Part shown: piece after piece, positions 1-64,000 of the stretch
How positions within the stretch are numbered: the stretch's first letter is position 1
Layout of the letters: every line of letters starts with the position of its first letter
IMG/VR virus record: IMGVR_UViG_3300027668_000008
Coordinates: 1 to 64,000 of that record
Direction: 5' to 3' (one strand)
Length of the DNA stretch: 64,000 bases
The notes under the pieces: generated by a model
Seen by the model: only the letters and a program-made list of their open reading frames with translations
Databases searched by the model: none
What the model was told of the DNA's origin: nothing
Position numbers and translations under genes: made by a program

Positions 1-294
1 ATAGTATACATTGTACATTATAAGTAACATATTGAATTATATACAATACTATATAAACACAGTATGATATATGCAATACTATATAATCATATTGTACTCG
101 AAAGAGTGCATACTGTAGTAGTGACTACGTCTACTATAGTACAGGTTTAATACGTTACTAGTGTAGACATATCCATCACACGTTATATAACCCTAGAAGA
201 CTATAAGTTTATTTACTAGTATACTAGTAGCGGAACTAAAGGGTTGAAAAGGTGTTGCCAAAACCTAAAAAAGTTGACCAGCGATTTGATTGCG

Positions 295-360
295 CCAGGG
301 TAAGGAATCACGGTGGGGCCAAAACGTAGCCCCCTGGGCCTGAAATATAATTCTTTTTTT
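295..360 (+). other. GC-rich stem-loop followed by a T-tract (terminator-like or structured element)
   Basis: GGGGC(315-319)/GCCCC(329-333) stem with a 9-nt loop; outer CCAG(295-298)/CTGG(334-337); TTCTTTTTTT follows at about 351-360. Confidence 0.4.
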
Positions 361-454
361 ATTATTCTGAGTTTACTCTAATACTAGTATAGCATATAGC
401 ATAGATTCAATATTAGGGGTCTACAGTGTACATACACTGCTAGTACTAGTACTA

Positions 455-727
455 CTATGCATAGGGACTACCTACTATATCAATAGCCCACTGATCCCAA
501 GGCTCTGTTGTTGTAGCCTTCAAACAGTTAGTCTCTGTAGTAAGACCTGGTGCTAGTACATCATTCTCTAGTATACTAGTAATAGTATTGACTTCACTCT
601 CATCATCACTGTCTACCCATAGCACACCATGTGCCCATTCCATCTTAGGAGCACAACTCTGCAGGTTATCAGTAAAGTAATCTTGTATAGTAGTAATACT
701 CGTTTGCTCTATGTTATCATATGACAT
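455..727 (-). CDS. Small acidic hypothetical protein (early gene)
   Basis: 90-aa ORF with AAAGGAG RBS, directly downstream of a TTGACA/TATAAT promoter at 761-788. Confidence 0.75.
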   Translation of the reverse strand: MSYDNIEQTSITTIQDYFTDNLQSCAPKMEWAHGVLWVDSDDESEVNTITSILENDVLAPGLTTETNCLKATTTEPWDQWAIDIVGSPYA

Positions 728-760
728 ATGTATGCTCCTTTAAAGTTAACTTATACTATA

Positions 761-788
761 ATTATAACACAACTAGACGTACTGTCAA
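761..788 (-). promoter_or_regulatory. Sigma70-type early promoter
   Basis: Minus strand TTGACA-N16-TATAAT with TG extension, then TATAAGTTAA leader and AAAGGAG RBS. Confidence 0.8.
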
Positions 789-797
789 CCGGTTATT

Positions 798-953
798 TTA
801 TAATAAGTCGATTTCTAATTCAGATAAACACACAACTACGGCTTGACTAGGTGATGTTGTTACGTTATAACTAATGCAGGCATTACTGGCTTGATCGAAT
901 GTAGAGAAAAAGAGTGTAGTTTGTGTTGCGAAGTCGACGATTGCGTACTGCAT
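798..953 (-). CDS. 51-aa hypothetical protein (MQYAIVDFATQ...), not in the ORF track
   Basis: ATG at 953 with AGGAG RBS, TAA at 798-800; lies between two promoters. Confidence 0.6.
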   Translation of the reverse strand: MQYAIVDFATQTTLFFSTFDQASNACISYNVTTSPSQAVVVCLSELEIDLL

Positions 954-991
954 AGAGTATCTCCTGTTTGTTTAACTTAACTTATACTACT

Positions 992-1019
992 ATTATAGCA
1001 TATCTAGCCGGCTTGTCAA
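992..1019 (-). promoter_or_regulatory. Sigma70-type early promoter
   Basis: TTGACA-N16-TATAAT with TGC extension, then TATAAGTTAA leader and AGGAG. Confidence 0.8.
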
Positions 1020-1117
1020 CCTAAATAAATACATTTGTACACATTATTATGTGGATATTCAGTCATAGTTGTACGTTACTATTGGTTCAATAGTCCAGAA
1101 CTCCAGTTTACATATAC

Positions 1118-1187
1118 ATTATAACAGGTTTTCACCATGTTGTCAACCTAATTAAACGGTTGACAAACTGAATAAACAGTGTATAAT
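1118..1187. promoter_or_regulatory. Back-to-back divergent sigma70 promoters
   Basis: Minus: TTGACA(1141-1146)-N17-TATAAT(1118-1123). Plus: TTGACA(1160-1165)-N16-TATAAT(1182-1187), facing the first radical SAM gene. Confidence 0.75.
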
Positions 1188-1218
1188 ATAATATTAACCT
1201 CCTTATGAACAGGTAGTA

Positions 1219-2523
1219 ATGACGAAACCCAATAAGAAAAGCCCTACACACTGTATGTTACCATGGATTCATTCGCATACTAGTGCTAATGGAACCTTCA
1301 AACCATGTTGTAATGCCATGGGCAGTGATCAACCACTGTGGACCAGTGATGCAAATGATGAAAGCACGTGGTATAAACAGGATCCTAACGCTACTAATGT
1401 AGCAAGAGCCGGCGATAGTATGAGTATAAGACGTAACAACATGACATTAAGTGAGTGGTTCACTAGTGCTTACATGGATAAACTACGCAATGACCTTGCT
1501 AATGGTGTACAAAACCCTATGTGTGGAAGGTGTTGGAGAGATGAAACTCGTAGTGGTACTAGTATAAGACAAAGATATAACAGTAAGTATGAACATCATA
1601 CCACTGTTGAACCCTCAATCTCATACCTAGACCTCAAGTTAACCAACCAATGTAACCTCAAGTGTAGGATGTGTGGCCCAAGTGACAGTAATTTAATAGC
1701 ACAAGACATAGTAGAACTAGAATCCCGGGGGTTGACAGTGCCCGTTAACTATGCTAATGCCTTCGGCCCTAGGAGAAGAAGCCATGCAGATACCAATTAC
1801 ATCGGAGGTTTGCCGGCAAGTACACTAGAAGACATTGAACATCTACTACCACAGTTAACACAACTTAAAGTAACCGGTGGTGAACCAACGCTACAACCAG
1901 AAGTACTACGCTTGTTCGATAGATGTATAGACAACAAGTATGCAGAAAACATTGAACTACACGTTACTACCAATGCTACCAAGTTTACAACAAAGTTTCT
2001 TGAACGTATAGAGCAATTTAAGAACACAAGATTCAATATAAGCGTTGATGGTTATGGTACAACATACAATTACATACGCTATCCCTTTACATGGGACAAG
2101 TTTAATGCTCGTATACAGTTACTAGAAAGTAGATACACTAGTAGTACTACAATACATTGGGCCTATACTTGTGTACCACAGATGTTTAACATAGAGAACA
2201 TACATAAACTACAACAACGAGTAGGGTCAGAACATTTATATGTGAACAATGTGCTACACCCTGACGGTATATACAACAGTTTAGACATAGTACCTGAACA
2301 TATACTAGTATACGCACTAGAGAACATAGAGTATGTTGAAGGTCAAAGTGATATTTTAATTAATTATATTAAAACATTATTAAATGATTATAAGCCCGTG
2401 ACTAAGAGTAGACTAGCAGACATGGTAAAGAGTGTTACTAGTGTAGACATACTACGCAATCAGCACTACAGTGAGTGTTTAGACCCCTTAACAGTGAAGT
2501 TTATAACTGAATCAGCATTGTAG
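1219..2523 (+). CDS. Radical SAM enzyme with N-terminal twitch/SPASM-like domain (class A, #1)
   Basis: N-terminal CMLPW..PCC..CGRC; CNLKCRMC (CxxxCxxC); TGGEP; C-terminal DxxR. Confidence 0.9.
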   Translation: MTKPNKKSPTHCMLPWIHSHTSANGTFKPCCNAMGSDQPLWTSDANDESTWYKQDPNATNVARAGDSMSIRRNNMTLSEWFTSAYMDKLRNDLANGVQNPMCGRCWRDETRSGTSIRQRYNSKYEHHTTVEPSISYLDLKLTNQCNLKCRMCGPSDSNLIAQDIVELESRGLTVPVNYANAFGPRRRSHADTNYIGGLPASTLEDIEHLLPQLTQLKVTGGEPTLQPEVLRLFDRCIDNKYAENIELHVTTNATKFTTKFLERIEQFKNTRFNISVDGYGTTYNYIRYPFTWDKFNARIQLLESRYTSSTTIHWAYTCVPQMFNIENIHKLQQRVGSEHLYVNNVLHPDGIYNSLDIVPEHILVYALENIEYVEGQSDILINYIKTLLNDYKPVTKSRLADMVKSVTSVDILRNQHYSECLDPLTVKFITESAL

Positions 2524-2910
2524 ACGGTTGTAATGGACATACCTTGAGAAACGGAAGCGACAGAAAGGCATACCTCAGCGACTCGAACCGACCTATAAGA
2601 AAAATTCTACACCCTAGATTCACTAGCACTACTAGTGTAATTAAATGAATTTACTTGCTCTTTGGTTGTTTCTCTAGTATAATGAGTACTATAAGCAGTG
2701 CTAAATAGTAGTGCGTATACTAGTTCTATAGTGTGTGCTTTCCCCATGCAAACTTTAACTACTATACAACTGTATACTATAATGTGAATTAAATCATTTA
2801 TTATTTTTAGTTCTCTACTAGTGTAAAACAAACCTGTACTAGTGTAGAACAGAGTAAATAACAATACTATTAGAGTAACAATGCTAACTATCAATTACAA
2901 GAGAACATAG

Positions 2911-4509
2911 ATGTCAAAACTGGACAACCCATACGATAAAACACAATTTACTACTAATCCACTAGAACCTTTAAGTGTACTATCATTAAAAGAACGCAAA
3001 GCAAACAAATGGTTTGATGCTGAAGGCAACACTATGTTTCAATATGAACGTGTTAAACGTTTAGAATTGGAATTCAATAATACTTGTTTCTTATACTGTG
3101 GAGGTTGTGGACGTACATTTAATCCAGAACTAGAGAAAGCAGGTAAGAAACTAATCATGCTTAAAGACGTTAAAAAGTTCTTCCCACCCGAATTTTGTGC
3201 TCAACTGCATTATTTTTTAAGTTGCGGTAACTATGGTGATCCAACAGCACATCCAGAGACACTAGACATACTACGTTGGTTTAGAACAAATGGAACAAAG
3301 AACGTAAGCATAAGTTCAAACGGAGCAAGTCGTAGTCCTGAATGGTGGGCTGAACTGGCTGGCATCATCAATGGAGAAGGTGGAAGCCGTGATGATATTA
3401 AAAACTATTACGGCGGTAGAGTTACCTTTAGCATTGACGGACTAGCAGACACCAACCATTTATACCGTGTGGGTGCAAAATGGGATAGGATAGTGGAAAA
3501 TGTTACTGCGTTTATTAATGCAGGAGGCAGAGCTAGATGGCAATGGATTATGATGAACCATAATGAACACCAATTAGAAGAAGCAAAAGCATGGGCTAAA
3601 GAAATAGGCTTTAGTGAGTTTATAGAAAAGGTTAGTTTTAGATATAACCCCATACGTTTAAGCAAACGTGAAGCAGAGAAACTAGCAGAAGACCAAGAGT
3701 TTGAAATGCTTAAAGACCGTAGTTTAAAGCAGGAGGAACTGCGAAAAGACGTTAGTATGAAATTTGAGCTTACCGACGCTAATGCGGCACTGAGTGCCCG
3801 AGCCGCCAAGCAAGGTGGCACCGAATTGAGCCCAGTTAATGTAAGTGTTAATCCAGAGAATCAACATCCTTATAGAGAAAAGATTAAAGGCATACACGAA
3901 CGTACAAGCAAGACTGCTAAAAAGTTTTGGAGCACTAAACAAAACATTATATGTCAAAACATAGGTGATCCAAGGATATATGTTGATGCAACAGGTAAAG
4001 TATGGCCCTGCAATTGGTTAGGTGGAATAGAGTTTTATGAAAATAAGGACAAGCATTGGCCTCTACCAAGTTATAAGAAGTATGGTATAGATGATCAATG
4101 GAACAGTTTATATAACTTTGCAGACGACGATAATCCAGTTAGAAGCATACTAGAACATCCTTTTTATGAGTATTTGTTAGAAGAAGATTGGAAACATAGT
4201 AGTGAAATGCAACCTGCTAAATGTAAACAAATGTGTCATACAGAGCTAGGTGATGGTATATTTGAAAGTATGAGACGTAATGAACAGAATTTAAAAACTG
4301 GTGAGTATAAAGACATCAGCGAAATACATGATACAGGTATTACTAAAGATGGTGGTCAAGTTGTTATGGCTCCAGAAGGTCAAAAGACTGGACGCTTTAA
4401 ACATCAAGGCGGAACAGGTATTGGTCCTGGCAGTAACAAGGCTGTAGAAGGATTAGATCAAAGCATACTAGATATTGAAACAATAGATGAAGACACCAAC
4501 GAATCATAA
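2911..4509 (+). CDS. Radical SAM enzyme with C-terminal SPASM/twitch domain (class B, #2), with an insertion and a Gly-rich tail
   Basis: CFLYCGGC; GNYGDP in place of GGEP; C-terminal C..VWPC..CKQMC. Confidence 0.9.
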   Translation: MSKLDNPYDKTQFTTNPLEPLSVLSLKERKANKWFDAEGNTMFQYERVKRLELEFNNTCFLYCGGCGRTFNPELEKAGKKLIMLKDVKKFFPPEFCAQLHYFLSCGNYGDPTAHPETLDILRWFRTNGTKNVSISSNGASRSPEWWAELAGIINGEGGSRDDIKNYYGGRVTFSIDGLADTNHLYRVGAKWDRIVENVTAFINAGGRARWQWIMMNHNEHQLEEAKAWAKEIGFSEFIEKVSFRYNPIRLSKREAEKLAEDQEFEMLKDRSLKQEELRKDVSMKFELTDANAALSARAAKQGGTELSPVNVSVNPENQHPYREKIKGIHERTSKTAKKFWSTKQNIICQNIGDPRIYVDATGKVWPCNWLGGIEFYENKDKHWPLPSYKKYGIDDQWNSLYNFADDDNPVRSILEHPFYEYLLEEDWKHSSEMQPAKCKQMCHTELGDGIFESMRRNEQNLKTGEYKDISEIHDTGITKDGGQVVMAPEGQKTGRFKHQGGTGIGPGSNKAVEGLDQSILDIETIDEDTNES

Positions 4510-5797
4510 ACAATTAAAAGGCTTTTGTGTACTGCCTTTTATTCATTTAAGCACACGCACTGATGGTAGTATGCAGATATGCTGTCATGCTAACAGTAGT
4601 AGTACGGAAGATAATAGAAAACCCGGCGTTAATCGTAAAGATGATGGTAGTTTAGTTAATCTAAAGCAGGATAGAGCTGAAGACTATTGGAATACAGAGT
4701 TTATGCGTACTATACGCACAGATATGTTGGCAAATAAGATGCCAAGAGCTTGTTTAACTTGTTATAAAGAAGAAGGATTAGGCTATCGCAGTAAACGTGT
4801 ATGGGAAAACGAAGAGTGGGAAAGGCGTATTGATGTGCCTGCATTATTAAAAGGTGTTGACAATAGTGGAGCAATGAGTTATGGTATACACTATGTTGAT
4901 ATGAAGTTAGGTAATAAATGTGACCTTGCTTGTGTTATGTGCAACCCTGCTGATAGTACACAATGGATACCTGACTATAATAAATTAATTAGCAGTGCTA
5001 GTGATGAATTAAATAAAGAAGTTTATTGGAATAAATCAGAAGCAGGTGGATATAATTGGTGGAAAAATAATAAAACATATTGGACTGACATATATGAGCA
5101 GTTGCATAACCTAAGACATATTTATATTATTGGTGGTGAGCCAACTATTAATAAAGAATTTAAACAGTTCTTACAGTATTGCGTAGATAATAATTATGCA
5201 AAAGGTATTGAATTAAGATTTAATACTAATGGACAAACAATAGATCCTGAATTAAAACAATTATACACAAAATTTAAACATTGTTTAATTCATTTAAGCA
5301 TGGACGGTATATACGAACGTTATGAATATATTCGTTATCCTGGTACATGGGCTAAAGAATTAGAAGTATTAAAGTATTGGGACAATATGCCTGACAACGT
5401 AACAGTTGACATCGACTGTACAGTTAGTGCATTAAACGTTAGCCATATACCAGACTTTGTACGTTGGAAGATGGATCAAGGCTTTAAAAAATTAAATAAA
5501 ACAAGATTCGGTGGCACTATAGGAATGCATTTACTATGGACACCTAACTTCTTAGGCATTAATAATTTAAATGATGAAATAAAAGCCAAAGCAAGTAACG
5601 ATATAGCACAACTACGCATGGAACTTGGCACAACAGTTACAAATAGATATAAAAAATTTGATGCACTATTAAATGCACTAGATAAACCAGCAACAAATAT
5701 AACAGTCTTAGTTGAGTACTTGGACAAAATGGATAAGATAAGAGGAACTTCATGGCAGGATACATTTCCAGAACTAATCAGTTTGCGAAAGAGCTAA
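4487..5797 (+). CDS. Radical SAM enzyme, N-terminal twitch (class A, #3)
   Basis: FCVLPF..ICC..CLTC; CDLACVMC; IGGEP; DKIR. Confidence 0.9.
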   Translation: MKTPTNHKQLKGFCVLPFIHLSTRTDGSMQICCHANSSSTEDNRKPGVNRKDDGSLVNLKQDRAEDYWNTEFMRTIRTDMLANKMPRACLTCYKEEGLGYRSKRVWENEEWERRIDVPALLKGVDNSGAMSYGIHYVDMKLGNKCDLACVMCNPADSTQWIPDYNKLISSASDELNKEVYWNKSEAGGYNWWKNNKTYWTDIYEQLHNLRHIYIIGGEPTINKEFKQFLQYCVDNNYAKGIELRFNTNGQTIDPELKQLYTKFKHCLIHLSMDGIYERYEYIRYPGTWAKELEVLKYWDNMPDNVTVDIDCTVSALNVSHIPDFVRWKMDQGFKKLNKTRFGGTIGMHLLWTPNFLGINNLNDEIKAKASNDIAQLRMELGTTVTNRYKKFDALLNALDKPATNITVLVEYLDKMDKIRGTSWQDTFPELISLRKS

Positions 5798-6726
5798 TAG
5801 AAAAAGAATTAATTAGCCACAAAAAGCACAACGCAATATACGATTACTTTTTTCAAACAACATTAAGGGACGCACCGTGGTATGATTGGTTAGACCAACC
5901 CGGATACTTTGAAGTTGCGGATGAATATAAAGAACGTATGACTGAATGGATTGTTGATAATGATTTTAATACTGTACATGGATTAGATAACTTTAAGCAT
6001 CGCGATTTAATTAATGGAACTACACAAGCATTTGATGAAGCATATTATAGATACAGTGGCAGACGTTTAAGAATATTGCGTGGCGAGTATGCGTATCACA
6101 AACGTGTTGTGTCTGATTATGTTTATTTAGACGAAGTATATTCAGAAGATTTAAGCATGAGCCAATTAGATGGTGATAACCCAATAAAAGAAAACGATTG
6201 GGTAATAATTAGTTTCCCATTTTGTGGAACAGGCGGAACTCCATTAGGATATCATGCAATATTAAATGATTGTTTGTTAAAAAAGGTTCCTGTATTAATA
6301 GATTGTGCTTGGTATGGAACTTGTATGGATCAACATATTGATTTAACACACCCTGCTATCAGTGAAGTAAGTTTTAGTTTAACTAAAAGCACAGGTACAG
6401 GCAACATTAGAAGTGGTGTGCGTTACAGTAATTACGAAGATAACTTACCAATTAGACAACAAAACAATTATAATCATTTAGTATTGGGAGCGGCACAAGT
6501 AGGTATTCATGTAATGAAACATATACCTAGTGACTGGCAAGTAAAGAATTACAGAGATTTTCAAATACAACTATGTCGTAAGTTAAACATTATGCCTAGT
6601 CCATGTATGCATATCGCAATAGCAGATGGTGAAGAAGATTGGCACAAGGACTTCTTAATGGACCAACGACATTACAAAGTTGGCATTAGACAGGCACTTA
6701 AGGCAATGAAGAAGGAACAACTTTAA
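5752..6726 (+). CDS. PLP-dependent fold-type-I enzyme (aminotransferase-like)
   Basis: NGTTQAF phosphate loop, LIDCAW (PLP-binding Asp), FSLTK (Schiff-base Lys). Confidence 0.7.
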   Translation: MAGYISRTNQFAKELIEKELISHKKHNAIYDYFFQTTLRDAPWYDWLDQPGYFEVADEYKERMTEWIVDNDFNTVHGLDNFKHRDLINGTTQAFDEAYYRYSGRRLRILRGEYAYHKRVVSDYVYLDEVYSEDLSMSQLDGDNPIKENDWVIISFPFCGTGGTPLGYHAILNDCLLKKVPVLIDCAWYGTCMDQHIDLTHPAISEVSFSLTKSTGTGNIRSGVRYSNYEDNLPIRQQNNYNHLVLGAAQVGIHVMKHIPSDWQVKNYRDFQIQLCRKLNIMPSPCMHIAIADGEEDWHKDFLMDQRHYKVGIRQALKAMKKEQL

Positions 6727-6986
6727 TGAGTATGATTTCTCCATGTATCAGCATATGTAGATGGGATCCAGTAACCAGTAACTGTTACGGATGTGGTCGT
6801 ACTGTTGCAGAGAAAATGATATGGAAAGACCAGGATACCACAGACGAGTGGAAAGAAAACAATTTAAAAGAGTGCATGGAAAGATTATCAGGGTGGCAAT
6901 TAGAAAGTTTCAAGGAATCATATCAGCATAAGATTAAATACGGTATATCCTTGTTTAAAAAAGAAATGAAGAAGAAACAACTTTAA
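6726..6986 (+). CDS. DUF1289-like small putative Fe-S protein
   Basis: SPCISIC..CYGCGRT..E..W signature. Confidence 0.8.
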   Translation: MSMISPCISICRWDPVTSNCYGCGRTVAEKMIWKDQDTTDEWKENNLKECMERLSGWQLESFKESYQHKIKYGISLFKKEMKKKQL

Positions 6987-7702
6987 TGAGTAACACACCT
7001 AATCCTGTAATTCGAATTATTGGCGATAGTTTTTTTACTAAAACTAAACGTAATTGGCTAGACCGTGCTATAGATCCAACACAGTTTACAATACATAACA
7101 GTGCTAAAGGTGGTACTGGCTTTTGGAGACAGTTAGATCAAGTAAAAGATTTAAAGAACCAAGACTATTATAATAATATTAAATATTGTATAGTAGGGTG
7201 GAGTCATCCATTTAGAATGTATGCTCCAGAGTATATGAGAGACTGGCGTATGAACGATCCAGCACTTTGTGATGAGGAGTTCTTTGGAGTCAAACACGAT
7301 CCTGGACTTAAAGCAAAGCAAGGTACAGTTTCTAATATGATTAAGTATGATTTAATAAATGAAGGTAGAGAATGTACTAAAGCATACGACTTATTACAGT
7401 ATGTTGATGCAGTATTATATCCTAGTATGCCACATATTAAATTCATTAACTTCTTTTGCTTTGACTTTGATTATATAGATGTAACATTAAATGACTTTAA
7501 CTTTAAAAACGCTGTTACAATACATCCAACATTATTTGATATTTGTACTGCTGATGAAAAGGATCCTGATAAAAAGGTAACTCCTATGGACGTTAATAAT
7601 CATTTAAATCATATACAACATAAAGGCATGGCATTAATGTTGGCAAATATAATACGTGATACAGAACAATTCAAACGAGTGAATATTAATAAATGGCTTT
7701 AG
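6986..7702 (+). CDS. SGNH/GDSL hydrolase-like protein
   Basis: IIGDSF block I, AKGG block II, C-terminal DVNNH. Confidence 0.6.
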   Translation: MSNTPNPVIRIIGDSFFTKTKRNWLDRAIDPTQFTIHNSAKGGTGFWRQLDQVKDLKNQDYYNNIKYCIVGWSHPFRMYAPEYMRDWRMNDPALCDEEFFGVKHDPGLKAKQGTVSNMIKYDLINEGRECTKAYDLLQYVDAVLYPSMPHIKFINFFCFDFDYIDVTLNDFNFKNAVTIHPTLFDICTADEKDPDKKVTPMDVNNHLNHIQHKGMALMLANIIRDTEQFKRVNINKWL

Positions 7703-8766
7703 ACATAGATAAAATTAACTACATGATGATAGAGTTTACATCGGCTTGTAATGCCAGATGTCCTGCTTGTGCAAGAACACAGCACTTTGTTAACAGTGGA
7801 ATAACTCCTCATGGTAGTAGACAAATAACAATGGACCATATGAAGAATCTTTTTGGTATCAAATGGCCCAATTTAAGAAAACTTAATATTGATGGCAACT
7901 ATGGTGACAGTATGTATCACCCACACAGTTTAGAATTATTGGAATACATCGCTGACACACAAGATGCATCTAAGATTAAGTTATACATTGATTCCAATGG
8001 AGGCTACAAGAAGCCTGAGTTTTGGACAAAGTTGGGCGACTTAATGAAACGTTTTCATCCTACAAGTTGTATTACATTCGGCATCGATGGAATAGATCCA
8101 GAAATGCATGCCAGGTACAGAGTAAGAGTAGACTTAAACAAAGTATTTGAAAATGCTAAAGCGTTTATCGATAATGGTGGCAACGCTGAATGGAAATGGA
8201 TTGGCTTTGATTATAATGATCACCAATTGGAAGATGCTAAACGTATGAGTAAAGAAATGGGGTTCAGTGCGTTTATATATAAAAATACTAGAGTAAGACA
8301 TAGTATTATACGTGAAGCAATGGGTCTACAAGACTTAGACAAGGGTGTTAGTGCTACGAGTAAGAATGTTAACAGTACAATTAGTCAAGAGATAGTTGCA
8401 CAAGCAAAGAAAGAAATTAAAAGTGTTAAAGACTTTGCTAACGATAGTACAATACATTGTAGGTTCCGTAGGGAAAAGAACTATGGATTTCAAGTAGAAC
8501 ACAGTGGCAGAATATATCAATGCTGTCATTTACCTGGGTACTATAATTACCAACAACCTGGCACTGAGATTTATAAAGAATATGAATATTATACAAATAA
8601 ATACAACACTAACTGGAACAGTTTAGACGAACACGGAATAATGGATATATTAAATCACCAATACTTCCAGCACGACTTAACAGACAGTTTTAATAACAGA
8701 ACAGATGCAACTGAAAACCCTAGAATAAACAGATGTATTTCAAAATGCGGATCAATTGATGCTTAA
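7693..8766 (+). CDS. Radical SAM enzyme, C-terminal SPASM (class B, #4)
   Basis: CNARCPAC; GNYGDS; C..YQCC..CISKC. Confidence 0.9.
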   Translation: MALDIDKINYMMIEFTSACNARCPACARTQHFVNSGITPHGSRQITMDHMKNLFGIKWPNLRKLNIDGNYGDSMYHPHSLELLEYIADTQDASKIKLYIDSNGGYKKPEFWTKLGDLMKRFHPTSCITFGIDGIDPEMHARYRVRVDLNKVFENAKAFIDNGGNAEWKWIGFDYNDHQLEDAKRMSKEMGFSAFIYKNTRVRHSIIREAMGLQDLDKGVSATSKNVNSTISQEIVAQAKKEIKSVKDFANDSTIHCRFRREKNYGFQVEHSGRIYQCCHLPGYYNYQQPGTEIYKEYEYYTNKYNTNWNSLDEHGIMDILNHQYFQHDLTDSFNNRTDATENPRINRCISKCGSIDA

Positions 8767-10021
8767 AGATAAGAAAAACTTCTGCCCGGCTCCCTTTGTA
8801 CATGGATACATTAATGCAAACAATAGAGCTCATAAACTATGTTGCATGAGTGATATTGTGGGCAGGTTTGATGGAACAAAGCCTTTGCAAGACACTTTCC
8901 AAGAGTTTTGGAATGGAGAGGTGATGCAAGACACAAGAAAGTCTTTTATGCAAGGAGAGTTTCCCAAGGCTTGTTGGTATTGTAAGGAACACGAAGAAAA
9001 AGACAACATCGCTGAAAGTCAAAGAATACAATTACTCGAACGTTATGAAAATAAACTAGACTTTGAAGAACTTGAGTTAGATATTGTAAACGGCAACAAA
9101 CATAACAAGCCATTAGATATTGATTTACGTCCTGGTAAACTATGCAATCTAAAATGCAGAAGTTGTAATACTGTTTGGAGTGATAAGATTGAAAAAGAAG
9201 TTTTAGCAAATCCAGAGATACAAGGCAAAGAATGGTATTGGGATACCATTACACAAAACAAAAAGTCAATGGATATTGTTAACAGCATCGACTGGGAAAG
9301 TGATGACTTTGATATCGTGAGTAATTTTGATTTAGATAATGTTAAATGGTTAAAAATGTCTGGCGGAGAGACACTAGTAGATAAACGTGTTATTAGAATG
9401 TTACAACGTGTGGCAGATACAGGTTATGCAAAAGGTATAAACTTACACCTGCTTACTAACGGTACAGTTAATCCTATTAAGTTAAGACCTGTGCTAGAAC
9501 AGTTTAAGGTGTTAACCATCAATACAAGTTTTGACGCAAGTGGATCGCTAAATGAATACTTAAGAACAAATTCTAACTACGACAAGTGTATCACAAACTT
9601 TAAAGACATATTTAAAATAAAGAATTTACAATGGCAAGGCATTAATGCAGTTATGCAAGTTACTAATGCTTTCAATATTGACGAATGGTATAGTGAATTA
9701 TATGAAATAGGCAAAGAAGCAGGCGGGGATAAGTTTAAAGGAATTAACTTACTGCCGTTAGTTGATCCTATGTATTTGTGTGTTGGTTGGTTAGATGAAG
9801 ATCATAAACAAATTATTCAAAGCAAGTTAGACATATTACTTAAACGTTATGCTAACAATAACGATATTGAAAAGAAATTAAAAGTTTTAAAAACAGAATT
9901 AAACCAAAAATTAGATGTAGAGTACGAAAAGGCAAGGTATGTAAGACATACAAAAGCATTAGATAAAATTAGGAATACAAATGTGTTAGATTTTGTACCA
10001 CAACTAGAGAGGTATATGTAA
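8756..10021 (+). CDS. Radical SAM enzyme, N-terminal twitch (class A, #5)
   Basis: FCPAPF..LCC..CWYC; CNLKCRSC; SGGET; DKIR. Confidence 0.9.
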   Translation: MMLKDKKNFCPAPFVHGYINANNRAHKLCCMSDIVGRFDGTKPLQDTFQEFWNGEVMQDTRKSFMQGEFPKACWYCKEHEEKDNIAESQRIQLLERYENKLDFEELELDIVNGNKHNKPLDIDLRPGKLCNLKCRSCNTVWSDKIEKEVLANPEIQGKEWYWDTITQNKKSMDIVNSIDWESDDFDIVSNFDLDNVKWLKMSGGETLVDKRVIRMLQRVADTGYAKGINLHLLTNGTVNPIKLRPVLEQFKVLTINTSFDASGSLNEYLRTNSNYDKCITNFKDIFKIKNLQWQGINAVMQVTNAFNIDEWYSELYEIGKEAGGDKFKGINLLPLVDPMYLCVGWLDEDHKQIIQSKLDILLKRYANNNDIEKKLKVLKTELNQKLDVEYEKARYVRHTKALDKIRNTNVLDFVPQLERYM

Positions 10022-10761
10022 TGGAATGGCTTGATATAATAAACAACAGGCACACAACGTTTGCTTGGGAAGAAGATAAGATACCAACAGAGGAAGAACT
10101 TGTGGACGTTCTGCAGGAGGTATTCGCACATATACCATCTAAAAATTTACAGTTTCCTTATCAAGTAAGACTTTTAAGGAATAATGATCCTGCGATAAGC
10201 AAAGAAATAATGACTATTTGTAAACGAAACGAACACAAAACAGATGAAGAAGATCTAGGAAATCCTCAAGTACTTGCTCCGTGGCTTATAGGATTTTGTT
10301 CTAGATATGTAGCAGACTTAGAGTCGAGATACGAATCAGACTCAACAAGAGGCCTAGACACGTTTGAACTTCCGGAAGTAGGCACTAGAGAAAGAAAAGC
10401 AAAAATACAAAATCGTGCTGGTAGTGAACGAGGACAAATGCAAACAGAAAATATTGAAATAGGTATTATGTCTACTTATATTATGTTAGCAATGGCTAAT
10501 AGAGGAATACAAACTGGTATGTGTCAAAACATACAAAGAGATTACACTAGAGCGGAAGAGATATTCGATATCGATAGTGATGTTAAAAACCTAGACTTTA
10601 GATTTATAATGGGAGTTGGGTATGGAAAAGATGCTAGTATAAAGCACGAGTACTTCGATCCTAGAATAGATAAAACAAAACTAATTCCGTTTAAGCCAGT
10701 TAATGTAGAAAAAGTATACCCTCGTCCTGTGTTCGACGATGTAATTAAGGTGGTAAAATAA
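10021..10761 (+). CDS. Nitroreductase-family flavoprotein
   Basis: I.NRHTTFAW (FMN-binding N-terminus), PSKNLQFPY, G..TGMC. Confidence 0.7.
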   Translation: MEWLDIINNRHTTFAWEEDKIPTEEELVDVLQEVFAHIPSKNLQFPYQVRLLRNNDPAISKEIMTICKRNEHKTDEEDLGNPQVLAPWLIGFCSRYVADLESRYESDSTRGLDTFELPEVGTRERKAKIQNRAGSERGQMQTENIEIGIMSTYIMLAMANRGIQTGMCQNIQRDYTRAEEIFDIDSDVKNLDFRFIMGVGYGKDASIKHEYFDPRIDKTKLIPFKPVNVEKVYPRPVFDDVIKVVK

Positions 10762-11918
10762 TGAAAAATACAATTTGTTCAGCACCTTGGCAAGCAACAT
10801 ACTATAAAGAAAGTATGGGCAAATACAAAATGTGTTGTAGTTTTAAAAAATGGACTAAAGCAGAAAGTCCTGAAGATTATTACAACTCGCCAATGGTAGA
10901 ATCTGTTAGGGAGAAAATGCTTAACGGAGAATGGCATGAAGGTTGTACACTTTGTCACAAATTAGAAAACGCGGGTCTTGAAAGTGATAGAGAAACATTT
11001 AATAAACATTTAGAAGTTGACAAATTAGATACAAGTAAGTTTGAACTTAAATGGTTAGATTATAGACCAGGAAACTTATGTAACTTAAAATGTAGAATGT
11101 GTCATTCTAGTAACAGTAGTTTAATCGATAAAGAAACAAAAAAACATCCTGAATTGAAAAAATTTATGGAGACAATACCTGAATACGAATCGGAATTATT
11201 ACCAAGTATTTGCAATGATGAAACCTTTAGAGATTTAGAAGTATTAAAAATATTAGGCGGTGAACCAACTATTGATCCACAAGTACAAAAATTACTAGAG
11301 TGGACAATTAGTAATGGATACGCAAAGAATATTAATTTGCGTTACACAACAAATGCAACAAACATAAATGAAAATTGGATTAAAGCAGTTAAACAATTTA
11401 AAACAACAAAGATTCAATTAAGTTTAGATGGCACAGGCAAAACATACGACTATATTAGAACAGGCGCCAATTGGCATAAAATTAAAGAAAATATTATGTT
11501 AATGCCTAAAAAGATTAATAACATTAGAAACATTGGTTCTAATATTGTGTTTAGTGTCTATGACTGTTTTACTATTGATCAGTGGTATCCAGAGTTGTTA
11601 GAAATAAAAGAAACTATGCAACGAGAATATGGTATAGACATTAACTTTAATATTATTGATTGTACTTGGCCCACTTATCAAATGGTATCTAATTTACCTG
11701 AGGAATACAAACAAATTGTAGTAGACAAAATCGATAGTATGCCAATGGATAAAGTTTTAAAAGCAGTTAGACATCACACTACTAAAAAAGCAAAAGGCAT
11801 ACCAGAAAAAGAAGTTGCTATGTTCTTTGAACATAACGATATGCTAGATAGAATTAGAAAAACAAATATCAATGATATAAGCGAACACTATGAAACACTT
11901 CGACAGAACACATTATAA
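10761..11918 (+). CDS. Radical SAM enzyme, N-terminal twitch (class A, #6)
   Basis: ICSAPW..MCC..CTLC; CNLKCRMC; LGGEP; DRIR. Confidence 0.9.
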   Translation: MKNTICSAPWQATYYKESMGKYKMCCSFKKWTKAESPEDYYNSPMVESVREKMLNGEWHEGCTLCHKLENAGLESDRETFNKHLEVDKLDTSKFELKWLDYRPGNLCNLKCRMCHSSNSSLIDKETKKHPELKKFMETIPEYESELLPSICNDETFRDLEVLKILGGEPTIDPQVQKLLEWTISNGYAKNINLRYTTNATNINENWIKAVKQFKTTKIQLSLDGTGKTYDYIRTGANWHKIKENIMLMPKKINNIRNIGSNIVFSVYDCFTIDQWYPELLEIKETMQREYGIDINFNIIDCTWPTYQMVSNLPEEYKQIVVDKIDSMPMDKVLKAVRHHTTKKAKGIPEKEVAMFFEHNDMLDRIRKTNINDISEHYETLRQNTL

Positions 11919-13401
11919 AGATCCAGAACATTACGAACAGAGTATAAAAGATAAAGGTTGTTCAGGCTTTTGTCCTATACCCTGGGTTAGTCTAGGAGTT
12001 AATAACAACGGTGACTATCGTATGTGTGTTCAAGCCGCGGCTAATAGAAAAAATAACATCAGAGGACAATGTAAAGGCCCTGACGGTGTTACTATGCGTA
12101 TCGAAGACACTAGCATTGCCGATAGTCGTAACAGCGAAGTAATGAAAGAAACAAGACGTGATATGATTGCAGGCAAGAGAAGTGATCATTGCGTTCGTTG
12201 TAACAGAGAAGATGATGCTGGTAGTAACAGCCGACGTTGGCTTGACTTAAAGAAGTATTGGCAAGAGTTTGACATCGACGATGCAATAGAGAATACAGCC
12301 AAAGATGGTAGCATAGACACAGAGGAATATCCATTATTAGACTTAGACTTACGTTTAGATAACACTTGTAACTTGAAGTGTCGTATGTGTGGGCCTACTG
12401 AGAGTCATCAATGGTACACTGAATGGATGAAGACAACAGGATACAAAAAGTTTAAAGCGTATGACCACACTGTTAATTTAGAAATGCAAGGTAGCCGAGC
12501 TAAAATAGTTGGTAAGAGTCCATATGGCTGGAGCGACAGAATCGATGTTGCAGAGATACTTCAGAAAGATGCACCTCACTTAAAACAAATATATATGAGT
12601 GGAGGCGAACCTTTAATCATTAATCAACAGTACGAAGTATTACAACAGTATATCGATAATGGTACTGCAAAAGACTTAGAGATCGATTACAATACAAACT
12701 TTACAAGTATTCCACAACGTGCATTAGATCAATGGAAACACTTTAGACAGGTTAACATTGGTGGAAGTGTAGACGGTATCGATAAAGTAAACGACTACGT
12801 TAGGTATCCAAGTAAGTGGACACAGATAAAAGAGAACATAACAAAATTAGATACCCAAACAGAAGATAATGTAACGTGTTGGTTAACATACACCTGGCAA
12901 ATATTAAATGTGTTAAGTGTTACAGACATTATAGAGTATTGTTTAGAGCAAGACTTTGTTAAGTTTAATCGATATAGTCAAAGTGCTTTCTTTACATATC
13001 ACCCTGTGCATAATCCTGCATATTATTGTGTAACTAGTCTGCCAGACCCTGCAAAAGAGTATGTAACAAAGTATATAACTGATTGGATGAATGGTTGGTT
13101 TAAAGAATGGTGTGATAGTAAGCCTAGAGACTATAAAATGTCTAACAGTAATTATGAAATGAGAAACCATGGTAAGATTACAAGAGATTGGGACAATGGC
13201 CCTGATGCTTTATATGAAATCACTTGCAAACAATTGAATAGTATGTTACAATTTATGAATGCACGAAGTACAGTAGAGGAACTACCTGAAATGTGGAGAC
13301 GTACACGCATTTTAGATGAAAGTAGAGGAGAAAACTTTGAAGAAGTTTATCCTGAACTTGCAGTTCATATTAAAAAACACTTAGGCATTAGTAATGATTA
13401 A
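11890..13401 (+). CDS. Radical SAM enzyme, N-terminal twitch (class A, #7)
   Basis: FCPIPW..MC..CVRC; CNLKCRMC; SGGEP; DESR. Confidence 0.9.
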   Translation: MKHFDRTHYKDPEHYEQSIKDKGCSGFCPIPWVSLGVNNNGDYRMCVQAAANRKNNIRGQCKGPDGVTMRIEDTSIADSRNSEVMKETRRDMIAGKRSDHCVRCNREDDAGSNSRRWLDLKKYWQEFDIDDAIENTAKDGSIDTEEYPLLDLDLRLDNTCNLKCRMCGPTESHQWYTEWMKTTGYKKFKAYDHTVNLEMQGSRAKIVGKSPYGWSDRIDVAEILQKDAPHLKQIYMSGGEPLIINQQYEVLQQYIDNGTAKDLEIDYNTNFTSIPQRALDQWKHFRQVNIGGSVDGIDKVNDYVRYPSKWTQIKENITKLDTQTEDNVTCWLTYTWQILNVLSVTDIIEYCLEQDFVKFNRYSQSAFFTYHPVHNPAYYCVTSLPDPAKEYVTKYITDWMNGWFKEWCDSKPRDYKMSNSNYEMRNHGKITRDWDNGPDALYEITCKQLNSMLQFMNARSTVEELPEMWRRTRILDESRGENFEEVYPELAVHIKKHLGISND

Positions 13402-14488
13402 ATTACAAGATTTAGAATCAATACAATTAGAAATTACAAGTAATTGTAATGCCATGTGTTTAGATTGTGCTAGAAACATTGATGGAGTAAAACTTAATCC
13501 ATATGTAGAGTTTGGTAAAGCAGGAAACATGAGCTTTGAATTATTTAAAAGTATACTTAACAAAAAGACATTACCTAACTTTAAGAAGTTAGAACTAGAT
13601 GGTAACTTTGGTGATAGTTTAATACACCCACAGAGTTACGAGTTTATGGAATACTATTGTAATGAGTTTCCAGGAACTAATATCGAGATTAATTCTAATG
13701 GATCTTATAATGACACAGACTGGTGGTATAAGTTAGGAAAGTTATTATCCACACATCTTAATAGGAGACCGGAGCATATTAAGTTTGGTATAGATGGAGT
13801 AGACTTTGAAACACACGGAATATATAGACGTAACTTAGATTACAATAAAATTATAGATAACGCAACAGCATTTATGGCAGGTGGAGGTGTTGCTACATGG
13901 AAGTTTTTAGAGTTCGACCATAATACACATCAAGTTGAACAAGCAAGACAACTAGCAAAAGAATTAGGATTTCAAAGATTTTATTTGAAAGCAACAAGGA
14001 ATAAAACAAGAGTAATTGAAGAAACTTTAGATAATAAATCTTATAAGGTAACTGGACAAGCAACAAAGAAAAAAGAACATATTGAAATAGATTCAATGGA
14101 TAAGGCTACAAGAAATGTTTTAGAAACTCATATAAAAAGTATTGTAAGTGATACTGAAAACTTTTATGATACAAGTACAGTCCGTTGTCCATGGCAAAGA
14201 CGTAAGATGATACAAATAGACTACGATGGTAGAATATATCAATGTTGTCATATTGGTGGAAAATATGGTAGAACAAAGAACTTTAAACATAAAGAGTATC
14301 AATATTACATTGACAAATATGGCATCGATTGGAATAACTTAAATATACATACAATACAAGAAGTTTTTGATCATCCATACTGGAAAGACCTCGACGAAAG
14401 TTTTAACAACAGTATACATGATAAATCAAATCCAAGAATTAAAAGATGCGTTGAAAAATGTTCAGCGGAATTATGGAGTAATGCATGA
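13394..14488 (+). CDS. Radical SAM enzyme, C-terminal SPASM (class B, #8)
   Basis: CNAMCLDC; GNFGDS; CPW..YQCC..CVEKC. Confidence 0.9.
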   Translation: MIKLQDLESIQLEITSNCNAMCLDCARNIDGVKLNPYVEFGKAGNMSFELFKSILNKKTLPNFKKLELDGNFGDSLIHPQSYEFMEYYCNEFPGTNIEINSNGSYNDTDWWYKLGKLLSTHLNRRPEHIKFGIDGVDFETHGIYRRNLDYNKIIDNATAFMAGGGVATWKFLEFDHNTHQVEQARQLAKELGFQRFYLKATRNKTRVIEETLDNKSYKVTGQATKKKEHIEIDSMDKATRNVLETHIKSIVSDTENFYDTSTVRCPWQRRKMIQIDYDGRIYQCCHIGGKYGRTKNFKHKEYQYYIDKYGIDWNNLNIHTIQEVFDHPYWKDLDESFNNSIHDKSNPRIKRCVEKCSAELWSNA

Positions 14489-15813
14489 GTAAAACATTTT
14501 GTCCAATACCTTGGAACTTTCAGGCTATTAGAAATAATGGCGACATTCGTATTTGCTGTCAAGCAAACGTAACAAAGAATCAAGGTGTAGTTAGACATAA
14601 AGACGGCACTCCGTATAATGCAGGTAAGCATAGTATGAAGCAGGCTCGTAATGCAGACTTAATGAAAGCAGTTCGAAAGAATATGCTTGAAGGTAAGTGG
14701 AGCGACGAATGTACTCGTTGTAAGCAAGAAGAAGACGTAGGACTTAACAGTAGACGTCAATACGAATTGCAAACATGGAAAGAATTTGATATACGACAAG
14801 CACAAGTGTTGACATCAGAAGATGGAACTATTGATACTAGCAATTCTCCTGTTGTTTATTATGATTTACGGTTTGGTAACTTATGCAATCTACAATGTAG
14901 AATGTGTGGACCAACAGATAGTCATAGTTGGTATGAACAGTGGACAGACTATCATAAAGAAGATGGCTTCCAAGACACACATGGTTATGTTAAACTTGAA
15001 CGTAATGCAAAAGGTAGGCTAGACACTGATGATTATAGTTGGCATGGCTCTACTAGTTTTTGGAATAACATTGAAAAGAATTTAGATAATATTCGACACG
15101 TTTATATGGCAGGCGGCGAACCTATGATGATCGAAAGACATTACGAGTTCCTAGAGAAGTGTGTAAAGAAAGGTGTTGCTAAGAATATATTAATTGAATA
15201 CAATACTAACATGACAGCATTGCCTGATAGAGTATTAGAGTATTGGAAACATTTTAAAGAAGTAAGAGTTGGTGCTAGTATAGATGGTATGGGCAAAGTA
15301 CTAGAGTATCAACGTTATCCAATTAAATGGGAACAAGCAAAGAAGAATTTAGATAAGTTAGATAAGTTCTGCCAAGAGAACAGCAACGTAATGGCATGGA
15401 TCGCTTATACAGTAACAGTAAACAATATATGGCACTTGCCGGAGTTTATGTTATGGAAAGTTAATGCTAGTGGGTGGAAGAAGATTAATAGTACATTAAA
15501 GAGACCTGTTATAACTCACCATGTTGCACATGGACCCAGACGTGCTAACATTAGGTTACTTCCTGAGGATATGAAAGACGAATTAGAATTATTTTATACA
15601 GGTTGGAAGAAGATTTTCGAAGGAGAGTTTACTGATTTACAGACAGAAAAGGCTTGCAAAATACTAGATAGTGTGTTACAATATTGTAAATCAGAAGATT
15701 ACTCTGATGCATTACCTGAGTTTAAGAAGTTTACAAAGTATTTAGACATATCAAGAAACCAAAGTATACTCGATGTTGCTCCTAGATACAAACGATTGTT
15801 CGACAATGATTAA
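14485..15813 (+). CDS. Radical SAM enzyme, N-terminal twitch (class A, #9)
   Basis: FCPIPW..ICC..CTRC; CNLQCRMC; AGGEP; DISR. Confidence 0.9.
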   Translation: MSKTFCPIPWNFQAIRNNGDIRICCQANVTKNQGVVRHKDGTPYNAGKHSMKQARNADLMKAVRKNMLEGKWSDECTRCKQEEDVGLNSRRQYELQTWKEFDIRQAQVLTSEDGTIDTSNSPVVYYDLRFGNLCNLQCRMCGPTDSHSWYEQWTDYHKEDGFQDTHGYVKLERNAKGRLDTDDYSWHGSTSFWNNIEKNLDNIRHVYMAGGEPMMIERHYEFLEKCVKKGVAKNILIEYNTNMTALPDRVLEYWKHFKEVRVGASIDGMGKVLEYQRYPIKWEQAKKNLDKLDKFCQENSNVMAWIAYTVTVNNIWHLPEFMLWKVNASGWKKINSTLKRPVITHHVAHGPRRANIRLLPEDMKDELELFYTGWKKIFEGEFTDLQTEKACKILDSVLQYCKSEDYSDALPEFKKFTKYLDISRNQSILDVAPRYKRLFDND

Positions 15814-16525
15814 AGAAGGATACGAAGGACTTAACAATTCAGTATATTTGGAAGGTGGGTTTAGAATACAAATAGAATCCAGCACAAGATGTAACTGCTT
15901 ATGTCCTGGTTGCTCTAGAACAAAGACTAAAGCAAAGTATGATGCAGGTGAGAGTGAACTTATGTATCCTATTATGGATATGAGTTTAGATAATTTTAAA
16001 CTGTTAGTTCGTCCTGAGAATAATATTAAACGTATAACATATAGTCTTACATTAGGAGATCCTATATACAGTGGATCGTTTTTAGAACAAGTGCATTACT
16101 TAAATACTTTAGATAAACGTCCTTGGATTAATTTACATACTAACGGCAGTGGTCGTTCTAAAGATTGGTGGAGTAAACTAGGTAAACTACTACGAGGTAG
16201 AGATAGAGTTGAGTTTACTATTGATGGACTAGAAGATACAAATAAGATTTATAGAATTAACTCAAAGTGGAATACAGTTATAGATGGCTTTAAGGCTTTA
16301 AAGACGAGTATAAATGAAATAGATAGTGATGCTGAAGTAGATGTAAGACATCTTATATTCGAACACAACTATCACCAAACACTAGATGTTTGTAAACTCG
16401 CACAAGACTTAAAGGCAAACACGTTGCGTATATTTGTTGGAGATGGCAGAACACCAGAACATATGAGATTAAAGAGTAAACAGTGGAACGACATTAAAGG
16501 AGAGATAGATGCCTATTTACCCTAA
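15806..16525 (+). CDS. Radical SAM core only (class B, #10; SPASM domain in the next ORF)
   Basis: CNCLCPGC; TLGDP; FTIDG. Likely ATG at 15806, overlapping the previous stop (the track starts at 15773). Confidence 0.85.
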   Translation: MIKEGYEGLNNSVYLEGGFRIQIESSTRCNCLCPGCSRTKTKAKYDAGESELMYPIMDMSLDNFKLLVRPENNIKRITYSLTLGDPIYSGSFLEQVHYLNTLDKRPWINLHTNGSGRSKDWWSKLGKLLRGRDRVEFTIDGLEDTNKIYRINSKWNTVIDGFKALKTSINEIDSDAEVDVRHLIFEHNYHQTLDVCKLAQDLKANTLRIFVGDGRTPEHMRLKSKQWNDIKGEIDAYLP

Positions 16526-16859
16526 ATGTAAATACAGAGATGACCAGCCACCTATCCTAAGAGTAGATGGATATGTTGGACCTTGTTGTCACTTCGGCGG
16601 CGAGTCTCCGTGGTTCGACTTAAAAAATTTACTTGGAGATAAAATAGAACAACTGCATATCTCAAACGGCACAATGGATGAAATTAATCGTAGTGAAGCA
16701 AGTTACATGATAGAACAAAGTTTTACAGATGCTCCAATGGATAGTTGTAAACAAATGTGTGGCAAACCGTTCTTACAAACAAGTAAGGAAGGCGGCTTCT
16801 CTACAGCAAACGACAGAGTAATGATTAAAAACTTAATAAAAAGTAGATTAGATGACTGA
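16509..16859 (+). CDS. Stand-alone SPASM/twitch Fe-S domain protein
   Basis: CKY..RVDGYVGPCCHF..CKQMC matches the C-termini of the class B enzymes; AAGGAG RBS upstream. Confidence 0.8.
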   Translation: MPIYPKCKYRDDQPPILRVDGYVGPCCHFGGESPWFDLKNLLGDKIEQLHISNGTMDEINRSEASYMIEQSFTDAPMDSCKQMCGKPFLQTSKEGGFSTANDRVMIKNLIKSRLDD

Positions 16860-17958
16860 TTTAAAAACAAGTGAATATGACTTTAGTGCTATACCCTTTG
16901 ACGATTTAGTTAGTGTTGGGCAACGTACTTTACTTCATAGAGATATTTTTACAGTTAGTTGGCTACTAGGAAGATTTTGTAACTACAAATGTTCTTATTG
17001 TTGGCCCTATGCTCGTAGTGATAGAAAAGACCATAGACCTACGGAACTATGTCTATCAACTATTGACGAAATTAAGAGACAGGCAAGAGACAATGGCTTT
17101 AATAGTTTTCATTTTAGTTTAAGTGGAGGCGAGCCAACTTTTCATCCTGGTTACTTAGATATTTTAAAACATTTAAGTGACGATGCTCACAATACAAACT
17201 ACACAAGTGTACACATGACTAGTAATTGTAGTCGTAACATGAAGTGGTTTGAAACGTATGTCGATTACGCAAGTAAGTTTCACCGTGCTAGTATTACTTG
17301 TAGTCTACACGTTGAACACGTCGACACACCTGAGAAAATGCAGGACCTTGCAAACAAACTTATACTATGTCAAGAACATGATGTACAAGTAACTATTAAT
17401 ATGGTTATGGTTCCAGAAGTATTTGACAAGTATTATGAGAATGCATTGTTCTTTCATAATCAGAACATTAACGTAACTTTAAAGCCTATGAGTGATCCAA
17501 CTGCAAGTAGAGTCGTTGATGGTTATACAGAGGAAATGAAGCAAAAACTGTATAATGATATGCCACAACGTGCATATACTGAGATTAAAAATAAATACGT
17601 TAGTAGACCAAAGCCCAATTGGAAGCCTTTACCAGAAATGAAATTGGACAATGGAACAGTACCTCAGCATTTTCAAGTAGAGTTTGAAGATAATAAAGGC
17701 AAGAAATGGTACATGGATCAAGCAGAACGCTTTAATGCGTTTAATTTTAATAAATTTACTGGTTGGCAATGCAATGCAGGGTTCCAAGGAATTATAATAA
17801 GAGAACCAGACGGCTCAATTAAGAGAAGTTATAGTTGCAGTGACAGTCCACTAGGAAATATCGAAACAGGGTTTAAGTTATTTAATAAACCGATGCCTTG
17901 TATTTCAAACTCGTGTGTATCTAGTGCAGACAGTAAGATTCCAAAAAGGAAAGAATGA
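16852..17958 (+). CDS. Radical SAM enzyme with C-terminal Cys cluster (third type, #11)
   Basis: CNYKCSYC; SGGEP; WQCNAG..SYSC..C..SCVS. Confidence 0.9.
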   Translation: MTDLKTSEYDFSAIPFDDLVSVGQRTLLHRDIFTVSWLLGRFCNYKCSYCWPYARSDRKDHRPTELCLSTIDEIKRQARDNGFNSFHFSLSGGEPTFHPGYLDILKHLSDDAHNTNYTSVHMTSNCSRNMKWFETYVDYASKFHRASITCSLHVEHVDTPEKMQDLANKLILCQEHDVQVTINMVMVPEVFDKYYENALFFHNQNINVTLKPMSDPTASRVVDGYTEEMKQKLYNDMPQRAYTEIKNKYVSRPKPNWKPLPEMKLDNGTVPQHFQVEFEDNKGKKWYMDQAERFNAFNFNKFTGWQCNAGFQGIIIREPDGSIKRSYSCSDSPLGNIETGFKLFNKPMPCISNSCVSSADSKIPKRKE

Positions 17959-18134
17959 GTAACAACGACGACAAACGAAAACAAAGAGATCCGAAAGGAA
18001 TATTCGCGGGAATGGACGACGAATCGTTTAGTAAGTTAACTAAAACTTACGGAACAAATCCATCAAGTAAACGCCCGATCAATCAACAGAGTAAAAAACA
18101 TGACAGACAAAACAAAAGAAGAAATAATAGTTGA
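17955..18134 (+). CDS. 59-aa basic hydrophilic peptide (MSNNDDKRKQ...), not in the ORF track
   Basis: ATG overlaps the stop of rSAM #11 (ATGA); open to TGA at 18132-18134. Confidence 0.45.
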   Translation: MSNNDDKRKQRDPKGIFAGMDDESFSKLTKTYGTNPSSKRPINQQSKKHDRQNKRRNNS

Positions 18135-18468
18135 GATTAAAAAAGTTGTAGAAGAATATGTACAACCTAATGTAGCACAACATGGTGGAACTGTTACACT
18201 CGAAGACTTTGATATGGAAACTGGACAAGCAACAATGCTAATGAGCGGAAGTTGTTCAGGCTGTGCAAGTAGTATGATGACACTTAAAATGGGTGTTGAG
18301 AATATGCTTAAACATTACATACAAGAAGTTAAAAGTGTAGTCGGTGTAGATGATCCCGCTTTCAATAATCCTTATTATACCAATGCAGAATTTTATGATG
18401 ATTGGCGTGAGGAAGACTTTTTCGAACAAGGTGAGACACAGGTGTTAAATGATCCAATCAAAAATTAA
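18100..18468 (+). CDS. nfuA: NifU/NfuA C-terminal-domain Fe-S carrier
   Basis: V.P.VAQHGG.V....; GSCSGCASS (CxxC); TLK.GVE..L. Confidence 0.85.
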   Translation: MTDKTKEEIIVEIKKVVEEYVQPNVAQHGGTVTLEDFDMETGQATMLMSGSCSGCASSMMTLKMGVENMLKHYIQEVKSVVGVDDPAFNNPYYTNAEFYDDWREEDFFEQGETQVLNDPIKN

Positions 18469-18850
18469 GACTTGGGCAGACGACTTATCCATGTTAGAAG
18501 GACACGAAAGATTATCTTATCTTGTTGACCTTGCTCGACGAGCAACAACCCTCCCTAGTGAATTGCGAACTGATGAAAGATTAGTCCCAGGATGTATTAG
18601 TAAGATTTGGGTCGAAGTAGGACTGAAAGAAGATGGTATAAACATTTATTACGACAGTGATGCTTTAATCCCTAAAGGAATAACAACAATAGTTTGTGAT
18701 ATCTTTACAGGTAGCAATAAAGAAGAAGCACTCAGTATGAAAATGGAAGACCTAGAACCTCTGGGCTTCACACAATTAGTTACACCACAGAGACGTAATG
18801 GTCTCTACAATCTAATCGGAGTAATACAAAGCAAGATAGAAAGACTATAA
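18449..18850 (+). CDS. sufE: SufE-family sulfur acceptor
   Basis: VPGCISKIW with the conserved Cys; DSDALIPKG; TPQRRNGL. Confidence 0.85.
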   Translation: MIQSKIKTWADDLSMLEGHERLSYLVDLARRATTLPSELRTDERLVPGCISKIWVEVGLKEDGINIYYDSDALIPKGITTIVCDIFTGSNKEEALSMKMEDLEPLGFTQLVTPQRRNGLYNLIGVIQSKIERL

Positions 18851-18853
18851 ATT

Positions 18854-18949
18854 ATGATCACGCACTATAGTAGAGATGAAAATAGAGATAGTACCAAGAC
18901 AGAAACTTGCGACAATACGCTATTCAAAGCAACACCCAACACTCACTAA
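18854..18949 (+). CDS. 31-aa peptide (MITHYSRDENRDSTKTETCDNTLFKATPNTH), not in the ORF track
   Basis: Exactly fills the gap from the sufE stop to the next ATG (TAATG overlap). Confidence 0.35.
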   Translation: MITHYSRDENRDSTKTETCDNTLFKATPNTH

Positions 18950-19503
18950 TGTTTCAAATTAAAGAATTAACACCAGAGATGGATTTAAGCCTAAGTAACT
19001 TCTGTAAGAAGTGTGAAGGACTTGGGTATATGAACAATACATTCTCAGCAATGAAATACGAATGGCTACGCCAACAAGGCGGTATATGGCATTGTGTTTC
19101 TCATGGTGGATTAGAAGCAGGGTATGGAGACATATTAAGTTTGGCAGGATGCCACCCATTGCCTGAAGTAAACGAAAACGCCTGGAGAGTTATGTTTAGA
19201 GGCGTACAGATTCCTGGTAACTATGGACTAGGGTTAAGCAAGTATCATATGAATGCTTTAACTTGGAGATACATATTACCTAAACAAATAGAATTTATAG
19301 GTGAAGACAAAGACATCTATATTACTACTAACATGAACAATGATGCTAGTGGGAAAATGAATAAGACACACAGATTGTTCCAACGTTTAAAAGTGTTGGG
19401 TATGGTAGAACATCATAATGATATGGAGTTATACTTTACAAGACAAAGTGTGTGGAAACTAAACAAAGAGAAGTACATGGAGGTACGAGCTAATGTGGTT
19501 TAA
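18949..19503 (+). CDS. GNAT-like (acyltransferase-fold) protein
   Basis: beta-strand pattern LSLAGCHP..WRVMFRGVQ..GLSK; likely ATG at 18949. Confidence 0.4.
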   Translation: MFQIKELTPEMDLSLSNFCKKCEGLGYMNNTFSAMKYEWLRQQGGIWHCVSHGGLEAGYGDILSLAGCHPLPEVNENAWRVMFRGVQIPGNYGLGLSKYHMNALTWRYILPKQIEFIGEDKDIYITTNMNNDASGKMNKTHRLFQRLKVLGMVEHHNDMELYFTRQSVWKLNKEKYMEVRANVV

Positions 19504-19795
19504 TTGGAATCATCTAAGAGAAGCAGAAAAACATGGTGGCAATAAAGGTACAAATGGGATAGTGTTATATTTTAAACACGCCAGAGTAAGTTTAATTGAA
19601 GCATGGAGTTTGTTTGTATTATGTATAGCAAGTATCCTACACGCAATCTGTCCACCCTTATTCGACTTTAAGTTATTAGAATTAAGATTAAAATATGACG
19701 AGAAGTTATACGACTTTGTCCCTACGCATAAAGCGTGGGATAGTTTAAGAACAAAGATCAACAAAGAAAACAACAAACAAAAAACAAAGGAATAA
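19493..19795 (+). CDS. Small hypothetical membrane-associated protein (DUF6356-like)
   Basis: HL.E....Y..H motif; hydrophobic segment ending ILHAICPP. Confidence 0.45.
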   Translation: MWFNWNHLREAEKHGGNKGTNGIVLYFKHARVSLIEAWSLFVLCIASILHAICPPLFDFKLLELRLKYDEKLYDFVPTHKAWDSLRTKINKENNKQKTKE

Positions 19796-20005
19796 ATGAC
19801 AACAATAACAGGAAAAGTAAAATGGTTCGATGGCGTTAAAGGCTACGGATTTATTGAAAGAGACGACAAAGAAAAGGATGTATTTGTACATTCTTCAGCA
19901 GTAAGAAGTTCAGGAATGGACGGACTAAATGAAGGCGATACATTATCGTTTGAGGTTGAAGAAGGTCAACGAGGATCATCGGCAGTAAACCTACAAAAAG
20001 CATAA
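19796..20005 (+). CDS. cspA: Cold-shock protein (CSD)
   Basis: [20 protein letters not shown]. Confidence 0.95.
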
Positions 20006-20017
20006 AAAGAGTGACGA

Positions 20018-20728
20018 ATGGAAATCAACAAGTTACAAGATATTATCAACGAGGGTACGACTATATGTTCTAGCGGAACAACAGGCAAACCTAAACCTAT
20101 AGAACAAACAGTTGCTAAACTAAAAGCAGGTGACGAAGCCGCTATAGACAGTCAGCGACTTACAAGCAAGTCTAAAGTTTATACAGTGTGTAAGACTACA
20201 CACGCCGGCGGACTACTTGCACAAAGTTTACCAGCAATTCGTTTAGGAGCCGAAGTTGTATTTGATGACTTTAATCCATATCGTTGGGTTAAAGAAGTAC
20301 ACAAGTACACGCATACACACATCATACCTGCACATGGCGAAGCAATTATGAAAACAAAGGGCTTTAAGGACATGGACTTATCCAATGTTTGGATAACTTG
20401 TGGCAGTGACATTGTTCCATGGCATCTTATTAAGGCGTTTGTTAACAGAGGTGCAACGTTTATGTGTAACTGGGGAATGACAGAAGTAGGTCCTTGTGCA
20501 ATCAATACAGTATTTGGAAGTTTAGGCAAGATAGAAGAATATGAAAGCAAAGTGGATCTAAAGGGATCAATGCCTGTACTAGGTGATAGATTCTACTGTG
20601 ATTACCAAATAAGTGAATGGAACGAGTTATCTGTTAAAGGCAATATCTGTGTGTATGATGATTGGTTTAAAACAGGTGACTTAGTCGAACAACATAAGAA
20701 CGTATTATTTTATAATGGCAGAAAATAA
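20018..20728 (+). CDS. Truncated ANL-superfamily adenylating enzyme (AMP-binding core)
   Basis: SSGTTGKPK (A3), WGMTEVG (A5), FKTGDL (A7), ends at GRK (A8). Confidence 0.75.
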   Translation: MEINKLQDIINEGTTICSSGTTGKPKPIEQTVAKLKAGDEAAIDSQRLTSKSKVYTVCKTTHAGGLLAQSLPAIRLGAEVVFDDFNPYRWVKEVHKYTHTHIIPAHGEAIMKTKGFKDMDLSNVWITCGSDIVPWHLIKAFVNRGATFMCNWGMTEVGPCAINTVFGSLGKIEEYESKVDLKGSMPVLGDRFYCDYQISEWNELSVKGNICVYDDWFKTGDLVEQHKNVLFYNGRK

Positions 20729-21434
20729 CCTAATTGTAATAAGTGCTCCAATGGGAGCAAAAGGACATCAAATTGGCAGACTATTGGCTAGTTGCGATAA
20801 TGTTGAATGGTATAATCATAGTGCTAATGGCACAGAACCATGGAAGCCTTATAGGGAAAATCATCTCCATGGTACTGATAACAATTTTACTATATATCAT
20901 TGGAATAGACGCTTTAATGGCTCTAAAGGACATGGTTTAGACGAATATACTGTTCCCCCTGTACTTGATATGGCGAACAGACAAACACAGCGTACGGGCA
21001 AATATGAGCCCATAAACGACTGGAAACAACGTGTGTCTCCCTCTAATTTAATGTATGCATTACATGGACCTTTGGATAAAACTAAAGAGTTTTTTGGTCC
21101 TGCTAAACACATTGTAGTTATACCTAAAGATATGTCTAGACTACTTGCAAGGTTCTGTCAAACAAGTGCCAAGTATTATGTTGATCCAGAGAATCCAGAT
21201 AAAACATTCTTTGATTTATATGAGGGAAATTATATGAATATGCTTGAACATTTAGAACGTGTAGTAGACAACTACAGTCGTAATGTTACAGAAGAGGATG
21301 TCATAATAACAGACCCGGATAAGTTTTTTGTTGAAGAAAACTTCCAAAAGGTCTGTGATAAGTTTAATTTAACTTTTAATGATGATAACTTTGATAAAGT
21401 TATTAAGTTTATTCGAAACCCATGGTTGCTATAA
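20715..21434 (+). CDS. Hypothetical protein, P-loop/sulfotransferase-like N-terminus
   Basis: VISAPMGAKGHQIGRLL resembles the PAPS-binding loop. Confidence 0.4.
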   Translation: MAENNLIVISAPMGAKGHQIGRLLASCDNVEWYNHSANGTEPWKPYRENHLHGTDNNFTIYHWNRRFNGSKGHGLDEYTVPPVLDMANRQTQRTGKYEPINDWKQRVSPSNLMYALHGPLDKTKEFFGPAKHIVVIPKDMSRLLARFCQTSAKYYVDPENPDKTFFDLYEGNYMNMLEHLERVVDNYSRNVTEEDVIITDPDKFFVEENFQKVCDKFNLTFNDDNFDKVIKFIRNPWLL

Positions 21435-22146
21435 ACGTATCTAGTTTCTGATTACTAACCATCATAGAATAACCATCTTCGTTTTTAAGTTCTAACTTTT
21501 TAGAATCCAATGTTAACGGAACACCTTCGACCATTCTAATATACTTTTTAATTATACTATCGTCTGTGTCGACATTAAAGACATTCTTCCAATAGCCTTC
21601 ATTACATACATTCATAGTTAATTTGTTTTCATGAATAAACATTAGATTGTGTCTATTCTCATGGGCCATTGCTTTAATCATTGTTTCTTTGTTAGTGTAT
21701 CCTTCTTTGTATCTAGGATACGGAATATCAAACCCACCTGCCCCAAACCAACCTTCCTCGCACTTTTCATCTGATCTATAAACAATAACAAACTTACTGT
21801 TTGGGAACATCTTATAGATTTTAGGTAAGTCGATACTAAATTGATGACACTTGATAATTTTGTATCCGTCGTTGGTAGTGATCCATGCTCTTTCAATCTC
21901 TTCGAATATCTCTTTCTTAGATAAGCGATCCAATGCATCGAAACTATCACCGAATGGAAAACCTGGACCAAAATAACTACCACGATGTGGGATAATATCG
22001 GGATCGTTGTAGTGTGCGTACTGTCTATCTTCAGCATAGTCTCCGGTATCGAATAGATACTTTTTACTTTGTGCCATTATGTGTGCAACTGCACTCCATT
22101 TACTACCAGGTGCACCTGTAAAAAATACTAGTTTACTTTCGTCCAT
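21409..22146 (-). CDS. P-loop/sulfotransferase-like protein (paralog 1)
   Basis: FFTGAPGSKWS; H.G.YFGP; IIKCH; clear paralog of 23064-23933. Confidence 0.5.
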   Translation of the reverse strand: MDESKLVFFTGAPGSKWSAVAHIMAQSKKYLFDTGDYAEDRQYAHYNDPDIIPHRGSYFGPGFPFGDSFDALDRLSKKEIFEEIERAWITTNDGYKIIKCHQFSIDLPKIYKMFPNSKFVIVYRSDEKCEEGWFGAGGFDIPYPRYKEGYTNKETMIKAMAHENRHNLMFIHENKLTMNVCNEGYWKNVFNVDTDDSIIKKYIRMVEGVPLTLDSKKLELKNEDGYSMMVSNQKLDTFIATMGFE

Positions 22147-22562
22147 TATAAGTCCTCTAAATCTTGTAAGTGTGTATCTAATGCTTTAGTGGCGAATTGC
22201 AATTCAACTGCATATAATAATATTGCTAATCCAAATATAACTAAACTACTTGTAAACAATAAACTGAATATAGAAAATGACTTAATAAAAGCAAAGTACA
22301 TAGCAAATAAGTTGCATATAAATGCAAATGCCGCCAATGTTGATGTTGCCCTATTAAGTCCTAAACGTTTTCGTAGTACAGTTATTTGTTTTAAGTATCT
22401 ATTTGTTGCTTTATCCTTTTTACTTAACTTCTTAGACATTAGTTCGTCGTGTATCTTACGAATTAATGTAGCCAAAGATGTATAACGGTTACCAAAAGAT
22501 ATCATCATTAAGGGTATTGCCGGAAATAAAGCGGCAGGTAATAGTAGTACTGAGTCCATCAT
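22146..22562 (-). CDS. DUF2721-like membrane protein
   Basis: PAIPL.MISFGNRY..LA..IR..H; R.LKQI..LRKR; three hydrophobic segments; likely start 22562. Confidence 0.7.
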   Translation of the reverse strand: MMDSVLLLPAALFPAIPLMMISFGNRYTSLATLIRKIHDELMSKKLSKKDKATNRYLKQITVLRKRLGLNRATSTLAAFAFICNLFAMYFAFIKSFSIFSLLFTSSLVIFGLAILLYAVELQFATKALDTHLQDLEDL

Positions 22563-22645
22563 GTTCCTTATAATATTTGTGTTACGACAAGAACTATGAT
22601 AACAGAAAAAATAAACAACCAACCCTTTTCAGGTAGTTCTTTCAT

Positions 22646-23062
22646 TTACTTGATCTCATAATAATTGCCTGTTTTTTCTTGCTCAGGATTCTTTCCTTGA
22701 TAATCCAACACTGCGGCTTTGATGGCATCTTCTGCCAACACACTACAGTGAATCTTTACTGGAGGCAATGCAAGTTCGGTAGCAAGTTCAGTATTTGTAA
22801 TCTTACCTGCTTGTCCTAACGACATTCCTTTTACCATTGTAGTTAATAAACTACTGCTGGCAATAGCACTACCGCATCCATATGTTTTAAATTTAGCATC
22901 TTCTATGATGCCATTCTTATCAACTTTAATTTGCAAACGCATTACATCACCACAAGCAGGTGCTCCCACCATTCCTGTTCCAATGCTTCCGTCTGTGTCA
23001 TCGAACCTACCTACATTACGAGGGTTTTCGTAATGGTCCATCACCTTATCTGAATATGCCAT
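22646..23062 (-). CDS. iscU: Fe-S scaffold IscU
   Basis: MAYSDKVMDHYENPRNVG; APACGD; GCGSAIASS; LPPVKIHCS. Confidence 0.97.
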   Translation of the reverse strand: MAYSDKVMDHYENPRNVGRFDDTDGSIGTGMVGAPACGDVMRLQIKVDKNGIIEDAKFKTYGCGSAIASSSLLTTMVKGMSLGQAGKITNTELATELALPPVKIHCSVLAEDAIKAAVLDYQGKNPEQEKTGNYYEIK

Positions 23063-23063
23063 G

Positions 23064-23933
23064 TTATTTTCGTCCGTATTTGTTAATTACTTTTACGGTA
23101 GAATCTATTAAGTTTTGATTAATAATATGATCGGTATACTCTACATCTGGATTGTATACCATTGTCATGGTTGCTTTAGTACGATCGTCTAACATATGTT
23201 TCGTATAAGCATCTCTACCTTCTGAAGTATCCAAATCCCAATCACCATCACCTAATTGCTCTGCTAGTGTTTGAATCTTTGGATCTCTATCCCATACATC
23301 TGTGTAACTTACCTGGCCAGGGTCTAAACCTAAGTCAGTATGCAAGTCAGCGAGTGACTTGTATCGTTTAAATTTTGCTCCGGTCTCTGCCGCAAACTTT
23401 ATTGAACACGCATTTTCTATTTTGATTTGTTGTAACATACGTTCATTTGTTTCATACCAATCGTAGTGCGGGTATTCAATGTCAAACCCTCCTACAACTT
23501 GCCACCATCTTAAACATAGTTCGTCAGGTAGATAGTATGCAATAATCTTTGCCTTAGGAAAGCATTTCTTTAAATGGTCAAGTCCGTATGCAAACCAATG
23601 ACTTTTTACAATCTTGATTCCGGTTTCCCAATCACTAAATGCTTTCTTAAATTCTAATAATAATTCTTCTTTTGTCCATGCTTCTAAATTGTCAAACGTT
23701 TTACCAAACTCATGACACGGGCCAAAGTATACACCACGATGCCAACCAATGCCTGCTTTCTTACCATCTTCATATGATGCAGTACGTTCGTATGTACGGT
23801 CATCTGTTTGGTCTGAAAGGTTAATGTCTGGATGACTTGTAATCGATTGGATACTTGCACTCCATCTTGTACCAGGAGCACCTGTAATGATTATAAGGTC
23901 TTCACCTTGGTAATTATCTATTCCATTCTGCAT
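23064..23933 (-). CDS. P-loop/sulfotransferase-like protein (paralog 2)
   Basis: IITGAPGTRWS; HRGVYFGP; IVKSH; W..VGGFDI.YP.Y shared with 21409-22146. Confidence 0.5.
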   Translation of the reverse strand: MQNGIDNYQGEDLIIITGAPGTRWSASIQSITSHPDINLSDQTDDRTYERTASYEDGKKAGIGWHRGVYFGPCHEFGKTFDNLEAWTKEELLLEFKKAFSDWETGIKIVKSHWFAYGLDHLKKCFPKAKIIAYYLPDELCLRWWQVVGGFDIEYPHYDWYETNERMLQQIKIENACSIKFAAETGAKFKRYKSLADLHTDLGLDPGQVSYTDVWDRDPKIQTLAEQLGDGDWDLDTSEGRDAYTKHMLDDRTKATMTMVYNPDVEYTDHIINQNLIDSTVKVINKYGRK

Positions 23934-24441
23934 AAATTCTTCTCTTATTCGGTTCTGGTATCTCTGTACCTAGTTCAACTAATTCAAAACCGTAGTCTCT
24001 ACAAAACGTTTCATGCCATTGTTCGCTCCAATGAAAGAACGGTACTTTATGTGTATTTGGCTTGCCATGGTCACTTCGACCAGGATTGCAACGCCAAAAA
24101 ATCTTACAACTTGGTTTCATGTGGGTAAGAAGTTTTTCAATTTGATTACGAATCTTTTTGTCGTCTCCAAAGTTAATACTTCCTAAACAAAATGCTACAT
24201 CGAATAACTTATCCGATTCAAACTCTTCTAAAGTTACAACTTGATCTGCTTTTGTATTAGCAGGGTCAATGGCTACTAAATTTTTAATGGAACCTTTAAA
24301 CGGATTGAATCCACAGCCTACGTCTAATACCCAATCTCTTTTACGACATTTGTGTACTAAATCATATCCCGACAATGCATACTTATCAAATTCTTCTGTC
24401 CATTCTGTAGAGAAATATTTGTTGAGTTCTTCCTGGTTCAT
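23914..24441 (-). CDS. Class I SAM-dependent methyltransferase
   Basis: VLDVGCG; FDVAFCLGS. Confidence 0.8.
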   Translation of the reverse strand: MNQEELNKYFSTEWTEEFDKYALSGYDLVHKCRKRDWVLDVGCGFNPFKGSIKNLVAIDPANTKADQVVTLEEFESDKLFDVAFCLGSINFGDDKKIRNQIEKLLTHMKPSCKIFWRCNPGRSDHGKPNTHKVPFFHWSEQWHETFCRDYGFELVELGTEIPEPNKRRIYAEWNR

Positions 24442-24442
24442 C

Positions 24443-25111
24443 TTAAGTATTTATTTCATTTATCAAAGGAAATATGTTAGCAATAACTTTCGCACAAGCG
24501 ATAGCGACTTCCATGTGTTCCTTTTGTGTTCCGTTAGCACTACGCAATTCAATGTAGTGAACCCACGAACGTAAACTACCGTTCATATATAATGTTGTCT
24601 TTGTAAGTCCTTCGGGTAATACCTTACGAGCTTGTTCTTTAGCAATGCCTTTTTCAATAGCATTCTCATATGCAACCTTTGAAACTTCTGCAACGTGCTT
24701 TTGTTGTGAGTCCCACCAATGTTGTAAATCTCTGTCATCAGTAGCAATACTGTTTTGTCTATTCTTTGTGTCTTGTAAACGTGCTTCACTGTACTCAAAG
24801 ATATCTCCTTGTGCTTTAGGATCAGCATAACGTTGACTAAATTCTTGGAATGAAAAACTACGGTGCCTTACAATTTGATGTGCAATATCCCTAGTTGTTT
24901 TGATTTCTAAACAAGCACTAACCATTTCTAATGGTGACCAATGCTTATGTTTAATCAAATACTTGATAAGTTTCTCATTTGTTTCTTTATTCATTTGTCC
25001 TGCAGGATTACTTACCCTGGCACAAAAGGCAATGAGGTCTTGTACACTGTCTAATTCTGTGTACTCTTTTACAGGATTACTGTAACTTATCATCTTAACT
25101 TCGGCTGTCAT
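24443..25111 (-). CDS. thyX: Flavin-dependent thymidylate synthase
   Basis: RHRSFSFQEFSQRY; H.SPLE; KEQAR..LP; LR.....Q.EH. Confidence 0.97.
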   Translation of the reverse strand: MTAEVKMISYSNPVKEYTELDSVQDLIAFCARVSNPAGQMNKETNEKLIKYLIKHKHWSPLEMVSACLEIKTTRDIAHQIVRHRSFSFQEFSQRYADPKAQGDIFEYSEARLQDTKNRQNSIATDDRDLQHWWDSQQKHVAEVSKVAYENAIEKGIAKEQARKVLPEGLTKTTLYMNGSLRSWVHYIELRSANGTQKEHMEVAIACAKVIANIFPLINEINT

Positions 25112-25429
25112 TTATAATTCTCCAAGAGTTTGATTTGTTGCTTCGGCTATTATATCCGCGGCTTTAGATGTGTCAATATGCCAGTCGACATACTTAATTT
25201 TATCTTCGATGGTGGCTATCTTGTCGTCTAGTGCTTGTTCCATAGCTCTATAATCAACACCGTGCTTTGACACGATGTCTTTTATATATAAATCTATGAC
25301 TTGCCCATTCTTAAGATGAATGACCATTCGTTGAACGTACTGGATAGGAATATCCTGATACTCAACTCCCTCGAACAAATCTTCCCAATGGTTTATAATT
25401 TGAGATAACCATATAGTTGATGTGGTCAA
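25112..25429 (-). CDS. Hypothetical protein
   Basis: 105-aa ORF packed in the operon. Confidence 0.6.
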   Translation of the reverse strand: MTTSTIWLSQIINHWEDLFEGVEYQDIPIQYVQRMVIHLKNGQVIDLYIKDIVSKHGVDYRAMEQALDDKIATIEDKIKYVDWHIDTSKAADIIAEATNQTLGEL

Positions 25430-25441
25430 AGTGACCTCTCC

Positions 25442-26029
25442 TTATGCTACGGGTGTTGGCGCTTTTGTTGGACGCCCTCTTCCACGTTTCGGTAATGGCT
25501 TTAACTCTTCTGCTTCTTTTAACAAACGAGTTGCTTCTTTTTGCATTGTAGCCGCTTGTGCTCTTAAACTATCTGCAATTTGATCATCAGATAATGGAGT
25601 ACTGCCGCCCGCTGATGGTGGTGCCGATGGATTGTTTACACTCATCTCTGGCATTCTTACATCACGGTTAGTAGGATTTGGAGTTTGTGGTTCGTCGGTT
25701 CCTACAACTGCATTTAGTTCTGATAGTTGTACTCTCGACTTATCGTTTGGTGTTAAAAATACTTCTACAGTTGGAACCTTAACCATTAAGTTTCCTACAT
25801 TAAGAGTATTAAGTAAACCATCTCCGATTACAGTTTTAAATCTGTACACTGCATCAGAAAATGCTGGTGCATTTTGTCCGTCACGTGATTTTAAACATTC
25901 GTTGATTGCATTACGAGGAATTTCTGGTAAAGAATCGATGTATGTAACTAGACAGTTTTCTTTTTCACCAGGAACTGTTCTAAATATTACTGCGACCTTA
26001 CGGTCCTTGTGTATACCAATATGTTTCAT
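25442..26029 (-). CDS. Hypothetical protein with C-terminal coiled coil and AT-hook
   Basis: Ends PKRGRGRPTK; Pro-rich linker. Confidence 0.6.
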   Translation of the reverse strand: MKHIGIHKDRKVAVIFRTVPGEKENCLVTYIDSLPEIPRNAINECLKSRDGQNAPAFSDAVYRFKTVIGDGLLNTLNVGNLMVKVPTVEVFLTPNDKSRVQLSELNAVVGTDEPQTPNPTNRDVRMPEMSVNNPSAPPSAGGSTPLSDDQIADSLRAQAATMQKEATRLLKEAEELKPLPKRGRGRPTKAPTPVA

Positions 26030-26047
26030 TGATTGCTCCTTTTATGA

Positions 26048-26416
26048 TTAAGATACTGCAGATTGATTATTGCTAATCGGGTCTGTCATTGTATCAGTTG
26101 AACTTGGTGTTGCTTCTGTCGGTGCTTCAACATCTACTGCGGGTGCAGTGTCTGGTGTTGCGGCTGGATCACCTGCTTTAGGTATTGCTCCAGTACTAAC
26201 TAGGAAGTTAACTAGGTTTGTGTATGTTGAACCTACTTGTGCCATTTCATTGGCTTCAAAGGCTCCACGTTTAGAACAAATTTGAATAATTTGAACCATC
26301 TTCTTTAAGTCTCCAACACTTAATCCAATTGGTGCTGTCGCATCTACTGGAGTTGTTGACTCAGGTGTTTTAACAGTTGGTACCTTAATACCAGTTGTTT
26401 TATCTTTTTTTGACAT
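26048..26416 (-). CDS. Hypothetical protein with Pro/Thr/Ala-rich tails
   Basis: Core helix L...VQIIQICSKRGAFEANEM; GGAG RBS. Confidence 0.65.
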   Translation of the reverse strand: MSKKDKTTGIKVPTVKTPESTTPVDATAPIGLSVGDLKKMVQIIQICSKRGAFEANEMAQVGSTYTNLVNFLVSTGAIPKAGDPAATPDTAPAVDVEAPTEATPSSTDTMTDPISNNQSAVS

Positions 26417-26432
26417 ATTTCTCTCCGTTATG

Positions 26433-26440
26433 TATAAATA
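26433..26440 (+). promoter_or_regulatory. T4-type late promoter motif TATAAATA
   Basis: Exact TATAAATA 43 nt upstream of the only plus-strand gene in this region. Confidence 0.4.
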
Positions 26441-26482
26441 GTTATATACTACTATTATTATTTATCTTCACAGGAAAAGCCC

Positions 26483-27007
26483 ATGAAATTTTTTATTACT
26501 CTTTTTATTATTCTTATGCCCTTTACTAGTGTAAATGCCGAAGAATACAGTCTTACTACTCCGCCTAAAACTATGGTATACAATTTAGCACAGGCAACAT
26601 ATTATTACAATGTGTCTGGAGGGTGTACATACCTATATACTTTACAGTATAAACACTCTTCTATTGCAACCTTTCTTAATCCAAGCGATAATATTGTAGC
26701 ATTAATGAAAGAACAATCTGCAGAAGTCAATACTTGGATGAAACTTAACCAAATAATGGAAGGTATGCTTATTAAAGAGTTTCAACAAACTTACGATAGT
26801 TTACAATCTTATAAGTTTCAACAATTCCAAGAACTAAATGATTTTTTTGCTAGTAACATTATGTCACTGCATCCTGAAGAATATATAACAAGAATTCTCG
26901 GAGCAACTAATTATTGTATTATGAATAGGAAACCTATTCTTGACTTTATTAATAAAGCAGTTAAGTCTACGCCACCGGAAGTTGATAAGCCAAAGAAAAG
27001 AATGTAG
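26483..27007 (+). CDS. Secreted/periplasmic hypothetical protein
   Basis: Signal peptide MKFFITLFIILMPFTSVNA; AGGA RBS. Confidence 0.65.
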   Translation: MKFFITLFIILMPFTSVNAEEYSLTTPPKTMVYNLAQATYYYNVSGGCTYLYTLQYKHSSIATFLNPSDNIVALMKEQSAEVNTWMKLNQIMEGMLIKEFQQTYDSLQSYKFQQFQELNDFFASNIMSLHPEEYITRILGATNYCIMNRKPILDFINKAVKSTPPEVDKPKKRM

Positions 27008-27323
27008 ATTCCTCTGGTACTTCAAAACCAATTGTAACTTCTACATCATACTTGCTTGTATTCCAATCATTGTGTAAGTTTTCAATTTCATCATCGACAT
27101 CGAATTCTTCCCAGGCATCTTTACTAGTAGACTTGCCATAATCTGATACAGTATACCTGCCATCTAGATTATTAAATATCCAATGTTTGATGTTATCAAC
27201 GATATCGTTATGGGTCTTACCTAATCCCATATAATTAAACTTGTGGATTATTTGAGTAAAGTGTTCTGGCATCATACTTACTTCACGTTGATTAAGAACG
27301 TTTAAAGGATTAATGTCTCTCAT
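26967..27323 (-). CDS. Hypothetical protein
   Basis: 118-aa ORF; ATG overlaps the upstream stop. Confidence 0.65.
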   Translation of the reverse strand: MRDINPLNVLNQREVSMMPEHFTQIIHKFNYMGLGKTHNDIVDNIKHWIFNNLDGRYTVSDYGKSTSKDAWEEFDVDDEIENLHNDWNTSKYDVEVTIGFEVPEESTFFSLAYQLPVA

Positions 27324-27496
27324 TATGCCATTGCTCTACGAGAATCAGACAAATTTAATGTCGTCTTTTGTGCCATTACTTTTGGAAAACATTTCTTACA
27401 AAATTGTACAGGTATAATACCTAACTTACCAATCAATGTAGTTGGCTTGTTATGTGTGAATACTTTTGCACAAACTGAACATTTAGGTTTCTTCAC
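27323..27496 (-). CDS. 57-aa zinc-finger-like protein, not in the ORF track
   Basis: GTG start overlapping the vWA stop; CSVC...CKKC; its TAA overlaps the next ATG. Confidence 0.6.
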   Translation of the reverse strand: MKKPKCSVCAKVFTHNKPTTLIGKLGIIPVQFCKKCFPKVMAQKTTLNLSDSRRAMA

Positions 27497-28803
27497 TATG
27501 CCGCCTTTCTGGTTTTCTTTGGTTCTTCGTTATAATATGCATGAGTTCCAAATGGAGGAACAATGCTTTCATTACCGTGTATAATGAATACTGTGTCACA
27601 ATACAATTCGTCACCCCAACTTCCAAATGGGTAACCATCTGTAAACATAATTAGTTTCTTAGGATCAATACCGTGTTCTTTCATGTATTCCCAATTACAA
27701 TCGAAGTCTGTACCTCCGCCTCCAACTGGTTGGTAATCAATTAGTTCGTCTCCGTTATGCGGATCAAAATCTGCTTCAGCATACACAGAAGTATCAAAGC
27801 ACCATAACTTAATGCTATAATCTTCGTAAGCATCCATAATACCTTTTACTTCACTTAAGAAGTCTTTTGTCATGCTATTACTAATACTACCTGACATATC
27901 AAGTGCAATACAAACATCAATCTTTTCATCGTTGTTCATACCTGGTAGTATTGCATCCATGTGCCATGAACGTCTGTTAATTTTTTGGAAAGTAAAGTCA
28001 CTTTTAATAGTGCTTTCAATTTGTTGTTGTAACAATGTACGCCAATCCATTTTAGGTTGTGTCCAAGACTCTATAAGTCGTTTAACACCTGCAGGAACAT
28101 TACTAGCACCCGAACTCTGTGCCGCACCCATTACAGCCGCTTTCATCTCTTCTTTAATCTGACGCTTCTCTTCGTCTGACAATGAAGGACGTACACTTTT
28201 GCCGCCTTTAGAATCTCCATTACCTTCAGAAGCATCATTGGCTTTTTTGCCTTTACCATCTTCTTCAAGGTGGTCATCTAATACTTTTTGTAAAAGGTCT
28301 TCAATATCAATTTTGTCTGCGTTTTCATATAAGTCATCATACACTTCTTCAAATGACCAATCATAATATTTTCTATCATGTATCATTTCAACAAGTTTAA
28401 TAGGTTCACCAACTGAGTTTTTAACAAGGTCGCCATTAACACAATAGTCAGCGGCAATGTTTGACAAGTTTTTATCACGTCCATGGAACCTTCCCATGTG
28501 GTCATAAACAACGTGCAACACTTCGTGTCCAAATAAGAACATAGTCTCGCCAACAGTTAGTGCATCTATAAATCTTGTATTGTAATAAAAACGTCTACCG
28601 TCTGTTGCCGCCGTAGGCAACCAATCGTCACCATTTACAAGTTCAAGCCTTGTAGCAAGTGTTCCAAAGAATGGATGTTTAATAAGCAAACTAACACGAG
28701 CTTGTACTAATTTCTCTCTAACTTCTAAATCTAATTTAGGATCAGTTTCAAAGCCTGTTTCACAAACAAACTTACCACTGCTTTTATTAGTTTGAAACGA
28801 CAT
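27496..28803 (-). CDS. Metallopeptidase-like (HExxH) plus vWA domain protein (DUF2201-like)
   Basis: TAATDG..FYYN; HEVLH; DMSGS MIDAS; GGGGTDF; FTDG. Confidence 0.85.
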   Translation of the reverse strand: MSFQTNKSSGKFVCETGFETDPKLDLEVREKLVQARVSLLIKHPFFGTLATRLELVNGDDWLPTAATDGRRFYYNTRFIDALTVGETMFLFGHEVLHVVYDHMGRFHGRDKNLSNIAADYCVNGDLVKNSVGEPIKLVEMIHDRKYYDWSFEEVYDDLYENADKIDIEDLLQKVLDDHLEEDGKGKKANDASEGNGDSKGGKSVRPSLSDEEKRQIKEEMKAAVMGAAQSSGASNVPAGVKRLIESWTQPKMDWRTLLQQQIESTIKSDFTFQKINRRSWHMDAILPGMNNDEKIDVCIALDMSGSISNSMTKDFLSEVKGIMDAYEDYSIKLWCFDTSVYAEADFDPHNGDELIDYQPVGGGGTDFDCNWEYMKEHGIDPKKLIMFTDGYPFGSWGDELYCDTVFIIHGNESIVPPFGTHAYYNEEPKKTRKAA

Positions 28804-28834
28804 ATATTACTCCTTTTGTTTAACTTATACTATT

Positions 28835-28862
28835 ATAATAACATCTTTACAGTATTTGTCAA
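28835..28862 (-). promoter_or_regulatory. Sigma70-type early promoter
   Basis: TTGACA-N16-TATTAT with TG extension, TATAAGTTAA leader, AAGGAG. Confidence 0.8.
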
Positions 28863-28866
28863 TACC

Positions 28867-29208
28867 TTAATGCAAGGTTTTCTTAAATATTTGTCCTATT
28901 AATTGGGGGAATTCGTCTTCTATTTCCATACGAACTGCTTCTTCAATACCCGAATCTGCTATTGCAAGGATCTGCTTCATAGTGAATGCCTTTGTCTCTT
29001 TGTTCTTAGGCATTACTACTGTTTTTAATTGTCCGTTTGGACTAATGACAAGCATCCAGTCATCATCTTCAACAGTGTGAAGTAATTTTTTTATTTCTTT
29101 TTCGGTCATATAATTACTTATCTTTAAGTTTTTAGGGAATAAAGGTGGCCGAGTCTTAGTTCTCTGATGATCGGACTCTGGTTTAATACAACGTAAACTA
29201 GTATTCAC
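28867..29208 (-). CDS. Hypothetical protein (start uncertain, possibly 29109)
   Basis: ORF track; acidic small protein. Confidence 0.45.
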   Translation of the reverse strand: MNTSLRCIKPESDHQRTKTRPPLFPKNLKISNYMTEKEIKKLLHTVEDDDWMLVISPNGQLKTVVMPKNKETKAFTMKQILAIADSGIEEAVRMEIEDEFPQLIGQIFKKTLH

Positions 29209-29238
29209 TATTCATAACCACCTTATTCTTTTAAAAGC

Positions 29239-29262
29239 GAAAGGGGTTTTTACACCCCTTTC
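29239..29262 (-). terminator. Intrinsic terminator after the AAA+ gene
   Basis: GAAAGGGGT/ACCCCTTTC 9-bp stem, 6-nt loop, T-rich tail on the minus strand. Confidence 0.7.
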
Positions 29263-29282
29263 TAAATTACCTAGCAGGAGAA

Positions 29283-30398
29283 CTAGGCGTTATGACTGGC
29301 TTTGATATACTTACCAAACCTGTCATAAAACTCTTTGTAATTCTTTAAATACTTAGGTCGTAATGGTATCTTGTAAGTAACCAATGCCGCCCTTGCACCA
29401 AGTACAACCATTTCAGTTTCAAAGTTATCCATCATAAACCTAAAGAAGTTATCTGCAAGTTTGTGGAATTTCTCAATACCTTTTGTACCTTCTTTTTCGT
29501 ATGCTTCACGTAATTCGTAACACATAGAAACAGTAAGTGAATACCTACCTGAGATTTCAACACTTGAATCCAGTGTCTTAACCTTGCCTGCAAGTACATC
29601 ACTTGGGTTAGGAAGTTTGCCACTGTTCTTTAAAGTAGCCATAAACTTAACACCAACGCCTTCACCAACTGCACCTGAAACTAGGTTTGCTAATGTTTCT
29701 TCGTCCATGTCATCATCGTCAATTAAGTCACTAACGAATGTCCAAGAACGAGGAGTTGCAAATGAACGACTTGAGCTACGTGGATCAAAGTCAAACAAGT
29801 CCTGCTTGTGAACTGTTATGTGACCAATAACATCTGAATGTATGTTATTATTGATTGCCCAGTTTAACCAAGACTCATAATCAACACGCATTTCTAAGTG
29901 AACGAACCTGTTTGCCAACGGTGCTGGCATCCTGTAAGTAACACCTTTATCAGTCTCCCTGTTACCTGCGGCAACAATAACTACGTTACTTGGAAGTTGA
30001 TATTTACCAACACGGTTATTAAGAACTAATTGGTAAGCCGCCGCCTGTGTACTTTGCGGAGCAGAGTTAAGTTCGTCTAAGAACAATACAACTGTATCAT
30101 ATTGTTTAGCCAACTCAGGACTTGGAAGGTCAACCGGTGGTGCCCAATCCATAACGCCTAATTCTTTATTGTAAAACGGAATACCTTTAATATCAGTTGG
30201 CTCCATTAGTGCCATACGCAAGTCAATTAGCAATGCGTTTCCAATATCACCAGAATCAACAATGCCTTGCATCAGTTCTGATTTACCAATTCCCATAGGT
30301 CCCCAAAGGAACACAGGTCGCTTTTTAGCGAATGCTTTGAGTATAGCCTTGTTAGCGGCAATACTTGTTACGGTCCTATTTTCTGTTAATTGTGACAT
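29283..30398 (-). CDS. MoxR-like AAA+ ATPase
   Basis: GPMGIGKS Walker A; LFLDE Walker B; AAGN; NRFVH. Confidence 0.9.
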   Translation of the reverse strand: MSQLTENRTVTSIAANKAILKAFAKKRPVFLWGPMGIGKSELMQGIVDSGDIGNALLIDLRMALMEPTDIKGIPFYNKELGVMDWAPPVDLPSPELAKQYDTVVLFLDELNSAPQSTQAAAYQLVLNNRVGKYQLPSNVVIVAAGNRETDKGVTYRMPAPLANRFVHLEMRVDYESWLNWAINNNIHSDVIGHITVHKQDLFDFDPRSSSRSFATPRSWTFVSDLIDDDDMDEETLANLVSGAVGEGVGVKFMATLKNSGKLPNPSDVLAGKVKTLDSSVEISGRYSLTVSMCYELREAYEKEGTKGIEKFHKLADNFFRFMMDNFETEMVVLGARAALVTYKIPLRPKYLKNYKEFYDRFGKYIKASHNA

Positions 30399-30437
30399 AT
30401 TATCTCCTTAATTTGTCGTTTTTTTAGTTTATACTTT

Positions 30438-30465
30438 ATAATAACATCTTTTGTCTTGTTGTCAA
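30438..30465 (-). promoter_or_regulatory. Sigma70-type early promoter
   Basis: TTGACA-N16-TATTAT with TG extension. Confidence 0.8.
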
Positions 30466-30470
30466 CCTTT

Positions 30471-30812
30471 TTAGGCAACATTTTGAAATCCTAAACTTGC
30501 AACAACAGATTTATTACCGCTTTCATCTATGACAATATCTCCAACACTAATTGAATGCATTGGTTTAAATCTTTCTATTTGTTCTTCAGGGCCTATATTA
30601 CCAACTTCAAATACATCTTCTAAATCGTTAGCATTAATATTTGCAACGTGTTCAAAGTAACCATCTTTAAATGCTTGACTGGCTGGAACATTAATATCTT
30701 CTGCAAGAATCATATCCATTTTAGCCTTCTGCTTTGGAACTGAATTATGTCCATGTTCATTGATCATATCAACATCAGCATCTGACAATCTAATTTGAAA
30801 AACTTTATACAT
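30471..30812 (-). CDS. Small phage early protein
   Basis: AAGGAG RBS; MHSISVGDIV motif. Confidence 0.7.
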   Translation of the reverse strand: MYKVFQIRLSDADVDMINEHGHNSVPKQKAKMDMILAEDINVPASQAFKDGYFEHVANINANDLEDVFEVGNIGPEEQIERFKPMHSISVGDIVIDESGNKSVVASLGFQNVA

Positions 30813-30844
30813 ATATTCAACTCCTTTGTTTAACTTATATAACT

Positions 30845-30872
30845 ATTATAACACAAACAGTTAATGTGTCAA
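30845..30872 (-). promoter_or_regulatory. Sigma70-type early promoter
   Basis: TTGACA-N16-TATAAT with TG extension, TATAAGTTAA leader. Confidence 0.8.
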
Positions 30873-30879
30873 TACCTAA

Positions 30880-31083
30880 TTACAGGTATTTTGACATTTT
30901 TTCTTGCCATACTTCATAAAGTCCATCTTCAACGTTATCAGCATCAGAAGAACCAGCAAGTAAATCTTCATGGTGTTTCATTTTGTTAGTAAATTCATCA
31001 AACGATTCACAGTTTGTAATTTCTTTATTTGCAATGTCGTAAAACTTATCTACGTTATCAAATATATAACTACTCATTCCCAT
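30880..31083 (-). CDS. Small acidic early protein
   Basis: AAGGAG RBS; has its own promoter. Confidence 0.7.
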   Translation of the reverse strand: MGMSSYIFDNVDKFYDIANKEITNCESFDEFTNKMKHHEDLLAGSSDADNVEDGLYEVWQEKMSKYL

Positions 31084-31117
31084 TTTTATCTCCTTTGTTT
31101 AATTTAACTTATACTTT

Positions 31118-31145
31118 ATAATAACATCTATTGCCAATGTGTCAA
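31118..31145 (-). promoter_or_regulatory. Sigma70-type early promoter
   Basis: TTGACA-N16-TATTAT with TG extension, TATAAGTTAA leader. Confidence 0.8.
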
Positions 31146-31259
31146 CCTTTTATTAATCGTGTGTTATATGAAGTATTTGAGCCCTTAAACACCCGTTAAA
31201 TGGTAGTTTAATCGCTTATATAAGGGTCGTATACGGGATCTGCGGGTTTATGTGTAAAC

Positions 31260-31685
31260 TTATAGGGGTTTGTTGGCTTCTAGATACAAATCTAAGTCGC
31301 CATCGTATAAAGACAGCATAGTTGCTACTTCTTCACCGAATAGTTCAATTTTAGGGAAATTGTTGGATAAGGATCCAACTAGGAAATATGGACATTCAAT
31401 TACTTTATCCATATACAATACATTCTTAAAGTTCTGTATTGGTCGTTTAAGTTTTAAAGTGGTGTACTCGATATTGCAGTTAGCAACAAAGAATGCTCTG
31501 CCATTATTGGTTAGCCTTAGCCCACCATCTTCTCTAAAGTTTGCCCAAATCTTTGGATACAATTTATCTAGAGGTTCGTCTATACCAACTGCTTCTTTAA
31601 GCAGTATTTCGGTTAGCCTTCGTTTGTTGATTCCGGATATATGCATACGCCTGCGTTCATTAAAACTACTGTAAATTTGTCGCAC
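31260..31685 (-). CDS. Hypothetical protein
   Basis: ORF track; contains GGLRLT..G. Confidence 0.6.
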   Translation of the reverse strand: MRQIYSSFNERRRMHISGINKRRLTEILLKEAVGIDEPLDKLYPKIWANFREDGGLRLTNNGRAFFVANCNIEYTTLKLKRPIQNFKNVLYMDKVIECPYFLVGSLSNNFPKIELFGEEVATMLSLYDGDLDLYLEANKPL

Positions 31686-31915
31686 TTGAATAGTACGTTA
31701 AGTTTTTTCGCTAGGTTGATTGCATGGCCCGGGTTTGAAAATGAAACTTTCTTATACTTTGGAGATGCGTATCCAATCATCGCATTAAAACTCTTTAAGT
31801 TGATTGGTTTTTGGTCATAAAATACTGCCCAAACACCTTCACTCGCAAGGATCTGATCCGTTTTATAGTCTTTGTCGACTTTTTCAATAAGAATTACTGG
31901 CTTTGGTCTACTCAC
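31613..31915 (-). CDS. Hypothetical protein
   Basis: MSRPKP...KYKKVSFSNPGHAINLAKKLN; GGAG RBS. Confidence 0.7.
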   Translation of the reverse strand: MSRPKPVILIEKVDKDYKTDQILASEGVWAVFYDQKPINLKSFNAMIGYASPKYKKVSFSNPGHAINLAKKLNVLFKCDKFTVVLMNAGVCIYPESTNEG

Positions 31916-31978
31916 TTATATTCTCCGATATATTTAATTACAAATATATTTATCCAAAGAACATATTAAATGCTACTA

Positions 31979-32227
31979 TTATGAGTTAAAAACTCCACCG
32001 TCCATTTCGCCTGTAGTGGGTGCTACATCTTGCTCCAGTAGTGTTATTACTTTGTTTTGTAAAGATATTACTTTATCTTGTAGTTCTACAATGTCATTTA
32101 CTATTAGGCTGGCTTGTGTTGTATCGATTGATACTTGATCTTTATGCATATCTCTACTGCTAGAAACTAGATGTGCAAATTCTGATAGTTGTATACTCAT
32201 TTGGGATCTTCCTGGTTCATACGCCAT
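31979..32227 (-). CDS. Hypothetical coiled-coil protein
   Basis: ORF track. Confidence 0.6.
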   Translation of the reverse strand: MAYEPGRSQMSIQLSEFAHLVSSSRDMHKDQVSIDTTQASLIVNDIVELQDKVISLQNKVITLLEQDVAPTTGEMDGGVFNS

Positions 32228-32275
32228 AACATAAACACCGGTAAGGCATAGGATAGTAATAAGATTAATACTAGA

Positions 32276-32800
32276 CTAATCATCTTCCCTACTTTTTTTC
32301 CGTAGTGTTGTTAGCATATCTTCTTTTATTTTAAATGGGCCAATAAACTCGTATTTGTCTAAGGTTACAAGTTTTGGACAAAAACTTCTTGTCCAACCAT
32401 TCTCGTACCTAACAACATAGTAACCTGCACAATGCATACTTTGACTTTTTTCATTTTTAGAATATAATGGAAGTTTCTTTCTAACATCATATACTTCATT
32501 GAACGGTTGACTTGCACTAGGATACCCATGTACATCGGCAACGTGTTTTTCGTCTGTATTTCGTGTTACTTCGCCTTGTGGTGACTGAACAGTTACATTT
32601 ATAACGTTAGTATCAATGTTAATACCAAAGTCCACAGTTAAACTAGACTTATCTACTTGTCTAACAATACCGTCTTTGTAACTAACTTCATATTGGTCAC
32701 TAGTATCATTACCTACTTGTCTAAGTGTTCCACACTTTTGACCATCTGCTTCGATGATCCAAAATTTCTTTTCAATTATTGTTTTTAAATTATAACTCAT
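32276..32800 (-). CDS. Hypothetical protein
   Basis: ORF track; C-terminal CAGYY..W..SFCPK..L..Y...GPFK. Confidence 0.7.
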   Translation of the reverse strand: MSYNLKTIIEKKFWIIEADGQKCGTLRQVGNDTSDQYEVSYKDGIVRQVDKSSLTVDFGINIDTNVINVTVQSPQGEVTRNTDEKHVADVHGYPSASQPFNEVYDVRKKLPLYSKNEKSQSMHCAGYYVVRYENGWTRSFCPKLVTLDKYEFIGPFKIKEDMLTTLRKKSREDD

Positions 32801-33786
32801 TTATATCCTGCCTGTAAAAATTCTGCATACTTTTGAGCATTGTCGGCTAACTTCTGTAAATCATATTTGCCACAGAACTTTAAGAACTTTGCACCTACCA
32901 TCGGGTGTTCTTTTATTGCCACAGTTTCATCGATGTGCGTATCTACAACATCTTTAACATCTTGAGGTTGCTCAGTTAAGTCTATCAAATGTACATTGCG
33001 AGTGTAATCATCTAATACACGATGCTCTACACCATGATGATCTACCCATCGTTGTAACATCATGTTGTTCCAATTAAAGCCTTTGTTCTTACGATCCTCA
33101 AATGCTTCAAGTAAGCCTACTTTGTTCTTAGTGCCTTTCTTACGAACACCGGGGAACGCACTAAACACATTATCACTTGTATCGCCTCGCATACATTTTT
33201 CAAACAATAACCATTCGGGATCAGGTATTGCTTTAGGTAACTTTGTTTTCTTATCAACTACATACTTACCCTTGTCATCAAAGATGCCTTTTAATGTATG
33301 TAATTCTTGTGTAATACCGTTATACTGTGTTACCTTATCAGTTATTAACTGTATAAAATCTGTGTCACTACTAACAATACAATGCTCATCTTCCGGGTGC
33401 TTGTATACCCAACGTGCAATTATATCGTCTGCTTCTGCAATCTTACATTGTAATACACTACAGTTAGTCTTATCTTTTAAGAATGTTGTAAGGTCGTCAA
33501 AGGCTTGCCAAAATAACTGATCTTCTTCTTGTTCTGCTTCTGTTAGAGCCTGACGTGCTACTGCACGATTCTTTTTATAAGGCTCATAGAAGTCTTTACG
33601 CCAACTGCGTCCTTCTAAACAAAATACAACATGATCTGCACCTTGCTTCTGATATGCTTTTAATACCGCATTAAGAGTAATGTGCATTGCCAGTCCTAAT
33701 TTCTCTTCTGCTGACGTACCTCGATATGCTACGTGACGAGCTCTAAAGAAAGTATTTGCAGTGTCTACTAATAGATATTTTGTCAT
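32797..33786 (-). CDS. rnh: T4 RNase H-like 5'-3' exonuclease (FEN1/PIN fold)
   Basis: LLVDTAN; EADD; IVSSDTDF.QL; GDTSDNV; likely ATG at 33786. Confidence 0.9.
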   Translation of the reverse strand: MTKYLLVDTANTFFRARHVAYRGTSAEEKLGLAMHITLNAVLKAYQKQGADHVVFCLEGRSWRKDFYEPYKKNRAVARQALTEAEQEEDQLFWQAFDDLTTFLKDKTNCSVLQCKIAEADDIIARWVYKHPEDEHCIVSSDTDFIQLITDKVTQYNGITQELHTLKGIFDDKGKYVVDKKTKLPKAIPDPEWLLFEKCMRGDTSDNVFSAFPGVRKKGTKNKVGLLEAFEDRKNKGFNWNNMMLQRWVDHHGVEHRVLDDYTRNVHLIDLTEQPQDVKDVVDTHIDETVAIKEHPMVGAKFLKFCGKYDLQKLADNAQKYAEFLQAGYK

Positions 33787-33787
33787 G

Positions 33788-33964
33788 TTAGTCCTTATTG
33801 ATAATATTTGGTGTAATAGCATCTACGACATTCACAGTCGTCGATACAACTGCTTTAGCAGTGTAGATAGTCGTACTAGCAACTGTGTCAACAACTGCAA
33901 CAGTTGTGCTACAAGCAGATAGTAACGATATGAATGTAATTAATAATATTACTTTTTTGTACAT
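33788..33964 (-). CDS. 58-aa lipoprotein, not in the ORF track
   Basis: MYKKVILLITFISLLSAC: lipobox LSAC. Confidence 0.65.
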   Translation of the reverse strand: MYKKVILLITFISLLSACSTTVAVVDTVASTTIYTAKAVVSTTVNVVDAITPNIINKD

Positions 33965-33967
33965 ACT

Positions 33968-34813
33968 TTATATTGTAAACAATTTTGTTGTATCTGTCAA
34001 GTATAAAAGTACCTTTTGACCAAAGTTTCTGTGTCCATGCTTGTCAAATTGATTAACTTTTAGTATACTAGCCGTTCCATTTTCTTTAATTTTTGAAAAA
34101 TGCATTCGGTTTGTATTCTTAGTAGTAGATTTAAGTGTTTCATTTCTAGTTAGTGCATAATCTATAACTGCAACTGCGTCATTATCTTTTAAATTTGCAA
34201 ACATTATGTTAGTTAATGGGAATTTTACCCAATCATCTTCTGCAGAATTCTTATCACCAAGTATTGCTGTCTTTAGTCTGTCTATTTCAACAGACATAAT
34301 CACAAATCTGTTATTATAGTCAGCCATTTCCTCTACAAACTCAGAGAATTTTTTTATTTTTGCCACTGCATTAGCATTATCATTGGACTTGCTAAGGTTT
34401 AGTTTATCTAAACTAGACTTAATCTTTGATGCGTGTCCTTTGTATACATTATTTAAATGCTTTTCAAGTTCGTGTTGCTCTTGTGGATTATAAGATAATA
34501 AATCTATCTTACCTTTTGAAGTAGGTAAGTTGATAATAAAGTAATTGATTTGGTCTTCGTCGTCTACATCTTTATAATTGTTTATAGTTTCAATGGCGGC
34601 ATCAATAGTTCCTCCTACACTGAAATCATGGTCAACTACATAGTAGACATAACCGTCAATCTTGTTTGCTATCTCATCTACCCAAGAGTTATACATTGCA
34701 TTAGGATCTATGCTAAACTTCTTTTTGGCCCAGCGATCATCTGCATAAAATTCTTTTGCCTTTGCAACTGGTAAGTTCCAGTTGTCTCCGATTACATATA
34801 TTCTGTTATTCAT
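33968..34813 (-). CDS. Hypothetical protein, degenerate SGNH-like fold
   Basis: YVIGDNW at the block I position, lacking the catalytic Ser. Confidence 0.5.
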   Translation of the reverse strand: MNNRIYVIGDNWNLPVAKAKEFYADDRWAKKKFSIDPNAMYNSWVDEIANKIDGYVYYVVDHDFSVGGTIDAAIETINNYKDVDDEDQINYFIINLPTSKGKIDLLSYNPQEQHELEKHLNNVYKGHASKIKSSLDKLNLSKSNDNANAVAKIKKFSEFVEEMADYNNRFVIMSVEIDRLKTAILGDKNSAEDDWVKFPLTNIMFANLKDNDAVAVIDYALTRNETLKSTTKNTNRMHFSKIKENGTASILKVNQFDKHGHRNFGQKVLLYLTDTTKLFTI

Positions 34814-35520
34814 AATAATTTTAAGAAACTCCGTTGTAAGGTTTTGTATGCTTCTTTATCAAAGTAACCCCGTCTATGAGGTTGGTGTTGTTTGGAAAGT
34901 ATTTCAACTATACTTTCATTAAGGAAGGTTACGTTGTTAGGTAAGTTTAAATCTAAACTTTCCAAATGTGTAGTTCGATAAACTATCACTTTGTGTGTAA
35001 TATTACTTATCCTCTGAATAAACATTTCTAAGTACTCAATCTTCTTAGCAACATCAACAGTCTTACGTTTCTCACACATCATTTGGTATGTGCTTAACTC
35101 TGCTGGAGTAAGTTCGCCTAAGTTATCAGTACCATTTAGTAGTAAATGCTTACCCACAAACGTAGAGTAATCAGTATCAACACCAAACAACGATTTAAAC
35201 TGTTCTTCATTCTCTGAATGAAATGTGTATAAATCCGGTATACCTATGAAAGCCGTTATTTGATCATTATGACCTGCTATTTCACTTTCATATCTTTCTA
35301 AGTTATCTAACATTACTTCTAGTGTTAGATTATGTCTGCCTACAGTAATTGGTCTTGCTTTGTACATATCTGCCAAGTTTGTAATAAAACTACCAGGCTT
35401 GTTATCCGGGTGCTCTATATCTCTAGCACCAAAATACTTTGGATCATCTTGTGATATTGTATATAGGTTGCCAGTACAACAACCACTTGAGTAACCATCA
35501 CCTATATTATAAAATATCAT
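34810..35520 (-). CDS. Hypothetical protein, degenerate SGNH-like fold
   Basis: YNIGDGYS. Confidence 0.5.
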   Translation of the reverse strand: MIFYNIGDGYSSGCCTGNLYTISQDDPKYFGARDIEHPDNKPGSFITNLADMYKARPITVGRHNLTLEVMLDNLERYESEIAGHNDQITAFIGIPDLYTFHSENEEQFKSLFGVDTDYSTFVGKHLLLNGTDNLGELTPAELSTYQMMCEKRKTVDVAKKIEYLEMFIQRISNITHKVIVYRTTHLESLDLNLPNNVTFLNESIVEILSKQHQPHRRGYFDKEAYKTLQRSFLKLL

Positions 35521-35874
35521 TTACTTTAATTTCCCGCCAATTTCCCAACCTAGGACTATTCCGTAGTTCTCTTCACCAGTAGACTTTAACTTCTCATATG
35601 CTGGAGAGATGAACCATGTACCTACTTTGTATCTTATCATCGGAACAACATCTGCATATTCGTATCCTGAAACTAATCCTACTTCCAATGAATGAAATTC
35701 ATCAAAGCGGAACTCTTTTCCAACGTATGCACTTACCTTATATTCTGAATTATAAAATATGCCTGCAATATTATCATCTACAGTACACCTTGCGTGTGGG
35801 TGTAGGGCGTTATAACTGCCTTCTAAACCAACGTGCATAGACAGTGCCATAAACACCGATAAGCAAGTTCCCAC
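35521..35874 (-). CDS. Small beta-rich, probably outer-membrane protein
   Basis: Signal-like N-terminus; alternating aromatic/Gly strands. Confidence 0.45.
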   Translation of the reverse strand: MGTCLSVFMALSMHVGLEGSYNALHPHARCTVDDNIAGIFYNSEYKVSAYVGKEFRFDEFHSLEVGLVSGYEYADVVPMIRYKVGTWFISPAYEKLKSTGEENYGIVLGWEIGGKLK

Positions 35875-36251
35875 TATTTGATTTCTTTACGTCCGTCACC
35901 GATATCGGTGGTTTTAATAAAACTAGTTCTACCCCGTTCGTCCATATTCTCATATTCGCTTAATGCAACGTTCTTGCATACTGCGTTGAACCATTGGTCT
36001 ACTACTGTTTCATCTTCAACACCTTGGAAGCCTTTAGCTCTTAACTCTGCTACAAAGAATTCATTCCAATCTAATTCAAATGCACCTTGTACAGGATTAT
36101 CAGCATCGATGTCTAAGCCAATAACTTCAATAAACGGTTGTTTATTTTTAGTCGCTTCTGCTTTTGCTTTTGCACTATCTTGTGGAGTCTGTGCTTTAAT
36201 TGTTTCTTTCAGTTTTTCTTTCTTACCAAACATTTTTTTTAGTATGTCCAT
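35874..36251 (-). CDS. Hypothetical protein
   Basis: FELDWN..FV..L...G..G..DE..VDQWF. Confidence 0.7.
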   Translation of the reverse strand: MDILKKMFGKKEKLKETIKAQTPQDSAKAKAEATKNKQPFIEVIGLDIDADNPVQGAFELDWNEFFVAELRAKGFQGVEDETVVDQWFNAVCKNVALSEYENMDERGRTSFIKTTDIGDGRKEIK

Positions 36252-36252
36252 A

Positions 36253-36468
36253 TTACTCCTTACTTTCTTTTGTGGCTGTTGATTGTAATTCTTGTACCAT
36301 CTTCATGAAGTTATTCATCATGTCGTTGTGTTTGTCGATTCCAGCCGGTATACAAATTGCCGTACTATCATTTTTTAGAACGTGTTCTAGTGCCGCATTA
36401 CAAACGTCTGCACTTGGGTATGTTATATTTAATTGCATAACAGTCGATAGTAGTATGTATTTAAGCAT
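36253..36468 (-). CDS. Small hypothetical protein
   Basis: ORF track; two Cys. Confidence 0.5.
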   Translation of the reverse strand: MLKYILLSTVMQLNITYPSADVCNAALEHVLKNDSTAICIPAGIDKHNDMMNNFMKMVQELQSTATKESKE

Positions 36469-36477
36469 TTTATATCC

Positions 36478-37383
36478 TTATGTTCCTATTGCATTTCCAA
36501 ACAAGTAAACGTGTACTCTTGCCGCTACATTGTAGCCACGTTTAAATGCCTTTTCAGCCACTGCACCTGCAGTAGTTGTTTGTTCTTCTTCCCTTGCACC
36601 TGTGGGCATAACCCAAATGGGCCAATCAACACCAGCGTCTTTAAACTTTGCTATTGCTTGTTCCATTTCTTCCCACTCTCTTTCTTTGTGTCCAACTACA
36701 AATTTAAGTTGTCCTTTACTAGAAAGTTCTCTATACTGCTTAACTATTTCTGGCTTAATAGCCTTCTCAGGTTTCTCACCTGATACTGTAAATAGTTTAG
36801 GACTACAAGAAAAGAATATTTCTATATCAATTCTGTTTACCCATTCAACAAACTCGGGTAGTAATTTTTGCGTACCATTTGTTTCAAATGTCATACTAGC
36901 AGGCAAGTTACCTTGTCTTTCAAGTTCTTCATATATACCAATTGTCGCCCGTTGTCCAGTAACCATCAAAGGTTCGCCACCTGTAATACATAAGTGCTGT
37001 CTTTGTTGTGTAACAGGATGTAGGAACAACCCTTCCGGATTGCTCTCATTTTTCATAACGTTAATAATCTTTTGTGCTAACACTGTGGGAGTTTCTTCTC
37101 CCATTAGTTTTTTAAACTTCTTTGCCCAGGTGTAACTACTGTCACAACCTTTATCCCAAACAGGTAAATCTTCTACACGTGATACACTATCAACATCAAA
37201 GTCTTCAAACGGTAATTCGTAAGTGTCAGGTTTTGTAGGATCTATTTGTCCAAATCCATTACACTGTAAGTTACACATGAAGAAACGTATCCAAGCAGTA
37301 GGAACACCTGTGTAATTCCCTTCGCCTTGTATACTATGAAATATCTCCGAATAGTAATACTTCTTTTCTTGTGTTACTGCCAT
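36478..37383 (-). CDS. queE: 7-carboxy-7-deazaguanine synthase (radical SAM)
   Basis: YSEIFHSIQGEG..G.P..WIRF..CNLQC...CDS; ITGGEP; ETNG; R.HV.LFG. Confidence 0.92.
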   Translation of the reverse strand: MAVTQEKKYYYSEIFHSIQGEGNYTGVPTAWIRFFMCNLQCNGFGQIDPTKPDTYELPFEDFDVDSVSRVEDLPVWDKGCDSSYTWAKKFKKLMGEETPTVLAQKIINVMKNESNPEGLFLHPVTQQRQHLCITGGEPLMVTGQRATIGIYEELERQGNLPASMTFETNGTQKLLPEFVEWVNRIDIEIFFSCSPKLFTVSGEKPEKAIKPEIVKQYRELSSKGQLKFVVGHKEREWEEMEQAIAKFKDAGVDWPIWVMPTGAREEEQTTTAGAVAEKAFKRGYNVAARVHVYLFGNAIGT

Positions 37384-37388
37384 TGTTT

Positions 37389-37838
37389 TTAACCTTTGTA
37401 AATTGCACTATTGGCACCATGCTCGGCACATTCAACTTTTACACAATAACATCTATTGTTTGTTGCTTCACGGATAAGTTTATCTGCAAAGTTAAAGGCG
37501 TGTTCGGCAAACTTCTCTGCACCAACACCGTCCATTACTACAATCTCTGCCAAGTCAAGTTCTTGTAGTTCCATAAACTTGTCCATGTGTGGATCGTCTT
37601 TGTCGATTGCTGTCTTGTGATCAAAGTTATCTTCTAACCATTTCTTCAAAGGTTTAAGTCCCCCAAAGTCTACTGCCCAGTTCTTTTTATCAAGTTCGCT
37701 ACAGCCAAAAGTAAATGTAAATGCTAAACTGTAACCATGTAGTAAATGACAATGGCTATGGTCTGCGTTAGGTTGTCTAAATACTGCCGACAATCCAATG
37801 TTATGTCCGTAATGCTTTGTGCTAAAATATTGTCCCAT
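37389..37838 (-). CDS. queD: 6-carboxytetrahydropterin synthase
   Basis: HCHLLHGY; DFGGLK; FDHK; terminal E..ANSA.Y. Confidence 0.88.
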   Translation of the reverse strand: MGQYFSTKHYGHNIGLSAVFRQPNADHSHCHLLHGYSLAFTFTFGCSELDKKNWAVDFGGLKPLKKWLEDNFDHKTAIDKDDPHMDKFMELQELDLAEIVVMDGVGAEKFAEHAFNFADKLIREATNNRCYCVKVECAEHGANSAIYKG

Positions 37839-37864
37839 GTATTAATACTCCTTAATTTATATAT

Positions 37865-37893
37865 ATTATACTACTATTTAGGTTCGTTGTCAA
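37865..37893 (-). promoter_or_regulatory. Sigma70-type promoter of queD-queE
   Basis: TTGACA-N17-TATAAT; AAGGAG RBS. Confidence 0.7.
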
Positions 37894-37900
37894 GGTAATT

Positions 37901-38884
37901 CTAATAATTCCAAACAGAACCAACATATCCTTTACCAGTAGTATCGCCAAATTCGTTATCTAATTCAACACCGTTATATGATATAGTAGTAATAATAGTA
38001 TCACCATTAGGCATTTCAGTTGCACTAATGTCAATCTTACTAACATCAAGTTGCTTACCTTCGGTTTTAACATAGACATCGTGGAATGTGCCTTTTTCAA
38101 TACTCATGAAGAAGAATACATAGTTGTTGCCATTTTCATCTGCATGAGCATCTAAATCCATATAATCAACTTTAATCTCTTTACCATTACGTTCTAATAG
38201 TTTATCTAAGGATTCGTTTTCAACGAGTGTCTCGATCCATTCGGTTCCCCAACTCTTGTCACTGTCTACTTCGTCAATTTCTATATGAACACCATTAGTA
38301 TCAACACCATTTGAATGTTCAATATCGTCTTTCTCATGCCATGCCATATGACATTCATGTTCTGGATCCCACATAAAGTCTGCTTCTTGTGGCATATCAT
38401 TATGCTTACGAAACTCTTCTGGATCATTTGCATAGTCTTCTAGTGTATTGAGATTCGGATTAAATGCATTGTCTTTTTTGTTTTTGTCCCAGTTATTCCA
38501 GAACTCAAATTGTTCTTTAGTTAACTTTGCATAAACACTTTCGCCACCGTAGCCATGTAACCTGATACGATAATGCCTTACTGGCTTCTTAATAACTTCA
38601 ATTAGTTCTTCGTGTGCTTCTTCAGTTGTTTGTACATCTGTAACATTGGCAACTTTAAAACTACGCCAACCTTTTGCATTAATATCATATACACCAATAT
38701 TCTCTAACTGTTTGGCACTTGGTTCTTTCTTTTCTTTAGTACCTTTTGGCATTGCTTCTTCGGGGATAAGTTTAGGATCAGTTGTGCAAGTCATAATGCG
38801 TTGATCACCATTTAGTTTAGTAAAGGTTACTATACTTTCACCTGTCCTAAGACGTTCCATTAATGTTTCTTTAGTATAACTCAT
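37901..38884 (-). CDS. Protein with N-terminal WYL-like/SH3 domain fused to an acidic unknown domain
   Basis: VTFTKLNG..R.MTCT...VYD....WRSF. Confidence 0.55.
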   Translation of the reverse strand: MSYTKETLMERLRTGESIVTFTKLNGDQRIMTCTTDPKLIPEEAMPKGTKEKKEPSAKQLENIGVYDINAKGWRSFKVANVTDVQTTEEAHEELIEVIKKPVRHYRIRLHGYGGESVYAKLTKEQFEFWNNWDKNKKDNAFNPNLNTLEDYANDPEEFRKHNDMPQEADFMWDPEHECHMAWHEKDDIEHSNGVDTNGVHIEIDEVDSDKSWGTEWIETLVENESLDKLLERNGKEIKVDYMDLDAHADENGNNYVFFFMSIEKGTFHDVYVKTEGKQLDVSKIDISATEMPNGDTIITTISYNGVELDNEFGDTTGKGYVGSVWNY

Positions 38885-39159
38885 TAACCTTCTCCAACAT
38901 TATTATCATTGTCCGCTTCGAGAATAGCAACTTGTGTACTTTCCCAATAGTTAATTACATCTGTGAACCCACATTGCATAACAGAATGTTTGTCAAGTTC
39001 TTCTTCAGTATATACTGCAAGTTCATCAATTTGTTCTTGTGTAAGATTAACAACGTCGTCAACATTATAGTATTCTTCTACACGTTCTTTAACACGTTCG
39101 AATATATCATTCATAATATTATCTTCGTGCTTGTGTATTCTGTCCCATTCGAATGCCAT
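38884..39159 (-). CDS. Small acidic hypothetical protein
   Basis: ORF track. Confidence 0.6.
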   Translation of the reverse strand: MAFEWDRIHKHEDNIMNDIFERVKERVEEYYNVDDVVNLTQEQIDELAVYTEEELDKHSVMQCGFTDVINYWESTQVAILEADNDNNVGEG

Positions 39160-39171
39160 TTTATTTCTCCT

Positions 39172-39660
39172 CTATTCCCATGGATAAACTAGCCAAACAT
39201 CTTCTTCGGCTTTATTAACTTCGTGTGCTTGATACCTAACGGAACCAAAGTCACTTGAATTATTTTCGGTTAGTACTGCAAATCTTACATTACTATCCCA
39301 TACTTTTTGTACTTCACCGACATCAACGGCTTTAGCCCAATCTTCACAAATCCAATTGAATGTTGCACCACTGTCATTGATATCATCGATAATCAATATC
39401 TTCTTACCTGCAAAAGCGTCTAGAGGCATCCAGGTATTACTTTCTGTTTTAATAAAAAGACCGTCCCTGTCACGCAACCTTACATCTAATGTGTACATAG
39501 GAATACCAGTTCTATTACTCATCATAATAGCAGGTGTTAATCCACCCCTGGTTAATCCTACAATGTATTCTGGTCTCCAGTCATCATTGTACATCTGTGT
39601 AATGATAGATGTAACCATCTTCTCTACATCATGCCAATCATATATATGTTTCTTTATCAT
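39172..39660 (-). CDS. Type I phosphoribosyltransferase (purine PRT/Gpt-like)
   Basis: VGLTRGG; ILIIDDINDSGAT PRPP-binding motif; W.VYPWE. Confidence 0.88.
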   Translation of the reverse strand: MIKKHIYDWHDVEKMVTSIITQMYNDDWRPEYIVGLTRGGLTPAIMMSNRTGIPMYTLDVRLRDRDGLFIKTESNTWMPLDAFAGKKILIIDDINDSGATFNWICEDWAKAVDVGEVQKVWDSNVRFAVLTENNSSDFGSVRYQAHEVNKAEEDVWLVYPWE

Positions 39661-39669
39661 CTTTGCCCC

Positions 39670-40170
39670 TTAAATGTTATCTTCGCCTAAATACGTTTTG
39701 TGATCTGTCCAAACATACTTTACTGTTTTAGTTTTAAAATCTCCAAACATTTGATCAACTTTCTTTGGGTGAATAAAACCCCAGTCCTTACTTTTCTTAC
39801 CTGGAATAAAAATAGTCCAAGGTGTAATACCTGGCTCTAGTTCTACTCTGTGCATACTATCTGCCGTTGCTTTAATAAGAGATCCAGGACCTCTCCATTC
39901 TCTTGTTGATCCTACAACTGCTCCAGTCTCAGGTACTATAACTGGTACCCATTCGTGATAGCCACCTTTAAGAATAAATGTAGTATAACCCCATGGATGG
40001 TCATGTAAATGATCAGGATCACTTTTTACAAACTTGTGTAAAAATATGTTAAAAGGAAAGTTCTTTCTATCCTTAAGGAACAAGTAATACCTTTCTAAAT
40101 ACGGTTCACCTGTTTGCCTATCATTTATAATTCTATATCTTCCTAACCATGTCATTAACTTCTTAAACAT
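39670..40170 (-). CDS. Cupin-fold protein
   Basis: LHDHPW...ILKGGY.E; HRVEL. Confidence 0.7.
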   Translation of the reverse strand: MFKKLMTWLGRYRIINDRQTGEPYLERYYLFLKDRKNFPFNIFLHKFVKSDPDHLHDHPWGYTTFILKGGYHEWVPVIVPETGAVVGSTREWRGPGSLIKATADSMHRVELEPGITPWTIFIPGKKSKDWGFIHPKKVDQMFGDFKTKTVKYVWTDHKTYLGEDNI

Positions 40171-40179
40171 TACTATCCC

Positions 40180-40752
40180 TTACTGCTTGTTCATCAAATC
40201 ATATGGAGTACTAATTACTCCAATTCTAGTTAGATTTGTATCTACTACTAGCATTTGTCCACTGTCTGCTTTGAAGCCTGGAAAAACACTGTTCATTACT
40301 TTGAAATGTGTAAAGACGAACAAGTTTCCTTTACCATCCCAACTCTTTATTAAATCTCTAATCTTATCAAACTCTTTTGTTTGTGAATCAAACAACTTAT
40401 TCTTTTTAAATTCTATTCCGGCATACTCGGCAGTTTGCCAACATCTACAAATAGGACTTGACCATGCCTTCTCAATTTTAATATTATGTTCTCTTAAGAA
40501 TACACCAATTGCTTTTGATTGTTTAATACCTTCTGACATTAAGTTTCTTTGGTTACCACATACCTTACTACTCTTGTCTTCGTTAATACCTTTTACTTTA
40601 GGTGCGTAGGCGTGTCTTACAAATACAATCATTCCACCTTTTTGCATTGATTCAATTGTTTCTGCTCTATTAAACTCGTTACTAAACCCCCAAGCATGAC
40701 TTGAAAGTGTCAATGTTGCAATTACTGTTGCTATTAATATTTTTTTAAACAT
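40180..40752 (-). CDS. Histidine phosphatase superfamily protein with signal peptide
   Basis: FVRHA; SSP..RC.QTA; FTH; N-terminal signal peptide. Confidence 0.8.
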   Translation of the reverse strand: MFKKILIATVIATLTLSSHAWGFSNEFNRAETIESMQKGGMIVFVRHAYAPKVKGINEDKSSKVCGNQRNLMSEGIKQSKAIGVFLREHNIKIEKAWSSPICRCWQTAEYAGIEFKKNKLFDSQTKEFDKIRDLIKSWDGKGNLFVFTHFKVMNSVFPGFKADSGQMLVVDTNLTRIGVISTPYDLMNKQ

Positions 40753-40754
40753 AA

Positions 40755-41051
40755 CTATCTATTTGCCCACCTTTCTTCCTGTTCTTTTCTTTCGATCAAT
40801 TTTAAATGTGCTGGTCTCATGCCATGTTTCTCTGTCATGTTAACAACTATCATTCCTTTTAACTCCATTAAAAGAGCATCATGTGGGTGCATAGGTTCAA
40901 TTTCATTACCTTCGTCCCAACTGTAAACTTGCCATTCAGGATCATATACTTCGTCTATAGGATCTAACTTACTACTAAACAATCCGTTTCTAAATGATAG
41001 TCTTAATTCTTCTAACGTTTGATCATTTGGCTTTTTAAAACTTGTATGCAA
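40755..41051 (-). CDS. Hypothetical protein
   Basis: ORF track. Confidence 0.55.
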   Translation of the reverse strand: MHTSFKKPNDQTLEELRLSFRNGLFSSKLDPIDEVYDPEWQVYSWDEGNEIEPMHPHDALLMELKGMIVVNMTEKHGMRPAHLKLIERKEQEERWANR

Positions 41052-43965
41052 TTTGTACTCCTAAGTTTGTGTCAGCAAATCCACCTGTTCTTTGTTCAAC
41101 ATATGCTTTGAAGTCTACTGTATCTATATTATACTTGTAATATGCAGTAAAGTCAAGGTTTCTTTCGTCTGTTTTCATATTAACTTTAGTTTCTGTATTG
41201 TTTACGTTACCATCCATATCTCTACTAGTAGGTACATTATACGTCATACTAGCAGTTTCAATAGTAACTGGCTGACTTACACTTGCACCCCAACCATTCT
41301 TTTCAACACCAGCACTCCATGTACTACTGTAAATATCGCCTGCTTTACTTAACATACTCCATTCATTACTGTAAGAATTTTTAGTGTAACCTAAACCAAA
41401 CTGTCCAAATACCTTAACATCATTATAAGATGCATTGTAATTGAAGTTGGCATAAGTTGTGTATGCATTATCTAAATTACCAAACACACCTGATTGACTG
41501 TTTCCTAAAAACGAATTTGCTTCGTTAAAGAATCCAGGTTGTATTGTCCACTGATGATCTGGATTATCATTTAATGCAATGTGCGGTAATGCCAAGTGTT
41601 GGTCATAATTACTATACCCTGCATACATATTTGTTGCCGCCAATGTGTGTGTAAATTTATTTGCTCTTGTATCTACTTTATATGAAGTACTCATGTCTAC
41701 ATAAAAATCTCTTTCATAACTATCTAATACCATTACACTAGCAAGTTCTGACATAGCACCACTGCTACCTGAAACATATCCTGACAGTGAACTTACACTA
41801 CCATTTGTTCTACCAGTGGTAGGAATACCTGTTACTCCAACTGGTTGTGTTGCTTTATCTAAATCTAACAATCCTTGTCCGTGTGTGTTTACATTATAGT
41901 TTGCAATAGTTTTATCAGCAGTTTCTGTAAGAAGTCTTACAAGGTTCTTGCCTTTCATGTGAGGCCACATTTGATTAACAATAGCAACTGCACCTGTTAC
42001 TACCGGAGCCGCCATACTAGTACCTGACATATGTACATACCCTGTACCATTATTATCTGTACTGTACACACTCGTACCCGGTGCAAGTATATAGTAATCA
42101 CTTATACTTGCGGCATCTGTACAAGCATCATTAACATAAGTTGTACATACCGTGCCTGCTTTGTTACTAAATCCTGATATCTGATTGTTAGCAATATCCC
42201 AACTACCTACTACAAGCATTTGCCCATCTAGTATTAAGTTACCATTGCTATCAGTTGCAGTAGCCATTTGGTTCATACCTGGACTATATTCATACCCTTG
42301 GTTACCTGCGGCTTTAACTAATACCATGTCATCACCTAATGCAGTTTTCCAACCTGTTGCTTCGTCTTTTGCACCATTGTAACCATTTACACCATAATAC
42401 CAATGTGTACTATGCCATTGTCCGTTACCATCTAATGTAAGACTTCTTTTAAATCCGTTATCTAATCTAACTTCGGCACTAACATTAATTGCTATTGCTC
42501 CGTTATCCTTGCCCCACTGTGCGGCTTTTTTGGCCCTGTAAAAACTATATGCAGTATTGTCTGTTACTTTTGCAATCATCATAGTAACATCTGGTGCTAC
42601 ACCAATTATTCCGTTACCATCAAGTTCTGCACCTGTAATACCTGCAACGTGTGTACCGTGTCCGTTACTGTCCGAAACATCTGTACTATTGTCTAAGAAG
42701 TTTTTAGTAAGTCCAATGTTACCATCTAAGTCTGTGTGGTTTACGTTAGCACCACTGTCTGCAATAACTACAATACTTCCTTTACCTGTCCAACCTCTGC
42801 TCCATGCCGCATCTGCATTAATAGTAGACAGCACGTTATCGTTAACAAAGTCTGCAAGTCCAAAGAACTCGTCTGTTCTATATAAGTTATTATCTTTAAT
42901 AGCACCAGGAGTTACTGTACCCAAGTCGCTATGTGTATATACAACATTTGCATATGAAACTGATGTGTTGTTTTCTTCTTCAACAACTTCTTCTTCAACA
43001 ACTTCTTCTTCTACAGGAGCATCACCATTCTTAATGTACTCGTAAGTTATAACAGGACTTGCTGGAACAATGTGCGTAGAAGTTTCAACAACTGTAATAG
43101 CCTTAACACTATTGTCACTATACGTTATGTTGTATGTTACATTCCACGTCTTAATTAGGTTTTCGTTCATGTTTGTTTGAACTCTATACTTGTCGCAAGT
43201 TCCTGTATGAGTTGTGCCATCTTGTAATATTTGATTAGTGCAATCTACTGTAGCATTAAATGATTTACTAACATCACCTGCTACTGTTGACTCTACTACT
43301 TGGCTTTGTAATTCTTTTGCAACTTGTTCTCTAGAAACTTCAGTTACTTCAACTACTGGTTCCTCTACAATAGGCTCTTCTACAATAGGCTCTTCTACAA
43401 TAGGCTCTTCTACAATAGGCTCTTCAACTACTGGTTCTTCTACGACAGGGGCAATAATATCTTTAACATCTTCAACTTCAATCTCACCTGTACCAACCTT
43501 TTCAAAGTCAATCTTATCTTCATTTTGTGCAAAGGCTTTTACATCTAAATATGCACCAGTTTCATCATCAAATGTTCCGCTATCAGCAACACCTTTCCAA
43601 AAGGTTTCTTTACCATCATAATAAACTTTCTTGTAACCTTTAAGTTTATTCCATGCTTGGTCAAGTGGAGTTGCAACACCATCGATTTCAACTGTATAAT
43701 TTTTTAATACGGATTCATCAATACTATTATTGTTCATCCATTCAAATACTTCTACTGCCTCCTGGGCAGTTACTTTACCATCTTCGGTAACAGTTTGTAT
43801 TACTGCAAGATTTCCTATACTATTGGAAATTAATGAATTAAAAGAAACAGTTCCAATATTAGTTGGAGTTGGTGCAGTGATACTAATACTTCCACCTCCA
43901 CCACCGCCACAAGCGGTAAGAGCCAACATACTAACCATTCCTAACACTGCTGTCTTTTTATTCAT
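41035..43965 (-). CDS. Subtilisin-like S8 serine protease lipoprotein with acidic repeats and a beta-rich C-terminal domain
   Basis: Lipobox LTAC plus Gly run; catalytic triad ADSG / HGTHVAG / GTSMAAP; oxyanion AAGN; terminal F residue; RBS-supported ATG at 43965. Confidence 0.9.
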   Translation of the reverse strand: MNKKTAVLGMVSMLALTACGGGGGGSISITAPTPTNIGTVSFNSLISNSIGNLAVIQTVTEDGKVTAQEAVEVFEWMNNNSIDESVLKNYTVEIDGVATPLDQAWNKLKGYKKVYYDGKETFWKGVADSGTFDDETGAYLDVKAFAQNEDKIDFEKVGTGEIEVEDVKDIIAPVVEEPVVEEPIVEEPIVEEPIVEEPIVEEPVVEVTEVSREQVAKELQSQVVESTVAGDVSKSFNATVDCTNQILQDGTTHTGTCDKYRVQTNMNENLIKTWNVTYNITYSDNSVKAITVVETSTHIVPASPVITYEYIKNGDAPVEEEVVEEEVVEEENNTSVSYANVVYTHSDLGTVTPGAIKDNNLYRTDEFFGLADFVNDNVLSTINADAAWSRGWTGKGSIVVIADSGANVNHTDLDGNIGLTKNFLDNSTDVSDSNGHGTHVAGITGAELDGNGIIGVAPDVTMMIAKVTDNTAYSFYRAKKAAQWGKDNGAIAINVSAEVRLDNGFKRSLTLDGNGQWHSTHWYYGVNGYNGAKDEATGWKTALGDDMVLVKAAGNQGYEYSPGMNQMATATDSNGNLILDGQMLVVGSWDIANNQISGFSNKAGTVCTTYVNDACTDAASISDYYILAPGTSVYSTDNNGTGYVHMSGTSMAAPVVTGAVAIVNQMWPHMKGKNLVRLLTETADKTIANYNVNTHGQGLLDLDKATQPVGVTGIPTTGRTNGSVSSLSGYVSGSSGAMSELASVMVLDSYERDFYVDMSTSYKVDTRANKFTHTLAATNMYAGYSNYDQHLALPHIALNDNPDHQWTIQPGFFNEANSFLGNSQSGVFGNLDNAYTTYANFNYNASYNDVKVFGQFGLGYTKNSYSNEWSMLSKAGDIYSSTWSAGVEKNGWGASVSQPVTIETASMTYNVPTSRDMDGNVNNTETKVNMKTDERNLDFTAYYKYNIDTVDFKAYVEQRTGGFADTNLGVQIAYKF
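43350..43450 (-). repeat. 15-bp tandem repeat encoding (EEP[IV]V)n inside the subtilase
   Basis: TCTTCTACAATAGGC-type units, about 6 copies; a related EEEVV repeat lies near 42975-43010. Confidence 0.9.
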
Positions 43966-44060
43966 TAACTTACTCCTAAACCAATTAAGAAAAATATAAA
44001 CCAAACTAGGAAAAGTGCTATTGCACTCTTCCATATAAACGATATTAAATCGTTTAACAT
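43965..44060 (-). CDS. 31-aa single-pass membrane peptide, not in the ORF track
   Basis: MLNDLISFIWKSAIALFLVWFIFFLIGLGVS; TAATG coupling at both ends. Confidence 0.55.
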   Translation of the reverse strand: MLNDLISFIWKSAIALFLVWFIFFLIGLGVS

Positions 44061-44317
44061 TAAGCCGCCTCTAACATTGACATTGGAACAGTATAAGTTG
44101 TACCAATAGCACTGTGCGTCTTAACTAAACATTTCTTTTGATTAATTTTAGTAATTGTACCAAGTGTTTTCTTAGTCTTCTGTACAATATAAACGTCCAT
44201 ACCAACTGACAGACTTGCTTTTGCATTAAGTACTTTAACTTCGTTAATAAAACTAGTAAGAGCATTAAGTTCTGTTAAAGACATAGACATTACTTCTTTT
44301 TTAATTACTGTATTCAT
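44060..44317 (-). CDS. Small basic SH3-like hypothetical protein
   Basis: AGGAG RBS before ATG 44317; VGM.V....GTITKINQKKC.V. Confidence 0.65.
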   Translation of the reverse strand: MNTVIKKEVMSMSLTELNALTSFINEVKVLNAKASLSVGMDVYIVQKTKKTLGTITKINQKKCLVKTHSAIGTTYTVPMSMLEAA

Positions 44318-44511
44318 TAAGCATCTCCTTTGATTAAAATAACTGCACCAGTGGCTAACATTGCCAGTCCAACTGCCGCGATTTGTAACATTTCTGTAAT
44401 AGAGTTTCCGGGACCACATTTTCCATCACAATCACCGCCTGATCCTGCCATTGCTATAATACCTAAAACAATTAGTATATACGCGGTTGTTTGCATTACT
44501 TTATTAAACAT
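44317..44511 (-). CDS. Small two-TM membrane protein
   Basis: Two hydrophobic segments flanking a GDCDGKC loop. Confidence 0.65.
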   Translation of the reverse strand: MFNKVMQTTAYILIVLGIIAMAGSGGDCDGKCGPGNSITEMLQIAAVGLAMLATGAVILIKGDA

Positions 44512-44545
44512 ATTTGCTACTCCTTATTAATTAACTTATATTACT

Positions 44546-44573
44546 ATAATAGCACATCTAGCCTATCTGTCAA
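44546..44573 (-). promoter_or_regulatory. Sigma70-type early promoter
   Basis: TTGACA-N16-TATTAT with TGC extension, TATAAGTTAA leader. Confidence 0.8.
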
Positions 44574-44628
44574 CCTAATAACGCATTAAAAAACCCAATG
44601 AAAACAAGGCTCTTTAATCTTTTTTTTA

Positions 44629-44856
44629 TTATTTTTGCCTAAAAAGTGCTTGTATATCCTTCTTAGACATACCATATGCTTGTTCACCGGGTTCTAACAC
44701 ATCAATTACTGTGTCGCCTCTTGCTTCTATTGTTTGGTCAAGACGATTGATTGCATCTTGCTTACTAATAGCTCGTACATAATCAACGTTGAAAGTCTTT
44801 AATTTAGTGTCGGGGCGAGATCTTACCATAAAACTTGTCATTAAACTTGTTAACAT
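44629..44856 (-). CDS. Small hypothetical protein
   Basis: Own promoter TTGACA-N16-TATAAT at 44886-44913. Confidence 0.6.
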   Translation of the reverse strand: MLTSLMTSFMVRSRPDTKLKTFNVDYVRAISKQDAINRLDQTIEARGDTVIDVLEPGEQAYGMSKKDIQALFRQK

Positions 44857-44925
44857 ATGGTTCCTTTTTCTTGTTTTAATATTATATTATACAGGATTTT
44901 GCTAATCTGTCAACCTTTGGCCCAT

Positions 44926-44951
44926 AAAAAAAGCCACCCGAAGGTGGCTTT
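44926..44951 (-). terminator. Intrinsic terminator after yhhQ
   Basis: AAAGCCACC-CGAA-GGTGGCTTT hairpin followed by a T7 run on the minus strand. Confidence 0.85.
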
Positions 44952-44980
44952 AGTTCCAAGTTATCCGATAACTGTTTAGG

Positions 44981-45589
44981 TTATTTTAACTTGTATTTCT
45001 TTTGTAGATGCTTGAGTAACAGACCATATGCTGGTAAGAATATGATTAAGCCTACTGCAATTTTAATTACAACTTGTGAACCTGCAATCTCAATCCAATT
45101 TGCCGCCATATATTCATCAGCACCGTTGTTAAATGCAACTGCAAAGAATGTGTAAGTATCGATGATGTTTGCCGCCACAGTTGATACCGCAGGTGCCAAC
45201 CACCAATTGTTCTTAAATCCTTCTCTGATGTATTGGAATACATATACATCAAGTAATGTACCTACTGCGTATGCAGTAGCACTTGCAAAGCCAATTCTTA
45301 ATGCAACAGATCCTGGTGCACCTTCGGCTAGTACAACTGCTATAGATCCAATAATTGCTAACGGATATGCCGCCGCAATAGTTTGCCTTGCAATGCTTTT
45401 GCCTAGTAACCTAACAGTTAAGTCTGTTGCAATTACTACTAATGGGAACGTGAATGCCGCCCATGTTAATTTTACTCCAAATATCTCTACTGGAATACCG
45501 ACCAATGCATTTGATACTGTAATCACAATAACGTGTAGTGCTACAAGTTTCATCAACATAGTTTTGTCTACGTTCTTAAAGTTAAACAT
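44981..45589 (-). CDS. yhhQ: Queuosine-precursor transporter (YhhQ/VUT family)
   Basis: VSNAL..P....TW.AFTFP...ATDLTVR..G...AR; RIG.ASA.AY..G.LLDV.VF; DTY.FF..AF. Confidence 0.88.
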   Translation of the reverse strand: MFNFKNVDKTMLMKLVALHVIVITVSNALVGIPVEIFGVKLTWAAFTFPLVVIATDLTVRLLGKSIARQTIAAAYPLAIIGSIAVVLAEGAPGSVALRIGFASATAYAVGTLLDVYVFQYIREGFKNNWWLAPAVSTVAANIIDTYTFFAVAFNNGADEYMAANWIEIAGSQVVIKIAVGLIIFLPAYGLLLKHLQKKYKLK

Positions 45590-45630
45590 AAGTTTCCTCC
45601 GTGGTGTATGTTATGTTATAATTAATCATA

Positions 45631-46119
45631 TTATTTGTATTCGAAATTCTGCGTGGTTGTATTAATTTCGATCAACCTTGCACCATTCTTAATATGAAAG
45701 TGTGTTGCCATTGGTGTCAATGGTGATAAAGTTACTACACGTTTAATGTGTGGTAACTCTTTTGAAATGTATTCTTTTAGTTTAAGAATAATTTCCCTTC
45801 CTGCACCTCGTTTACGAGACCATACAGTGTAGGCTATTGCTATTGTTGGGTTACTTTCTAAACTAGCCGTCTTACTCATTAGTTCCAATTCTTTTTCAGT
45901 AGTTGGTACTTCATTTGTATAGGCTATGCAAATAATTCCTTCAATAGTATCTTCGTACTTCAATCCATAAATTTTACGTCCGTAACTTGTTCTAAACTCT
46001 AAGTCTAGGTTAGGACGTACAGGATCTTCTGTTACGTCAATTTCGTGTAGCTCAACTAGTTCGGCACCTTTAACCCACCTGAAGAAGTTGTCTATTTGTC
46101 CTTTGTAATCTTTTAACAT
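45631..46119 (-). CDS. GNAT-like protein
   Basis: AYTVWSRKRGAGR; VTLSP. Confidence 0.5.
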   Translation of the reverse strand: MLKDYKGQIDNFFRWVKGAELVELHEIDVTEDPVRPNLDLEFRTSYGRKIYGLKYEDTIEGIICIAYTNEVPTTEKELELMSKTASLESNPTIAIAYTVWSRKRGAGREIILKLKEYISKELPHIKRVVTLSPLTPMATHFHIKNGARLIEINTTTQNFEYK

Positions 46120-46355
46120 TATACTAGTTCTTCTAATATGCCTAGTAATTCGGCAATTATGAATAAGATACCTGCCACCAAAAGATTACCGTAGAGGAGT
46201 GATCCTCCGGCGCCTATTCTTAAAAACGATTTGACCAAACTGACATAAAAATGGCCCATGCTTGGATCCTTTGGGGCAGGTGTTATCCCTTTGGGGGATT
46301 TTGGTTGTTCCGTAACTGGAACATAAACTCTCTCTGGTATTGGCATAGATGGCAT
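46119..46355 (-). CDS. Small membrane protein
   Basis: H.YVSLVKS.LRI..hydrophobic..AE.LG..EE. Confidence 0.6.
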   Translation of the reverse strand: MPSMPIPERVYVPVTEQPKSPKGITPAPKDPSMGHFYVSLVKSFLRIGAGGSLLYGNLLVAGILFIIAELLGILEELV

Positions 46356-46673
46356 CTATCCTCCGAAATAATGTTGAAATAGTCCTGCGACTAATAATGT
46401 TGTTAATGTTGCGTTTAGCATAGTAAGGGCTCTGTCATGCCAAAGCATACCTACCCAAAACCATCCTACTGTTCCTATTAAACTAAACCATAAGTCTATA
46501 AGAGGTATTGTACCTACACTTCTAGCCGCAACGGCAGTTAGTATAAAAAAACTTGCCGCCCACTTAATGTACCACGACAAGTCTCCTTTAGGTGTAATCT
46601 TTTTGAAGACTCTAGAGCTATTAAGTTTTGCTATTTTATCGTCAAGTTTTTCTTTAATCGGTTCTATTGTCAT
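46356..46673 (-). CDS. Three-TM small membrane protein
   Basis: W..VGMLWHDRAL..LN; paralog of 58219-58455. Confidence 0.65.
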   Translation of the reverse strand: MTIEPIKEKLDDKIAKLNSSRVFKKITPKGDLSWYIKWAASFFILTAVAARSVGTIPLIDLWFSLIGTVGWFWVGMLWHDRALTMLNATLTTLLVAGLFQHYFGG

Positions 46674-46934
46674 TCTCTTTATCCGTTGTGTCCATAAACT
46701 TAAATAGGATTAAGTATAGAACTATAACAGTAACTACCATACCTAGGAAGAACAAACCTATCCCGTCACTAAATGTCATTATCGTTTAGTACGTTTGCTT
46801 AATTTGTCCTTAACTTTATACTTAGGACTGTTGGTTTGTTTCTTCATATGAAGTTGTAACCACTCGTAGTCTTTCTTTTCTAAGAGTGTTCCATCATCAC
46901 ATATATGGTATACTATTGGTTTAGAACTAGTCAT
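46654..46934 (-). CDS. Two coupled mini-ORFs (46779-46934, 51 aa; 46654-46779, 41-aa membrane peptide), not in the ORF track
   Basis: TAATG overlaps link them to each other and to the flanking genes. Confidence 0.45.
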
Positions 46935-47130
46935 TAAATTCAGACCTCACGATATGTTTTCTTAATGCTCTAACCAGTTCTTCAATTTTATCTATTACGG
47001 ATATTAAACTTTTATCTGTAATAAATGCTTTACTACTTTTTAACTTGTCGTATTCTTTTAAAGTTAATGTTACAGTACTTTGTTCGTTTTCGAACGTTGC
47101 ATCATTATCTCTATCATCTACACTTGTCAT
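46927..47130 (-). CDS. Small coiled-coil protein
   Basis: ORF track. Confidence 0.6.
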   Translation of the reverse strand: MTSVDDRDNDATFENEQSTVTLTLKEYDKLKSSKAFITDKSLISVIDKIEELVRALRKHIVRSEFND

Positions 47131-47136
47131 AAAGTC

Positions 47137-47823
47137 CTATCTAGGAGCAAACTCCTGTTGTAGTTTAATGTTATCGAAGAACTCTTGCTTTGTACCAGCG
47201 TCATTTGTAAATGCACCTTTAAGTACTGTAGTTTGTGTTAAACTACTGTGTGCCATAATGCCACGATTCTCACAACAACCATGTGTTGCTTGAATGTAAA
47301 CACCCACGTCTTCACTTCCAGTTGCATTCATAATTTCTCTAGCGATATTATTACAAAGTTCTTCTTGCAGTGTGCCACGTCTTGCACACCACTGAGCTAT
47401 ACGAGTGTATTTGCTCAACCCAATCAATTTCTCTGCCGCAAGTATTCCTATGTATGCGACACCAGTTACTGGTTGGTGGTGATGAGAACAGACACTTTTA
47501 AGTTCACTACGAACCACCAAAATACCTGTGTATGCATCTGCCATCTCTTGTGGAAATGCAGTTGCATTAGGCTTTGGAAAATAGCGTCCACTCATCAATT
47601 CGTTAATATACATTTTAGCAAGACGTCTACCAGTGTCGTTACTGTTAGGATCATTTTCTCTATCAATAAGCAAACTATCTAGTACACTACTGAACTTAGG
47701 TGTAAGTTCTTCGATTAGTTTCTCAGTATCACCATCTTCAAGATACTTGCTAATGTTATCTCCAGCCCAATAACGTCCTTTATCAGCCTGGATTCTTTTT
47801 TTAATTTCTTCACTTATACTCAT
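47137..47823 (-). CDS. folE: GTP cyclohydrolase I
   Basis: T..RLAKMY; SVCSHHHQP; GLSKY.RI; QE.L; HGC...RG. Confidence 0.95.
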   Translation of the reverse strand: MSISEEIKKRIQADKGRYWAGDNISKYLEDGDTEKLIEELTPKFSSVLDSLLIDRENDPNSNDTGRRLAKMYINELMSGRYFPKPNATAFPQEMADAYTGILVVRSELKSVCSHHHQPVTGVAYIGILAAEKLIGLSKYTRIAQWCARRGTLQEELCNNIAREIMNATGSEDVGVYIQATHGCCENRGIMAHSSLTQTTVLKGAFTNDAGTKQEFFDNIKLQQEFAPR

Positions 47824-47892
47824 TTAATTCCCCTAGTTATACACGGCGAGTCGTGTTTATTATTATAGTATACTACATTATTATAGTATAAG

Positions 47893-48096
47893 TCAACCAA
47901 AATATTTGTTCAACATTTCAAGTCTGTCGTCAGCGGTAGCCATTTTATCTAATTCTTTTTGAACAGTTTCGATAATATCACTATGTTCACCGATGCCTAC
48001 CACAGATTGCATATATACTTCAATATTGGCTTTATGCAAATCTACTTCTGCTTCGGCGTGTTTCTTAGCCGCATTAATTATTATTTGTTTCAACAT
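47893..48096 (-). CDS. Small hypothetical protein
   Basis: H.ANIEVY....VGIGEHSDI. Confidence 0.65.
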   Translation of the reverse strand: MLKQIIINAAKKHAEAEVDLHKANIEVYMQSVVGIGEHSDIIETVQKELDKMATADDRLEMLNKYFG

Positions 48097-48448
48097 AACT
48101 TCCTTTCCTGTAATTGCCCTTCTCAGGTATAACGTGTCTTACGCCACCCCTTGGGTCTTCCATATCGCCTTTACGTCTTGGGATTAAATGTACATGAGGG
48201 TATTCAATAGTTTGTCCTGCTTCTGCTCCAACATTTTGTCCAATGTTATAAGCATCACAGTAACCATCTTTTACCCAACCATATCCCCAATTATAAGCGG
48301 CTTTATAGCATTTTTCTAAAGATGACCATTCGAGTAATTTAGGAACAAATAAGATATGTCCTTCTGTTACAGGGTAAGCATCTCTAAAGACTGTAAAATC
48401 TCGTGTATCAATTATTACGTCTGTCCATGGAATATCTTTAAATTCCAT
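48074..48448 (-). CDS. HIT-family nucleotide hydrolase
   Basis: DAYPVTEGH.LFVPK; GQT..YPHVHLIPRR.GD; likely ATG at 48448. Confidence 0.88.
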   Translation of the reverse strand: MEFKDIPWTDVIIDTRDFTVFRDAYPVTEGHILFVPKLLEWSSLEKCYKAAYNWGYGWVKDGYCDAYNIGQNVGAEAGQTIEYPHVHLIPRRKGDMEDPRGGVRHVIPEKGNYRKGSYVETNNN

Positions 48449-49532
48449 CGACACTAGCCTTGATAGCCTGATACAATTTGGTACCATCAAAGAAGTCTTT
48501 AAGTCGTTCTTTTAGTAAGTTGTTTGTTTCAACATACTTGTCATAGTTCTCAATCATATCAATAATCTTGTCTACGACTTCAGTAGGACTCTTTTCAAAA
48601 CCTTTTAAATTAACTGTTAAAGCACTTGCATATTTGAATTCATCTGGATACATTTCAAAGTAACTTAATCTATTAGGTACTAATGGTAATGTATCAACTA
48701 AACTACCTTCGTAAGCACTGATACCTAATGTTTCTTGCAAGTTAGCACTAAACACAATCTTTGCTTTACCGAGTAGTTCGTGGTATTCGTCTTTGCTTAA
48801 CTGCTTATCCTGACATACAATAAATTCATAGTCTGGTAATAGTTCTTTTAGTTTAGCAAAGATCTCTGGATTCTTCTCAGGTGCTACTCTGTGCGGAAAC
48901 AATATAATGTTTTCTTTTTTAGCACCAGCAAACGGTTGCAGTGTATCTGTTAGATACTCCATGGGCCAACCAACAATCTGCATCTTACCTACTTCTAAAT
49001 TCTGATCAATATCCTTTGTATCAGTTAAGAAACTTTGTGCAAACAAGTCTACATGGAATCGTGTAGCAAAGTAATTATGGTCATAACATTCGAACATACT
49101 TGCTTCTGCGTAACGTACCCAAGGTTTAGCACCAATCAATCTTCCTAAGAAGTCTGCTGGATCATAACTACCGGCGTGCCACATACCACCAATTTTAATA
49201 TTGATACCTAGTAGTTCTGCCATATACTTTAACTGTATTACTGTAGGGTTCCATGCATCAGTGTACAAGAAGTAATCGCCGTCTTTAACTTTACCACTTG
49301 CAACTAGTTCAGCAATTTGCAACATCTGTTGACTTTTGTAACTGTTAGTTCCTGCAAAGTTTAAAAATGCACCAGGTGTAGTAGTCTGTGGAACATCTCC
49401 ACCACTAATAACTTCTACGTTATAATCCTCTGTACCAAAGTACTCAGACATTTGTTTAGGTAAATGTTTCTTCCACTGAGCCGTGTAACGTGTTTCGACT
49501 GGCTCTAAGTCTACTATATATACTGTTTTCAT
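48438..49532 (-). CDS. GT-B fold glycosyltransferase (GT4-like)
   Basis: FPHR.APEK; QETLGISAYEG (E-x7-E); VPNRLSY.EM; likely ATG at 49532. Confidence 0.8.
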   Translation of the reverse strand: MKTVYIVDLEPVETRYTAQWKKHLPKQMSEYFGTEDYNVEVISGGDVPQTTTPGAFLNFAGTNSYKSQQMLQIAELVASGKVKDGDYFLYTDAWNPTVIQLKYMAELLGINIKIGGMWHAGSYDPADFLGRLIGAKPWVRYAEASMFECYDHNYFATRFHVDLFAQSFLTDTKDIDQNLEVGKMQIVGWPMEYLTDTLQPFAGAKKENIILFPHRVAPEKNPEIFAKLKELLPDYEFIVCQDKQLSKDEYHELLGKAKIVFSANLQETLGISAYEGSLVDTLPLVPNRLSYFEMYPDEFKYASALTVNLKGFEKSPTEVVDKIIDMIENYDKYVETNNLLKERLKDFFDGTKLYQAIKASVDGI

Positions 49533-49539
49533 TTTTATC

Positions 49540-49920
49540 CTATTCATGTTCTCCACCAGGATCATTTGGATCTAGTGGAACTTTTTGAGCAATACCATTC
49601 TTATCACGGAATATAATAGAACCTCTACCTCTACCGTAAGAATGATATCCATTTTTAAATTTAAACGCATTTGGAATTTTTTCTGCTACTCTAAATGTGG
49701 CAACGGTAACAACTACTGCTCCTACAAATAATGCGTGTCCGATTGCACTATACATAAAAACCCATATGTTGTTGACAATAATGATTGCAAATACAGTTGA
49801 CCACATAAATGCGAGTATTTGCATCACCATATGTCTAACTTGTAAATCGGGAATAGCTCTTAATGGATTCTTGTTATGATCCATAATAGTATTCCACGAT
49901 TCAAAGATAAATTCTCTCAT
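49540..49920 (-). CDS. Two-TM membrane hypothetical protein
   Basis: NPL..IPD..VRHM.MQILA.MW. Confidence 0.6.
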   Translation of the reverse strand: MREFIFESWNTIMDHNKNPLRAIPDLQVRHMVMQILAFMWSTVFAIIIVNNIWVFMYSAIGHALFVGAVVVTVATFRVAEKIPNAFKFKNGYHSYGRGRGSIIFRDKNGIAQKVPLDPNDPGGEHE

Positions 49921-50138
49921 TACTTCCGGATTACCCTCCCTTGAGATCTCATAGCCTTGCCATCTCTAATCCATTGATTATAAGGACGGCGCTTGTTAGC
50001 AATGCTTTTCTGCATATGCCCCCATGGGCTGTTGTTTCGACCAAGGTCTGCTTCGTTAAACGGATATCCGTTATCGACGCAAAACCGCTTATATTGATCC
50101 AGTCGATCAAATAGTTGCTCCGTGTTGCTGAGCTTCAT
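49920..50138 (-). CDS. Small hypothetical protein
   Basis: FCVDNGYPFNEADL. Confidence 0.6.
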   Translation of the reverse strand: MKLSNTEQLFDRLDQYKRFCVDNGYPFNEADLGRNNSPWGHMQKSIANKRRPYNQWIRDGKAMRSQGRVIRK

Positions 50139-50143
50139 TTTTC

Positions 50144-50605
50144 TTAATTCCTTGTATACTCATATTTCGCTAAAGATCCGTTTTCCCCGTCCTCACTTAC
50201 TTCAATTTCTACAGTACGTTCAGGGTAACGGGATTGTATCATGCCAAATAAATCATCAGACATCATTTCACAAGATTTGTAATCTAACTCTAATGTTTTT
50301 TCTGCATATAATTTTTCAAGCCAACGTTTGAATTGAATAAATTCAATATCTCTGTCGTCGTGGAATACTTCTATTGCCACTTTAAAATGAAAAATATGTC
50401 TATGAGGATAGCCTAAAAAACTAACATCATATTCATCTCCTGTTGCTAGTTTAGGATCATCTAATGCGGCAGGGTATTTGTGTATACCTTCCTTCTTAAA
50501 TGTAACCCAGATCATTTTACTAGCGGATTCAATTTGCTTTTTTTGTGCGTCTTGTATAGCCGCCGCTCTCATGTCGCTAATCATATCGTCTATGTATCTT
50601 CCCAT
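50144..50605 (-). CDS. QueD-paralog T-fold protein, DpdL-like (predicted CDG decarboxylase)
   Basis: LGYPHRHIF (LxxxHRHxF); DRDIEF; SCEM; VSEDGENG; lacks the QueD catalytic Cys motif; promoter TTGACA-N17-TATAAT at 50625-50653. Confidence 0.65.
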   Translation of the reverse strand: MGRYIDDMISDMRAAAIQDAQKKQIESASKMIWVTFKKEGIHKYPAALDDPKLATGDEYDVSFLGYPHRHIFHFKVAIEVFHDDRDIEFIQFKRWLEKLYAEKTLELDYKSCEMMSDDLFGMIQSRYPERTVEIEVSEDGENGSLAKYEYTRN

Positions 50606-50649
50606 TGTTGTTACTTTCTATATTATTATAGTATAGTTGTTTTCGAATG

Positions 50650-50823
50650 TCAAGACTTACTTTTAGCAATTTGCTCTTTAATGTGTAATTTTTTTAGTTT
50701 TAAAGCAATCAAATCTTCTTTGCCTCTCCAACCTCGGTCGCCTTCACGGAGTTTTTCTGCGTCCGCTACTTGTTTTTTAAGTGCCTTATGTTCTTTGCGT
50801 AGTTCATCAGTTGTTGCTATCAT
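50650..50823 (-). CDS. 57-aa DUF465/YdcH-like coiled-coil protein, not in the ORF track
   Basis: L.KEH..L...V....LKLKKL.IKEQI; AGGAGG RBS. Confidence 0.6.
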   Translation of the reverse strand: MIATTDELRKEHKALKKQVADAEKLREGDRGWRGKEDLIALKLKKLHIKEQIAKSKS

Positions 50824-50840
50824 ATTATACCCTCCTAAGG

Positions 50841-51386
50841 TTATTCAATAAATGTGTCGCCAACGTACTTGTCCCAATCTGAAAATGTTTTACGATTAAT
50901 AACATCTTCCATAGGAACACACCATACACCAGGATTTGTGGCATTAAAGTCTGTGTCATCAAACTTTATAGTTGTATTATGGTTCCATTGTTGCCAATAG
51001 CCAAGTTTTAGACTTTGCATAGGAATGAAGCGTCTATCTTCAACCCAACCCATTTCTAAAATATCTTTACCATATTCCATTAGATCAAAATCTAATGTAA
51101 CCCATAAGTCTGCTTTAAGCAATCCTGAGATGTAATTATTCCAATCAGTCCAGTCACCGTTTGTTACTGGTTTAAATGTTGTGCCTGTGCCTAAATAGAT
51201 GTGTTTAATATCATGATTGGTTGCGTGTTCAATAGTTCTATTTAAGTCTTGTATACCGCATACAAACAATGTCTTTTCACCGTACATAGGAGTCTTTTCA
51301 ACTTCTTTGTTCATAAAGAACTTTGCTTTATCAGTTGTAACTTCGCCACCTTTTAGTGTAGCATACGTTCGCATCATTTGTTTCAT
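50841..51386 (-). CDS. Hypothetical protein in the deazaguanine cluster
   Basis: EVEKTPMYGEKTLFV; HIYLG; IKFDDTDF.ATNPGVWC. Confidence 0.65.
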   Translation of the reverse strand: MKQMMRTYATLKGGEVTTDKAKFFMNKEVEKTPMYGEKTLFVCGIQDLNRTIEHATNHDIKHIYLGTGTTFKPVTNGDWTDWNNYISGLLKADLWVTLDFDLMEYGKDILEMGWVEDRRFIPMQSLKLGYWQQWNHNTTIKFDDTDFNATNPGVWCVPMEDVINRKTFSDWDKYVGDTFIE

Positions 51387-52373
51387 CTATTTACTCTCTG
51401 TTTCGTCAACTATACGTTGAGCTCTGGTTTTTTCATACAGTTTGTACATATGCTTATTCCAAGTAATGTAGCCTCTACTGTATCCTTCTGGACGATTGTT
51501 GCCGTCAACAAATGCTTGTTCCCATTCCATATCTCTATCATAACTTTTTGTCCAAAAGCCATCTATGTTTAAGATACCTGTACTAATTAAGGAAACTGCA
51601 TCTCCCATACTACTATGAAAGTTTGGGTTTCTAGGACTTGGAAAGTCCATACTTGCATTTTTCCATAACAAGTTACCAAATGTAGTAGTAATTCCTTTTT
51701 TCTCTGCCGCTAGTATAATCAATGCATTCTCATTAATTATATCGCCATCAAATACAAGTGTGCTATCATCTTTCAAATCTATCACTACATCATACTTGCC
51801 GTTAGGTTCTGATATTAATCTATCTTCCCAAAACTTTCTATTATGAGAACCTAGCACATCAACATCATCTGCTAAACGTAATACTTTTAATTTTGTGTAA
51901 ACAACTGTTGCTAAAAAGCCACTGCCTATAATTAAAATACGTTGTCGTTGTCCTTTAAACTTTGCCATACCTGACATATAGTTTAACTTGTCTAAGTTAC
52001 TTGTAACTATATTAATACCACAAGCCACAGGCTCTATAATGTATTTAGGATCAGCATCTGGCACAACTACATATTCGTTATGTCTAACGTTGTAATAATC
52101 TGCATATGCAGGTTCACCTCTAGTAGCAACAATGTCGCCTACCTTAGTGTCTGTAATCTCTTTACCAATTTTTGTAACTTGACCTAGTCCTTCATGTCCT
52201 TGCATATTTAAAGGCAATGGACCAAAGTTACCATTCATCATATCAATGTCACTACGACAAATGCCAGTCATTAAAGCCATAACTTCAATTTCTTCATTTC
52301 CTACATTAGGTTTGTTCCATTCGATTTCTTCGAACTTTCCATTGCCTGTTGTTTGTAATAGTTTTACTAGCAT
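51387..52373 (-). CDS. Medium-chain (Zn-dependent) alcohol/polyol dehydrogenase-like protein
   Basis: GICRSD; GHEGLG.V..IG; VGDIV; IEPVAC; IIGSG. Confidence 0.82.
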   Translation of the reverse strand: MLVKLLQTTGNGKFEEIEWNKPNVGNEEIEVMALMTGICRSDIDMMNGNFGPLPLNMQGHEGLGQVTKIGKEITDTKVGDIVATRGEPAYADYYNVRHNEYVVVPDADPKYIIEPVACGINIVTSNLDKLNYMSGMAKFKGQRQRILIIGSGFLATVVYTKLKVLRLADDVDVLGSHNRKFWEDRLISEPNGKYDVVIDLKDDSTLVFDGDIINENALIILAAEKKGITTTFGNLLWKNASMDFPSPRNPNFHSSMGDAVSLISTGILNIDGFWTKSYDRDMEWEQAFVDGNNRPEGYSRGYITWNKHMYKLYEKTRAQRIVDETESK

Positions 52374-53242
52374 AGTTCTTCCATTTGTTTATGTATCCAC
52401 ATATCCTTTGTAAATTGATCTTCCCAATATTCATTATTATGCAGGTTTTCTAGTCCAATGTCAATCATTCTTTTGTATGCTTCTTCAGGACATAAGCCTA
52501 ATTCTACACGTTCTATATGACCAAGTATTTCAAAGTTAATCCCGACATCATCGTATAAGTCTGTTTTCCAATTAGCGAGTAAGTTGTATTGACAAAACTT
52601 TGTCTTATATCCCATACCTGCTTCATCATCTACATCATATACTCCATCGGGATCAACTGTGCCATAATCTGTATCAAGTAATCCTTTAAGATCCCAATTA
52701 GTTCTTGCTATTTTATCTGATGGAAGAGTATTAGCATAACTAGGATTGAATACTTGATAAAGGCTTAACAAGTGTGGAAGTAAATCTCTACTTACTCCGC
52801 CATATGCTAATTCTTTTGTTGTAAACCAACTACCCGGATTAGGTACTCTGTTTTTGTTTTGCCAATGAATGTCAACTACACGACTTGTTCTTGCCATATT
52901 AATAAGTTCATCTATGTTGTGTCTAAACTGATTATTCTTTACCATAGATATTCTACACTCTGGAAAGTCATAGTGCAAATCTGACCATGCTTTCGAAGTA
53001 GATAATCCAGGCTTTTCAATAAACATTAAATGACACCAGGGAGCGATAAACCTTGCAAGTTCTTCGTGGGTTTCATTTGGCGTACAGATATGTACAGTGT
53101 CGTACATATCAATTGGTACATCTTGAATAGTCTTAAAATCAGCAGGTCTATTTGGGTCAACTGTTACAACATCGATACCCATTTCTGTTAGTACCTTCAT
53201 GTATAGTTGCCCAATACCCATACCTACTATAAGACTTTTCAT
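52367..53242 (-). CDS. Gfo/Idh/MocA-family NAD(P) oxidoreductase
   Basis: IVGMGIG; ICTPN.TH; FIEKP; GGV.RDL.PH. Confidence 0.85.
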   Translation of the reverse strand: MKSLIVGMGIGQLYMKVLTEMGIDVVTVDPNRPADFKTIQDVPIDMYDTVHICTPNETHEELARFIAPWCHLMFIEKPGLSTSKAWSDLHYDFPECRISMVKNNQFRHNIDELINMARTSRVVDIHWQNKNRVPNPGSWFTTKELAYGGVSRDLLPHLLSLYQVFNPSYANTLPSDKIARTNWDLKGLLDTDYGTVDPDGVYDVDDEAGMGYKTKFCQYNLLANWKTDLYDDVGINFEILGHIERVELGLCPEEAYKRMIDIGLENLHNNEYWEDQFTKDMWIHKQMEELC

Positions 53243-54706
53243 TTATACCTCAAACAAACTGTTAAATTGTGCAGAACTGTTAATAGTTTTCTTACCAACT
53301 GCTCCACGTGTTCCAACGACCTTCATCCATAGTTTAGTGTGTTCATCTACTAATGCAAGTGCTTGGTCTTTGTTATCAAGTTCAAATATTCTAGCAATAA
53401 CATCTTTAACTTCTTGTTTATCGAATGTATCGTTAACAAGCATATTAGGATAGTTACCACCGTCATACTGTCTATTTGCTTCTTGTACACTATTAATGTG
53501 TGTATATACATTATGGTTCATCATAAGTGCATATGCAAACGAATCCCAACTAGTTTTAGTCGATACACCCATTCTATTAACATCTGTTGGACTGTAAATA
53601 CAAACGTCATTTACTTTTAGTCCTTGTGTAATAGGAGTAGGCATCCAGTTCATTCCTTGTTTATTAAAGAAGTCTGTTGCTAAATCATCGTAGGGTCTAG
53701 TGTCAGTACTATATGCTTTGTCATCTGGTGCCGGCGACATCATATAACTCCACTTTTCATCTTGTACTGTTCTATGTCCTGTATAGACTTGACCATTTGC
53801 AGTACATAAGAACGGACTTGCACAATCAAATGTTACTGTGAAGTTCTCATTATGGTTCTTACGAATACCACGTTGTATTGCAGTTAGTACTAGTGCCCAT
53901 TCAAGTTTACTAGTTCCTAAGAAGTGCATAACATCTTGTTTACCTTTTTCAAGTAAACCGTCAAACCTTAGTTCAATTACACGTTTCAATGCTAGATGCA
54001 AGTCGCACATATTCTGTCCGCCCATTGCCCAACCGTTAAAATGTGTATCTGGGTACAATCGGTGATCACTGTACTTCTTCATTTGCTGATACCAATCATC
54101 GGCTTGTGCAAAGTTTTCACCTTGTAGTACATTTAAGAACTTACAGTTACCATTACGGTTTTTAATAAAGTATTCGTTATTAAATTGTGTGCCTTCAACT
54201 GCTTCTTGATATGAACTAATTTTACTTTTTTCTGCACCTTCAGGACTACGTCCTACCCATGCCGGAATATCTAAAATCATTCCATAGTCCATGAACTTGT
54301 CCATCCACTTTAGAACACCATCACGTTTCTTTTGTGCTTGAGCACAACCGCTATTTGCTCTCCAGTCACCTTCCCACTTGCCTTTACCAATTTGGAAACC
54401 ACCTGAGTCTCCTAGTAACCAACTGTGTTCTCGGTTCCTGTCTCTGTACATATCTTCACGATACATATCCTTTTCCAAGTCTAGACTGGCATGACCAGCC
54501 GAGTGCAATGACCATTTGTATTTCCATAGACCTTCTGGTGCCAACCAGTTCATACTTTCAACACCGTGTGGAAGAAAACTAGGAACACGATTATAATCAA
54601 TATATTCGTGCCTACGTTGTCTGCCTACAAAGAGTGCGTAGAATGTACTTAATGCTGGCAGAAATACTGCGTAGTCATTTTGTGCATCTGTAAGGTTAGT
54701 CTTCAT
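53243..54706 (-). CDS. dpdA: Guanine transglycosylase (TGT fold), DpdA-like
   Basis: LGDSGGFQ; MILDIP; LNVLQG; AMGG; HFLG; TFDCAS; no CxCxxC Zn site as in tRNA TGTs. Confidence 0.72.
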   Translation of the reverse strand: MKTNLTDAQNDYAVFLPALSTFYALFVGRQRRHEYIDYNRVPSFLPHGVESMNWLAPEGLWKYKWSLHSAGHASLDLEKDMYREDMYRDRNREHSWLLGDSGGFQIGKGKWEGDWRANSGCAQAQKKRDGVLKWMDKFMDYGMILDIPAWVGRSPEGAEKSKISSYQEAVEGTQFNNEYFIKNRNGNCKFLNVLQGENFAQADDWYQQMKKYSDHRLYPDTHFNGWAMGGQNMCDLHLALKRVIELRFDGLLEKGKQDVMHFLGTSKLEWALVLTAIQRGIRKNHNENFTVTFDCASPFLCTANGQVYTGHRTVQDEKWSYMMSPAPDDKAYSTDTRPYDDLATDFFNKQGMNWMPTPITQGLKVNDVCIYSPTDVNRMGVSTKTSWDSFAYALMMNHNVYTHINSVQEANRQYDGGNYPNMLVNDTFDKQEVKDVIARIFELDNKDQALALVDEHTKLWMKVVGTRGAVGKKTINSSAQFNSLFEV

Positions 54707-54717
54707 TGACTTCCCCT

Positions 54718-55449
54718 TTATTTAGATTGTGCTGGAAGGATATAATCGTATTGAATCTGTCCAGAATCAACTGAAATCATACTAGCACCCTCATCAGAGA
54801 ATCGCATAGTAATTTCACCTGGGAGGCTCAAAATACTAATTACTTGGTTAATGGGCCACTGCCAACCGTGCTTCAACGAACCAGTAATATCTGGTTGGAA
54901 TACAAAGTTACCTGCGTGTGTGCTATGGTCACCAAAGTAAAACTTTAAGTTGCCATCTTCTGTTCTAGCGATGAAAGTTGTTTCTTCACTATGCACTTGT
55001 GCCTGCATTTTTAAACGTTGTACTGCCGCCATACTTGGCTTAATTTCAACGTCCCACTTAACACCCTTAAACTTTACAGTTTTAAGTTTGTCGTTAATTA
55101 CTTCACTTGTCATAAAGCGATAGTCGTTCTTAAAGTCGCCCCTAACATTTTCAAAGTATAACCCAACTGGAACATCTGTTCCGTTGCGTTCTTGTTTGCT
55201 AATTGTAATCTTAGCATCTGCTTTATACTCTTGAATACCAAGTAGTATTGCTAATTTACTTAAATTAGGCATACCGAACGTACCCATAAACTCTGCGTAC
55301 GGCGATTTAAATTTGGCTTGTACGATAACACTTCTGTCATCTGCAAGTCCTTCTAGTGTTGTTGCAACATCACTACCTTCAATTTTTACCAAGTCAATAA
55401 AGCCTAGGCTGTGTGTATGCTGAACAATATCGTTTAGATAGTCTTTCAT
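54718..55449 (-). CDS. Probable DNA sliding clamp (gp45-like)
   Basis: Size about 243 aa, two-domain beta/alpha pattern, directly downstream of the polymerase; GGAG RBS before ATG 55449. Confidence 0.55.
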   Translation of the reverse strand: MKDYLNDIVQHTHSLGFIDLVKIEGSDVATTLEGLADDRSVIVQAKFKSPYAEFMGTFGMPNLSKLAILLGIQEYKADAKITISKQERNGTDVPVGLYFENVRGDFKNDYRFMTSEVINDKLKTVKFKGVKWDVEIKPSMAAVQRLKMQAQVHSEETTFIARTEDGNLKFYFGDHSTHAGNFVFQPDITGSLKHGWQWPINQVISILSLPGEITMRFSDEGASMISVDSGQIQYDYILPAQSK

Positions 55450-55514
55450 AGATTTATTCTCCATCAGTTAATAATACAATTATATGTGTATTTAGGTTCA
55501 AAGTCAAGTTCTTT

Positions 55515-58172
55515 TTATTCAAAACTAAACAAATCATTAAATTTAGTGTTAGTATTGGAATCTAGCGTCAAGTCCCACCCCAATACGTCTAATAGGTTGT
55601 TAATCTTACTGTCAATTACAGTGCTTTCCATTGCACTATCATCAAACGGTAATTCTTTAAACCATTGTGGCAAATGCGGTTCATCAACTGGATAAGCCAC
55701 ACTAGTGTATCCTAGTGGATTTGCCTTCATTTTACAAACAATAACTTTGTGACCGTCTTTGATCTCGGTACTATATCTGTCACTGTTCATCTTTCGCAAT
55801 CTATTCCAGTTCATACTAGCTCTGACGTGTCCTGGCATATTTGCTCTTCCTTGCCGCTGTTCAAGTGCTTGGAATTTTGTCATGTTATTTGCACGTCTTG
55901 GGCTACCTTTTTCCCAACCTTGCTTTTGCATGAATTCTTCTTTAAACAACTTTACTTTCTCAAGTGCAGTATCTCTATCATCGCCAGTTAACACTCCTGT
56001 TAAGATGTTACTAAGAAAGTCTTGTACAATCTTAGGTGTATCTGACCGTTTAAGGTCAAGTCCCATTGCTTTAATCTTTCCCGGACTGTCTTTATCTGTG
56101 CGATATCCTTCGTTGTCGTATATAAGTAATGCATAACGTTTCTTTGTAATAAACAAACCTTTGGTTGCACATACTTCTCTACCACCAACAATAATCTCTC
56201 CATTTTCCCTAGGTGCATTAAAAGCCTTCTTCATAAAGCCTGGAAAACTTTCGTTAACTTTGTCGCTAATAGAATCATATAAAGCAGTACAAGTATCTTT
56301 GTTCCACTCTAATTCACCTTTCTCAACACGTTCTTTAAGAACGGGCCATGCACTAAAGTATGCAGAGTCTGTGTCACCATATATAATAGTTTCACCTCTA
56401 TGATCATACACGCCTGTTAAACATTCATTAACATATGCGTCCATGTGTTTTGCAATACTTCTGCCACACAATGTAGTACTTTGTCCAATACGTTTATCAA
56501 AGAATCTACAACCTGGATTAAGAATCGCACCATATAAACTGTTCAAGTTAATCTTTTTAACTAACTGTCGTTTATCCCAAAACTGTTTCTCTTCCGGAGT
56601 TGTTGCACTTGCTTTTACTTTTTGTATATCTTGTCGTTCTCTGTACCAACGTGCTAATAGTCCAGGTACAACACCTTCTATTTGCGAATTAAATATAGTA
56701 CCATTTGCACTTAACATCCAAGGTTTTTTACTTAAAAATATAAGTTTATAGATCTCTTTACCAGACATTATATCATGCGAACCGTTTTCCCATTCAAGTA
56801 CAATTTCTTTTTCGATGTCTTGTGACATAACTAGTTCATATTCGATACTACCAAACATACCTTCCCAAGAATCTGCAAAACTCTTCTTGTCAGCCATGCT
56901 ATCTTTAACGTGTCGGTCTGTGTAGTCCGGACGCAACTGTCCTACAATAGTTTCATTTCCCATGTTAAGAGCACGAATAGCCGAAGGATACAAACTGTTA
57001 ATATCAATACTACCAATCCAATCATGCAATCCTTTTTGTGGGTATGCCACATACGCACCAGCCGCCTGTGTGTTACCAAGTTCATCTCTACTCTTACGAC
57101 TTGGAACAACTAACCCACGTTCGTGTGCTTCGTTAATAATTGCTTGTTCTGTAACTGCGACAGCACCCATTGTTGTTTGTAACAACACTGTATTACTGTG
57201 TGCTAGTTCACTACTCAACTCCATAAATTTTAATTTCTTATCTAGTTTATCTAGTAGTGCAGTATCCTGTCTCGAATATTCAATAAACGTTTCAAAGTCA
57301 TTGTTATATAATTGATCCAGTGTGCCTGTGTATTGAACTTTGCGTTCATCTAATTCATATTCACCAATAGCATCTAAACTGTAACTATGCATTTCGTGGT
57401 ATGTATACTTACGATACAGTTGCATATAGTCCATGTGTACACGACCAATAGTATCAAACGTTAGTGTTTCACTACCAAATCGTTCAAACGTTCTCGACTT
57501 GGGTAATGCACCCCATAAACAAAAACGTCTTGTATCATCTTTACTCAGTACACGTTTAACTCTGTTTACCAAATACGGAATATCATAACCTTCACTGTTC
57601 CAACCAGATAAAATATCTGCATCATCAATAAGTGTTAAGAATGTATCTAGTAATTGCGACTCTTGTTCAAAGAAGAAACAGTTTTCATACTTTGCACAAA
57701 CCTTATCGCTTTCTTCCTTACTCATTCCTTTAGGCGGAATTGCAAGTGTTATAAGTTGATCAGTCCATTGTAAGTACAAACTAATTGCAGTTACAGGATT
57801 AAACGGATCCTCAGGCGGAGAGAAACCTCGTTCCTTATCGAAGTCAGTCTCAATATCAAAGAAACAAGTGTGCAACTTAGGTGCTTCTTGTCCTAGATAG
57901 TTTTCTTCTAAAATACGGAATACAGGATTAAAGTCGCTTTCATAAAGTCGCTTTTGTCCTACTAGTTTTATTTCTCTACGGAAATCTTTTATCGAACGGC
58001 ACTGGATTCTACTAACAGTGTTGCCGTGGATACTTTTATGTTTACCTTTCGGATCATCATAATAGAATACATATTTTGCGGGATAATCTTTATACACACG
58101 TTTACCGTGCTTATTTCGTTCGACTATTTGTATTAAGTCCTTGTCTCTATCAAAGAGTGCATCAACGTACAT
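55515..58172 (-). CDS. Family B DNA polymerase (T4 gp43-like)
   Basis: FFDIETD, WNSEGYD, YSRQD (3'-5' exonuclease); DINSLYPS, KINLNSLYG, YGDTDS (polymerase). Confidence 0.97.
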   Translation of the reverse strand: MYVDALFDRDKDLIQIVERNKHGKRVYKDYPAKYVFYYDDPKGKHKSIHGNTVSRIQCRSIKDFRREIKLVGQKRLYESDFNPVFRILEENYLGQEAPKLHTCFFDIETDFDKERGFSPPEDPFNPVTAISLYLQWTDQLITLAIPPKGMSKEESDKVCAKYENCFFFEQESQLLDTFLTLIDDADILSGWNSEGYDIPYLVNRVKRVLSKDDTRRFCLWGALPKSRTFERFGSETLTFDTIGRVHMDYMQLYRKYTYHEMHSYSLDAIGEYELDERKVQYTGTLDQLYNNDFETFIEYSRQDTALLDKLDKKLKFMELSSELAHSNTVLLQTTMGAVAVTEQAIINEAHERGLVVPSRKSRDELGNTQAAGAYVAYPQKGLHDWIGSIDINSLYPSAIRALNMGNETIVGQLRPDYTDRHVKDSMADKKSFADSWEGMFGSIEYELVMSQDIEKEIVLEWENGSHDIMSGKEIYKLIFLSKKPWMLSANGTIFNSQIEGVVPGLLARWYRERQDIQKVKASATTPEEKQFWDKRQLVKKINLNSLYGAILNPGCRFFDKRIGQSTTLCGRSIAKHMDAYVNECLTGVYDHRGETIIYGDTDSAYFSAWPVLKERVEKGELEWNKDTCTALYDSISDKVNESFPGFMKKAFNAPRENGEIIVGGREVCATKGLFITKKRYALLIYDNEGYRTDKDSPGKIKAMGLDLKRSDTPKIVQDFLSNILTGVLTGDDRDTALEKVKLFKEEFMQKQGWEKGSPRRANNMTKFQALEQRQGRANMPGHVRASMNWNRLRKMNSDRYSTEIKDGHKVIVCKMKANPLGYTSVAYPVDEPHLPQWFKELPFDDSAMESTVIDSKINNLLDVLGWDLTLDSNTNTKFNDLFSFE

Positions 58173-58218
58173 ATATTTTTCCTTTGTTGCTTATAGCCAA
58201 CTAACTGTGATTCATGCT

Positions 58219-58455
58219 CTACTGAGCGATTAAACTTTGTATAATTCCAATTATGTATATTAAAGTAAGTCCTGCGTTTAATACAATCAAACTCTTTTCT
58301 TTCCATAATACACCTACCACTACCCAGATAGCATTTGCCAAACAAAATGCATAACTGTAGTACGGATACATATTGAAACTTGCCATAGTAGCCGCGATTA
58401 GTAATATTGCAGTGCCAGTCCATGCGAGTCCTTGATATGGTTTTACTTTTTCCAT
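58219..58455 (-). CDS. Three-TM small membrane protein
   Basis: W..VGVLWKEKSLIVLN; paralog of 46356-46673. Confidence 0.65.
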   Translation of the reverse strand: MEKVKPYQGLAWTGTAILLIAATMASFNMYPYYSYAFCLANAIWVVVGVLWKEKSLIVLNAGLTLIYIIGIIQSLIAQ

Positions 58456-58643
58456 TCCATTAACTCCATCTCTACTGCATCTGCTCCTTTATTATAATGT
58501 CTTTCCACTAATTTTACAACCTTTTTAAATGTATCTGTTACTGTTTCTTTTGTTACTTTATTGCCTTTAGTAATAAGGAGGTTATAAGTAAGCAGTTCTG
58601 TGTCTTGCTCATCTGCTTTATCGTAACCTCCTATACTACTCAT
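58443..58643 (-). CDS. Small hypothetical protein
   Basis: ORF track. Confidence 0.55.
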   Translation of the reverse strand: MSSIGGYDKADEQDTELLTYNLLITKGNKVTKETVTDTFKKVVKLVERHYNKGADAVEMELMEWKK

Positions 58644-59194
58644 TATACTTTTGCTGTTTCCTTAAGAAAGGCAATAGCATTCTCTGGTGTTGTCTGTTCA
58701 TATGGATCGCTATCAGAACCGACGTTATTGATGCCGGGTTCTTCCCACCATTGTTCAATAACTCCATTATTGATAACTGCCATAAAACGCCACGAACGAT
58801 TGCCGAAGCCTACGTGAGTTTTATTAATAAGCATACCTAAACATTTAGTAAGGTCACCATTTCCGTCAGGAATAACTTTAACGTGCTTAATGTCTAATAC
58901 TTCTTTCCAAGCATTCATAACAAACGAATCGTTTACTGAACTAACATAAACATCATCGATGCCTAAGTTACGAAACTCTTCCATATTATCTTCAAACCCT
59001 GGTAGTTGTGTGCTTGTACACGTTGGTGTAAATGCCCCTGGTAAACTAAACAATACAACACGTTTATCTTTAAAGTAATCATGTGTTGTTTCTGTATGCC
59101 ATTTACCGTCTGCAAAACTGCAACCTTTTTCAAGTACAGTGTCGCCTGTTCTGACATTAAATTTTAATAGCGGGATTATTACGCCTGGTTTCAT
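58643..59194 (-). CDS. Peroxiredoxin (Prx5/redoxin type)
   Basis: LPGAFTPTCT; SVNDSFVMNAW; DGNG; RSWR. Confidence 0.92.
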   Translation of the reverse strand: MKPGVIIPLLKFNVRTGDTVLEKGCSFADGKWHTETTHDYFKDKRVVLFSLPGAFTPTCTSTQLPGFEDNMEEFRNLGIDDVYVSSVNDSFVMNAWKEVLDIKHVKVIPDGNGDLTKCLGMLINKTHVGFGNRSWRFMAVINNGVIEQWWEEPGINNVGSDSDPYEQTTPENAIAFLKETAKV

Positions 59195-59226
59195 ATATTA
59201 TTCCTGTTGTTTATTGCTAGTTGTTT

Positions 59227-59508
59227 CTACCACCATTGTGCCGCAACACCGTAACCAAATACGTTTACGAGACCAAAGTAAAATGTTAGTAGTGTTACCC
59301 AAGCCGCACCTCTGCGATAACTTGCATAACATTGTGTTATTGATCCGACAAAGAAGCCTGGATAAACAATAAGCATATTTGGATCTTTAGCATTGATAGC
59401 CAAAGTCAAACTTGCACCTACTGTAAATACAAAACTTATTAATTCAAGTCCAAAAGCAGTTGTATCACTTTTGTATGAATTTACCCAAAACGACCTAATC
59501 TTCTCCAT
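59227..59508 (-). CDS. Three-TM small membrane protein
   Basis: Three hydrophobic segments, YP.FFVG. Confidence 0.6.
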   Translation of the reverse strand: MEKIRSFWVNSYKSDTTAFGLELISFVFTVGASLTLAINAKDPNMLIVYPGFFVGSITQCYASYRRGAAWVTLLTFYFGLVNVFGYGVAAQWW

Positions 59509-59786
59509 TAATAAGAACTTATAGTGCCGATTTTACCTACAGTTGCAAGGATATTCTCCAGGCTACCATAATCTTCTGCGTTCTCGTCAAAGTTGCCTTT
59601 ATGGGCAGTTTTTATTGCTTTTTTTAATACTGCTGGTTTAATTTGCATTTCTTCTGCAATCGCTTTAACAGTATCGGATAGACCTTCGTTCAAGTCTTCG
59701 ACTTCTTGCATCACACTGATGCCTTCATTGATAACTTGAGTAAGTTTTGCTTTTTCTTCTGGATTAAATACTTTATCTGCACTCAT
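59508..59786 (-). CDS. Phage DsbA/GapR-like dsDNA-binding protein
   Basis: Helical; E..DL.EGL.DTVK..AEE..IKP..LKKAI; promoter TTGACA-N17-TATTAT at 59833-59861. Confidence 0.6.
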   Translation of the reverse strand: MSADKVFNPEEKAKLTQVINEGISVMQEVEDLNEGLSDTVKAIAEEMQIKPAVLKKAIKTAHKGNFDENAEDYGSLENILATVGKIGTISSY

Positions 59787-59887
59787 ACATCTGACTCCTT
59801 TTAAAAGTTAATATAGTTTATATATTGTTACTATAATACAACAAAGATGACGACTTGTCAACCTTTATTGCAACTTATTTTAGGATA

Positions 59888-60952
59888 TTATGAAAGTTTA
59901 GGATTGAACTGGAATAGCATTTCTTGTGGCTTTCCAGTAGTTATGATAGCAGGGTTCTTCTTGGCTGTGCTTACTTTATTAAAGTCTTCACCAGTACTCA
60001 TAACTCCTACGGAATTATCTGCCATGCTAATGCCCACCAATACTTGCCAAGCACCACCCATGTCTGAGTCTTTGTACCATTCGAAGTTGGCTCTAATATA
60101 TGCTTTTCTAACCTCATTAGGATCTGCTTGGGGTTTAGAAAAGATGTTTATAATTTCGGTTGCGTGACCTTGGAAGATCTCGCTGAATAATTCTTGTCCA
60201 AGTGCTTTACGTTCACTTGCTTCAGGATTTGCATTGTTAACAATACTTACAAAGTTTTCAACGTTTAAACTTGCTTGTCCTTCTAAGTATTCATTAATAG
60301 GACCTGCTAACCATTCGTAACTTGTACAAATGCCAAGCATTTTATCTCTGCTAGGTAATGCACCAGTTTCTCCAAAACGTCCACCGCCTGAACCTTTTTT
60401 CTCGCCAATAGCCGCTTTAACTTCAACGGGTGTATTGCCTACTGTAACATCTCCCTTACCTTTAATACCAATATCACTACTTAGAATAGCCAATGCGTGT
60501 TCCATTGGACCTTTCATAAGTTGACCAACACCGAAGCTCTTCATGTGTAAAAATACTTCTTTGTTAACGGCACTATCATAACATAACTTGTCAATAGTGT
60601 ATGTACCTGGGGTAATTAATACTTTAGGATTAATAACTTTGTTACTTGCTAAATTCTCTGTGAACTTCATTTTCTCTGCAAATGACAATGGTGCTTTAGA
60701 TATTTCTCCAGCAATCTTCATTACTTGCGTATCGTTGTATTCACCTTTGAGTATGGATGGTAGTACTGATGTGAATCTATCTAACACTTGGTTCTTGTTT
60801 AAAACAGTGTAAATTTTGTCAAGCACTTGCTCTGCTGTTTTACGAGCATCTTCGTCTTGTGTGTCAGGGTCAATAGCATTTATACTCTTCAAAATCTCTG
60901 CTTTAGCAGTATTTAAATCTGTATATTCTATTAAAAAATCTTTGGCTCGCAT
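59888..60952 (-). CDS. Putative PD-(D/E)xK nuclease-fold protein
   Basis: GPME...GKGDVTVGNTPVEVKA (E...D-x8-ExK). Confidence 0.5.
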   Translation of the reverse strand: MRAKDFLIEYTDLNTAKAEILKSINAIDPDTQDEDARKTAEQVLDKIYTVLNKNQVLDRFTSVLPSILKGEYNDTQVMKIAGEISKAPLSFAEKMKFTENLASNKVINPKVLITPGTYTIDKLCYDSAVNKEVFLHMKSFGVGQLMKGPMEHALAILSSDIGIKGKGDVTVGNTPVEVKAAIGEKKGSGGGRFGETGALPSRDKMLGICTSYEWLAGPINEYLEGQASLNVENFVSIVNNANPEASERKALGQELFSEIFQGHATEIINIFSKPQADPNEVRKAYIRANFEWYKDSDMGGAWQVLVGISMADNSVGVMSTGEDFNKVSTAKKNPAIITTGKPQEMLFQFNPKLS

Positions 60953-60988
60953 TGTTTATTCCTATTGTATAAAGTATTTATCACTTTA

Positions 60989-61276
60989 TTAGTTTGTATG
61001 TATCTCAACGATTAGGTCATTAACACCTTTAATAATCCTGTGATATACTTCCTTGGGTATAAAATGGGTCTCGCCCATTACTAAAACTTTAGGAATACTG
61101 TTATCCATTTGTAGTTGCCAACCATCACTGCTGATAACTTTAATAGTACGGTCTTCGTTATCTCGATGCCATACTAAGTCGTCTTCCCAGATTGTCTCTG
61201 GAAATGTCCTAATTTTTCTATTGTTTGAAATTGTTTTCTCTACGAAAGGAAAAACATTACCACCAAGTTCCGCCAC
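60989..61276 (-). CDS. Small cupin-like protein
   Basis: LVWHRD..DR; W.LQMD; IPK..YHR.IKG. Confidence 0.6.
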   Translation of the reverse strand: MAELGGNVFPFVEKTISNNRKIRTFPETIWEDDLVWHRDNEDRTIKVISSDGWQLQMDNSIPKVLVMGETHFIPKEVYHRIIKGVNDLIVEIHTN

Positions 61277-61832
61277 CAGATAATCCTAAACTTTTTGCAT
61301 AACGTGGTAAACGACAACTCCAGTATCCTGCTTTAGTTTTATCATTCTTGTTTTCGCAATCATGTCTGTCTTTAAATGCTTTTTTAGCCTTAGGGTCTTT
61401 TAGTTTAACTGCAAGATTACCGCCGCCACCTGCCGCACCGAATGATACTTTAATTGTGTTACCTTTTTTGTTCTTTGTGTATACATAGAACTTTTTACTA
61501 CCACCACGTTTGGGTTTATTTAAATCTACTTTTTTACCTTGATACTCTGCTTCGTGGACATTCATGTTGTCTTCACTAATAATCATATCTAAAGGAACTC
61601 TGCCATGTTCTTTTAAGTTAACCCATTCACCCAGTTGTGTGTCACGAAGAATCTCTTCATCAAACCAATGTAAGTCGTTTAACTTACCTTCTGTGTAAAG
61701 AGACCTTGCTTCTTTAAACATATTAAAGTACTCATCACTACCTAAACGAAAGACGCTTTCGTGCAGTGGAGTATTAGATTTTAGGTGATATTGTACACCT
61801 TCGGAAATGGGTAATAATTCTGTATATTTCAT
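61257..61832 (-). CDS. Phage protein, DUF6321-like
   Basis: KKFYVY....KVSFG..RH.C....K.KAGYWSC. Confidence 0.6.
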   Translation of the reverse strand: MKYTELLPISEGVQYHLKSNTPLHESVFRLGSDEYFNMFKEARSLYTEGKLNDLHWFDEEILRDTQLGEWVNLKEHGRVPLDMIISEDNMNVHEAEYQGKKVDLNKPKRGGSKKFYVYTKNKKGNTIKVSFGAAGGGGNLAVKLKDPKAKKAFKDRHDCENKNDKTKAGYWSCRLPRYAKSLGLSGGGTWW

Positions 61833-61840
61833 ATTAGTAT

Positions 61841-62551
61841 TTAGTTCAAGACTTTGTTAAAGTAGTTTGCTAGAGCCTTGTGTCCTTGCTGATTAGGGTG
61901 TTGCGTGTTATCAAATAGTTTACTAGTCATACTAAAGTCTGTTCTTTCGAAGTGTGCTTTACGCCAGTTACTGTCTACATTTTTATCTAGCCATGCTTGT
62001 CCAAACGTATTAGGTTCTTGTAAATATCCTAATTCATATACTGGACAGTCGTACATAAAGTATCTTTGCTTTTCTTCGAAGTACAATACATTAATTAAAC
62101 TGTGTGGCAAGAATGTTTCTTGTTTTCTCCAAAATTCTGTATCTTCAAATACAGGTATAAAGTGTACTGGGCAATCCCATACTTGAGCCACTATACATTC
62201 AATTGCATGAAAGTTATATAACGAATAGTCCATAACATTCTTTACAGTTACATTGTCATCAAACACTCTCTTTTGTGCATCTGCATACCACGGGTCTGGG
62301 TGTTGTGATATACAAAGTTCACTATTAACACTGATGTTTATAGTCATTCTGTTAATACTAGTAAATGCAATTATAACTGCTTCAACATCTTCGTCTGGAT
62401 AATCAAGACTTGCTTCACTTACTTGATCTGTTATTTGTCTGTTACTGGCACCAGCTCGTGCAAAGTTTTTACAGTCCTTGTCTAGTAATTCGGGCCACGG
62501 TGTGTGGTCTTGCCACTTTGCAGTCCAACTGTCACCAAACGTGAATATCAT
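61841..62551 (-). CDS. SGNH/GDSL hydrolase-like protein
   Basis: FGDSWT; ARAGASN; DNTQHPNQQGH. Confidence 0.7.
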   Translation of the reverse strand: MIFTFGDSWTAKWQDHTPWPELLDKDCKNFARAGASNRQITDQVSEASLDYPDEDVEAVIIAFTSINRMTINISVNSELCISQHPDPWYADAQKRVFDDNVTVKNVMDYSLYNFHAIECIVAQVWDCPVHFIPVFEDTEFWRKQETFLPHSLINVLYFEEKQRYFMYDCPVYELGYLQEPNTFGQAWLDKNVDSNWRKAHFERTDFSMTSKLFDNTQHPNQQGHKALANYFNKVLN

Positions 62552-63267
62552 GTTACATACTCTGTAAAGATACTTAACCCTGTTTTTTCTTCCATACCGT
62601 TTTCTAAAAAATTACTAGCACAATGTAGTCTAGCACAATCAAATATAATAGCATCACCTGGTACCCAAGGGCATTCTGATTCAATACTAAAACCTTCTAA
62701 CCATTCTTGTTTCATATGTCCTGTATCTGTATTAGGTATTCTATTGTCTTGATGTAAGTTATGTACTCCGGAGTATTCAAATATAGGCTCATTGCCTTTC
62801 TCATACATTTGTGCTGAATCTTTATTCTTAAAACACTTTACTGGTCTATCGAAATACATTTGATCAAATATGTAAAATTTTGCGTCATCTAACATAGGAA
62901 GTTGGTATGTTGTGTATACTTTTTCTAAAGGCAATACAATACATTTACCCGGAATAATAGCATGATCTTTAGGAACATCATTATGGAGTATGTGTGGTTT
63001 CCTTACTGTAAAGTAATTACCACCGAATGGTTTAATTTTTGCATCTAGTACACTTTCAACACGTTTCATTATGTTTTGATAATGATGATCACTTTTATGA
63101 GGTAACTTACTAACAACAGGACCTGTGTTCTTAAACACCTTCTCATGGTCCGGTCTATCTTTATGTATGTTTAGTAAGTGTATTTGTTCAACTTCGGATA
63201 AGAAGTTTTTAATTGTGATTGTCGGTGAAGTGTTGTCTATTATTTGCTGTTGTCGTTCGTTGAGCAT
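62548..63267 (-). CDS. 2OG-Fe(II) oxygenase-like protein
   Basis: LHNDV (HxD); GDAIIFD..RLHC. Confidence 0.55.
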   Translation of the reverse strand: MLNERQQQIIDNTSPTITIKNFLSEVEQIHLLNIHKDRPDHEKVFKNTGPVVSKLPHKSDHHYQNIMKRVESVLDAKIKPFGGNYFTVRKPHILHNDVPKDHAIIPGKCIVLPLEKVYTTYQLPMLDDAKFYIFDQMYFDRPVKCFKNKDSAQMYEKGNEPIFEYSGVHNLHQDNRIPNTDTGHMKQEWLEGFSIESECPWVPGDAIIFDCARLHCASNFLENGMEEKTGLSIFTEYVT

Positions 63268-63407
63268 TGTTTACATCTACACTGTTTGCAGACTTCAATT
63301 TGTCTGTATTCTGCTGGTTGTTCGCTAGGGTAGTCTTTTTCTTCTCGCCATAACGGACTTCCACAATGGCTGTGGTGTCCACAATTTTGACAAGAATTAG
63401 AAGTCAT
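63240..63407 (-). CDS. 55-aa Cys/His-rich miniprotein, not in the ORF track
   Basis: CQNCGHHSHCG...CKQCRCKQC. Confidence 0.6.
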   Translation of the reverse strand: MTSNSCQNCGHHSHCGSPLWREEKDYPSEQPAEYRQIEVCKQCRCKQCSTNDNSK

Positions 63408-63413
63408 TGTAAC

Positions 63414-64000
63414 TTATAATCCTGATAGGTATTTAATTCTATCTAACTCTACACTCTCGTTTACATCAGCGGCTAGTTTTTGCTTGTCGCCTTCGAGTTC
63501 TTTAGCAAGAGCAGGATCGGCTTTGTATTTGTCCGAACCAGATATAAATCTTTGGTATGCTATACTGTTTACTTTTTTATCAGCAAGTGTTACTAACATT
63601 TGTTCCATTTCTTTAACTCCAATTGAGTCACCTGTGTATTCTGACACTGGTCCTTCTGTTTCAGCAACACTATGGTCACCTTTTTTATTCATCATACCAA
63701 ATACTAGGTTTGTTACTTTAATCATACCTGCTTTAGTACCCATCATGCCAAGTAACTTTGCTTGGTTTTGTGGATTAATCTTATCAAATACTTGTGTAAT
63801 AGCACTTGCACTATACAAGTCTACACTCATTTGTCCGTCTGCGAACTTAACAGGCATATTTTGCTTGTCTGCAACAATCTTTCTCAATGTATCTAATGCT
63901 ACATTACTATGTGTTGCTTGTTCATCTGGACTTGCTATTTCTGTAATTTTGTTTTGTGCATAATAGTCAATTATTTCTTGTGCAGTGTCAAACGATTCTT
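63414..64000 (-). CDS. C-terminal part of a larger protein running off the window edge
   Basis: Frame stays open from 63887 to 64000; ends ELDRIKYLSGL. Confidence 0.7.
   Translation of the reverse strand, partial: ESFDTAQEIIDYYAQNKITEIASPDEQATHSNVALDTLRKIVADKQNMPVKFADGQMSVDLYSASAITQVFDKINPQNQAKLLGMMGTKAGMIKVTNLVFGMMNKKGDHSVAETEGPVSEYTGDSIGVKEMEQMLVTLADKKVNSIAYQRFISGSDKYKADPALAKELEGDKQKLAADVNESVELDRIKYLSGL

What the first reader, a model, noticed from the sequence alone, without database searches (positions are those of the whole stretch)
1..2910. ACTAGT-palindrome-saturated zone that penetrates a coding gene: candidate origin or genome-end signal
Seen: 15 ACTAGT sites between 157 and 2843 (157, 215, 223, 383, 445, 575, 1279, 1462, 1558, 2137, 2304, 2437, 2631, 2719, 2817/2838 region), plus several AGTACT, GTATAC and TGTACA palindromes. 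A rough expectation at about 34% GC is one per 3 kb, which is about what the remaining 61 kb shows. Six sites sit inside rSAM #1, whose Leu/Ser codons are pulled toward CTA/AGT, and CTAG density seems to fade through gene 2911-4509. The zone also holds the divergent promoters and the two longest non-coding stretches. Inference: an array of protein-binding sites (replication initiation, packaging or nucleoid anchoring), or a local mutational signature at a genome end. Ordinary codon bias would not explain it.
Basis: partly seen in the sequence, partly recalled or inferred. Interest (0 to 1): 0.72.

Follow-up and report, generated by a model that had tools for sequence, protein, structure and literature searches.

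The report
Palindromic ACTAGT site array in phage
A 3-kb stretch of an uncultured 307-kb marine phage genome is packed with a 12-letter palindrome built on ACTAGT, which most likely serves as a set of docking sites for a DNA-binding protein around the phage's early promoters, and it is not a genome end.

Summary
There are 16 ACTAGT sites in 1-2910, against 1.7 expected from the rest of the 306.7-kb genome, and this is the top window genome-wide. The real unit is longer, about TAYACTAGTRTA. 14 of 17 zone sites carry the extension, against 0.6-3.9 expected even from the zone's own composition. The zone (about -250 to +2900 across the contig junction) is a hypervariable early-gene island inside an array of radical-SAM genes. 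It holds four perfect sigma-70 promoters, a conserved small acidic ORF and a 95-nt ultraconserved element.

The "genome end" is an assembly artefact: other contigs read straight through, and the 160-bp overlap differs only at a strain polymorphism. GC skew turns at about 20 and 249 kb, not here. At least six related lineages keep the same motif class in the same island, but at different positions.

Unrelated phages carry compact arrays of 7-12 ACTAGT in 78-193 bp, just upstream of terminase or primase genes. In bacteria the double site TACTAGTATACTAGTA sits at promoters of GntR/FadR-type regulator genes.

Best reading: an operator-like or iteron-like array of protein-binding sites. The protein that binds it is unidentified, and the phage encodes no GntR.

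The parts
1..2910 (.). ACTAGT-saturated, TpA-rich compositional island. It continues about 250 bp upstream across the contig junction, to genome position about 306305.
   Evidence: 16 ACTAGT against 1.67 expected. rho(TA) is 1.44 and 1.28 in its two 1-kb windows, the two highest in the genome (mean 0.94, sd 0.084). The boundaries are sharp.
213..230 (.). Paired site ACTAGT-AT-ACTAGT, with core TAGTATACTA at 217-226. It fits the GntR/FadR-type operator form.
   Evidence: It fits the consensus NyGTM-N0-1-KACNy (PMC4494728). It forms a 15-nt perfect inverted repeat with 568-582.
565..582 (.). Second paired site (TCTAGT-AT-ACTAGT, core TAGTATACTA at 569-578), inside the acidic ORF.
225..338 (.). 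Ultraconserved GC-rich non-coding element. It is nearly invariant in 4+ lineages whose flanking DNA cannot be aligned.
   Evidence: Alignments. 19 metagenome contigs carry its 22-nt core. No Rfam match. It folds no better than shuffled sequence. Absent from 185k prokaryote genomes. RNA-library contigs cover 175-325.
455..727 (-). Conserved small acidic ORF (90 aa), driven by the sigma-70 promoters to its right.
   Evidence: Orthologues of 83 aa in L083, L084 and L085 share 34 invariant residues. No Pfam, PHROG or Atlas match. RNA-library contigs cover 415-749.
761..1187 (.). Cluster of four perfect (12/12) sigma-70 promoters: 788-761 (-), 1019-992 (-), 1146-1118 (-) and 1160-1187 (+). It holds no ACTAGT.
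   Evidence: Two of them lie in 51-nt repeated promoter cassettes 231 bp apart. Strains L105 and L108 lack one unit.
798..953 (-). 51-aa ORF between the two promoter cassettes. It is absent from strains L105 and L108.
1219..2523 (+). Radical-SAM gene #1, with six ACTAGT sites and codon usage shifted to NTA codons.
   Evidence: Pfam PF04055. Only 1 of the 6 sites is shared with any orthologue, and 4 of the 6 involve amino-acid changes at variable positions.
2524..2910 (.). Non-conserved spacer with four ACTAGTRTA-type sites (2631, 2719, 2817, 2838) and a promoter-like site at 2755-2783 (+) ahead of rSAM #2.
   Evidence: The ORF at 2607-2894 (-) is doubtful: it has a TTG start and no family match.
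152..169 (+). 18-nt patch identical to 2432-2449 inside rSAM #1, evidence of short-patch copying between sites.
   Evidence: The orthologous codons differ at 9 of the 18 positions.
1..160 (.). Stretch repeated at the end of the contig (306555-306714) apart from a 4-nt patch at 31-34. This is an assembly overlap, not a terminal repeat.
   Evidence: The ATTG/TCCA patch is a polymorphism between runs X1 and X2.

Best explanation
The zone is a hypervariable early-gene island of a GAP32/Rak2/PA5oct-group marine jumbo phage. A short palindromic cis-element has accumulated in it: core ACTAGT, consensus TAYACTAGTRTA, and paired form TACTAGT-AT-ACTAGTA.

I read the copies as a redundant array of recognition sites for a dimeric, sequence-specific DNA-binding protein. 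The sites lie in the transcribed DNA on both sides of four consensus sigma-70 promoters and are absent from the promoters themselves. The most likely job is therefore control of the divergent early transcription unit, by roadblock, looping or silencing, or by capture of a host regulator.

Shown:
- the motif, its specificity to the island, and its persistence as a class with turnover of individual copies;
- its spread into a coding gene at the cost of amino-acid changes;
- its reuse as compact arrays in unrelated phages;
- the paired form as a promoter palindrome of bacterial GntR/FCD regulator genes.

Inferred:
- that a protein binds here at all;
- that this protein is host-encoded, since no GntR, TrpR, ParB or DNA methylase was found in the phage;
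- that the effect is on transcription.
For: 1. Enrichment is about 9-fold. The extended consensus is present in 14 of 17 zone sites against 14 of 170 elsewhere, beyond any Markov model of the zone up to order 4.
2. Six or more lineages with unalignable island DNA keep ACTAGT at 0.9-4.4 per kb, against 0.5-0.7 per kb in their flanks. They keep the same flanks: 12 of 25 sites extended against 3 of 30 (p 0.002), and Y..R flanks 1.88 of 2 against 1.13 of 2.
3. Density is highest in non-coding spacers (10-11 per kb), lower in coding DNA (3.7-4.6 per kb), and zero in the 491-bp promoter cluster.
4. In rSAM #1 the sites arise at protein-permissive positions. 5 of 6 Thr-Ser pairs are ACT-AGT, against 20% genome-wide (p 0.0016), and Thr-Ser pairs are 2.7 times more frequent than average.
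5. Unrelated phage records have arrays of 7-12 ACTAGT in 78-193 bp with the same TACTAGTA flanks. They lie directly upstream of o71+TerL+portal (G001), of primase-helicase (G005) and of primase (G003).
6. In 17 of 120 prokaryote loci holding TACTAGTATACTAGTA, a GntR-type gene starts within 182 bp. Only 3 of 1899 distant ORFs are of this type (odds ratio 20.7, p 3e-9). 7 of 8 checked are GntR+FCD. Three are SAR11-like marine single-cell genomes. The core GTATAC fits the FadR-subfamily consensus (PMC4494728).
7. Two other early promoters of this genome (116624 and 178817) carry TACTAGTA over the -10/+1 region.
Against: - No binding protein is identified, and the phage encodes no GntR.
- Individual sites are not conserved above neutral expectation between strains of 95-97% identity. 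12 of 16 are kept, equal to the expectation, and 8 of 108 core bases changed against a 4.5% background.
- Copy number varies fivefold among lineages.
- Only two sites have the full paired form. Spacings in the compact arrays vary from 6 to 28 bp, which does not suit a rigid dimer on paired sites.
- There is no helical phasing and no orientation bias.
- Three pairs of sites share 15-18 nt identical patches, which points to copying rather than independent selection.
- The host is unknown.
Confidence: 0.45

Rival explanations
1. The sites are a non-adaptive short-repeat family. The island is a recombination-prone hyperplastic region. Short-patch gene conversion, template switching and microhomology-mediated indels copy an ACTAGTRTA word around, so the density is a by-product of the island's turnover and has no function.
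For: - 18-nt, 16-nt and 15-nt identical patches link pairs of sites, one of them between non-coding DNA and rSAM #1 codons.
- Indels between G000 and L105 begin or end at ACTAGTGT copies, and L105 has three extra copies in inserted DNA.
- Per-site retention is at the neutral level.
- Copy number varies fivefold among lineages.
- A 231-bp indel lies between repeated promoter cassettes, as described for PeSL-mediated shuffling (PMC2839356, PMC4122927).
Against: - The same 8-12 bp consensus persists in lineages whose island DNA is otherwise unalignable.
- The same word forms tight arrays at operon heads in unrelated phages.
- Most rSAM #1 sites arose by point changes under protein constraint, not by copying.
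- No known mechanism spreads an 8-12 bp palindrome by itself.
Confidence: 0.22
2. The zone is a replication origin or a packaging/terminal-repeat region. The ACTAGT copies would be iterons or terminase recognition boxes, and the contig ends reflect physical ends.
For: - Compact ACTAGT arrays in other phages lie just upstream of primase or primase-helicase genes, and of TerL.
- The 100 bp at 1-100 is the third least stable window of the genome and holds two 22-nt direct repeats.
- Strong promoters read towards it.
- k-mer depth is 1.9x over -529..2145 in run X1.
- Two long contigs end within 300 bp of each other.
- The relative PA5oct has long terminal repeats (PMC7318152).
Against: - Skew extremes are at about 249 and 20 kb.
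- The unstable stretch is not conserved in relatives.
- TerL lies at 195 kb, and no replication gene adjoins the zone.
- The depth excess is only 1.25x and 1.05x in run X2, and its right edge differs between runs.
- Contig breaks are explained by a strain bubble at 31-34 and by a very widespread conserved gene (phrog_11543) just upstream.
- Contigs L001 and L081 read through.
Confidence: 0.15
3. The zone is a compositional island of foreign origin. The 3-kb block came from a donor with a TpA-rich, ACTAGT-rich signature and has not yet drifted to the composition of the rest of the genome.
For: rho(TA) is 1.19 in the island against 0.94 elsewhere, AA/TT is depleted, GC skew is about 0 against +0.2 in neighbouring genes, and the borders are sharp.
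Against: - The same signature sits at the same place in all lineages, and they share only 52-68% protein identity in rSAM #1, so it is old and maintained.
- None of 79 loci with rSAM homologues has rho(TA) above 1.04.
- The nearest non-orthologous homologues have 0-0.19 ACTAGT per kb.
- Composition explains only 3.5-5.6 of the 17 sites.
Confidence: 0.05
4. The sites are targets of a restriction-modification or orphan methylase system, like the GATC clusters at oriC or in the P1 pac site.
For: ACTAGT is a type II palindrome. P1 pac is an array of Dam-site hexamers (from my own knowledge).
Against: PF01555, PF00145 and PF02086 found nothing in the genome. The rest of the genome neither avoids nor favours the site once codon usage is allowed for: 92 of 190 sites are Thr-Ser codon pairs. 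The consensus extends beyond the hexamer.
Confidence: 0.04

Closest known systems
GntR/FadR-subfamily (FCD) operators
   Same: The paired site ACTAGT-AT-ACTAGT has the core GTATAC, which fits NyGTM-N0-1-KACNy. The exact 16-mer lies at the promoters of GntR+FCD genes in diverse bacteria, including SAR11-like marine cells (PMC4494728).
   Different: Only two of 17 zone sites are paired. The phage has no GntR gene. There are 17 sites over 3 kb where a bacterial promoter has one or two. Binding was not tested.
Iteron or pac-box arrays of phages and plasmids (lambda ori iterons; P1 pac hexamer repeats, from my own knowledge)
   Same: Many copies of a short word. The array penetrates a coding gene, as lambda ori does in gene O. 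Analogous compact ACTAGT arrays lie next to primase and terminase genes in other phages.
   Different: Here the copies are spread over 3 kb with irregular spacing and are not adjacent to replication or packaging genes. There is no skew or terminus signal.
Hyperplastic regions with PeSL promoter cassettes in T4-type phages (PMC2839356, PMC4122927)
   Same: Small early ORFs, repeated sigma-70 promoter cassettes, indels between cassettes, and strong variability between close relatives.
   Different: PeSLs are 50-70 bp promoter/terminator composites. The ACTAGT palindrome is a separate, shorter element that avoids the promoters. PeSL regions are not reported to have a distinct dinucleotide signature.
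Stoperators of cluster A mycobacteriophages (from my own knowledge)
   Same: Many repressor sites lie in transcribed DNA, including genes, and act on elongation.
   Different: Stoperators are asymmetric 13-mers, oriented with transcription and spread genome-wide. These sites are palindromic and confined to 3 kb.
Trp repressor operator (from my own knowledge)
   Same: It has ACTAGT half-sites 8 bp apart. The site at 213-230 matches the 18-bp trp operator consensus at 14 positions.
   Different: No Trp_repressor domain was found in the phage. The host is unknown, and the central dinucleotide is swapped.

Membership tests
Replication origin | Inflection of cumulative GC skew or switch of gene strand at the site | tested here: not met
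   The minimum is at about 249 kb and the maximum at about 20 kb. The zone lies inside the + strand block.
Replication origin | Conserved DNA-unwinding element next to initiator sites | tested here: not met
   Positions 1-100 form the third least stable 100-bp window in G000. The equivalent stretch ranks only at 3-17% in L083, L084 and L085.
Replication origin | Adjacent initiator, primase or helicase gene | tested here: not met
   The neighbours are radical-SAM genes and small ORFs. The feature is met in the unrelated phages G003 and G005.
Genome terminus / direct terminal repeat / pac site | Physical DNA ends or a twofold depth step at fixed borders | tested here: inconclusive
   Only assembled contigs of public runs were available. 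Depth is 1.9x in X1 but 1.25x and 1.05x in X2, with different right edges. Contigs L001 and L081 read through the junction.
Genome terminus / direct terminal repeat / pac site | Proximity to terminase genes | tested here: not met
   TerL lies at 195415-196041.
GntR/FadR-subfamily operator | Palindrome fitting NyGTM-N0-1-KACNy | tested here: met
   TAGTATACTA at 217-226 and 569-578. The consensus is taken from PMC4494728. The other 13 sites carry only one half.
GntR/FadR-subfamily operator | A cognate GntR regulator present | tested here: not met
   PF00392 is absent from G000, G001 and G003-G005. A host regulator cannot be checked because the host is unknown.
GntR/FadR-subfamily operator | Protein binding to the site | not testable with these tools
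   This needs EMSA or DAP-seq.
PeSL-type hyperplastic region | Repeated early-promoter cassettes flanking indels between close relatives | tested here: met
   51-nt cassettes lie 231 bp apart, and one unit is missing in L105 and L108. About 15 similar cassettes occur genome-wide.
PeSL-type hyperplastic region | Stem-loop terminator joined to the promoter | tested here: inconclusive
   Only one terminator-like site was found in the island, no more than in shuffles. A conserved terminator-like element lies at -421..-367.
Methylase target cluster | DNA methyltransferase encoded by the phage | tested here: not met
   PF01555, PF00145 and PF02086 gave no match. Other methylase families were not searched.
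Stop-codon recoding (TAG as sense) | Longer ORFs appear under TAG=Q; a suppressor tRNA is present | tested here: not met
   No new long ORFs appear, and TAA and TGA interrupt all frames. There is no CUA-anticodon tRNA among the 8 tRNAs.

The most novel reading that the evidence does not exclude
ACTAGT (TACTAGTA) is a cis-element shared across phage families and read by a host factor, for example a FadR-type GntR regulator of SAR11-like or other marine hosts. Small phages place compact arrays of it at the heads of their replication and packaging operons. This jumbo phage has spread it through an early-gene island strongly enough to rewrite codons and amino acids of a radical-SAM gene. The arrays would couple phage gene expression or replication to a host metabolic signal, or would titrate the regulator.
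Probability: 0.15. Interest if true: 0.8.

Novelty: new variant of a known kind. Interest (0 to 1): 0.55.

Why it matters
If the array is a set of protein-binding sites, three things follow.
- It marks a control region of an abundant, uncultured marine jumbo phage. The region was found in 14 DNA runs and 6 RNA runs.
- It shows DNA-level selection strong enough to alter a protein sequence.
- The same word recurs as compact arrays next to primase and terminase genes in unrelated phages, and as a GntR/FCD promoter palindrome in bacteria. This gives a concrete, testable candidate for a host factor that several phage families may exploit, and perhaps a sequence-based clue to host identity.

It also serves as a caution. 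Contig ends in metagenomic phage assemblies can coincide with striking sequence features simply because strain variation and widely shared genes break the assembly graph at those places.

Tried and rejected
- **Close cultured relative:** blastn of 1-6000 against 50,697 phage records found nothing.
- **Rfam and tRNA scans of the zone:** nothing.
- **The 95-nt element as a structured RNA:** z-scores -0.65 to +1.08, and one compensatory pair at most.
- **TAG recoding:** rejected.
- **Saturation with promoter-like sites:** 21 found against 19.1 in shuffles.
- **General palindrome enrichment:** explained by composition.
- **NtcA-type GTA-N8-TAC spacing:** no peak.
- **Helical phasing or orientation bias of the sites:** none (positions).
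- **Duplex-stability minimum as an origin mark:** not conserved.
- **Low dipyrimidine content as UV avoidance:** the island is only the second lowest window, so the idea was not pursued.
- **Phage-encoded methylases, TrpR, ParB, GntR:** none found.
- **The clade-specific 175-aa ORF upstream (phrog_11543) as the cognate factor:** rejected. Its homologues in other phages have 0-1 ACTAGT nearby. Its fold model was not searched further (mean pLDDT 72).
- **A protein shared by all array-bearing phages:** none found.
- **Phage sequence in the SAR11-like single-cell genomes:** not found with rSAM #2 as query.
- **Literature search for the motif:** returned only cloning primers.
- **Other ACTAGT peaks in the genome (97-101, 201-204 and 272-275 kb):** they lie inside large genes with random flanks.
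Full report
**What the window is.** The window is the first 64 kb of a single 306,714-bp virus contig with 35.9% GC. Its large terminase resembles those of the GAP32, Rak2, fHe-Yen9-04, Atu_ph07 and Vibrio 2.275.O jumbo phages. It is common in marine metagenomes: 14 DNA runs hold 55-96% of the sampled words of 1-6000, and 6 RNA runs hold 8-15%. Genes lie on the + strand from about 249 kb round to 21 kb and on the - strand in between. GC and AT skew follow gene strand, and cumulative GC skew has its minimum at about 249 kb and its maximum at about 20 kb.

**The observation.** ACTAGT occurs 16 times in 1-2910. The rest of the genome has 0.56 sites per kb, so 1.67 are expected (p 3.5e-11). This is the best 3-kb window of the genome, and the next best has 8 sites. 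Related words are even more enriched: CTAGTA 27 against 3.1, and ACTA/TAGT 101 against 39. Zone sites share flanks that give TAYACTAGTRTA. Sites elsewhere have random flanks.
- Simulations trained on the zone itself expect 3.5 ACTAGT (order 1), 5.6 (order 2) and 10.7 (order 3), against 17 observed.
- They expect 0.6-3.9 extended sites, against 14 observed.
- Other palindromes (GTATAC, AGTACT, TGTACA) are accounted for by the zone's dinucleotides.
- Genome-wide, half of all ACTAGT are Thr-Ser codon pairs, because AGT and ACT are favoured codons. Even so, rSAM #1 has 5 of 6 Thr-Ser pairs as ACT-AGT (p 0.0016) and 2.7 times the usual frequency of Thr-Ser.

**Not a genome end, not a skew-defined origin.** The last 160 bp repeat the first 160 bp, except for four adjacent bases at 31-34. 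IMG/VR contigs L001 and L081 read through the junction with one copy. The ATTG/TCCA patch is a strain polymorphism between runs X1 and X2. The exact overlap after the patch is 126 nt, which I take to be what a k=127 assembler leaves on a circular graph with a bubble (inference). Contig fragmentation just upstream coincides with a 175-aa gene of a very large conserved family: phrog_11543, with more than 7,900 relatives at 60-86% identity. k-mer depth is 1.9x over -529..2145 in X1 but only 1.25x and 1.05x in X2, with different right edges. A short terminal repeat is therefore neither shown nor excluded by assembled contigs alone.

**Anatomy.** The compositional island runs from about -250 to +2900, and both edges are sharp. 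Base composition equals that of the genome, but rho(TA) is 1.19 against 0.94±0.05, AC/GT is raised, and AA/TT, GA/TC and GC are lowered. Its two 1-kb windows are the top two of the genome for rho(TA). The island lies in the middle of an array of radical-SAM paralogues, with three more upstream. From left to right it holds:
- a conserved terminator-like element at -421..-367;
- an AT-rich stretch with two 22-nt repeats;
- a 95-nt ultraconserved GC-rich element at 225-338;
- a conserved acidic 90-aa ORF on the - strand;
- four perfect sigma-70 promoters within 761-1187;
- rSAM #1;
- a 387-bp non-conserved spacer.

ACTAGT density is 10-11 per kb in the spacers, 3.7-4.6 per kb in coding DNA, and zero in the promoter cluster.

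**Relatives.** Contigs L083, L084 and L085 share 82-87% nucleotide identity in the flanks. In the island only patches align, and rSAM #1 drops to 70%. Nineteen metagenome contigs carrying the ultraconserved core add further lineages.
- Every lineage has the TpA-rich signature between the terminator and rSAM #2.
- Every lineage has ACTAGT above its flanks: 0.9-4.4 per kb against 0.5-0.7 per kb.
- The flank consensus is kept: 12 of 25 sites extended against 3 of 30, p 0.002.
- Positions are not conserved. Only 1 of the 6 sites in rSAM #1 is shared with any orthologue, and 4 of the 6 involve amino-acid replacements at variable positions.
- Between strains of 95-97% identity (L105, L108), 12 of 16 sites survive, which is the neutral expectation. 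Four new sites appear, three of them in inserted DNA, and the indels border ACTAGTGT copies.
- Three pairs of sites share 15-18 nt identical patches.
- A 231-bp indel lies between two copies of a promoter cassette that recurs about 15 times in the genome. This is the behaviour described for PeSL cassettes of T4-type phages (PMC2839356, PMC4122927).

**The same word elsewhere.** A scan of IMG/VR for ACTAGTATACTAGT gave 104 loci, and the result was bimodal. Most loci have 2-4 ACTAGT nearby, but eight have 10-13. These belong to phages unrelated to this one.
- In the complete 59.5-kb record G001, 12 sites in 128 bp lie about 200 bp upstream of a 71-aa ORF, TerL (phrog_38, 1.5e-105) and the portal gene. 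A second array of 6 sites lies at 42.2 kb.
- In G005, 7 sites in 78 bp lie just upstream of a Toprim+DnaB primase-helicase gene.
- In the independent record G003, 10 sites in 193 bp lie just upstream of a primase gene.
- The flanks are again TACTAGTA.

In 120 prokaryote loci holding TACTAGTATACTAGTA there are no arrays. In 17 of them, however, a GntR-type gene starts within 182 bp, against 3 of 1899 distant ORFs (p 3e-9). Seven of eight checked are GntR+FCD. Three are SAR11-like marine single-cell genomes of about 27.5% GC and 1.0-1.4 Mb, where the palindrome lies between the regulator gene and fatty-acid hydroxylase genes. The core GTATAC fits the FadR-subfamily consensus (PMC4494728). Two such full sites (217-226 and 569-578) bracket the ultraconserved element. 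No GntR, TrpR, ParB or methylase domain was found in the phage.

**Interpretation.** Four lines of evidence argue for a recognition element rather than composition or codon bias:
- the specificity of the extended consensus;
- its persistence as a class across lineages;
- its concentration in spacers around, but not in, the promoters;
- its independent use as tight arrays at operon heads in other phages.

Neutral-level turnover, variable copy number and copied patches show that individual copies are dispensable and that copying contributes. I therefore give 0.45 to a redundant protein-binding array acting on the early unit, 0.22 to a functionless repeat family, 0.15 to an origin or packaging role, and small weights to the remaining readings. 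The binding protein, and any effect on transcription, remain inferences.

Noticed in passing
window 225-338: A 95-nt GC-rich non-coding element is almost invariant in at least four lineages whose surrounding DNA cannot be aligned. It has no Rfam match, folds no better than shuffles, and is absent from 185k prokaryote genomes. RNA-library contigs cover it.
   Followed up: partly
window 455-727 (-): A conserved, very acidic 83-90 aa protein with an invariant C-terminal motif (NCLKAT.TEPWDQWA.DIV). It is expressed from perfect sigma-70 promoters and matches no known family. It could be an early anti-defence or DNA-mimic protein, but this was not tested.
   Followed up: partly
window 740-790 and 971-1021; about 15 further copies genome-wide (e.g. 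28862, 30872, 86351, 116280, 116624, 119129, 148148, 178817): A repeated early-promoter cassette: GGTTGACA-N17-TATAAT/TATACT, then the leader TAGTATAAGTTAAAC and an RBS. One 231-bp unit is missing in strains L105 and L108, which is PeSL-like behaviour.
   Followed up: partly
genome 301.9-305.05 kb and window 1219-8766: At least seven radical-SAM genes, several with an N-terminal SPASM-like Cys-rich region, form an array that spans the contig junction. A DUF1289 gene (6726-6986) is also present. The pathway is unknown.
   Followed up: no
genome 305590-306117 (L081 6126-6653): A 175-aa protein of phrog_11543 has more than 7,900 relatives at 60-86% identity in marine T4-like phage contigs and no known function. 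The AlphaFold model has mean pLDDT 72 and is mostly helical. The gene coincides with a k-mer depth spike and contig breaks.
   Followed up: partly
genome 306134-306188 (L081 6669-6723): A 45-55 nt terminator-like element (hairpin plus T-run) is conserved at 89-93% in all lineages and marks the left edge of the variable island.
   Followed up: partly
window 31-34: A four-base patch, ATTG or TCCA, is polymorphic between sequencing runs and is the only difference between the two copies of the 160-bp contig overlap.
   Followed up: yes
genome 108544-128617 and 150442-150775 (outside the window): ARAGORN calls eight tRNA genes, including a tRNA-Ser with anticodon ACT (AGT is the dominant Ser codon, at 50%), and a permuted tmRNA with tag ANNNYQPEMALAA.
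   Followed up: no
L142 5796-5928; G001 42181-42249; L190 4226-4418; L158 2480-2557; G004 11218-11356: Compact arrays of 6-12 ACTAGT within 64-193 bp occur in phages unrelated to this one. Those whose neighbours were checked lie directly upstream of terminase/portal genes or of primase(-helicase) genes.
   Followed up: partly
L290 370-385, L279 6914-6929, L295 919-934, and 14 other prokaryote loci: The 16-bp palindrome TACTAGTATACTAGTA lies within 182 bp of the start of GntR/FCD regulator genes in diverse bacteria. In the two SAR11-like cells examined (L290, L279) it lies between the regulator gene and fatty-acid hydroxylase genes.
   Followed up: partly
genome 99321-101639 (-), outside the window: The second-highest ACTAGT peak (5 sites in one 2.3-kb gene) has random flanks. 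It looks like a codon-pair effect rather than the island motif.
   Followed up: partly
window 34061-34070 and 47866-47875: Two further perfect TAGTATACTA cores. The one at 47866 overlaps the -10 element of a sigma-70-like promoter at 47896 (-).
   Followed up: no

What the first reader, a model, noticed from the sequence alone, without database searches (positions are those of the whole stretch)
1..64000. Apparent total avoidance of GCWGC, visible as forced GC-rich Ala-Ala codons
Seen: all of about 50 Ala-Ala junctions I checked use GCG-GCN or GCC-GCN (e.g. CAG GCG GCG GCT in the ATPase, ATT GCG GCG GCA in yhhQ), although lone Ala codons are mostly GCA/GCT. I found no GCAGC or GCTGC by eye; a rough independent-base estimate gives about 35 expected. 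GCSGC, GATC, GANTC, CCWGG and GTAC are all present. Established: GCWGC is the target of TseI/ApeKI-type restriction-modification systems. Inference: strong, specific selection by a host nuclease that deazaguanine does not block, or loss through m5C deamination, or self-protection from a phage-encoded nuclease. The motif fingerprints the host.
Basis: partly seen in the sequence, partly recalled or inferred. Interest (0 to 1): 0.75.

Follow-up and report, generated by a model that had tools for sequence, protein, structure and literature searches.

The report
Marine jumbo phage purges restriction sites
A 307-kb marine phage genome contains no GCWGC at all (about 290 expected) and has erased several other short palindromes by synonymous recoding. 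This is a well-known way to escape bacterial restriction enzymes, here done very thoroughly and with one oddity: sites that abut a GG or GA step are spared.

Summary
GCWGC is absent from the window (0 against 48±4.5 under synonymous-codon shuffling). It is also absent from the whole 306,714-bp contig (0 against 293±9). All 341 Ala-Ala junctions use GCG or GCC first, and GCSGC is 2.9-fold enriched as the substitute.

GCWGC is not the only target. HAGCTD, HGCGCD, RCATGY, TACGTA and GCTAGC are also at or near zero, and CGCG, GGCC and GTGCAC are strongly depleted.

Relatives found through PolB carry different mixtures of these purges. That is what selection by changing host restriction systems predicts. 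There is no excess of deamination products and no recognisable phage DNA methyltransferase.

One thing is new. Depleted palindromes survive when their boundary forms a GG/CC step (O/E about 1), and partly when it forms GA/TC (about 0.6). GCWGC and RCATGY are not rescued this way. This suggests a context-specific DNA modification at G-purine steps. The phage encodes FolE, QueD, QueE, a QueC-like protein and YhhQ, but no DpdA was found, so that part stays a hypothesis.

The phage is an uncultured marine jumbo phage, and its tmRNA points to an alphaproteobacterial host. Overall: a known kind of phenomenon, an extreme case, with an unexplained twist.

The parts
1..64000 (.). GCWGC-free stretch, part of a 306,714-bp contig that is GCWGC-free throughout
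   Evidence: 0 sites against 47.8 +/- 4.5 (window) and 0 against 292.8 +/- 8.9 (genome); exact counts
45368..45379 (-).
   Evidence: pattern located; the gene is Vut_1/YhhQ, E 2e-25
30036..30047 (-).
   Evidence: pattern located; weak AAA / Sigma54_activat / AAA_5 matches
44981..45589 (-). YhhQ/Vut_1-family transporter (the family of the preQ0 transporter annotated in phage CAjan)
   Evidence: PF02592 E 2.3e-25; 94% identical in relative G002 and 52% in G003
47137..47823 (-). GTP cyclohydrolase I (FolE), first step towards preQ0
   Evidence: PF01227 E 2.6e-37; phmmer against CAjan FolE 6e-17; conserved beside PolB in many relatives
37389..37838 (-). QueD / 6-pyruvoyl-tetrahydropterin synthase family
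   Evidence: PF01242 E 1.3e-14
36478..37383 (-). QueE-like radical-SAM enzyme
   Evidence: phmmer against CAjan QueE 2.2e-8; 83% identical in G003; Pfam gives only a weak Fer4_12 match
8106..8111 (+). The only RCATGY site in the whole genome (GCATGC, followed by C)
   Evidence: 1 site against 162 +/- 9 expected
55515..58172 (-). Family-B DNA polymerase, used as the marker to find relatives
   Evidence: PF00136 / PF03104; at least 598 relatives in IMG/VR; 45-49% identical to the polymerases of Sinorhizobium phage Phosso and Agrobacterium phage Atu_ph07

Best explanation
The window belongs to an uncultured marine jumbo phage of the T4 superfamily. The phage escapes its hosts' sequence-specific nucleases mainly by not carrying their target sites.

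GCWGC is one of at least seven target families removed from the genome. It could be the site of a TseI/ApeKI-type enzyme or, equally, of a BbvI-type GCAGC enzyme; the two cannot be told apart because both strands are cleared. The other families are AGCT, GCGC, CGCG, RCATGY, TACGTA and GCTAGC, and GGCC, GTGCAC and others are partly removed.

Removal is by synonymous codon choice. For GCWGC this means GCG or GCC before another Ala codon, AGT and TGT after ..GC, and CAA between ..G and C... A phage carrying even one such site is presumably cut on entering a restricting host, so new sites are continually purged. This step is inferred.

Second layer, inferred with less confidence: the phage DNA carries a modification at G-purine steps (GG strongly, GA more weakly). 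It may be a 7-deazaguanine made by the phage's FolE-QueD-QueE-QueC-like pathway. This modification would shield restriction sites that contain or abut such a step. Sites without one, including GCWGC, would then be the ones that have to be deleted from the sequence.
For: Shown:
- Zero GCWGC against 293 +/- 9 expected, with GCSGC at 2.9-fold as the substitute. All three reading frames are cleaned synonymously.
- Parallel purges: HAGCTD 0/534, HGCGCD 0/91, RCATGY 1/162, TACGTA 0/79, GCTAGC 0/18. CCWGG, GTAC, TGCA, ACGT, TCGA and CCGG are at 0.97-1.08.
- No deamination signature.
- On the PolB tree the window sits in a 100%-supported clade of 10. All ten have HGCGCD = 0. GCWGC is 0 in eight of them, with L004 at 7/22 and L010 at 1/15. 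HAGCTD is 0 in only five and RCATGY in only six.
- The 80-kb relative G002 repeats the window's whole pattern. The 83-kb relative G003 keeps GCWGC at 0/58 but has normal AGCT, and instead purges TGCA (21/312). Twelve of its 19 in-gene TGCA survivors are ATG-CAN, which Met-Gln/His forces.
- A cultured relative, Atu_ph07, avoids other sites: CCAGG 1/37 and CATG 54/207.
- No PF00145, PF01555, PF02086 or PF02384 DNA methyltransferase.
- Complete or near-complete site elimination is documented for about a tenth of viral genomes and is tied to orthodox Type II systems (PMC6286503).

For the modification layer:
- Under the codon-shuffle null, boundary steps GG/CC give O/E 1.05 and 0.87, GA/TC give 0.62 and 0.58, and all other steps give 0.21-0.63.
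- There is a dose response for 0 / 1 / 2 protecting flanks: AGCT 0 / 0.55 / 1.63, GCGC 0 / 0.49 / 0.99, CGCG 0.08 / 0.70 / 2.72.
- All 23 GTGCAC sites in G000 plus G002 are G-flanked.
- Every 6-bp palindrome with expectation of at least 12 that is purged to zero lacks an internal G-purine step.
- The rule repeats in relatives, but is absent from Atu_ph07's CATG avoidance.
- FolE, QueD, QueE and YhhQ are conserved in the clade.
- Known phage DpdA enzymes modify G in GA and GGC, and that blocks HaeIII and EcoRV (PMC7544227; PMC10484667).
Against: - The host and its R-M systems are unknown, so no cognate enzyme has been shown for any purged motif.
- A methylation-dependent nuclease acting after host methylation would leave the same footprint.
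- Against the modification layer, no DpdA/TGT was found. PF01702 gave nothing even at E <= 10, PF20314 gave nothing, and CAjan DpdA gave nothing by phmmer or tblastn. The QueC match is weak and partial.
- A 5' G does not rescue GCWGC (0 of about 75 expected flanked sites) or RCATGY (1 of about 52).
- GGCC and GATC always contain a G-purine step yet are still depleted when unflanked (0.16 and 0.55).
- A single CGCG|A flank does not rescue.
- Gene calls are crude longest-ORF calls, and the genome is estimated 87% complete.
Confidence: 0.8

Rival explanations
1. The boundary (GG/GA) rule reflects intrinsic flank preferences of the host nucleases or their methyltransferases. Their effective specificities would be, for example, HAGCTD and HGCGCD, and no phage DNA modification would be involved.
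For: No transglycosylase or DNA methyltransferase was found. Degenerate outer positions exist in real enzymes: the RCATGY pattern here is itself flank-dependent CATG. A 5' G does not rescue GCWGC or RCATGY.
Against: The same G-G / G-A boundary rule would have to hold for about ten unrelated specificities: AGCT, GCGC, GGCC, GATC, GTGCAC, AGATCT, CGCG, CAATTG, CGTACG/CTGCAG and CTTAAG. T-starting sites, which cannot form such a step, show no flank effect. Singly flanked sites are half depleted and doubly flanked ones not at all, which looks like graded half-site protection. Atu_ph07's CATG avoidance shows no such rule.
Confidence: 0.3
2. The selective agent is methylation-dependent (Type IIM/IV, BisI-like). 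Host GCWGC methyltransferases mark the phage DNA, and other hosts then cut the marked DNA. The phage would therefore be shedding the methylation target rather than a classical restriction site.
For: BisI-family enzymes cut G(m5C)NGC. GCWGC methyltransferases occur in environmental bacteria without an obvious partner nuclease. The sequence footprint would be identical.
Against: In a survey, elimination was essentially confined to orthodox Type II sites (PMC6286503). GCSGC, which BisI-type enzymes also cut when methylated, is enriched 2.9-fold here.
Confidence: 0.1
3. The phage encodes its own nuclease(s) that degrade host DNA at these motifs, and it protects itself by lacking the sites.
For: No direct evidence. 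Many of the roughly 380 ORFs are unannotated, so a nuclease cannot be excluded.
Against: Seven or more motif families vary independently among close relatives, which would need as many phage nucleases gained and lost. The cultured relative avoids yet other sites.
Confidence: 0.05
4. Passive decay: host m5C methylation of GCWGC followed by deamination erased the sites without selection.
For: GCWGC is an m5C target in known systems.
Against: Deamination products are not in excess: GTWGC/GCWAC O/E 0.93, GCWGT/ACWGC 1.05. The gains are transversion-type synonymous substitutes, GCSGC 1.8-4.3-fold and TCAGC 2.0-fold. Mutation pressure alone does not take about 290 sites to exactly zero. L004 shows sites re-accumulating (7/22) once the pressure is apparently gone.
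Confidence: 0.02
5. A cause unrelated to defence, such as codon-pair bias, an RNA or regulatory motif, or an assembly artefact.
For: None found.
Against: The motif is absent in all frames, on both strands and in intergenic DNA. The avoided set consists of palindromes matching known restriction specificities. The same pattern appears in independent assemblies from other samples. Near-identical sequence occurs in at least 14 marine metagenome runs.
Confidence: 0.02

Closest known systems
Restriction-site (palindrome) avoidance in lytic dsDNA phages (Rusinov et al. 2018, PMC6286503)
   Same: Short palindromic Type II sites are eliminated from a non-temperate dsDNA phage, the sets differ between lineages, and the removal is by synonymous recoding.
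   Different: The scale: seven or more motif families at or near zero across 307 kb. The host is unknown. The boundary-step (GG/GA) dependence was not found in the literature I searched, which was one search only.
GCWGC systems (TseI, ApeKI, M.AspBS3I) and, from my own knowledge of REBASE, the Type IIS enzyme BbvI (GCAGC)
   Same: The avoided word is exactly their recognition sequence.
   Different: No such enzyme has been tied to this phage's host. The palindromic and Type IIS readings cannot be separated, since both strands are cleared.
Phages with 7-deazaguanine DNA (CAjan: preQ0 at GA and GGC; iggy: GA only; PMC7544227, PMC10484667, PMC6884629)
   Same: FolE, QueD, QueE and a YhhQ-type transporter are encoded. 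The inferred protected context is G followed by a purine, which resembles GA/GGC. In those phages, sites without a modified G stay cleavable.
   Different: No DpdA of any searched type was found. Here GG (with any third base) protects more than GA. This is a jumbo myovirus-like phage, not a Queuovirinae siphovirus. The modification itself has not been observed.
Agrobacterium phage Atu_ph07 and Sinorhizobium phage Phosso (closest cultured relatives, PolB 45-49%)
   Same: Jumbo phages of the same broad group. Atu_ph07 also practises site avoidance (CCAGG 1/37, CATG 54/207).
   Different: The motifs differ. There is no boundary-step rescue in Atu_ph07's CATG avoidance, and AGCT, GCGC and GGCC are normal there.

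Membership tests
Restriction-site avoidance | The site is significantly under-represented against composition-aware and codon-aware null models | tested here: met
   0 against 208-267 (Markov) and 0 against 293 +/- 9 (synonymous shuffle)
Restriction-site avoidance | The avoided word is a known R-M recognition sequence | tested here: met
   TseI / M.AspBS3I GCWGC; ApeKI methyltransferase. The assignments of the other motifs (AluI, HhaI, NspI, SnaBI, NheI, ApaLI types) rest on my own knowledge.
Restriction-site avoidance | The host encodes the cognate R-M system | not testable with these tools
   The host is unknown. The only hints are an alphaproteobacterial-type tmRNA, the marine origin, and PolB relatives binned in MAGs.
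Restriction-site avoidance | Avoidance varies among related phages in a motif-by-motif way | tested here: met
   GCWGC, AGCT, RCATGY, TGCA, GTAC and GGCC avoidance are distributed independently on the PolB tree.
Phage 7-deazaguanine DNA modification (DpdA systems) | preQ0 synthesis genes FolE, QueD, QueE, QueC | tested here: met
   FolE, QueD, QueE-like. QueC has only a weak, C-terminal match.
Phage 7-deazaguanine DNA modification (DpdA systems) | A DNA guanine transglycosylase (DpdA1-4 / TGT fold) | tested here: not met
   PF01702 gave nothing even at E <= 10; PF20314 gave nothing; CAjan DpdA gave nothing by phmmer or tblastn. The genome is 87% complete, DpdA3-type proteins were not searched, and divergent DpdAs have been missed before (PMC10516641).
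Phage 7-deazaguanine DNA modification (DpdA systems) | A modified base is present in virion DNA | not testable with these tools
   Only assembled sequence and contigs are available. The one raw-read Hi-C run had no coverage.
m5C deamination decay | Excess of C-to-T products of the lost site | tested here: not met
   GTWGC/GCWAC 0.93 and GCWGT/ACWGC 1.05 of order-3 expectation
Phage-borne R-M or methylation protection | The phage encodes a DNA methyltransferase | tested here: not met
   PF00145, PF01555, PF02086 and PF02384 are all absent. Two small-molecule-type SAM methyltransferase-like ORFs beside the QueC-like gene remain uncharacterised.

The most novel reading that the evidence does not exclude
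The genome's own k-mer statistics reveal a hidden, sequence-context-specific DNA modification. G (or its paired C) at 5'-GG-3' steps, and more weakly at 5'-GA-3' steps, would be modified by a pathway that uses the phage's preQ0 genes together with an unrecognised insertion enzyme. The genome would then be split into shielded restriction sites and sites that had to be deleted. If so, modification motifs of uncultured phages could be read from sequence alone, and this abundant marine jumbo phage clade would carry a new DpdA-like family.
Probability: 0.33. Interest if true: 0.8.

Novelty: new variant of a known kind. Interest (0 to 1): 0.52.

Why it matters
Restriction-site avoidance is textbook, so the GCWGC gap by itself is an extreme example rather than a discovery. 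Two points give it more value.

First, the clade offers a natural experiment. Near relatives differ motif by motif, and one (L004) appears to be re-accumulating GCWGC. This can date and order encounters with host defence systems in an abundant, uncultured marine phage.

Second, the boundary-step rule is a quantitative, testable prediction of a context-specific DNA modification, or else of an unexpected shared property of many nucleases. If it holds, sequence alone could reveal modification motifs in metagenomic phages. It would also show how base modification and site deletion divide the work of evading restriction.

Tried and rejected
- Deamination hypothesis: tested and rejected.
- Hunt for a DpdA:
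  - Pfam TGT, twice, and DUF6610, the DpdA4-like family.
  - CAjan DpdA by phmmer against all ORFs and by tblastn against all loci.
  - PHROGs and Pfam on neighbours of the que genes.
  - Atlas look-ups of three neighbouring unknowns. These gave only weak leads: DUF3800-like, a viral Rossmann methyltransferase-like fold, and WYL_2.
  - tblastn of four neighbours against phages, which found only a GT4 glycosyltransferase family.
  - Synteny with G003 showed no conserved unknown gene beside QueD/QueE.
  - No structure prediction was run, for lack of a good candidate.
- A ThyA-type hydroxymethylase, which would point to pyrimidine hypermodification, is absent.
- Coding constraint as the cause of the flank rule: rejected for G000, because all contexts can be removed synonymously. 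It does explain the surviving TGCA sites in G003.
- A CAjan-like GGY rule: rejected, because the base after the GG step follows background frequencies except at CGCGGC.
- A Mom-like SASNY rule: considered and rejected. It would rescue C|AGCT, which is 0, and GCGC has no adenine.
- The Hi-C restriction-digest run, which might have shown which GATC sites are cuttable, had zero reads on the phage.
- Strain variants in 6 kb: none of the 40 creates a purged motif as a haplotype, but only about 1 was expected, so the test is weak.
- Host identification from MAG bins (Haliscomenobacter, Chitinophagales, Polynucleobacter; 64-66% PolB) is judged unreliable.

Full report
**1. The observation**

The window holds no GCAGC and no GCTGC. 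GCSGC (63), GATC (148), GANTC (108), CCWGG (63) and GTAC (238) are all present.

- Expected GCWGC in the window is 50.7, 44.1 and 31.9 under Markov orders 1, 2 and 3.
- It is 47.8 +/- 4.5 when synonymous codons are shuffled within each gene.
- The window is the first 64 kb of a 306,714-bp single contig. This is an IMG/VR virus record estimated 87% complete, with 36% G+C.
- The whole contig also has zero GCWGC, against 267 (order 1), 208 (order 3) and 292.8 +/- 8.9 (200 codon shuffles, minimum 272).

All 341 Ala-Ala junctions (55 in the window) start with GCG or GCC, whereas 88% of other Ala codons are GCA or GCT.

The other two frames are cleaned as well. AGT and TGT are always used after a codon ending in GC, and CAA is always used between ..G and C... 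GCSGC is 2.9-fold over-represented (400 against 137), which is the footprint of the substitution.

**2. GCWGC is not alone**

A scan of all words and degenerate motifs and the codon-shuffle null give:

| Motif | Observed | Expected |
|---|---|---|
| HAGCTD | 0 | 534 |
| HGCGCD | 0 | 91 |
| RCATGY | 1 | 162 |
| TACGTA | 0 | 79 |
| GCTAGC | 0 | 18 |
| CGCG | 52 | 125 |
| GGCC | 138 | 291 |
| GTGCAC | 16 | 48 |

CCWGG, GTAC, TGCA, ACGT, TCGA and CCGG are at 0.97-1.08 of expectation. The genome therefore carries a broad, selective purge of short palindromes. All of them are words that I recognise, from my own knowledge of REBASE, as Type II specificities: AluI, HhaI, FnuDII/BstUI, NspI, SnaBI, NheI, HaeIII and ApaLI types. 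TseI for GCWGC is confirmed in the literature.

**3. What the genome is**

- The family-B polymerase (55515-58172, minus strand) is 45-49% identical to those of Sinorhizobium phage Phosso and Agrobacterium phage Atu_ph07. It is about 41% identical to the E. coli 121Q group of jumbo phages.
- The contig has 8 tRNAs.
- It also has a permuted tmRNA that matches Rfam alpha_tmRNA at 107 bits. This, together with the hosts of the nearest isolates, points to an alphaproteobacterial host.
- A 6-kb stretch is held almost word for word by at least 14 marine metagenome runs from 2017-2024 and by metatranscriptomes. This is therefore a widespread marine phage.
- PolB relatives at 64-66% identity sit in freshwater MAG bins of Haliscomenobacter, Chitinophagales and Polynucleobacter. 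I do not trust these as evidence of host.

**4. Relatives**

At least 598 IMG/VR contigs encode a related PolB. Motif counts in the 80 loci fetched, placed on a PolB tree, show a mosaic. The window lies in a 100%-supported clade of ten.

- All ten have HGCGCD = 0.
- GCWGC is 0 in eight of them. L004 has 7/22 and L010 has 1/15.
- HAGCTD is 0 only in the window, L003, L006, L004 and L005.
- RCATGY is 0 in the window, L003, L006 and L007-L009, but is normal in L004 and L005.

Outside the clade most lineages avoid nothing. Isolated ones avoid GCWGC (L038 0/19, L020 0/15), AGCT (L080 3/38) or GTAC (L069 0/35).

Two longer relatives were read in full.

- G002 (80 kb, 91% PolB identity) repeats the window's pattern, with GCWGC 0/60.
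- G003 (83 kb, 72%) has GCWGC 0/58 and RCATGY 0, but normal AGCT. It has an extra purge of TGCA (21/312).
- Twelve of G003's 19 in-gene TGCA survivors are ATG-CAN, which Met-Gln/His forces. Removal there goes as far as the proteins allow.

The cultured relative Atu_ph07 avoids yet other words: CCAGG 1/37 and CATG 54/207.

Avoidance that is inherited, labile and independent for each motif is what selection by a changing set of host R-M systems predicts.

**5.

- **Deamination.** The C-to-T neighbours of GCWGC are not in excess (0.93 and 1.05 of order-3 expectation). The synonymous, transversion-type neighbours are in excess: GCSGC 1.8-fold by order 3 and 4.3-fold by order 1, and TCAGC 2.0-fold. 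This is rejected.
- **A phage nuclease with self-avoidance.** Nothing supports it. The mosaic would need many nucleases, and no DNA methyltransferase family is present (PF00145, PF01555, PF02086, PF02384).
- **A methylation-dependent nuclease of the BisI type.** This cannot be excluded, but it fits poorly with the GCSGC enrichment and with survey data.

**6. The boundary-step rule**

AGCT survives 123 times, always as GAGCT or AGCTC. GCGC survives 61 times, always as GGCGC or GCGCC.

With the codon-shuffle null, the O/E values for 0, 1 and 2 protecting flanks are:

| Site | 0 flanks | 1 flank | 2 flanks |
|---|---|---|---|
| AGCT | 0 | 0.55 | 1.63 |
| GCGC | 0 | 0.49 | 0.99 |
| CGCG (3' G) | 0.08 | 0.70 | 2.72 |
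| GGCC | 0.16 | 1.22 | 0.71 |
| GATC | 0.55 | 1.25 | 1.02 |

The rule extends to other sites.

- GTGCAC: all 23 sites in G000 plus G002 are G-flanked.
- AGATCT is favoured with a 5' G.
- CAATTG, CGTACG and CTGCAG are favoured with a 3' G.
- CTTAAG is favoured with a 3' A.

Pooled over depleted palindromes, boundary steps GG and CC give O/E 1.05 and 0.87, GA and TC give 0.62 and 0.58, and the other twelve steps give 0.21-0.63. T-starting sites, which cannot form such a step, show no flank effect.

No 6-bp palindrome with expectation of at least 12 that is purged to zero contains an internal G-purine step.

The rule holds in relatives. Every AGCT in L003-L006 and every GCGC in 15 loci is G-flanked, and the G002 and G003 tables agree. 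In lineages that do not avoid AGCT, G-flanked AGCT is not enriched. Atu_ph07's CATG avoidance is flank-independent.

The surviving sites are spread over the genome and over reading frames, and all could be removed synonymously.

There are exceptions. A 5' G rescues neither GCWGC (0 of about 75 expected) nor RCATGY (1 of about 52). A single CGCG|A flank does not rescue either.

**7. Interpreting the rule**

Either about ten unrelated nucleases share a dislike of a neighbouring G-G or G-A step, or the phage's DNA is chemically different at such steps. The second reading is more economical, and it has a candidate source.

- The genome encodes FolE (47137-47823), QueD (37389-37838), a QueE-like enzyme (36478-37383), a YhhQ-family transporter (44981-45589) and a weak QueC-like PP-loop protein at G000:110987-111574.
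- FolE, QueD, QueE and YhhQ are conserved in G003, with QueE at 83% identity.
- In phage CAjan, preQ0 replaces G in GA and GGC contexts and blocks EcoRV and HaeIII, while sites with G only in GC, GT or GGT contexts are still cut (PMC7544227). In phage iggy the context is GA only (PMC10484667).

GCWGC, AGCT, GCGC, RCATGY, TACGTA and GCTAGC all have every G followed by a pyrimidine.

The enzyme that would insert the base was not found. There is no TGT/DpdA even at E <= 10, no DUF6610, and no CAjan-like DpdA. All known deazaguanine phages do have one, although divergent families were overlooked at first (PMC10516641).

GGCC and GATC, which always contain a G-purine step, are nevertheless depleted when unflanked. 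Protection from an internal step would therefore have to be partial. I put this layer at about one in three.

**8. Verdict**

- The core interpretation, selection by host sequence-specific nucleases, is well supported. It is a known phenomenon in an unusually complete form.
- Specificity to GCWGC, deamination and self-nuclease protection are not supported.
- The host fingerprint remains unread because the host is unknown.
- The boundary-step rule is the part that deserves follow-up.

**Caveats**

- Gene calls are crude longest-ORF calls (380 genes, 93% coding).
- Expectations depend on the null models, though all the nulls agree.
- Relatives are mostly fragments of about 20 kb.
- My single literature search for a flank-dependent avoidance rule does not establish that the rule is new.

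Noticed in passing
window 1219-17958 (+): An operon of about 14 genes in which at least 10 products carry radical-SAM and/or SPASM domains. It could be a peptide-maturation or cofactor/modification cluster, and it is unusually large for a phage.
   Followed up: partly
G000:150481-150799 (-), outside the window: A permuted tmRNA of the alphaproteobacterial type (Rfam RF01849, 107 bits; RF04321, 113 bits). Its tag ends ...ALAA, written GCA TTA GCG GCT, so even here the GCUGC of the family consensus is avoided.
   Followed up: partly
G000:108544-128617 (-), outside the window: Eight tRNA genes: Gln, Leu, Trp, Arg x2, Ala, Ser, Thr. They flank a cluster made of a QueC-like PP-loop protein, a Methyltransf_11 protein and a 377-aa protein with a viral Rossmann methyltransferase-like lead.
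   Followed up: partly
window 48438-53242 (-): A GT4-type glycosyltransferase (homologues in PA5oct-like Pseudomonas jumbo phages and in Phosso), a Zn-dependent dehydrogenase and a GFO/IDH/MocA oxidoreductase lie between FolE and PolB. This is a possible sugar-modification module with an unknown target.
   Followed up: partly
This looks like a MoxR/VWA-like pair.
   Followed up: no
window 41035-44034 (-): A 999-aa subtilase-family protease (Peptidase_S8, E 1e-31).
   Followed up: no
G003 = record of L008 (L096-L100): This 72%-PolB relative purges TGCA (21/312). Twelve of the 19 in-gene survivors are ATG-CAN, which Met-Gln/His forces. It also strongly depletes CGCA/TGCG (14/191), which remains unexplained.
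   Followed up: partly
L007-L011 (clade C relatives): G-flanked GGCC is depleted (4/19) while unflanked GGCC is not (51/38). This is the reverse of the window's pattern and looks like GGNCC avoidance.
   Followed up: no
window 52057-52062: In one marine metagenome strain, T>G at 52057 would by itself create GCAGC and CAGCTG. It is linked to C>A at 52058, so the haplotype reads GCAGA and no purged motif arises.
   Followed up: yes
window about 20000-21500: GC and AT skew change sign where gene orientation flips, from plus-strand genes (1-21.4 kb) to minus-strand genes. The skew tracks transcription direction.
   Followed up: no
L091 (Agrobacterium phage Atu_ph07, 190-240 kb): The cultured relative shows near-total loss of CCAGG (1/37) and 4-fold depletion of CATG in all flank contexts. 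It could serve as an experimental system for site avoidance in this phage group.
   Followed up: partly
G000 about 215-245 kb, outside the window: There is a local excess of GC-rich words (GCCGC 76 of 266, CCGCG 16 of 33, GCGCC 14 of 44), probably from Ala-rich proteins. The region was not examined.
   Followed up: no

What the first reader, a model, noticed from the sequence alone, without database searches (positions are those of the whole stretch)
1219..17958. Phage-encoded array of 11 tandem radical-SAM/SPASM-twitch enzymes with no known product
Seen: 11 CxxxCxxC enzymes in 16.7 kb, ten of them in one run of overlapping or abutting ORFs, all with auxiliary Cys clusters. They are interleaved only with a PLP enzyme, a DUF1289-like Fe-S protein, an SGNH hydrolase and a nitroreductase. 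Established: SPASM/twitch radical SAM enzymes typically install post-translational modifications on peptides or proteins (thioether and C-C crosslinks, formylglycine in anSME) or modify sugars (BtrN). Inference: a large viral biosynthetic assembly line, for example for hypermodifying virion proteins or a surface glycan, or for making a RiPP-like metabolite. The paralogs are highly diverged yet all keep their cluster ligands, which suggests distinct substrates or steps rather than decay. This is the strongest candidate for an undescribed system in the window.
Basis: partly seen in the sequence, partly recalled or inferred. Interest (0 to 1): 0.92.

Follow-up and report, generated by a model that had tools for sequence, protein, structure and literature searches.

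The report
Phage radical-SAM enzyme array, product unknown
A marine T4-like phage carries a working operon of 11 radical-SAM enzymes plus helper genes; such arrays were already reported in other phages, the product is still unknown, and the same gene kit turns up in predatory Bdellovibrio-type bacteria and in a cultured SAR11 phage where it could be tested.

Summary
Eleven + strand ORFs between 1219 and 17958 carry CX3CX2C, and no other ORF of at least 150 aa in the window does.

They fall into three families:
- Six N-terminal-twitch enzymes (NCBIfam NF033640).
- Four enzymes with a C-terminal twitch-like Cys domain. One of these is split into two genes, 15773 and 16509, and the split is conserved.
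- One highly conserved "anchor" enzyme (16852).

Helpers are a fold-type-I PLP enzyme, a DUF1289 protein, a nitroreductase-like protein, and NifU, SufE and IscU. A perfect sigma-70 consensus promoter lies 32 nt upstream of the first gene. All genes are under purifying selection (dN/dS 0.05-0.39).

The array is not unique. More than 564 IMG/VR contigs carry the anchor gene, with a median of 7 radical-SAM genes per 21 kb. Published T4-like phages (CP220, a Tara genome, pelagimyophages) have 11-12 such genes with no assigned function.

New here:
- The closest cellular homologues are almost all in Bdellovibrionota, in similar clusters.
- Cultured Pelagibacter phage Mosig carries a smaller version next to nucleotide-sugar enzymes.

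No precursor peptide, RRE domain, protease or exporter was found, so a RiPP role is unlikely. My best guess, at about 0.4, is stepwise radical tailoring of a sugar or nucleotide-sugar type substrate. The product remains unknown.

The parts
1160..1187 (+). Perfect sigma-70 consensus promoter (TTGACA-N16-TATAAT), 32 nt before the first ATG of the array
   Evidence: The window holds nine perfect matches against 0.11 expected, all co-oriented with the genes. This is the only one on the + strand.
1219..2523 (+). Group A radical SAM, N-terminal twitch (434 aa)
   Evidence: NF033640 267 bits (cutoff 170); Pfam Radical_SAM 49.5 bits. Cys 12/30/31/102/105 followed by C145-x3-C-x2-C.
2911..4509 (+). Group B radical SAM with C-terminal Cys domain and a long C-terminal tail (532 aa)
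   Evidence: CX3CX2C at residue 59. phrog_21308 E 8e-16. 25-27% identical to 7693, 13394 and 15773. Pfam Radical_SAM is below its cutoff at 20 bits. The ortholog in L001 is 80% identical.
4487..5797 (+). Group A radical SAM, N-terminal twitch (436 aa)
   Evidence: NF033640 354 bits. Pfam SPASM hit on residues 14-93, 21.6 bits. Its subclade is shared with Bdellovibrionota (SH-aLRT 99).
5752..6726 (+). Fold-type-I PLP-dependent enzyme with no Pfam family (324 aa)
   Evidence: AF2 pLDDT 86.7. Best Foldseek hits are CobD Thr-phosphate decarboxylase and aminotransferases, E 1.6e-10. K212, D184, S209 and R220 are invariant (A2). Homologues occur in 10 cellular loci, 24 viral loci and Mosig_00079.
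6726..6986 (+). DUF1289 small Cys-rich protein (86 aa)
   Evidence: Pfam PF06945, 41.6 bits against a cutoff of 27.
6986..7702 (+).
   Evidence: No Pfam, NCBIfam, PHROG or PDB match. Only a GDS tripeptide near the N-terminus. 52% identical ortholog in L085.
7693..8766 (+). Group B radical SAM with C-terminal twitch-like domain (357 aa)
   Evidence: Pfam Radical_SAM 32.5 bits. phrog_21308 E 5.5e-25. Cys 256/277/278/348/352. 28% identical to Campylobacter phage CP220 and 24% to Pelagibacter phage Mosig.
8756..10021 (+). Group A radical SAM, N-terminal twitch (421 aa, TTG start)
   Evidence: NF033640 241 bits. No Pfam hit.
10021..10761 (+). Nitroreductase-like flavoprotein (246 aa)
   Evidence: Pfam PF00881 16.9 bits, below its cutoff. 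Aligns over about 200 residues (query 6-206) with the nitroreductase-family protein of L005, E 6e-7. The family recurs in 32 of 80 viral loci.
10761..11918 (+). Group A radical SAM, N-terminal twitch (385 aa)
   Evidence: NF033640 275 bits; Pfam 41.3 bits.
11890..13401 (+). Group A radical SAM, N-terminal twitch (503 aa)
   Evidence: NF033640 330 bits; Pfam 31.4 bits.
13394..14488 (+). Group B radical SAM with C-terminal twitch-like domain (364 aa)
   Evidence: 36% identical to 7693. Cys 265/284/285/352/356. Weak SPASM and Radical_SAM hits.
14485..15813 (+). Group A radical SAM, N-terminal twitch (442 aa); the best-conserved group A member
   Evidence: NF033640 367 bits. More than 1350 homologues, the listed ones at 62-99% identity. 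Up to 51% identical to Bdellovibrionota proteins.
15773..16525 (+). Catalytic part of a split group B radical SAM (250 aa)
   Evidence: Pfam 37.4 bits. Aligns to the N-terminal two thirds of 7693 and 13394 (A3).
16509..16859 (+). Separate twitch-like Cys subunit of the split group B enzyme (116 aa)
   Evidence: Cys 7/26/27/80/84 align with the C-terminal Cys domain of group B (A3). The split is conserved in L085, L086 and L117 and in cultured phage Mosig.
16852..17958 (+). Group C 'anchor' radical SAM (368 aa)
   Evidence: Pfam 50.2 bits. C43/47/50 and C307/350/355 invariant, C329 in 93% (A4). 73-100% identical in the 80 viral contigs kept out of more than 564 relatives. 55-62% identical in Bdellovibrionota. 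AF2 pLDDT 85.8; nearest folds are anSME, viperin and MoaA.
18100..18468 (+). NifU-like Fe-S scaffold or carrier domain protein
   Evidence: Pfam PF01106, 78 bits.
18449..18850 (+). SufE sulfur-transfer protein
   Evidence: Pfam PF02657, 95.5 bits.
18907..21434 (+). Conserved downstream module: unknown 198-aa protein, DUF6356 protein, cold-shock protein, 236-aa AMP-binding fragment, unknown 239-aa protein
   Evidence: Syntenic in L001, L085, L086 and L138. dN/dS 0.05-0.21.
22646..23062 (-). IscU-type Fe-S scaffold on the opposite strand just past the operon
   Evidence: The sequence (viral family 37, seen as L084:15795-16211) carries the IscU hallmark motifs by eye. No profile search was run on it.

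Best explanation
What it is. This is a functional operon of a marine T4-like phage. It is probably transcribed early by host RNA polymerase from a perfect sigma-70 consensus promoter. It encodes 11 radical-SAM enzymes of three families:
- Six with an N-terminal one-cluster 'twitch' domain (NF033640).
- Four with the same kind of domain at the C-terminus, one of them split into a catalytic gene and a separate Cys-domain gene.
- One highly conserved anchor enzyme at the 3' end.

What accompanies it. The helpers are a PLP enzyme, a nitroreductase-like flavoprotein and a small DUF1289 Cys protein. The phage also brings its own Fe-S assembly helpers (NifU, SufE, IscU), which would load the roughly 22 [4Fe-4S] clusters that the enzymes need.

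How it most likely works (inferred, not shown). The enzymes carry out a series of radical tailoring steps on a non-peptide substrate. The steps would be H-atom abstraction followed by dehydrogenation, epimerisation, dehydration or C-C bond formation, with the fully Cys-ligated auxiliary cluster acting as an electron relay as in BtrN and anSME. The PLP enzyme would add transamination or decarboxylation, and the flavoprotein would add redox steps. The substrate is most probably a sugar or nucleotide-sugar that ends up in a glycan.

How it evolves. The set of group A and B enzymes is shuffled like cassettes between related phages while the anchor enzyme stays. That fits diversification of a surface or recognition-related structure. 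The same kit is shared, by several transfers, with Bdellovibrionota.

Confidence. The figure of 0.4 refers to the sugar-type substrate. That this is a real, functional radical-SAM operon is close to certain.
For: Shown:
- The 11 motif-bearing ORFs and their family assignments.
- Purifying selection on every gene, dN/dS 0.05-0.39.
- A perfect promoter at 1160-1187, one of nine in the window against 0.11 expected.
- NifU, SufE and IscU next to the array.
- Cassette-like variation around a constant anchor gene. In 80 viral loci there are 267 group A, 95 group B and 125 group C genes, with a median of 7 and a maximum of 13 radical-SAM ORFs per 21 kb.
- 65 of the 75 best cellular loci are Bdellovibrionota, with the same A, B, C and PLP families clustered together.
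- Phage and bacterial sequences are interleaved in orthologous subclades.

For a sugar-type substrate (indirect):
- In isolate Bdellovibrio sp. HCB2-146 the genes sit among two UDP-Glc/GDP-Man dehydrogenases, two epimerase/dehydratases, a DegT aminotransferase and a polysaccharide lyase.
- GT2 or carbamoyltransferase genes lie nearby in further cellular loci; 21 of 75 have at least one glycan-type gene.
- Cultured Pelagibacter phage Mosig has the split group B enzyme, the same PLP family and nitroreductase-like proteins. They sit beside an ArnB-like aminotransferase, a carbamoyltransferase, an epimerase and tail fibres.
- In CP220, five tandem radical-SAM genes are followed by two nucleotide-diphospho-sugar-transferase-fold proteins and a PAP2 phosphatase.
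- Pelagimyophage radical-SAM cassettes lie in the host-recognition cluster with glycosyltransferases (PMC7029224).

Against a peptide substrate: no RRE, precursor, protease or exporter.
Against: - The window has no glycosyltransferase or nucleotide-sugar gene.
- Only 3 of 89 viral loci have one within 10 kb of the anchor gene.
- 21 of 75 cellular loci may be little above what chance gives for 20-kb bacterial neighbourhoods; I did not compute a background rate.
- In at least one Bdellovibrionia locus the neighbours are unannotated ORFs and a seryl-tRNA synthetase, with no glycan genes.
- The fold and profile matches (anSME, viperin, MoaA, SkfB, GDGT-MAS) are generic and do not point to a substrate.
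- Other recurrent neighbours would also fit lipid, nucleotide or amino-acid chemistry: a QueC-like PP-loop ATPase, Asp/Arg-hydroxylase-like and TauD oxygenases, a fatty-acid-desaturase-like protein and the AMP-binding fragment.
- Early expression is inferred from a promoter match only.
Confidence: 0.4

Rival explanations
1. RiPP or protein maturation. The enzymes would install crosslinks, epimerisations or formylglycine-type changes on a ribosomal peptide or on phage or host proteins.
For: SPASM/twitch radical-SAM enzymes are best known as peptide maturases. Weak core-only NCBIfam matches to PapB, ScmF, HxsC and CcpM. The profile of group A matches SkfB at E 9e-8, and anSME is the best fold match for group C. 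Nitroreductase-like and Asp/Arg-hydroxylase-like neighbours also occur in RiPP clusters.
Against: All of those matches are 10- to 20-fold below the family cutoffs. None of the 11 enzymes has an RRE/PqqD domain. No conserved small ORF looks like a precursor: the 76-aa ORF in L001 is a 2-TM membrane protein, and the intergenic ORFs are not conserved. There is no protease or exporter in the window. An early-type promoter fits poorly with modification of late virion proteins.
Confidence: 0.2
2. Nucleotide or DNA hypermodification. The array would make modified nucleotides, or exotic sugars attached to phage DNA, to evade host defences.
For: This is a T4-like phage with an early-type promoter. ThyX is nearby, and relatives also have SHMT. 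QueC-like PP-loop ATPases are in 40 of 80 viral loci. Viperin and MoaA, which act on nucleotides, are among the best fold matches for group C. CP220, which is rich in radical-SAM genes, fully replaces dG by a 7-deazaguanine (bioRxiv 10.1101/2023.04.13.536721).
Against: None of the enzymes reaches the QueE, viperin or MoaA cutoffs. The window has no DpdA-like enzyme, hydroxymethylase or DNA glycosyltransferase that I could recognise. Known DNA hypermodification pathways use one or two radical-SAM enzymes, not eleven. The Bdellovibrionota homologues sit in ordinary chromosomal loci, some of them with glycan genes.
Confidence: 0.15
3. Lipid or envelope-lipid tailoring, for example C-C or C-H chemistry on acyl chains or lipid A.
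For: The profile of group A matches GDGT-MAS and Tes weakly. Fatty-acid-desaturase-like proteins are in 24 of 89 viral loci and Asp/Arg-hydroxylase (LpxO family) proteins in 35. The operon holds an AMP-binding fragment. Patatin, thiolase and SDR genes occur in cellular loci.
Against: The matches are weak and core-only. None of the radical-SAM enzymes looks membrane-bound by eye. The neighbours named are common in marine phage hypervariable regions whether or not radical-SAM genes are present (PMC7029224).
Confidence: 0.1
4. Generic metabolic boost. The phage would simply supplement host Fe-S or anaerobic-type enzymes. Alternatively, the array is decaying paralogous baggage.
For: Earlier papers proposed this reading (PMC2853527, PMC5332604). 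Fe-S assembly genes accompany the array.
Against: The enzymes belong to families with no housekeeping equivalog. All are intact and under purifying selection. Subfamilies are conserved across phages and Bdellovibrionota.
Confidence: 0.05

Closest known systems
Radical-SAM-rich modules of Campylobacter T4-like phages CP220 and CPt10 (Timms 2010, PMC2853527)
   Same: T4-like myovirus with 11-12 radical-SAM genes, partly in tandem interchangeable modules. Group B enzyme 7693 is 28% identical to a CP220 protein. Function unknown.
   Different: No group A or group C homologue turned up in cultured phages at the thresholds used. CP220 modules carry an amidinotransferase, GT-A-fold proteins and PAP2, which this window lacks. 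The host and habitat also differ.
Radical-SAM cassettes of marine T4-like genomes: Tara genome TARA_ERS488813_N000010 (12 radical-SAM genes, PMC5332604), pelagimyophage host-recognition clusters (PMC7029224) and cultured Pelagibacter phage Mosig EXVC030M
   Same: Marine T4-like phages. Fe-S assembly genes sit beside many radical-SAM genes. Gene content varies like cassettes. Mosig shares the split group B enzyme, the PLP family and nitroreductase-like proteins.
   Different: This phage's DNA polymerase is closest to the jumbo phages Phosso and Atu_ph07 at 45-49% identity. Here the array sits next to replication and nucleotide genes rather than tail fibres. Mosig has only about three radical-SAM genes and does have nucleotide-sugar enzymes.
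NCBIfam NF033640, N-terminal twitch radical SAM proteins
   Same: Six of the enzymes score 241-367 bits against a cutoff of 170 and keep the N-terminal Cys set.
   Different: No member of the family is characterised, as far as the literature searches showed. Membership therefore gives no function.
Twitch and SPASM dehydrogenases BtrN and anSME
   Same: A radical-SAM core plus an auxiliary [4Fe-4S] cluster that appears fully ligated by Cys. anSME is the best fold match of group C.
   Different: Sequence scores are far below the family cutoffs (TIGR03942 gives 30 bits against 349). The domain order is permuted in group A. There is only one auxiliary cluster, against two in anSME.

Membership tests
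Radical SAM superfamily (PF04055) | CX3CX2C motif that binds the SAM-cleaving [4Fe-4S] cluster | tested here: met
   All 11 ORFs have it. The three Cys are invariant in the group A and group C alignments.
Radical SAM superfamily (PF04055) | Profile score at or above the Pfam gathering cutoff (29.5 bits) | tested here: met
   Met by 8 of the 11. ORFs 2911 (20.0 bits) and 13394 (19.0 bits) are below it. ORF 8756 has no Pfam hit but is covered by NF033640 at 241 bits. The three are tied to the others by paralogy.
Radical SAM superfamily (PF04055) | GGE SAM-binding motif | tested here: met
   Invariant G210-G211-E212 in group A and G92-G93-E94 in group C.
NF033640 N_Twi_rSAM | Whole-protein score of at least 170 bits | tested here: met
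   ORFs 1219, 4487, 8756, 10761, 11890 and 14485 score 241-367 bits. The other five score 27-44 bits or have no NF033640 hit and are not members.
NF033640 N_Twi_rSAM | Twitch-like Cys cluster placed N-terminal to the CX3CX2C motif | tested here: met
   C6, C24, C76 and C79 (numbering of 14485) are invariant and lie before C134. A Pfam SPASM hit covers residues 14-93 of 4487.
SPASM domain (PF13186 / TIGR04085; two auxiliary clusters) | Seven-Cys motif able to bind two auxiliary [4Fe-4S] clusters | tested here: not met
   Only 4-5 conserved extra Cys per enzyme. Pfam SPASM scores are at or below the cutoff (21.6, 18.1 and 16.9 bits against 21.5). This fits the shorter twitch form.
RiPP biosynthetic cluster with radical-SAM maturase | Precursor peptide gene in or beside the cluster | tested here: not met
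   No conserved small ORF with precursor features in the window, in L001 or L164, or in 80 viral loci.
RiPP biosynthetic cluster with radical-SAM maturase | RRE (PqqD-like) recognition domain, leader protease or exporter | tested here: not met
   No such Pfam or NCBIfam hit on any protein of the region.
Anaerobic sulfatase maturase / BtrN / MoaA / viperin / QueE equivalogs | Score at or above the NCBIfam equivalog cutoff | tested here: not met
   The best scores are 15-48 bits against cutoffs of 180-650.
Radical-SAM-rich islands of T4-like phages (CP220, Tara genome, pelagimyophages) | T4-like phage backbone | tested here: met
   DNA polymerase matches phrog_262 at E 3.5e-193. Related loci carry T4 gp13 and gp15. 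An IMG/VR contig is 100% identical over the compared locus.
Radical-SAM-rich islands of T4-like phages (CP220, Tara genome, pelagimyophages) | About ten or more radical-SAM genes, clustered and variable between relatives | tested here: met
   Eleven here. Median 7 and maximum 13 per 21 kb in 46 related loci. Content differs between close relatives.
Radical-SAM-rich islands of T4-like phages (CP220, Tara genome, pelagimyophages) | Homology of the enzymes themselves to those of the published phages | tested here: inconclusive
   Group B is 24-28% identical to proteins of CP220 and Mosig over about half its length. Groups A and C have no match in cultured phages. The Tara genome itself was not compared.
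Glycan or nucleotide-sugar tailoring locus | Glycosyltransferase or nucleotide-sugar enzymes in the same cluster | tested here: not met
   None in the window. They are present only in related loci: L043, Mosig, CP220 and 21 of 75 cellular loci.

The most novel reading that the evidence does not exclude
The array could be a combinatorial, cassette-shuffled radical-SAM pathway for a new class of non-peptide molecule. The candidate is an exotic sugar or nucleotide derivative. The pathway would be shared essentially only by marine T4-like phages and predatory Bdellovibrionota, two agents that kill Gram-negative cells from the inside. Both would use it during takeover, for example to mark or protect their own envelope or DNA, or to remodel the victim's surface.
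Probability: 0.15. Interest if true: 0.85.

Novelty: new member of a known kind. Interest (0 to 1): 0.6.

Why it matters
Radical-SAM arrays in T4-like phages have been an unexplained oddity since 2010, and they turn out to be common in the ocean. More than 564 viral contigs carry the anchor enzyme. The N-terminal-twitch family alone has about 6,100 clusters at 50% identity (E up to 1e-30) in 1.8 billion proteins, and I found no characterised member.

Three concrete handles now make the question testable:
- A constant anchor enzyme that usually sits with a conserved group A partner.
- A cultured SAR11 phage (Mosig) that carries a small version of the system.
- A cultured Bdellovibrio isolate with the genes inside a polysaccharide locus.

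If the product is a surface or DNA decoration, it would bear on host range and superinfection in the most abundant marine bacteria. If it is a small molecule, it opens new radical enzymology.

Tried and rejected
Searches that found nothing:
- Nucleotide search of the region in cultured phages: no match.
- Group C protein in cultured phages: no match.
- PDB sequence searches for 5752, 6986, 10021 and 14485: nothing useful.
- Rfam on window 1-22000, including the 388-nt gap: no family, so no SAM riboswitch.
- tRNA scan of the window: none.
- T4 late-promoter motif TATAAATA: fewer copies than chance expects.
- Literature search for 'N-terminal twitch': nothing. The search for 'twitch domain-containing radical SAM' returned only unrelated papers.
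- The Bdellovibrio plus radical SAM paper search gave nothing relevant.

Searches that were uninformative:
- Foldseek of the group C model gave only generic radical-SAM neighbours.

Ideas considered and dropped:
- That 16509 is a frameshift artefact. Rejected, because the two-gene split is conserved in four other phages.
- That the Bdellovibrionota hits are binned phage contigs. Rejected for the Mb-scale contigs and the isolate. Probably true for L025, and suspected but not checked for L050 and L055.

Full report
**Observation.** ORF listing and a motif scan show eleven + strand ORFs with CX3CX2C between 1219 and 17958. They are the only ones among the 58 ORFs of at least 150 aa in the window. 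From 2911 to 17958 every ORF overlaps or abuts the next, and ORF 1219 lies 388 nt upstream. Pfam Radical_SAM passes its cutoff for eight of them. ORFs 2911 and 13394 fall below it, and 8756 has no Pfam hit but is a clear NF033640 member.

**The genome is a phage.** The window holds a T4-type DNA polymerase (phrog_262, E 3.5e-193). Its best cultured relatives are the jumbo phages Phosso and Atu_ph07 at 45-49% identity. IMG/VR contig IMGVR_UViG_3300027704_000009 (136,449 bp) is 100% identical over the compared locus, and the window starts about 300 bases into that contig.

**Three enzyme families.** All-against-all comparison splits the eleven into three groups.
- *Group A* (1219, 4487, 8756, 10761, 11890, 14485). 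Members are 23-34% identical to each other. All pass NCBIfam NF033640, 'twitch domain-containing radical SAM protein', at 241-367 bits against a cutoff of 170. Four Cys are invariant before the CX3CX2C motif (C6, C24, C76, C79 in 14485), and the GGE motif is invariant.
- *Group B* (2911, 7693, 13394, 15773). Members are 24-36% identical. They match phrog_21308 and carry a C-terminal C-x18-20-CC ... C-x3-C domain. ORF 15773 stops before that domain. The next ORF, 16509-16859 (116 aa, Cys 7/26/27/80/84), aligns to it.
- *The split in group B.* The same split is present in relatives L085, L086 and L117. It is also present in cultured Pelagibacter phage Mosig, as Mosig_00084 plus Mosig_00085. It is therefore a genuine two-subunit arrangement, not an assembly frameshift.
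- *Group C* (16852). It has C43/47/50 and C307, C350, C355 invariant, and C329 in 93% of 41 homologues.

None of the groups has the seven-Cys pattern of a full SPASM domain. They are twitch-type, with one auxiliary cluster.

**Helper genes.**
- The 324-aa protein 5752-6726 has no Pfam family. Its predicted structure is confident (pLDDT 86.7) and matches fold-type-I PLP enzymes (CobD, aminotransferases; E 1.6e-10). Lys212, Asp184, Ser209 and Arg220 are invariant in 12 homologues.
- ORF 6726 is DUF1289.
- ORF 10021 is nitroreductase-like. Pfam scores it below cutoff, but it aligns over about 200 residues (query 6-206) with the nitroreductase-family protein of locus L005.
- ORF 6986 has no recognisable family, so the SGNH call is unverified.
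- Downstream lie NifU, SufE, an unknown protein, DUF6356, a cold-shock protein, a 236-aa AMP-binding fragment and another unknown protein. An IscU-type gene sits on the other strand at 22646-23062.

**Expression signal.** A perfect TTGACA-N16-TATAAT lies at 1160-1187, 32 nt before the first ATG. The window has nine perfect sites against 0.11 expected, each pointing along its genes, and this is the only one on the + strand. By analogy with T4 early promoters, I infer early transcription by host polymerase. This is an inference, not a measurement. The T4 late motif is not enriched.

**Selection.** Against orthologs in L086, L085 and L001, every gene of the region gives dN/dS of 0.05-0.39. The anchor gene is lowest, at 0.05. 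dS is often near saturation, but the two least diverged genes (dS about 0.24-0.28) give 0.09 and 0.18. Decay is excluded.

**Distribution in phages.**
- ORF 14485 has more than 1350 homologues, the listed ones at 62-99% identity, many from Tara and other marine assemblies.
- Neighbourhoods L001-L008 show the same kind of array. One group is syntenic with the window, including NifU, SufE and the AMP-binding fragment. Another sits beside T4 gp13 and gp15.
- In the closest syntenic relative the array continues upstream with further radical-SAM genes, so the window's contig end probably truncates it.
- The anchor gene is found in more than 564 IMG/VR contigs; the best 80 are 73-100% identical.
- In 80 such loci I counted 267 group A genes, 95 group B and 125 group C. 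The loci also hold 40 nitroreductase-like, 25 PLP and 52 QueC-like PP-loop ATPase genes, plus Asp/Arg-hydroxylase-like, TauD, fatty-acid-desaturase-like and further large radical-SAM genes; a B12-binding radical-SAM family recurs in 17 of 89 viral loci.
- The median is 7 radical-SAM ORFs per 21 kb and the maximum 13.
- Close relatives differ in which group A and B genes they hold, while the anchor stays in place.

**Prior literature.**
- CP220 and CPt10 have 11 and 12 radical-SAM proteins, which the authors called highly unusual, with an interchangeable five-gene module (PMC2853527).
- A 183-kb T4-like Tara genome has 12, along with Fe-S assembly genes (PMC5332604).
- Pelagimyophage host-recognition clusters differ by radical-SAM cassettes and hold glycosyltransferases (PMC7029224).

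None of these papers assigns a function. The array as a phenomenon is therefore known, and its product is not.

**Cellular relatives.**
- A scan of one genome per species returned 75 loci. Sixty-five are Bdellovibrionota, including Mb-scale contigs and the isolate Bdellovibrio sp. HCB2-146, with up to 51% identity to 14485.
- These loci also hold group B, group C (55-62% identical to 16852) and the PLP family.
- In a tree of group A, phage and bacterial sequences interleave within supported subclades. The paralogues therefore diverged before several transfers.
- At least one 'MAG' hit (L025) has the same length as an IMG/VR contig and is likely a binned phage contig.
- A profile of group A finds 6,099 clusters at 50% identity at E up to 1e-30, some of them fused tandem copies.

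**What does it make?**
- *Peptide substrate.* I found no RRE, precursor, protease or exporter.
- *Fold and profile matches.* They are generic: anSME, viperin, MoaA, SkfB and GDGT-MAS.
- *Context favouring sugar chemistry.*
  - In HCB2-146 the genes lie among UDP-Glc/GDP-Man dehydrogenases, epimerase/dehydratases, a DegT aminotransferase and a polysaccharide lyase.
  - GT2 and carbamoyltransferase genes recur in other cellular loci.
  - Phage Mosig places its split group B enzyme, the same PLP family and nitroreductase-like genes beside an ArnB-like aminotransferase, a carbamoyltransferase, an epimerase and tail fibres.
  - The CP220 module is followed by two GT-A-fold proteins and a PAP2 phosphatase.
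- *Context against it.*
  - The window has no such gene.
  - Only 3 of 89 viral loci have one nearby.
  - The 21 of 75 cellular loci were not compared with a background rate.
  - One Bdellovibrionia locus has only unannotated neighbours.

I therefore put sugar or nucleotide-sugar tailoring first at about 0.4. The rivals are peptide or protein modification at 0.2, nucleotide or DNA modification at 0.15, lipid chemistry at 0.1 and a generic metabolic boost at 0.05.

**Verdict.** The finding is a new member of a known but functionally unexplained kind of phage gene island. Its value lies in the testable handles found here rather than in the array's existence.

Noticed in passing
window 761-788(-), 992-1019(-), 1118-1146(-), 1160-1187(+), 25149-25176(-), 30845-30872(-), 37865-37893(-), 44886-44913(-), 50625-50653(-): Nine perfect TTGACA-N16-18-TATAAT promoters against 0.11 expected. 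All point along their genes, and four are packed into the 430-bp divergent region upstream of the array. They are likely the phage's early promoter set.
   Followed up: partly
window 15773-16525 and 16509-16859; L167:8962-9928: A radical-SAM enzyme is split into a catalytic gene and a separate twitch-type Cys-domain gene. The split is conserved across several uncultured phages and in cultured Pelagibacter phage Mosig. In other viral loci (L149-L151) a 154-aa Cys-rich ORF sits just before the anchor gene.
   Followed up: yes
window 18100-18850(+) and 22646-23062(-): Three Fe-S assembly genes (NifU-like, SufE, IscU-type) flank the 3' end of the array.
   Followed up: partly
window 20018-20728: An AMP-binding (adenylate-forming) fragment of only 236 aa. 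It is conserved at 61-70% identity in relatives with dN/dS about 0.15-0.18, so it is a functional short form rather than a broken gene.
   Followed up: partly
window about 2575-2685; L164 about 9665-9775: A conserved block lies in the 388-nt gap between the first and second radical-SAM genes (AACCGACC ... AGAAAAATTCTrCACCC). It is followed by a conserved promoter-like TTGnnn-17-TATAAT. No Rfam or tRNA hit.
   Followed up: partly
window 19796-20005; 24443-25111(-); 22146-22622(-): A cold-shock-domain protein sits inside the operon. ThyX and a DUF2721 membrane protein lie on the opposite strand.
   Followed up: no
window 27496-28803(-), 29283-30398(-), 41035-44034(-), 55515-58172(-): An HNH-endonuclease-like protein (phrog_1314), an ATPase (phrog_1297), a 999-aa protease-like protein and the T4-type DNA polymerase. 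The polymerase is closest to the jumbo phages Phosso and Atu_ph07.
   Followed up: no
This is probably a phage contig binned into a bacterial MAG. L050 and L055 ('Gammaproteobacteria MED685') may be the same kind of case.
   Followed up: partly
proteins P0121-P0126 and others: Some members of the N-terminal-twitch family are 800-1400 aa long with two or three full copies fused in tandem.
   Followed up: no
L011:13428-15598, L012:16581-18721: Bdellovibrionota loci carry three tandem copies of a QueC-like PP-loop ATPase. The same family is found in 40 of 80 viral loci.
   Followed up: no
L164:4735-6408(-): In the closest syntenic relative, a 557-aa DNA polymerase III alpha fragment sits between two blocks of radical-SAM genes.
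   Followed up: no
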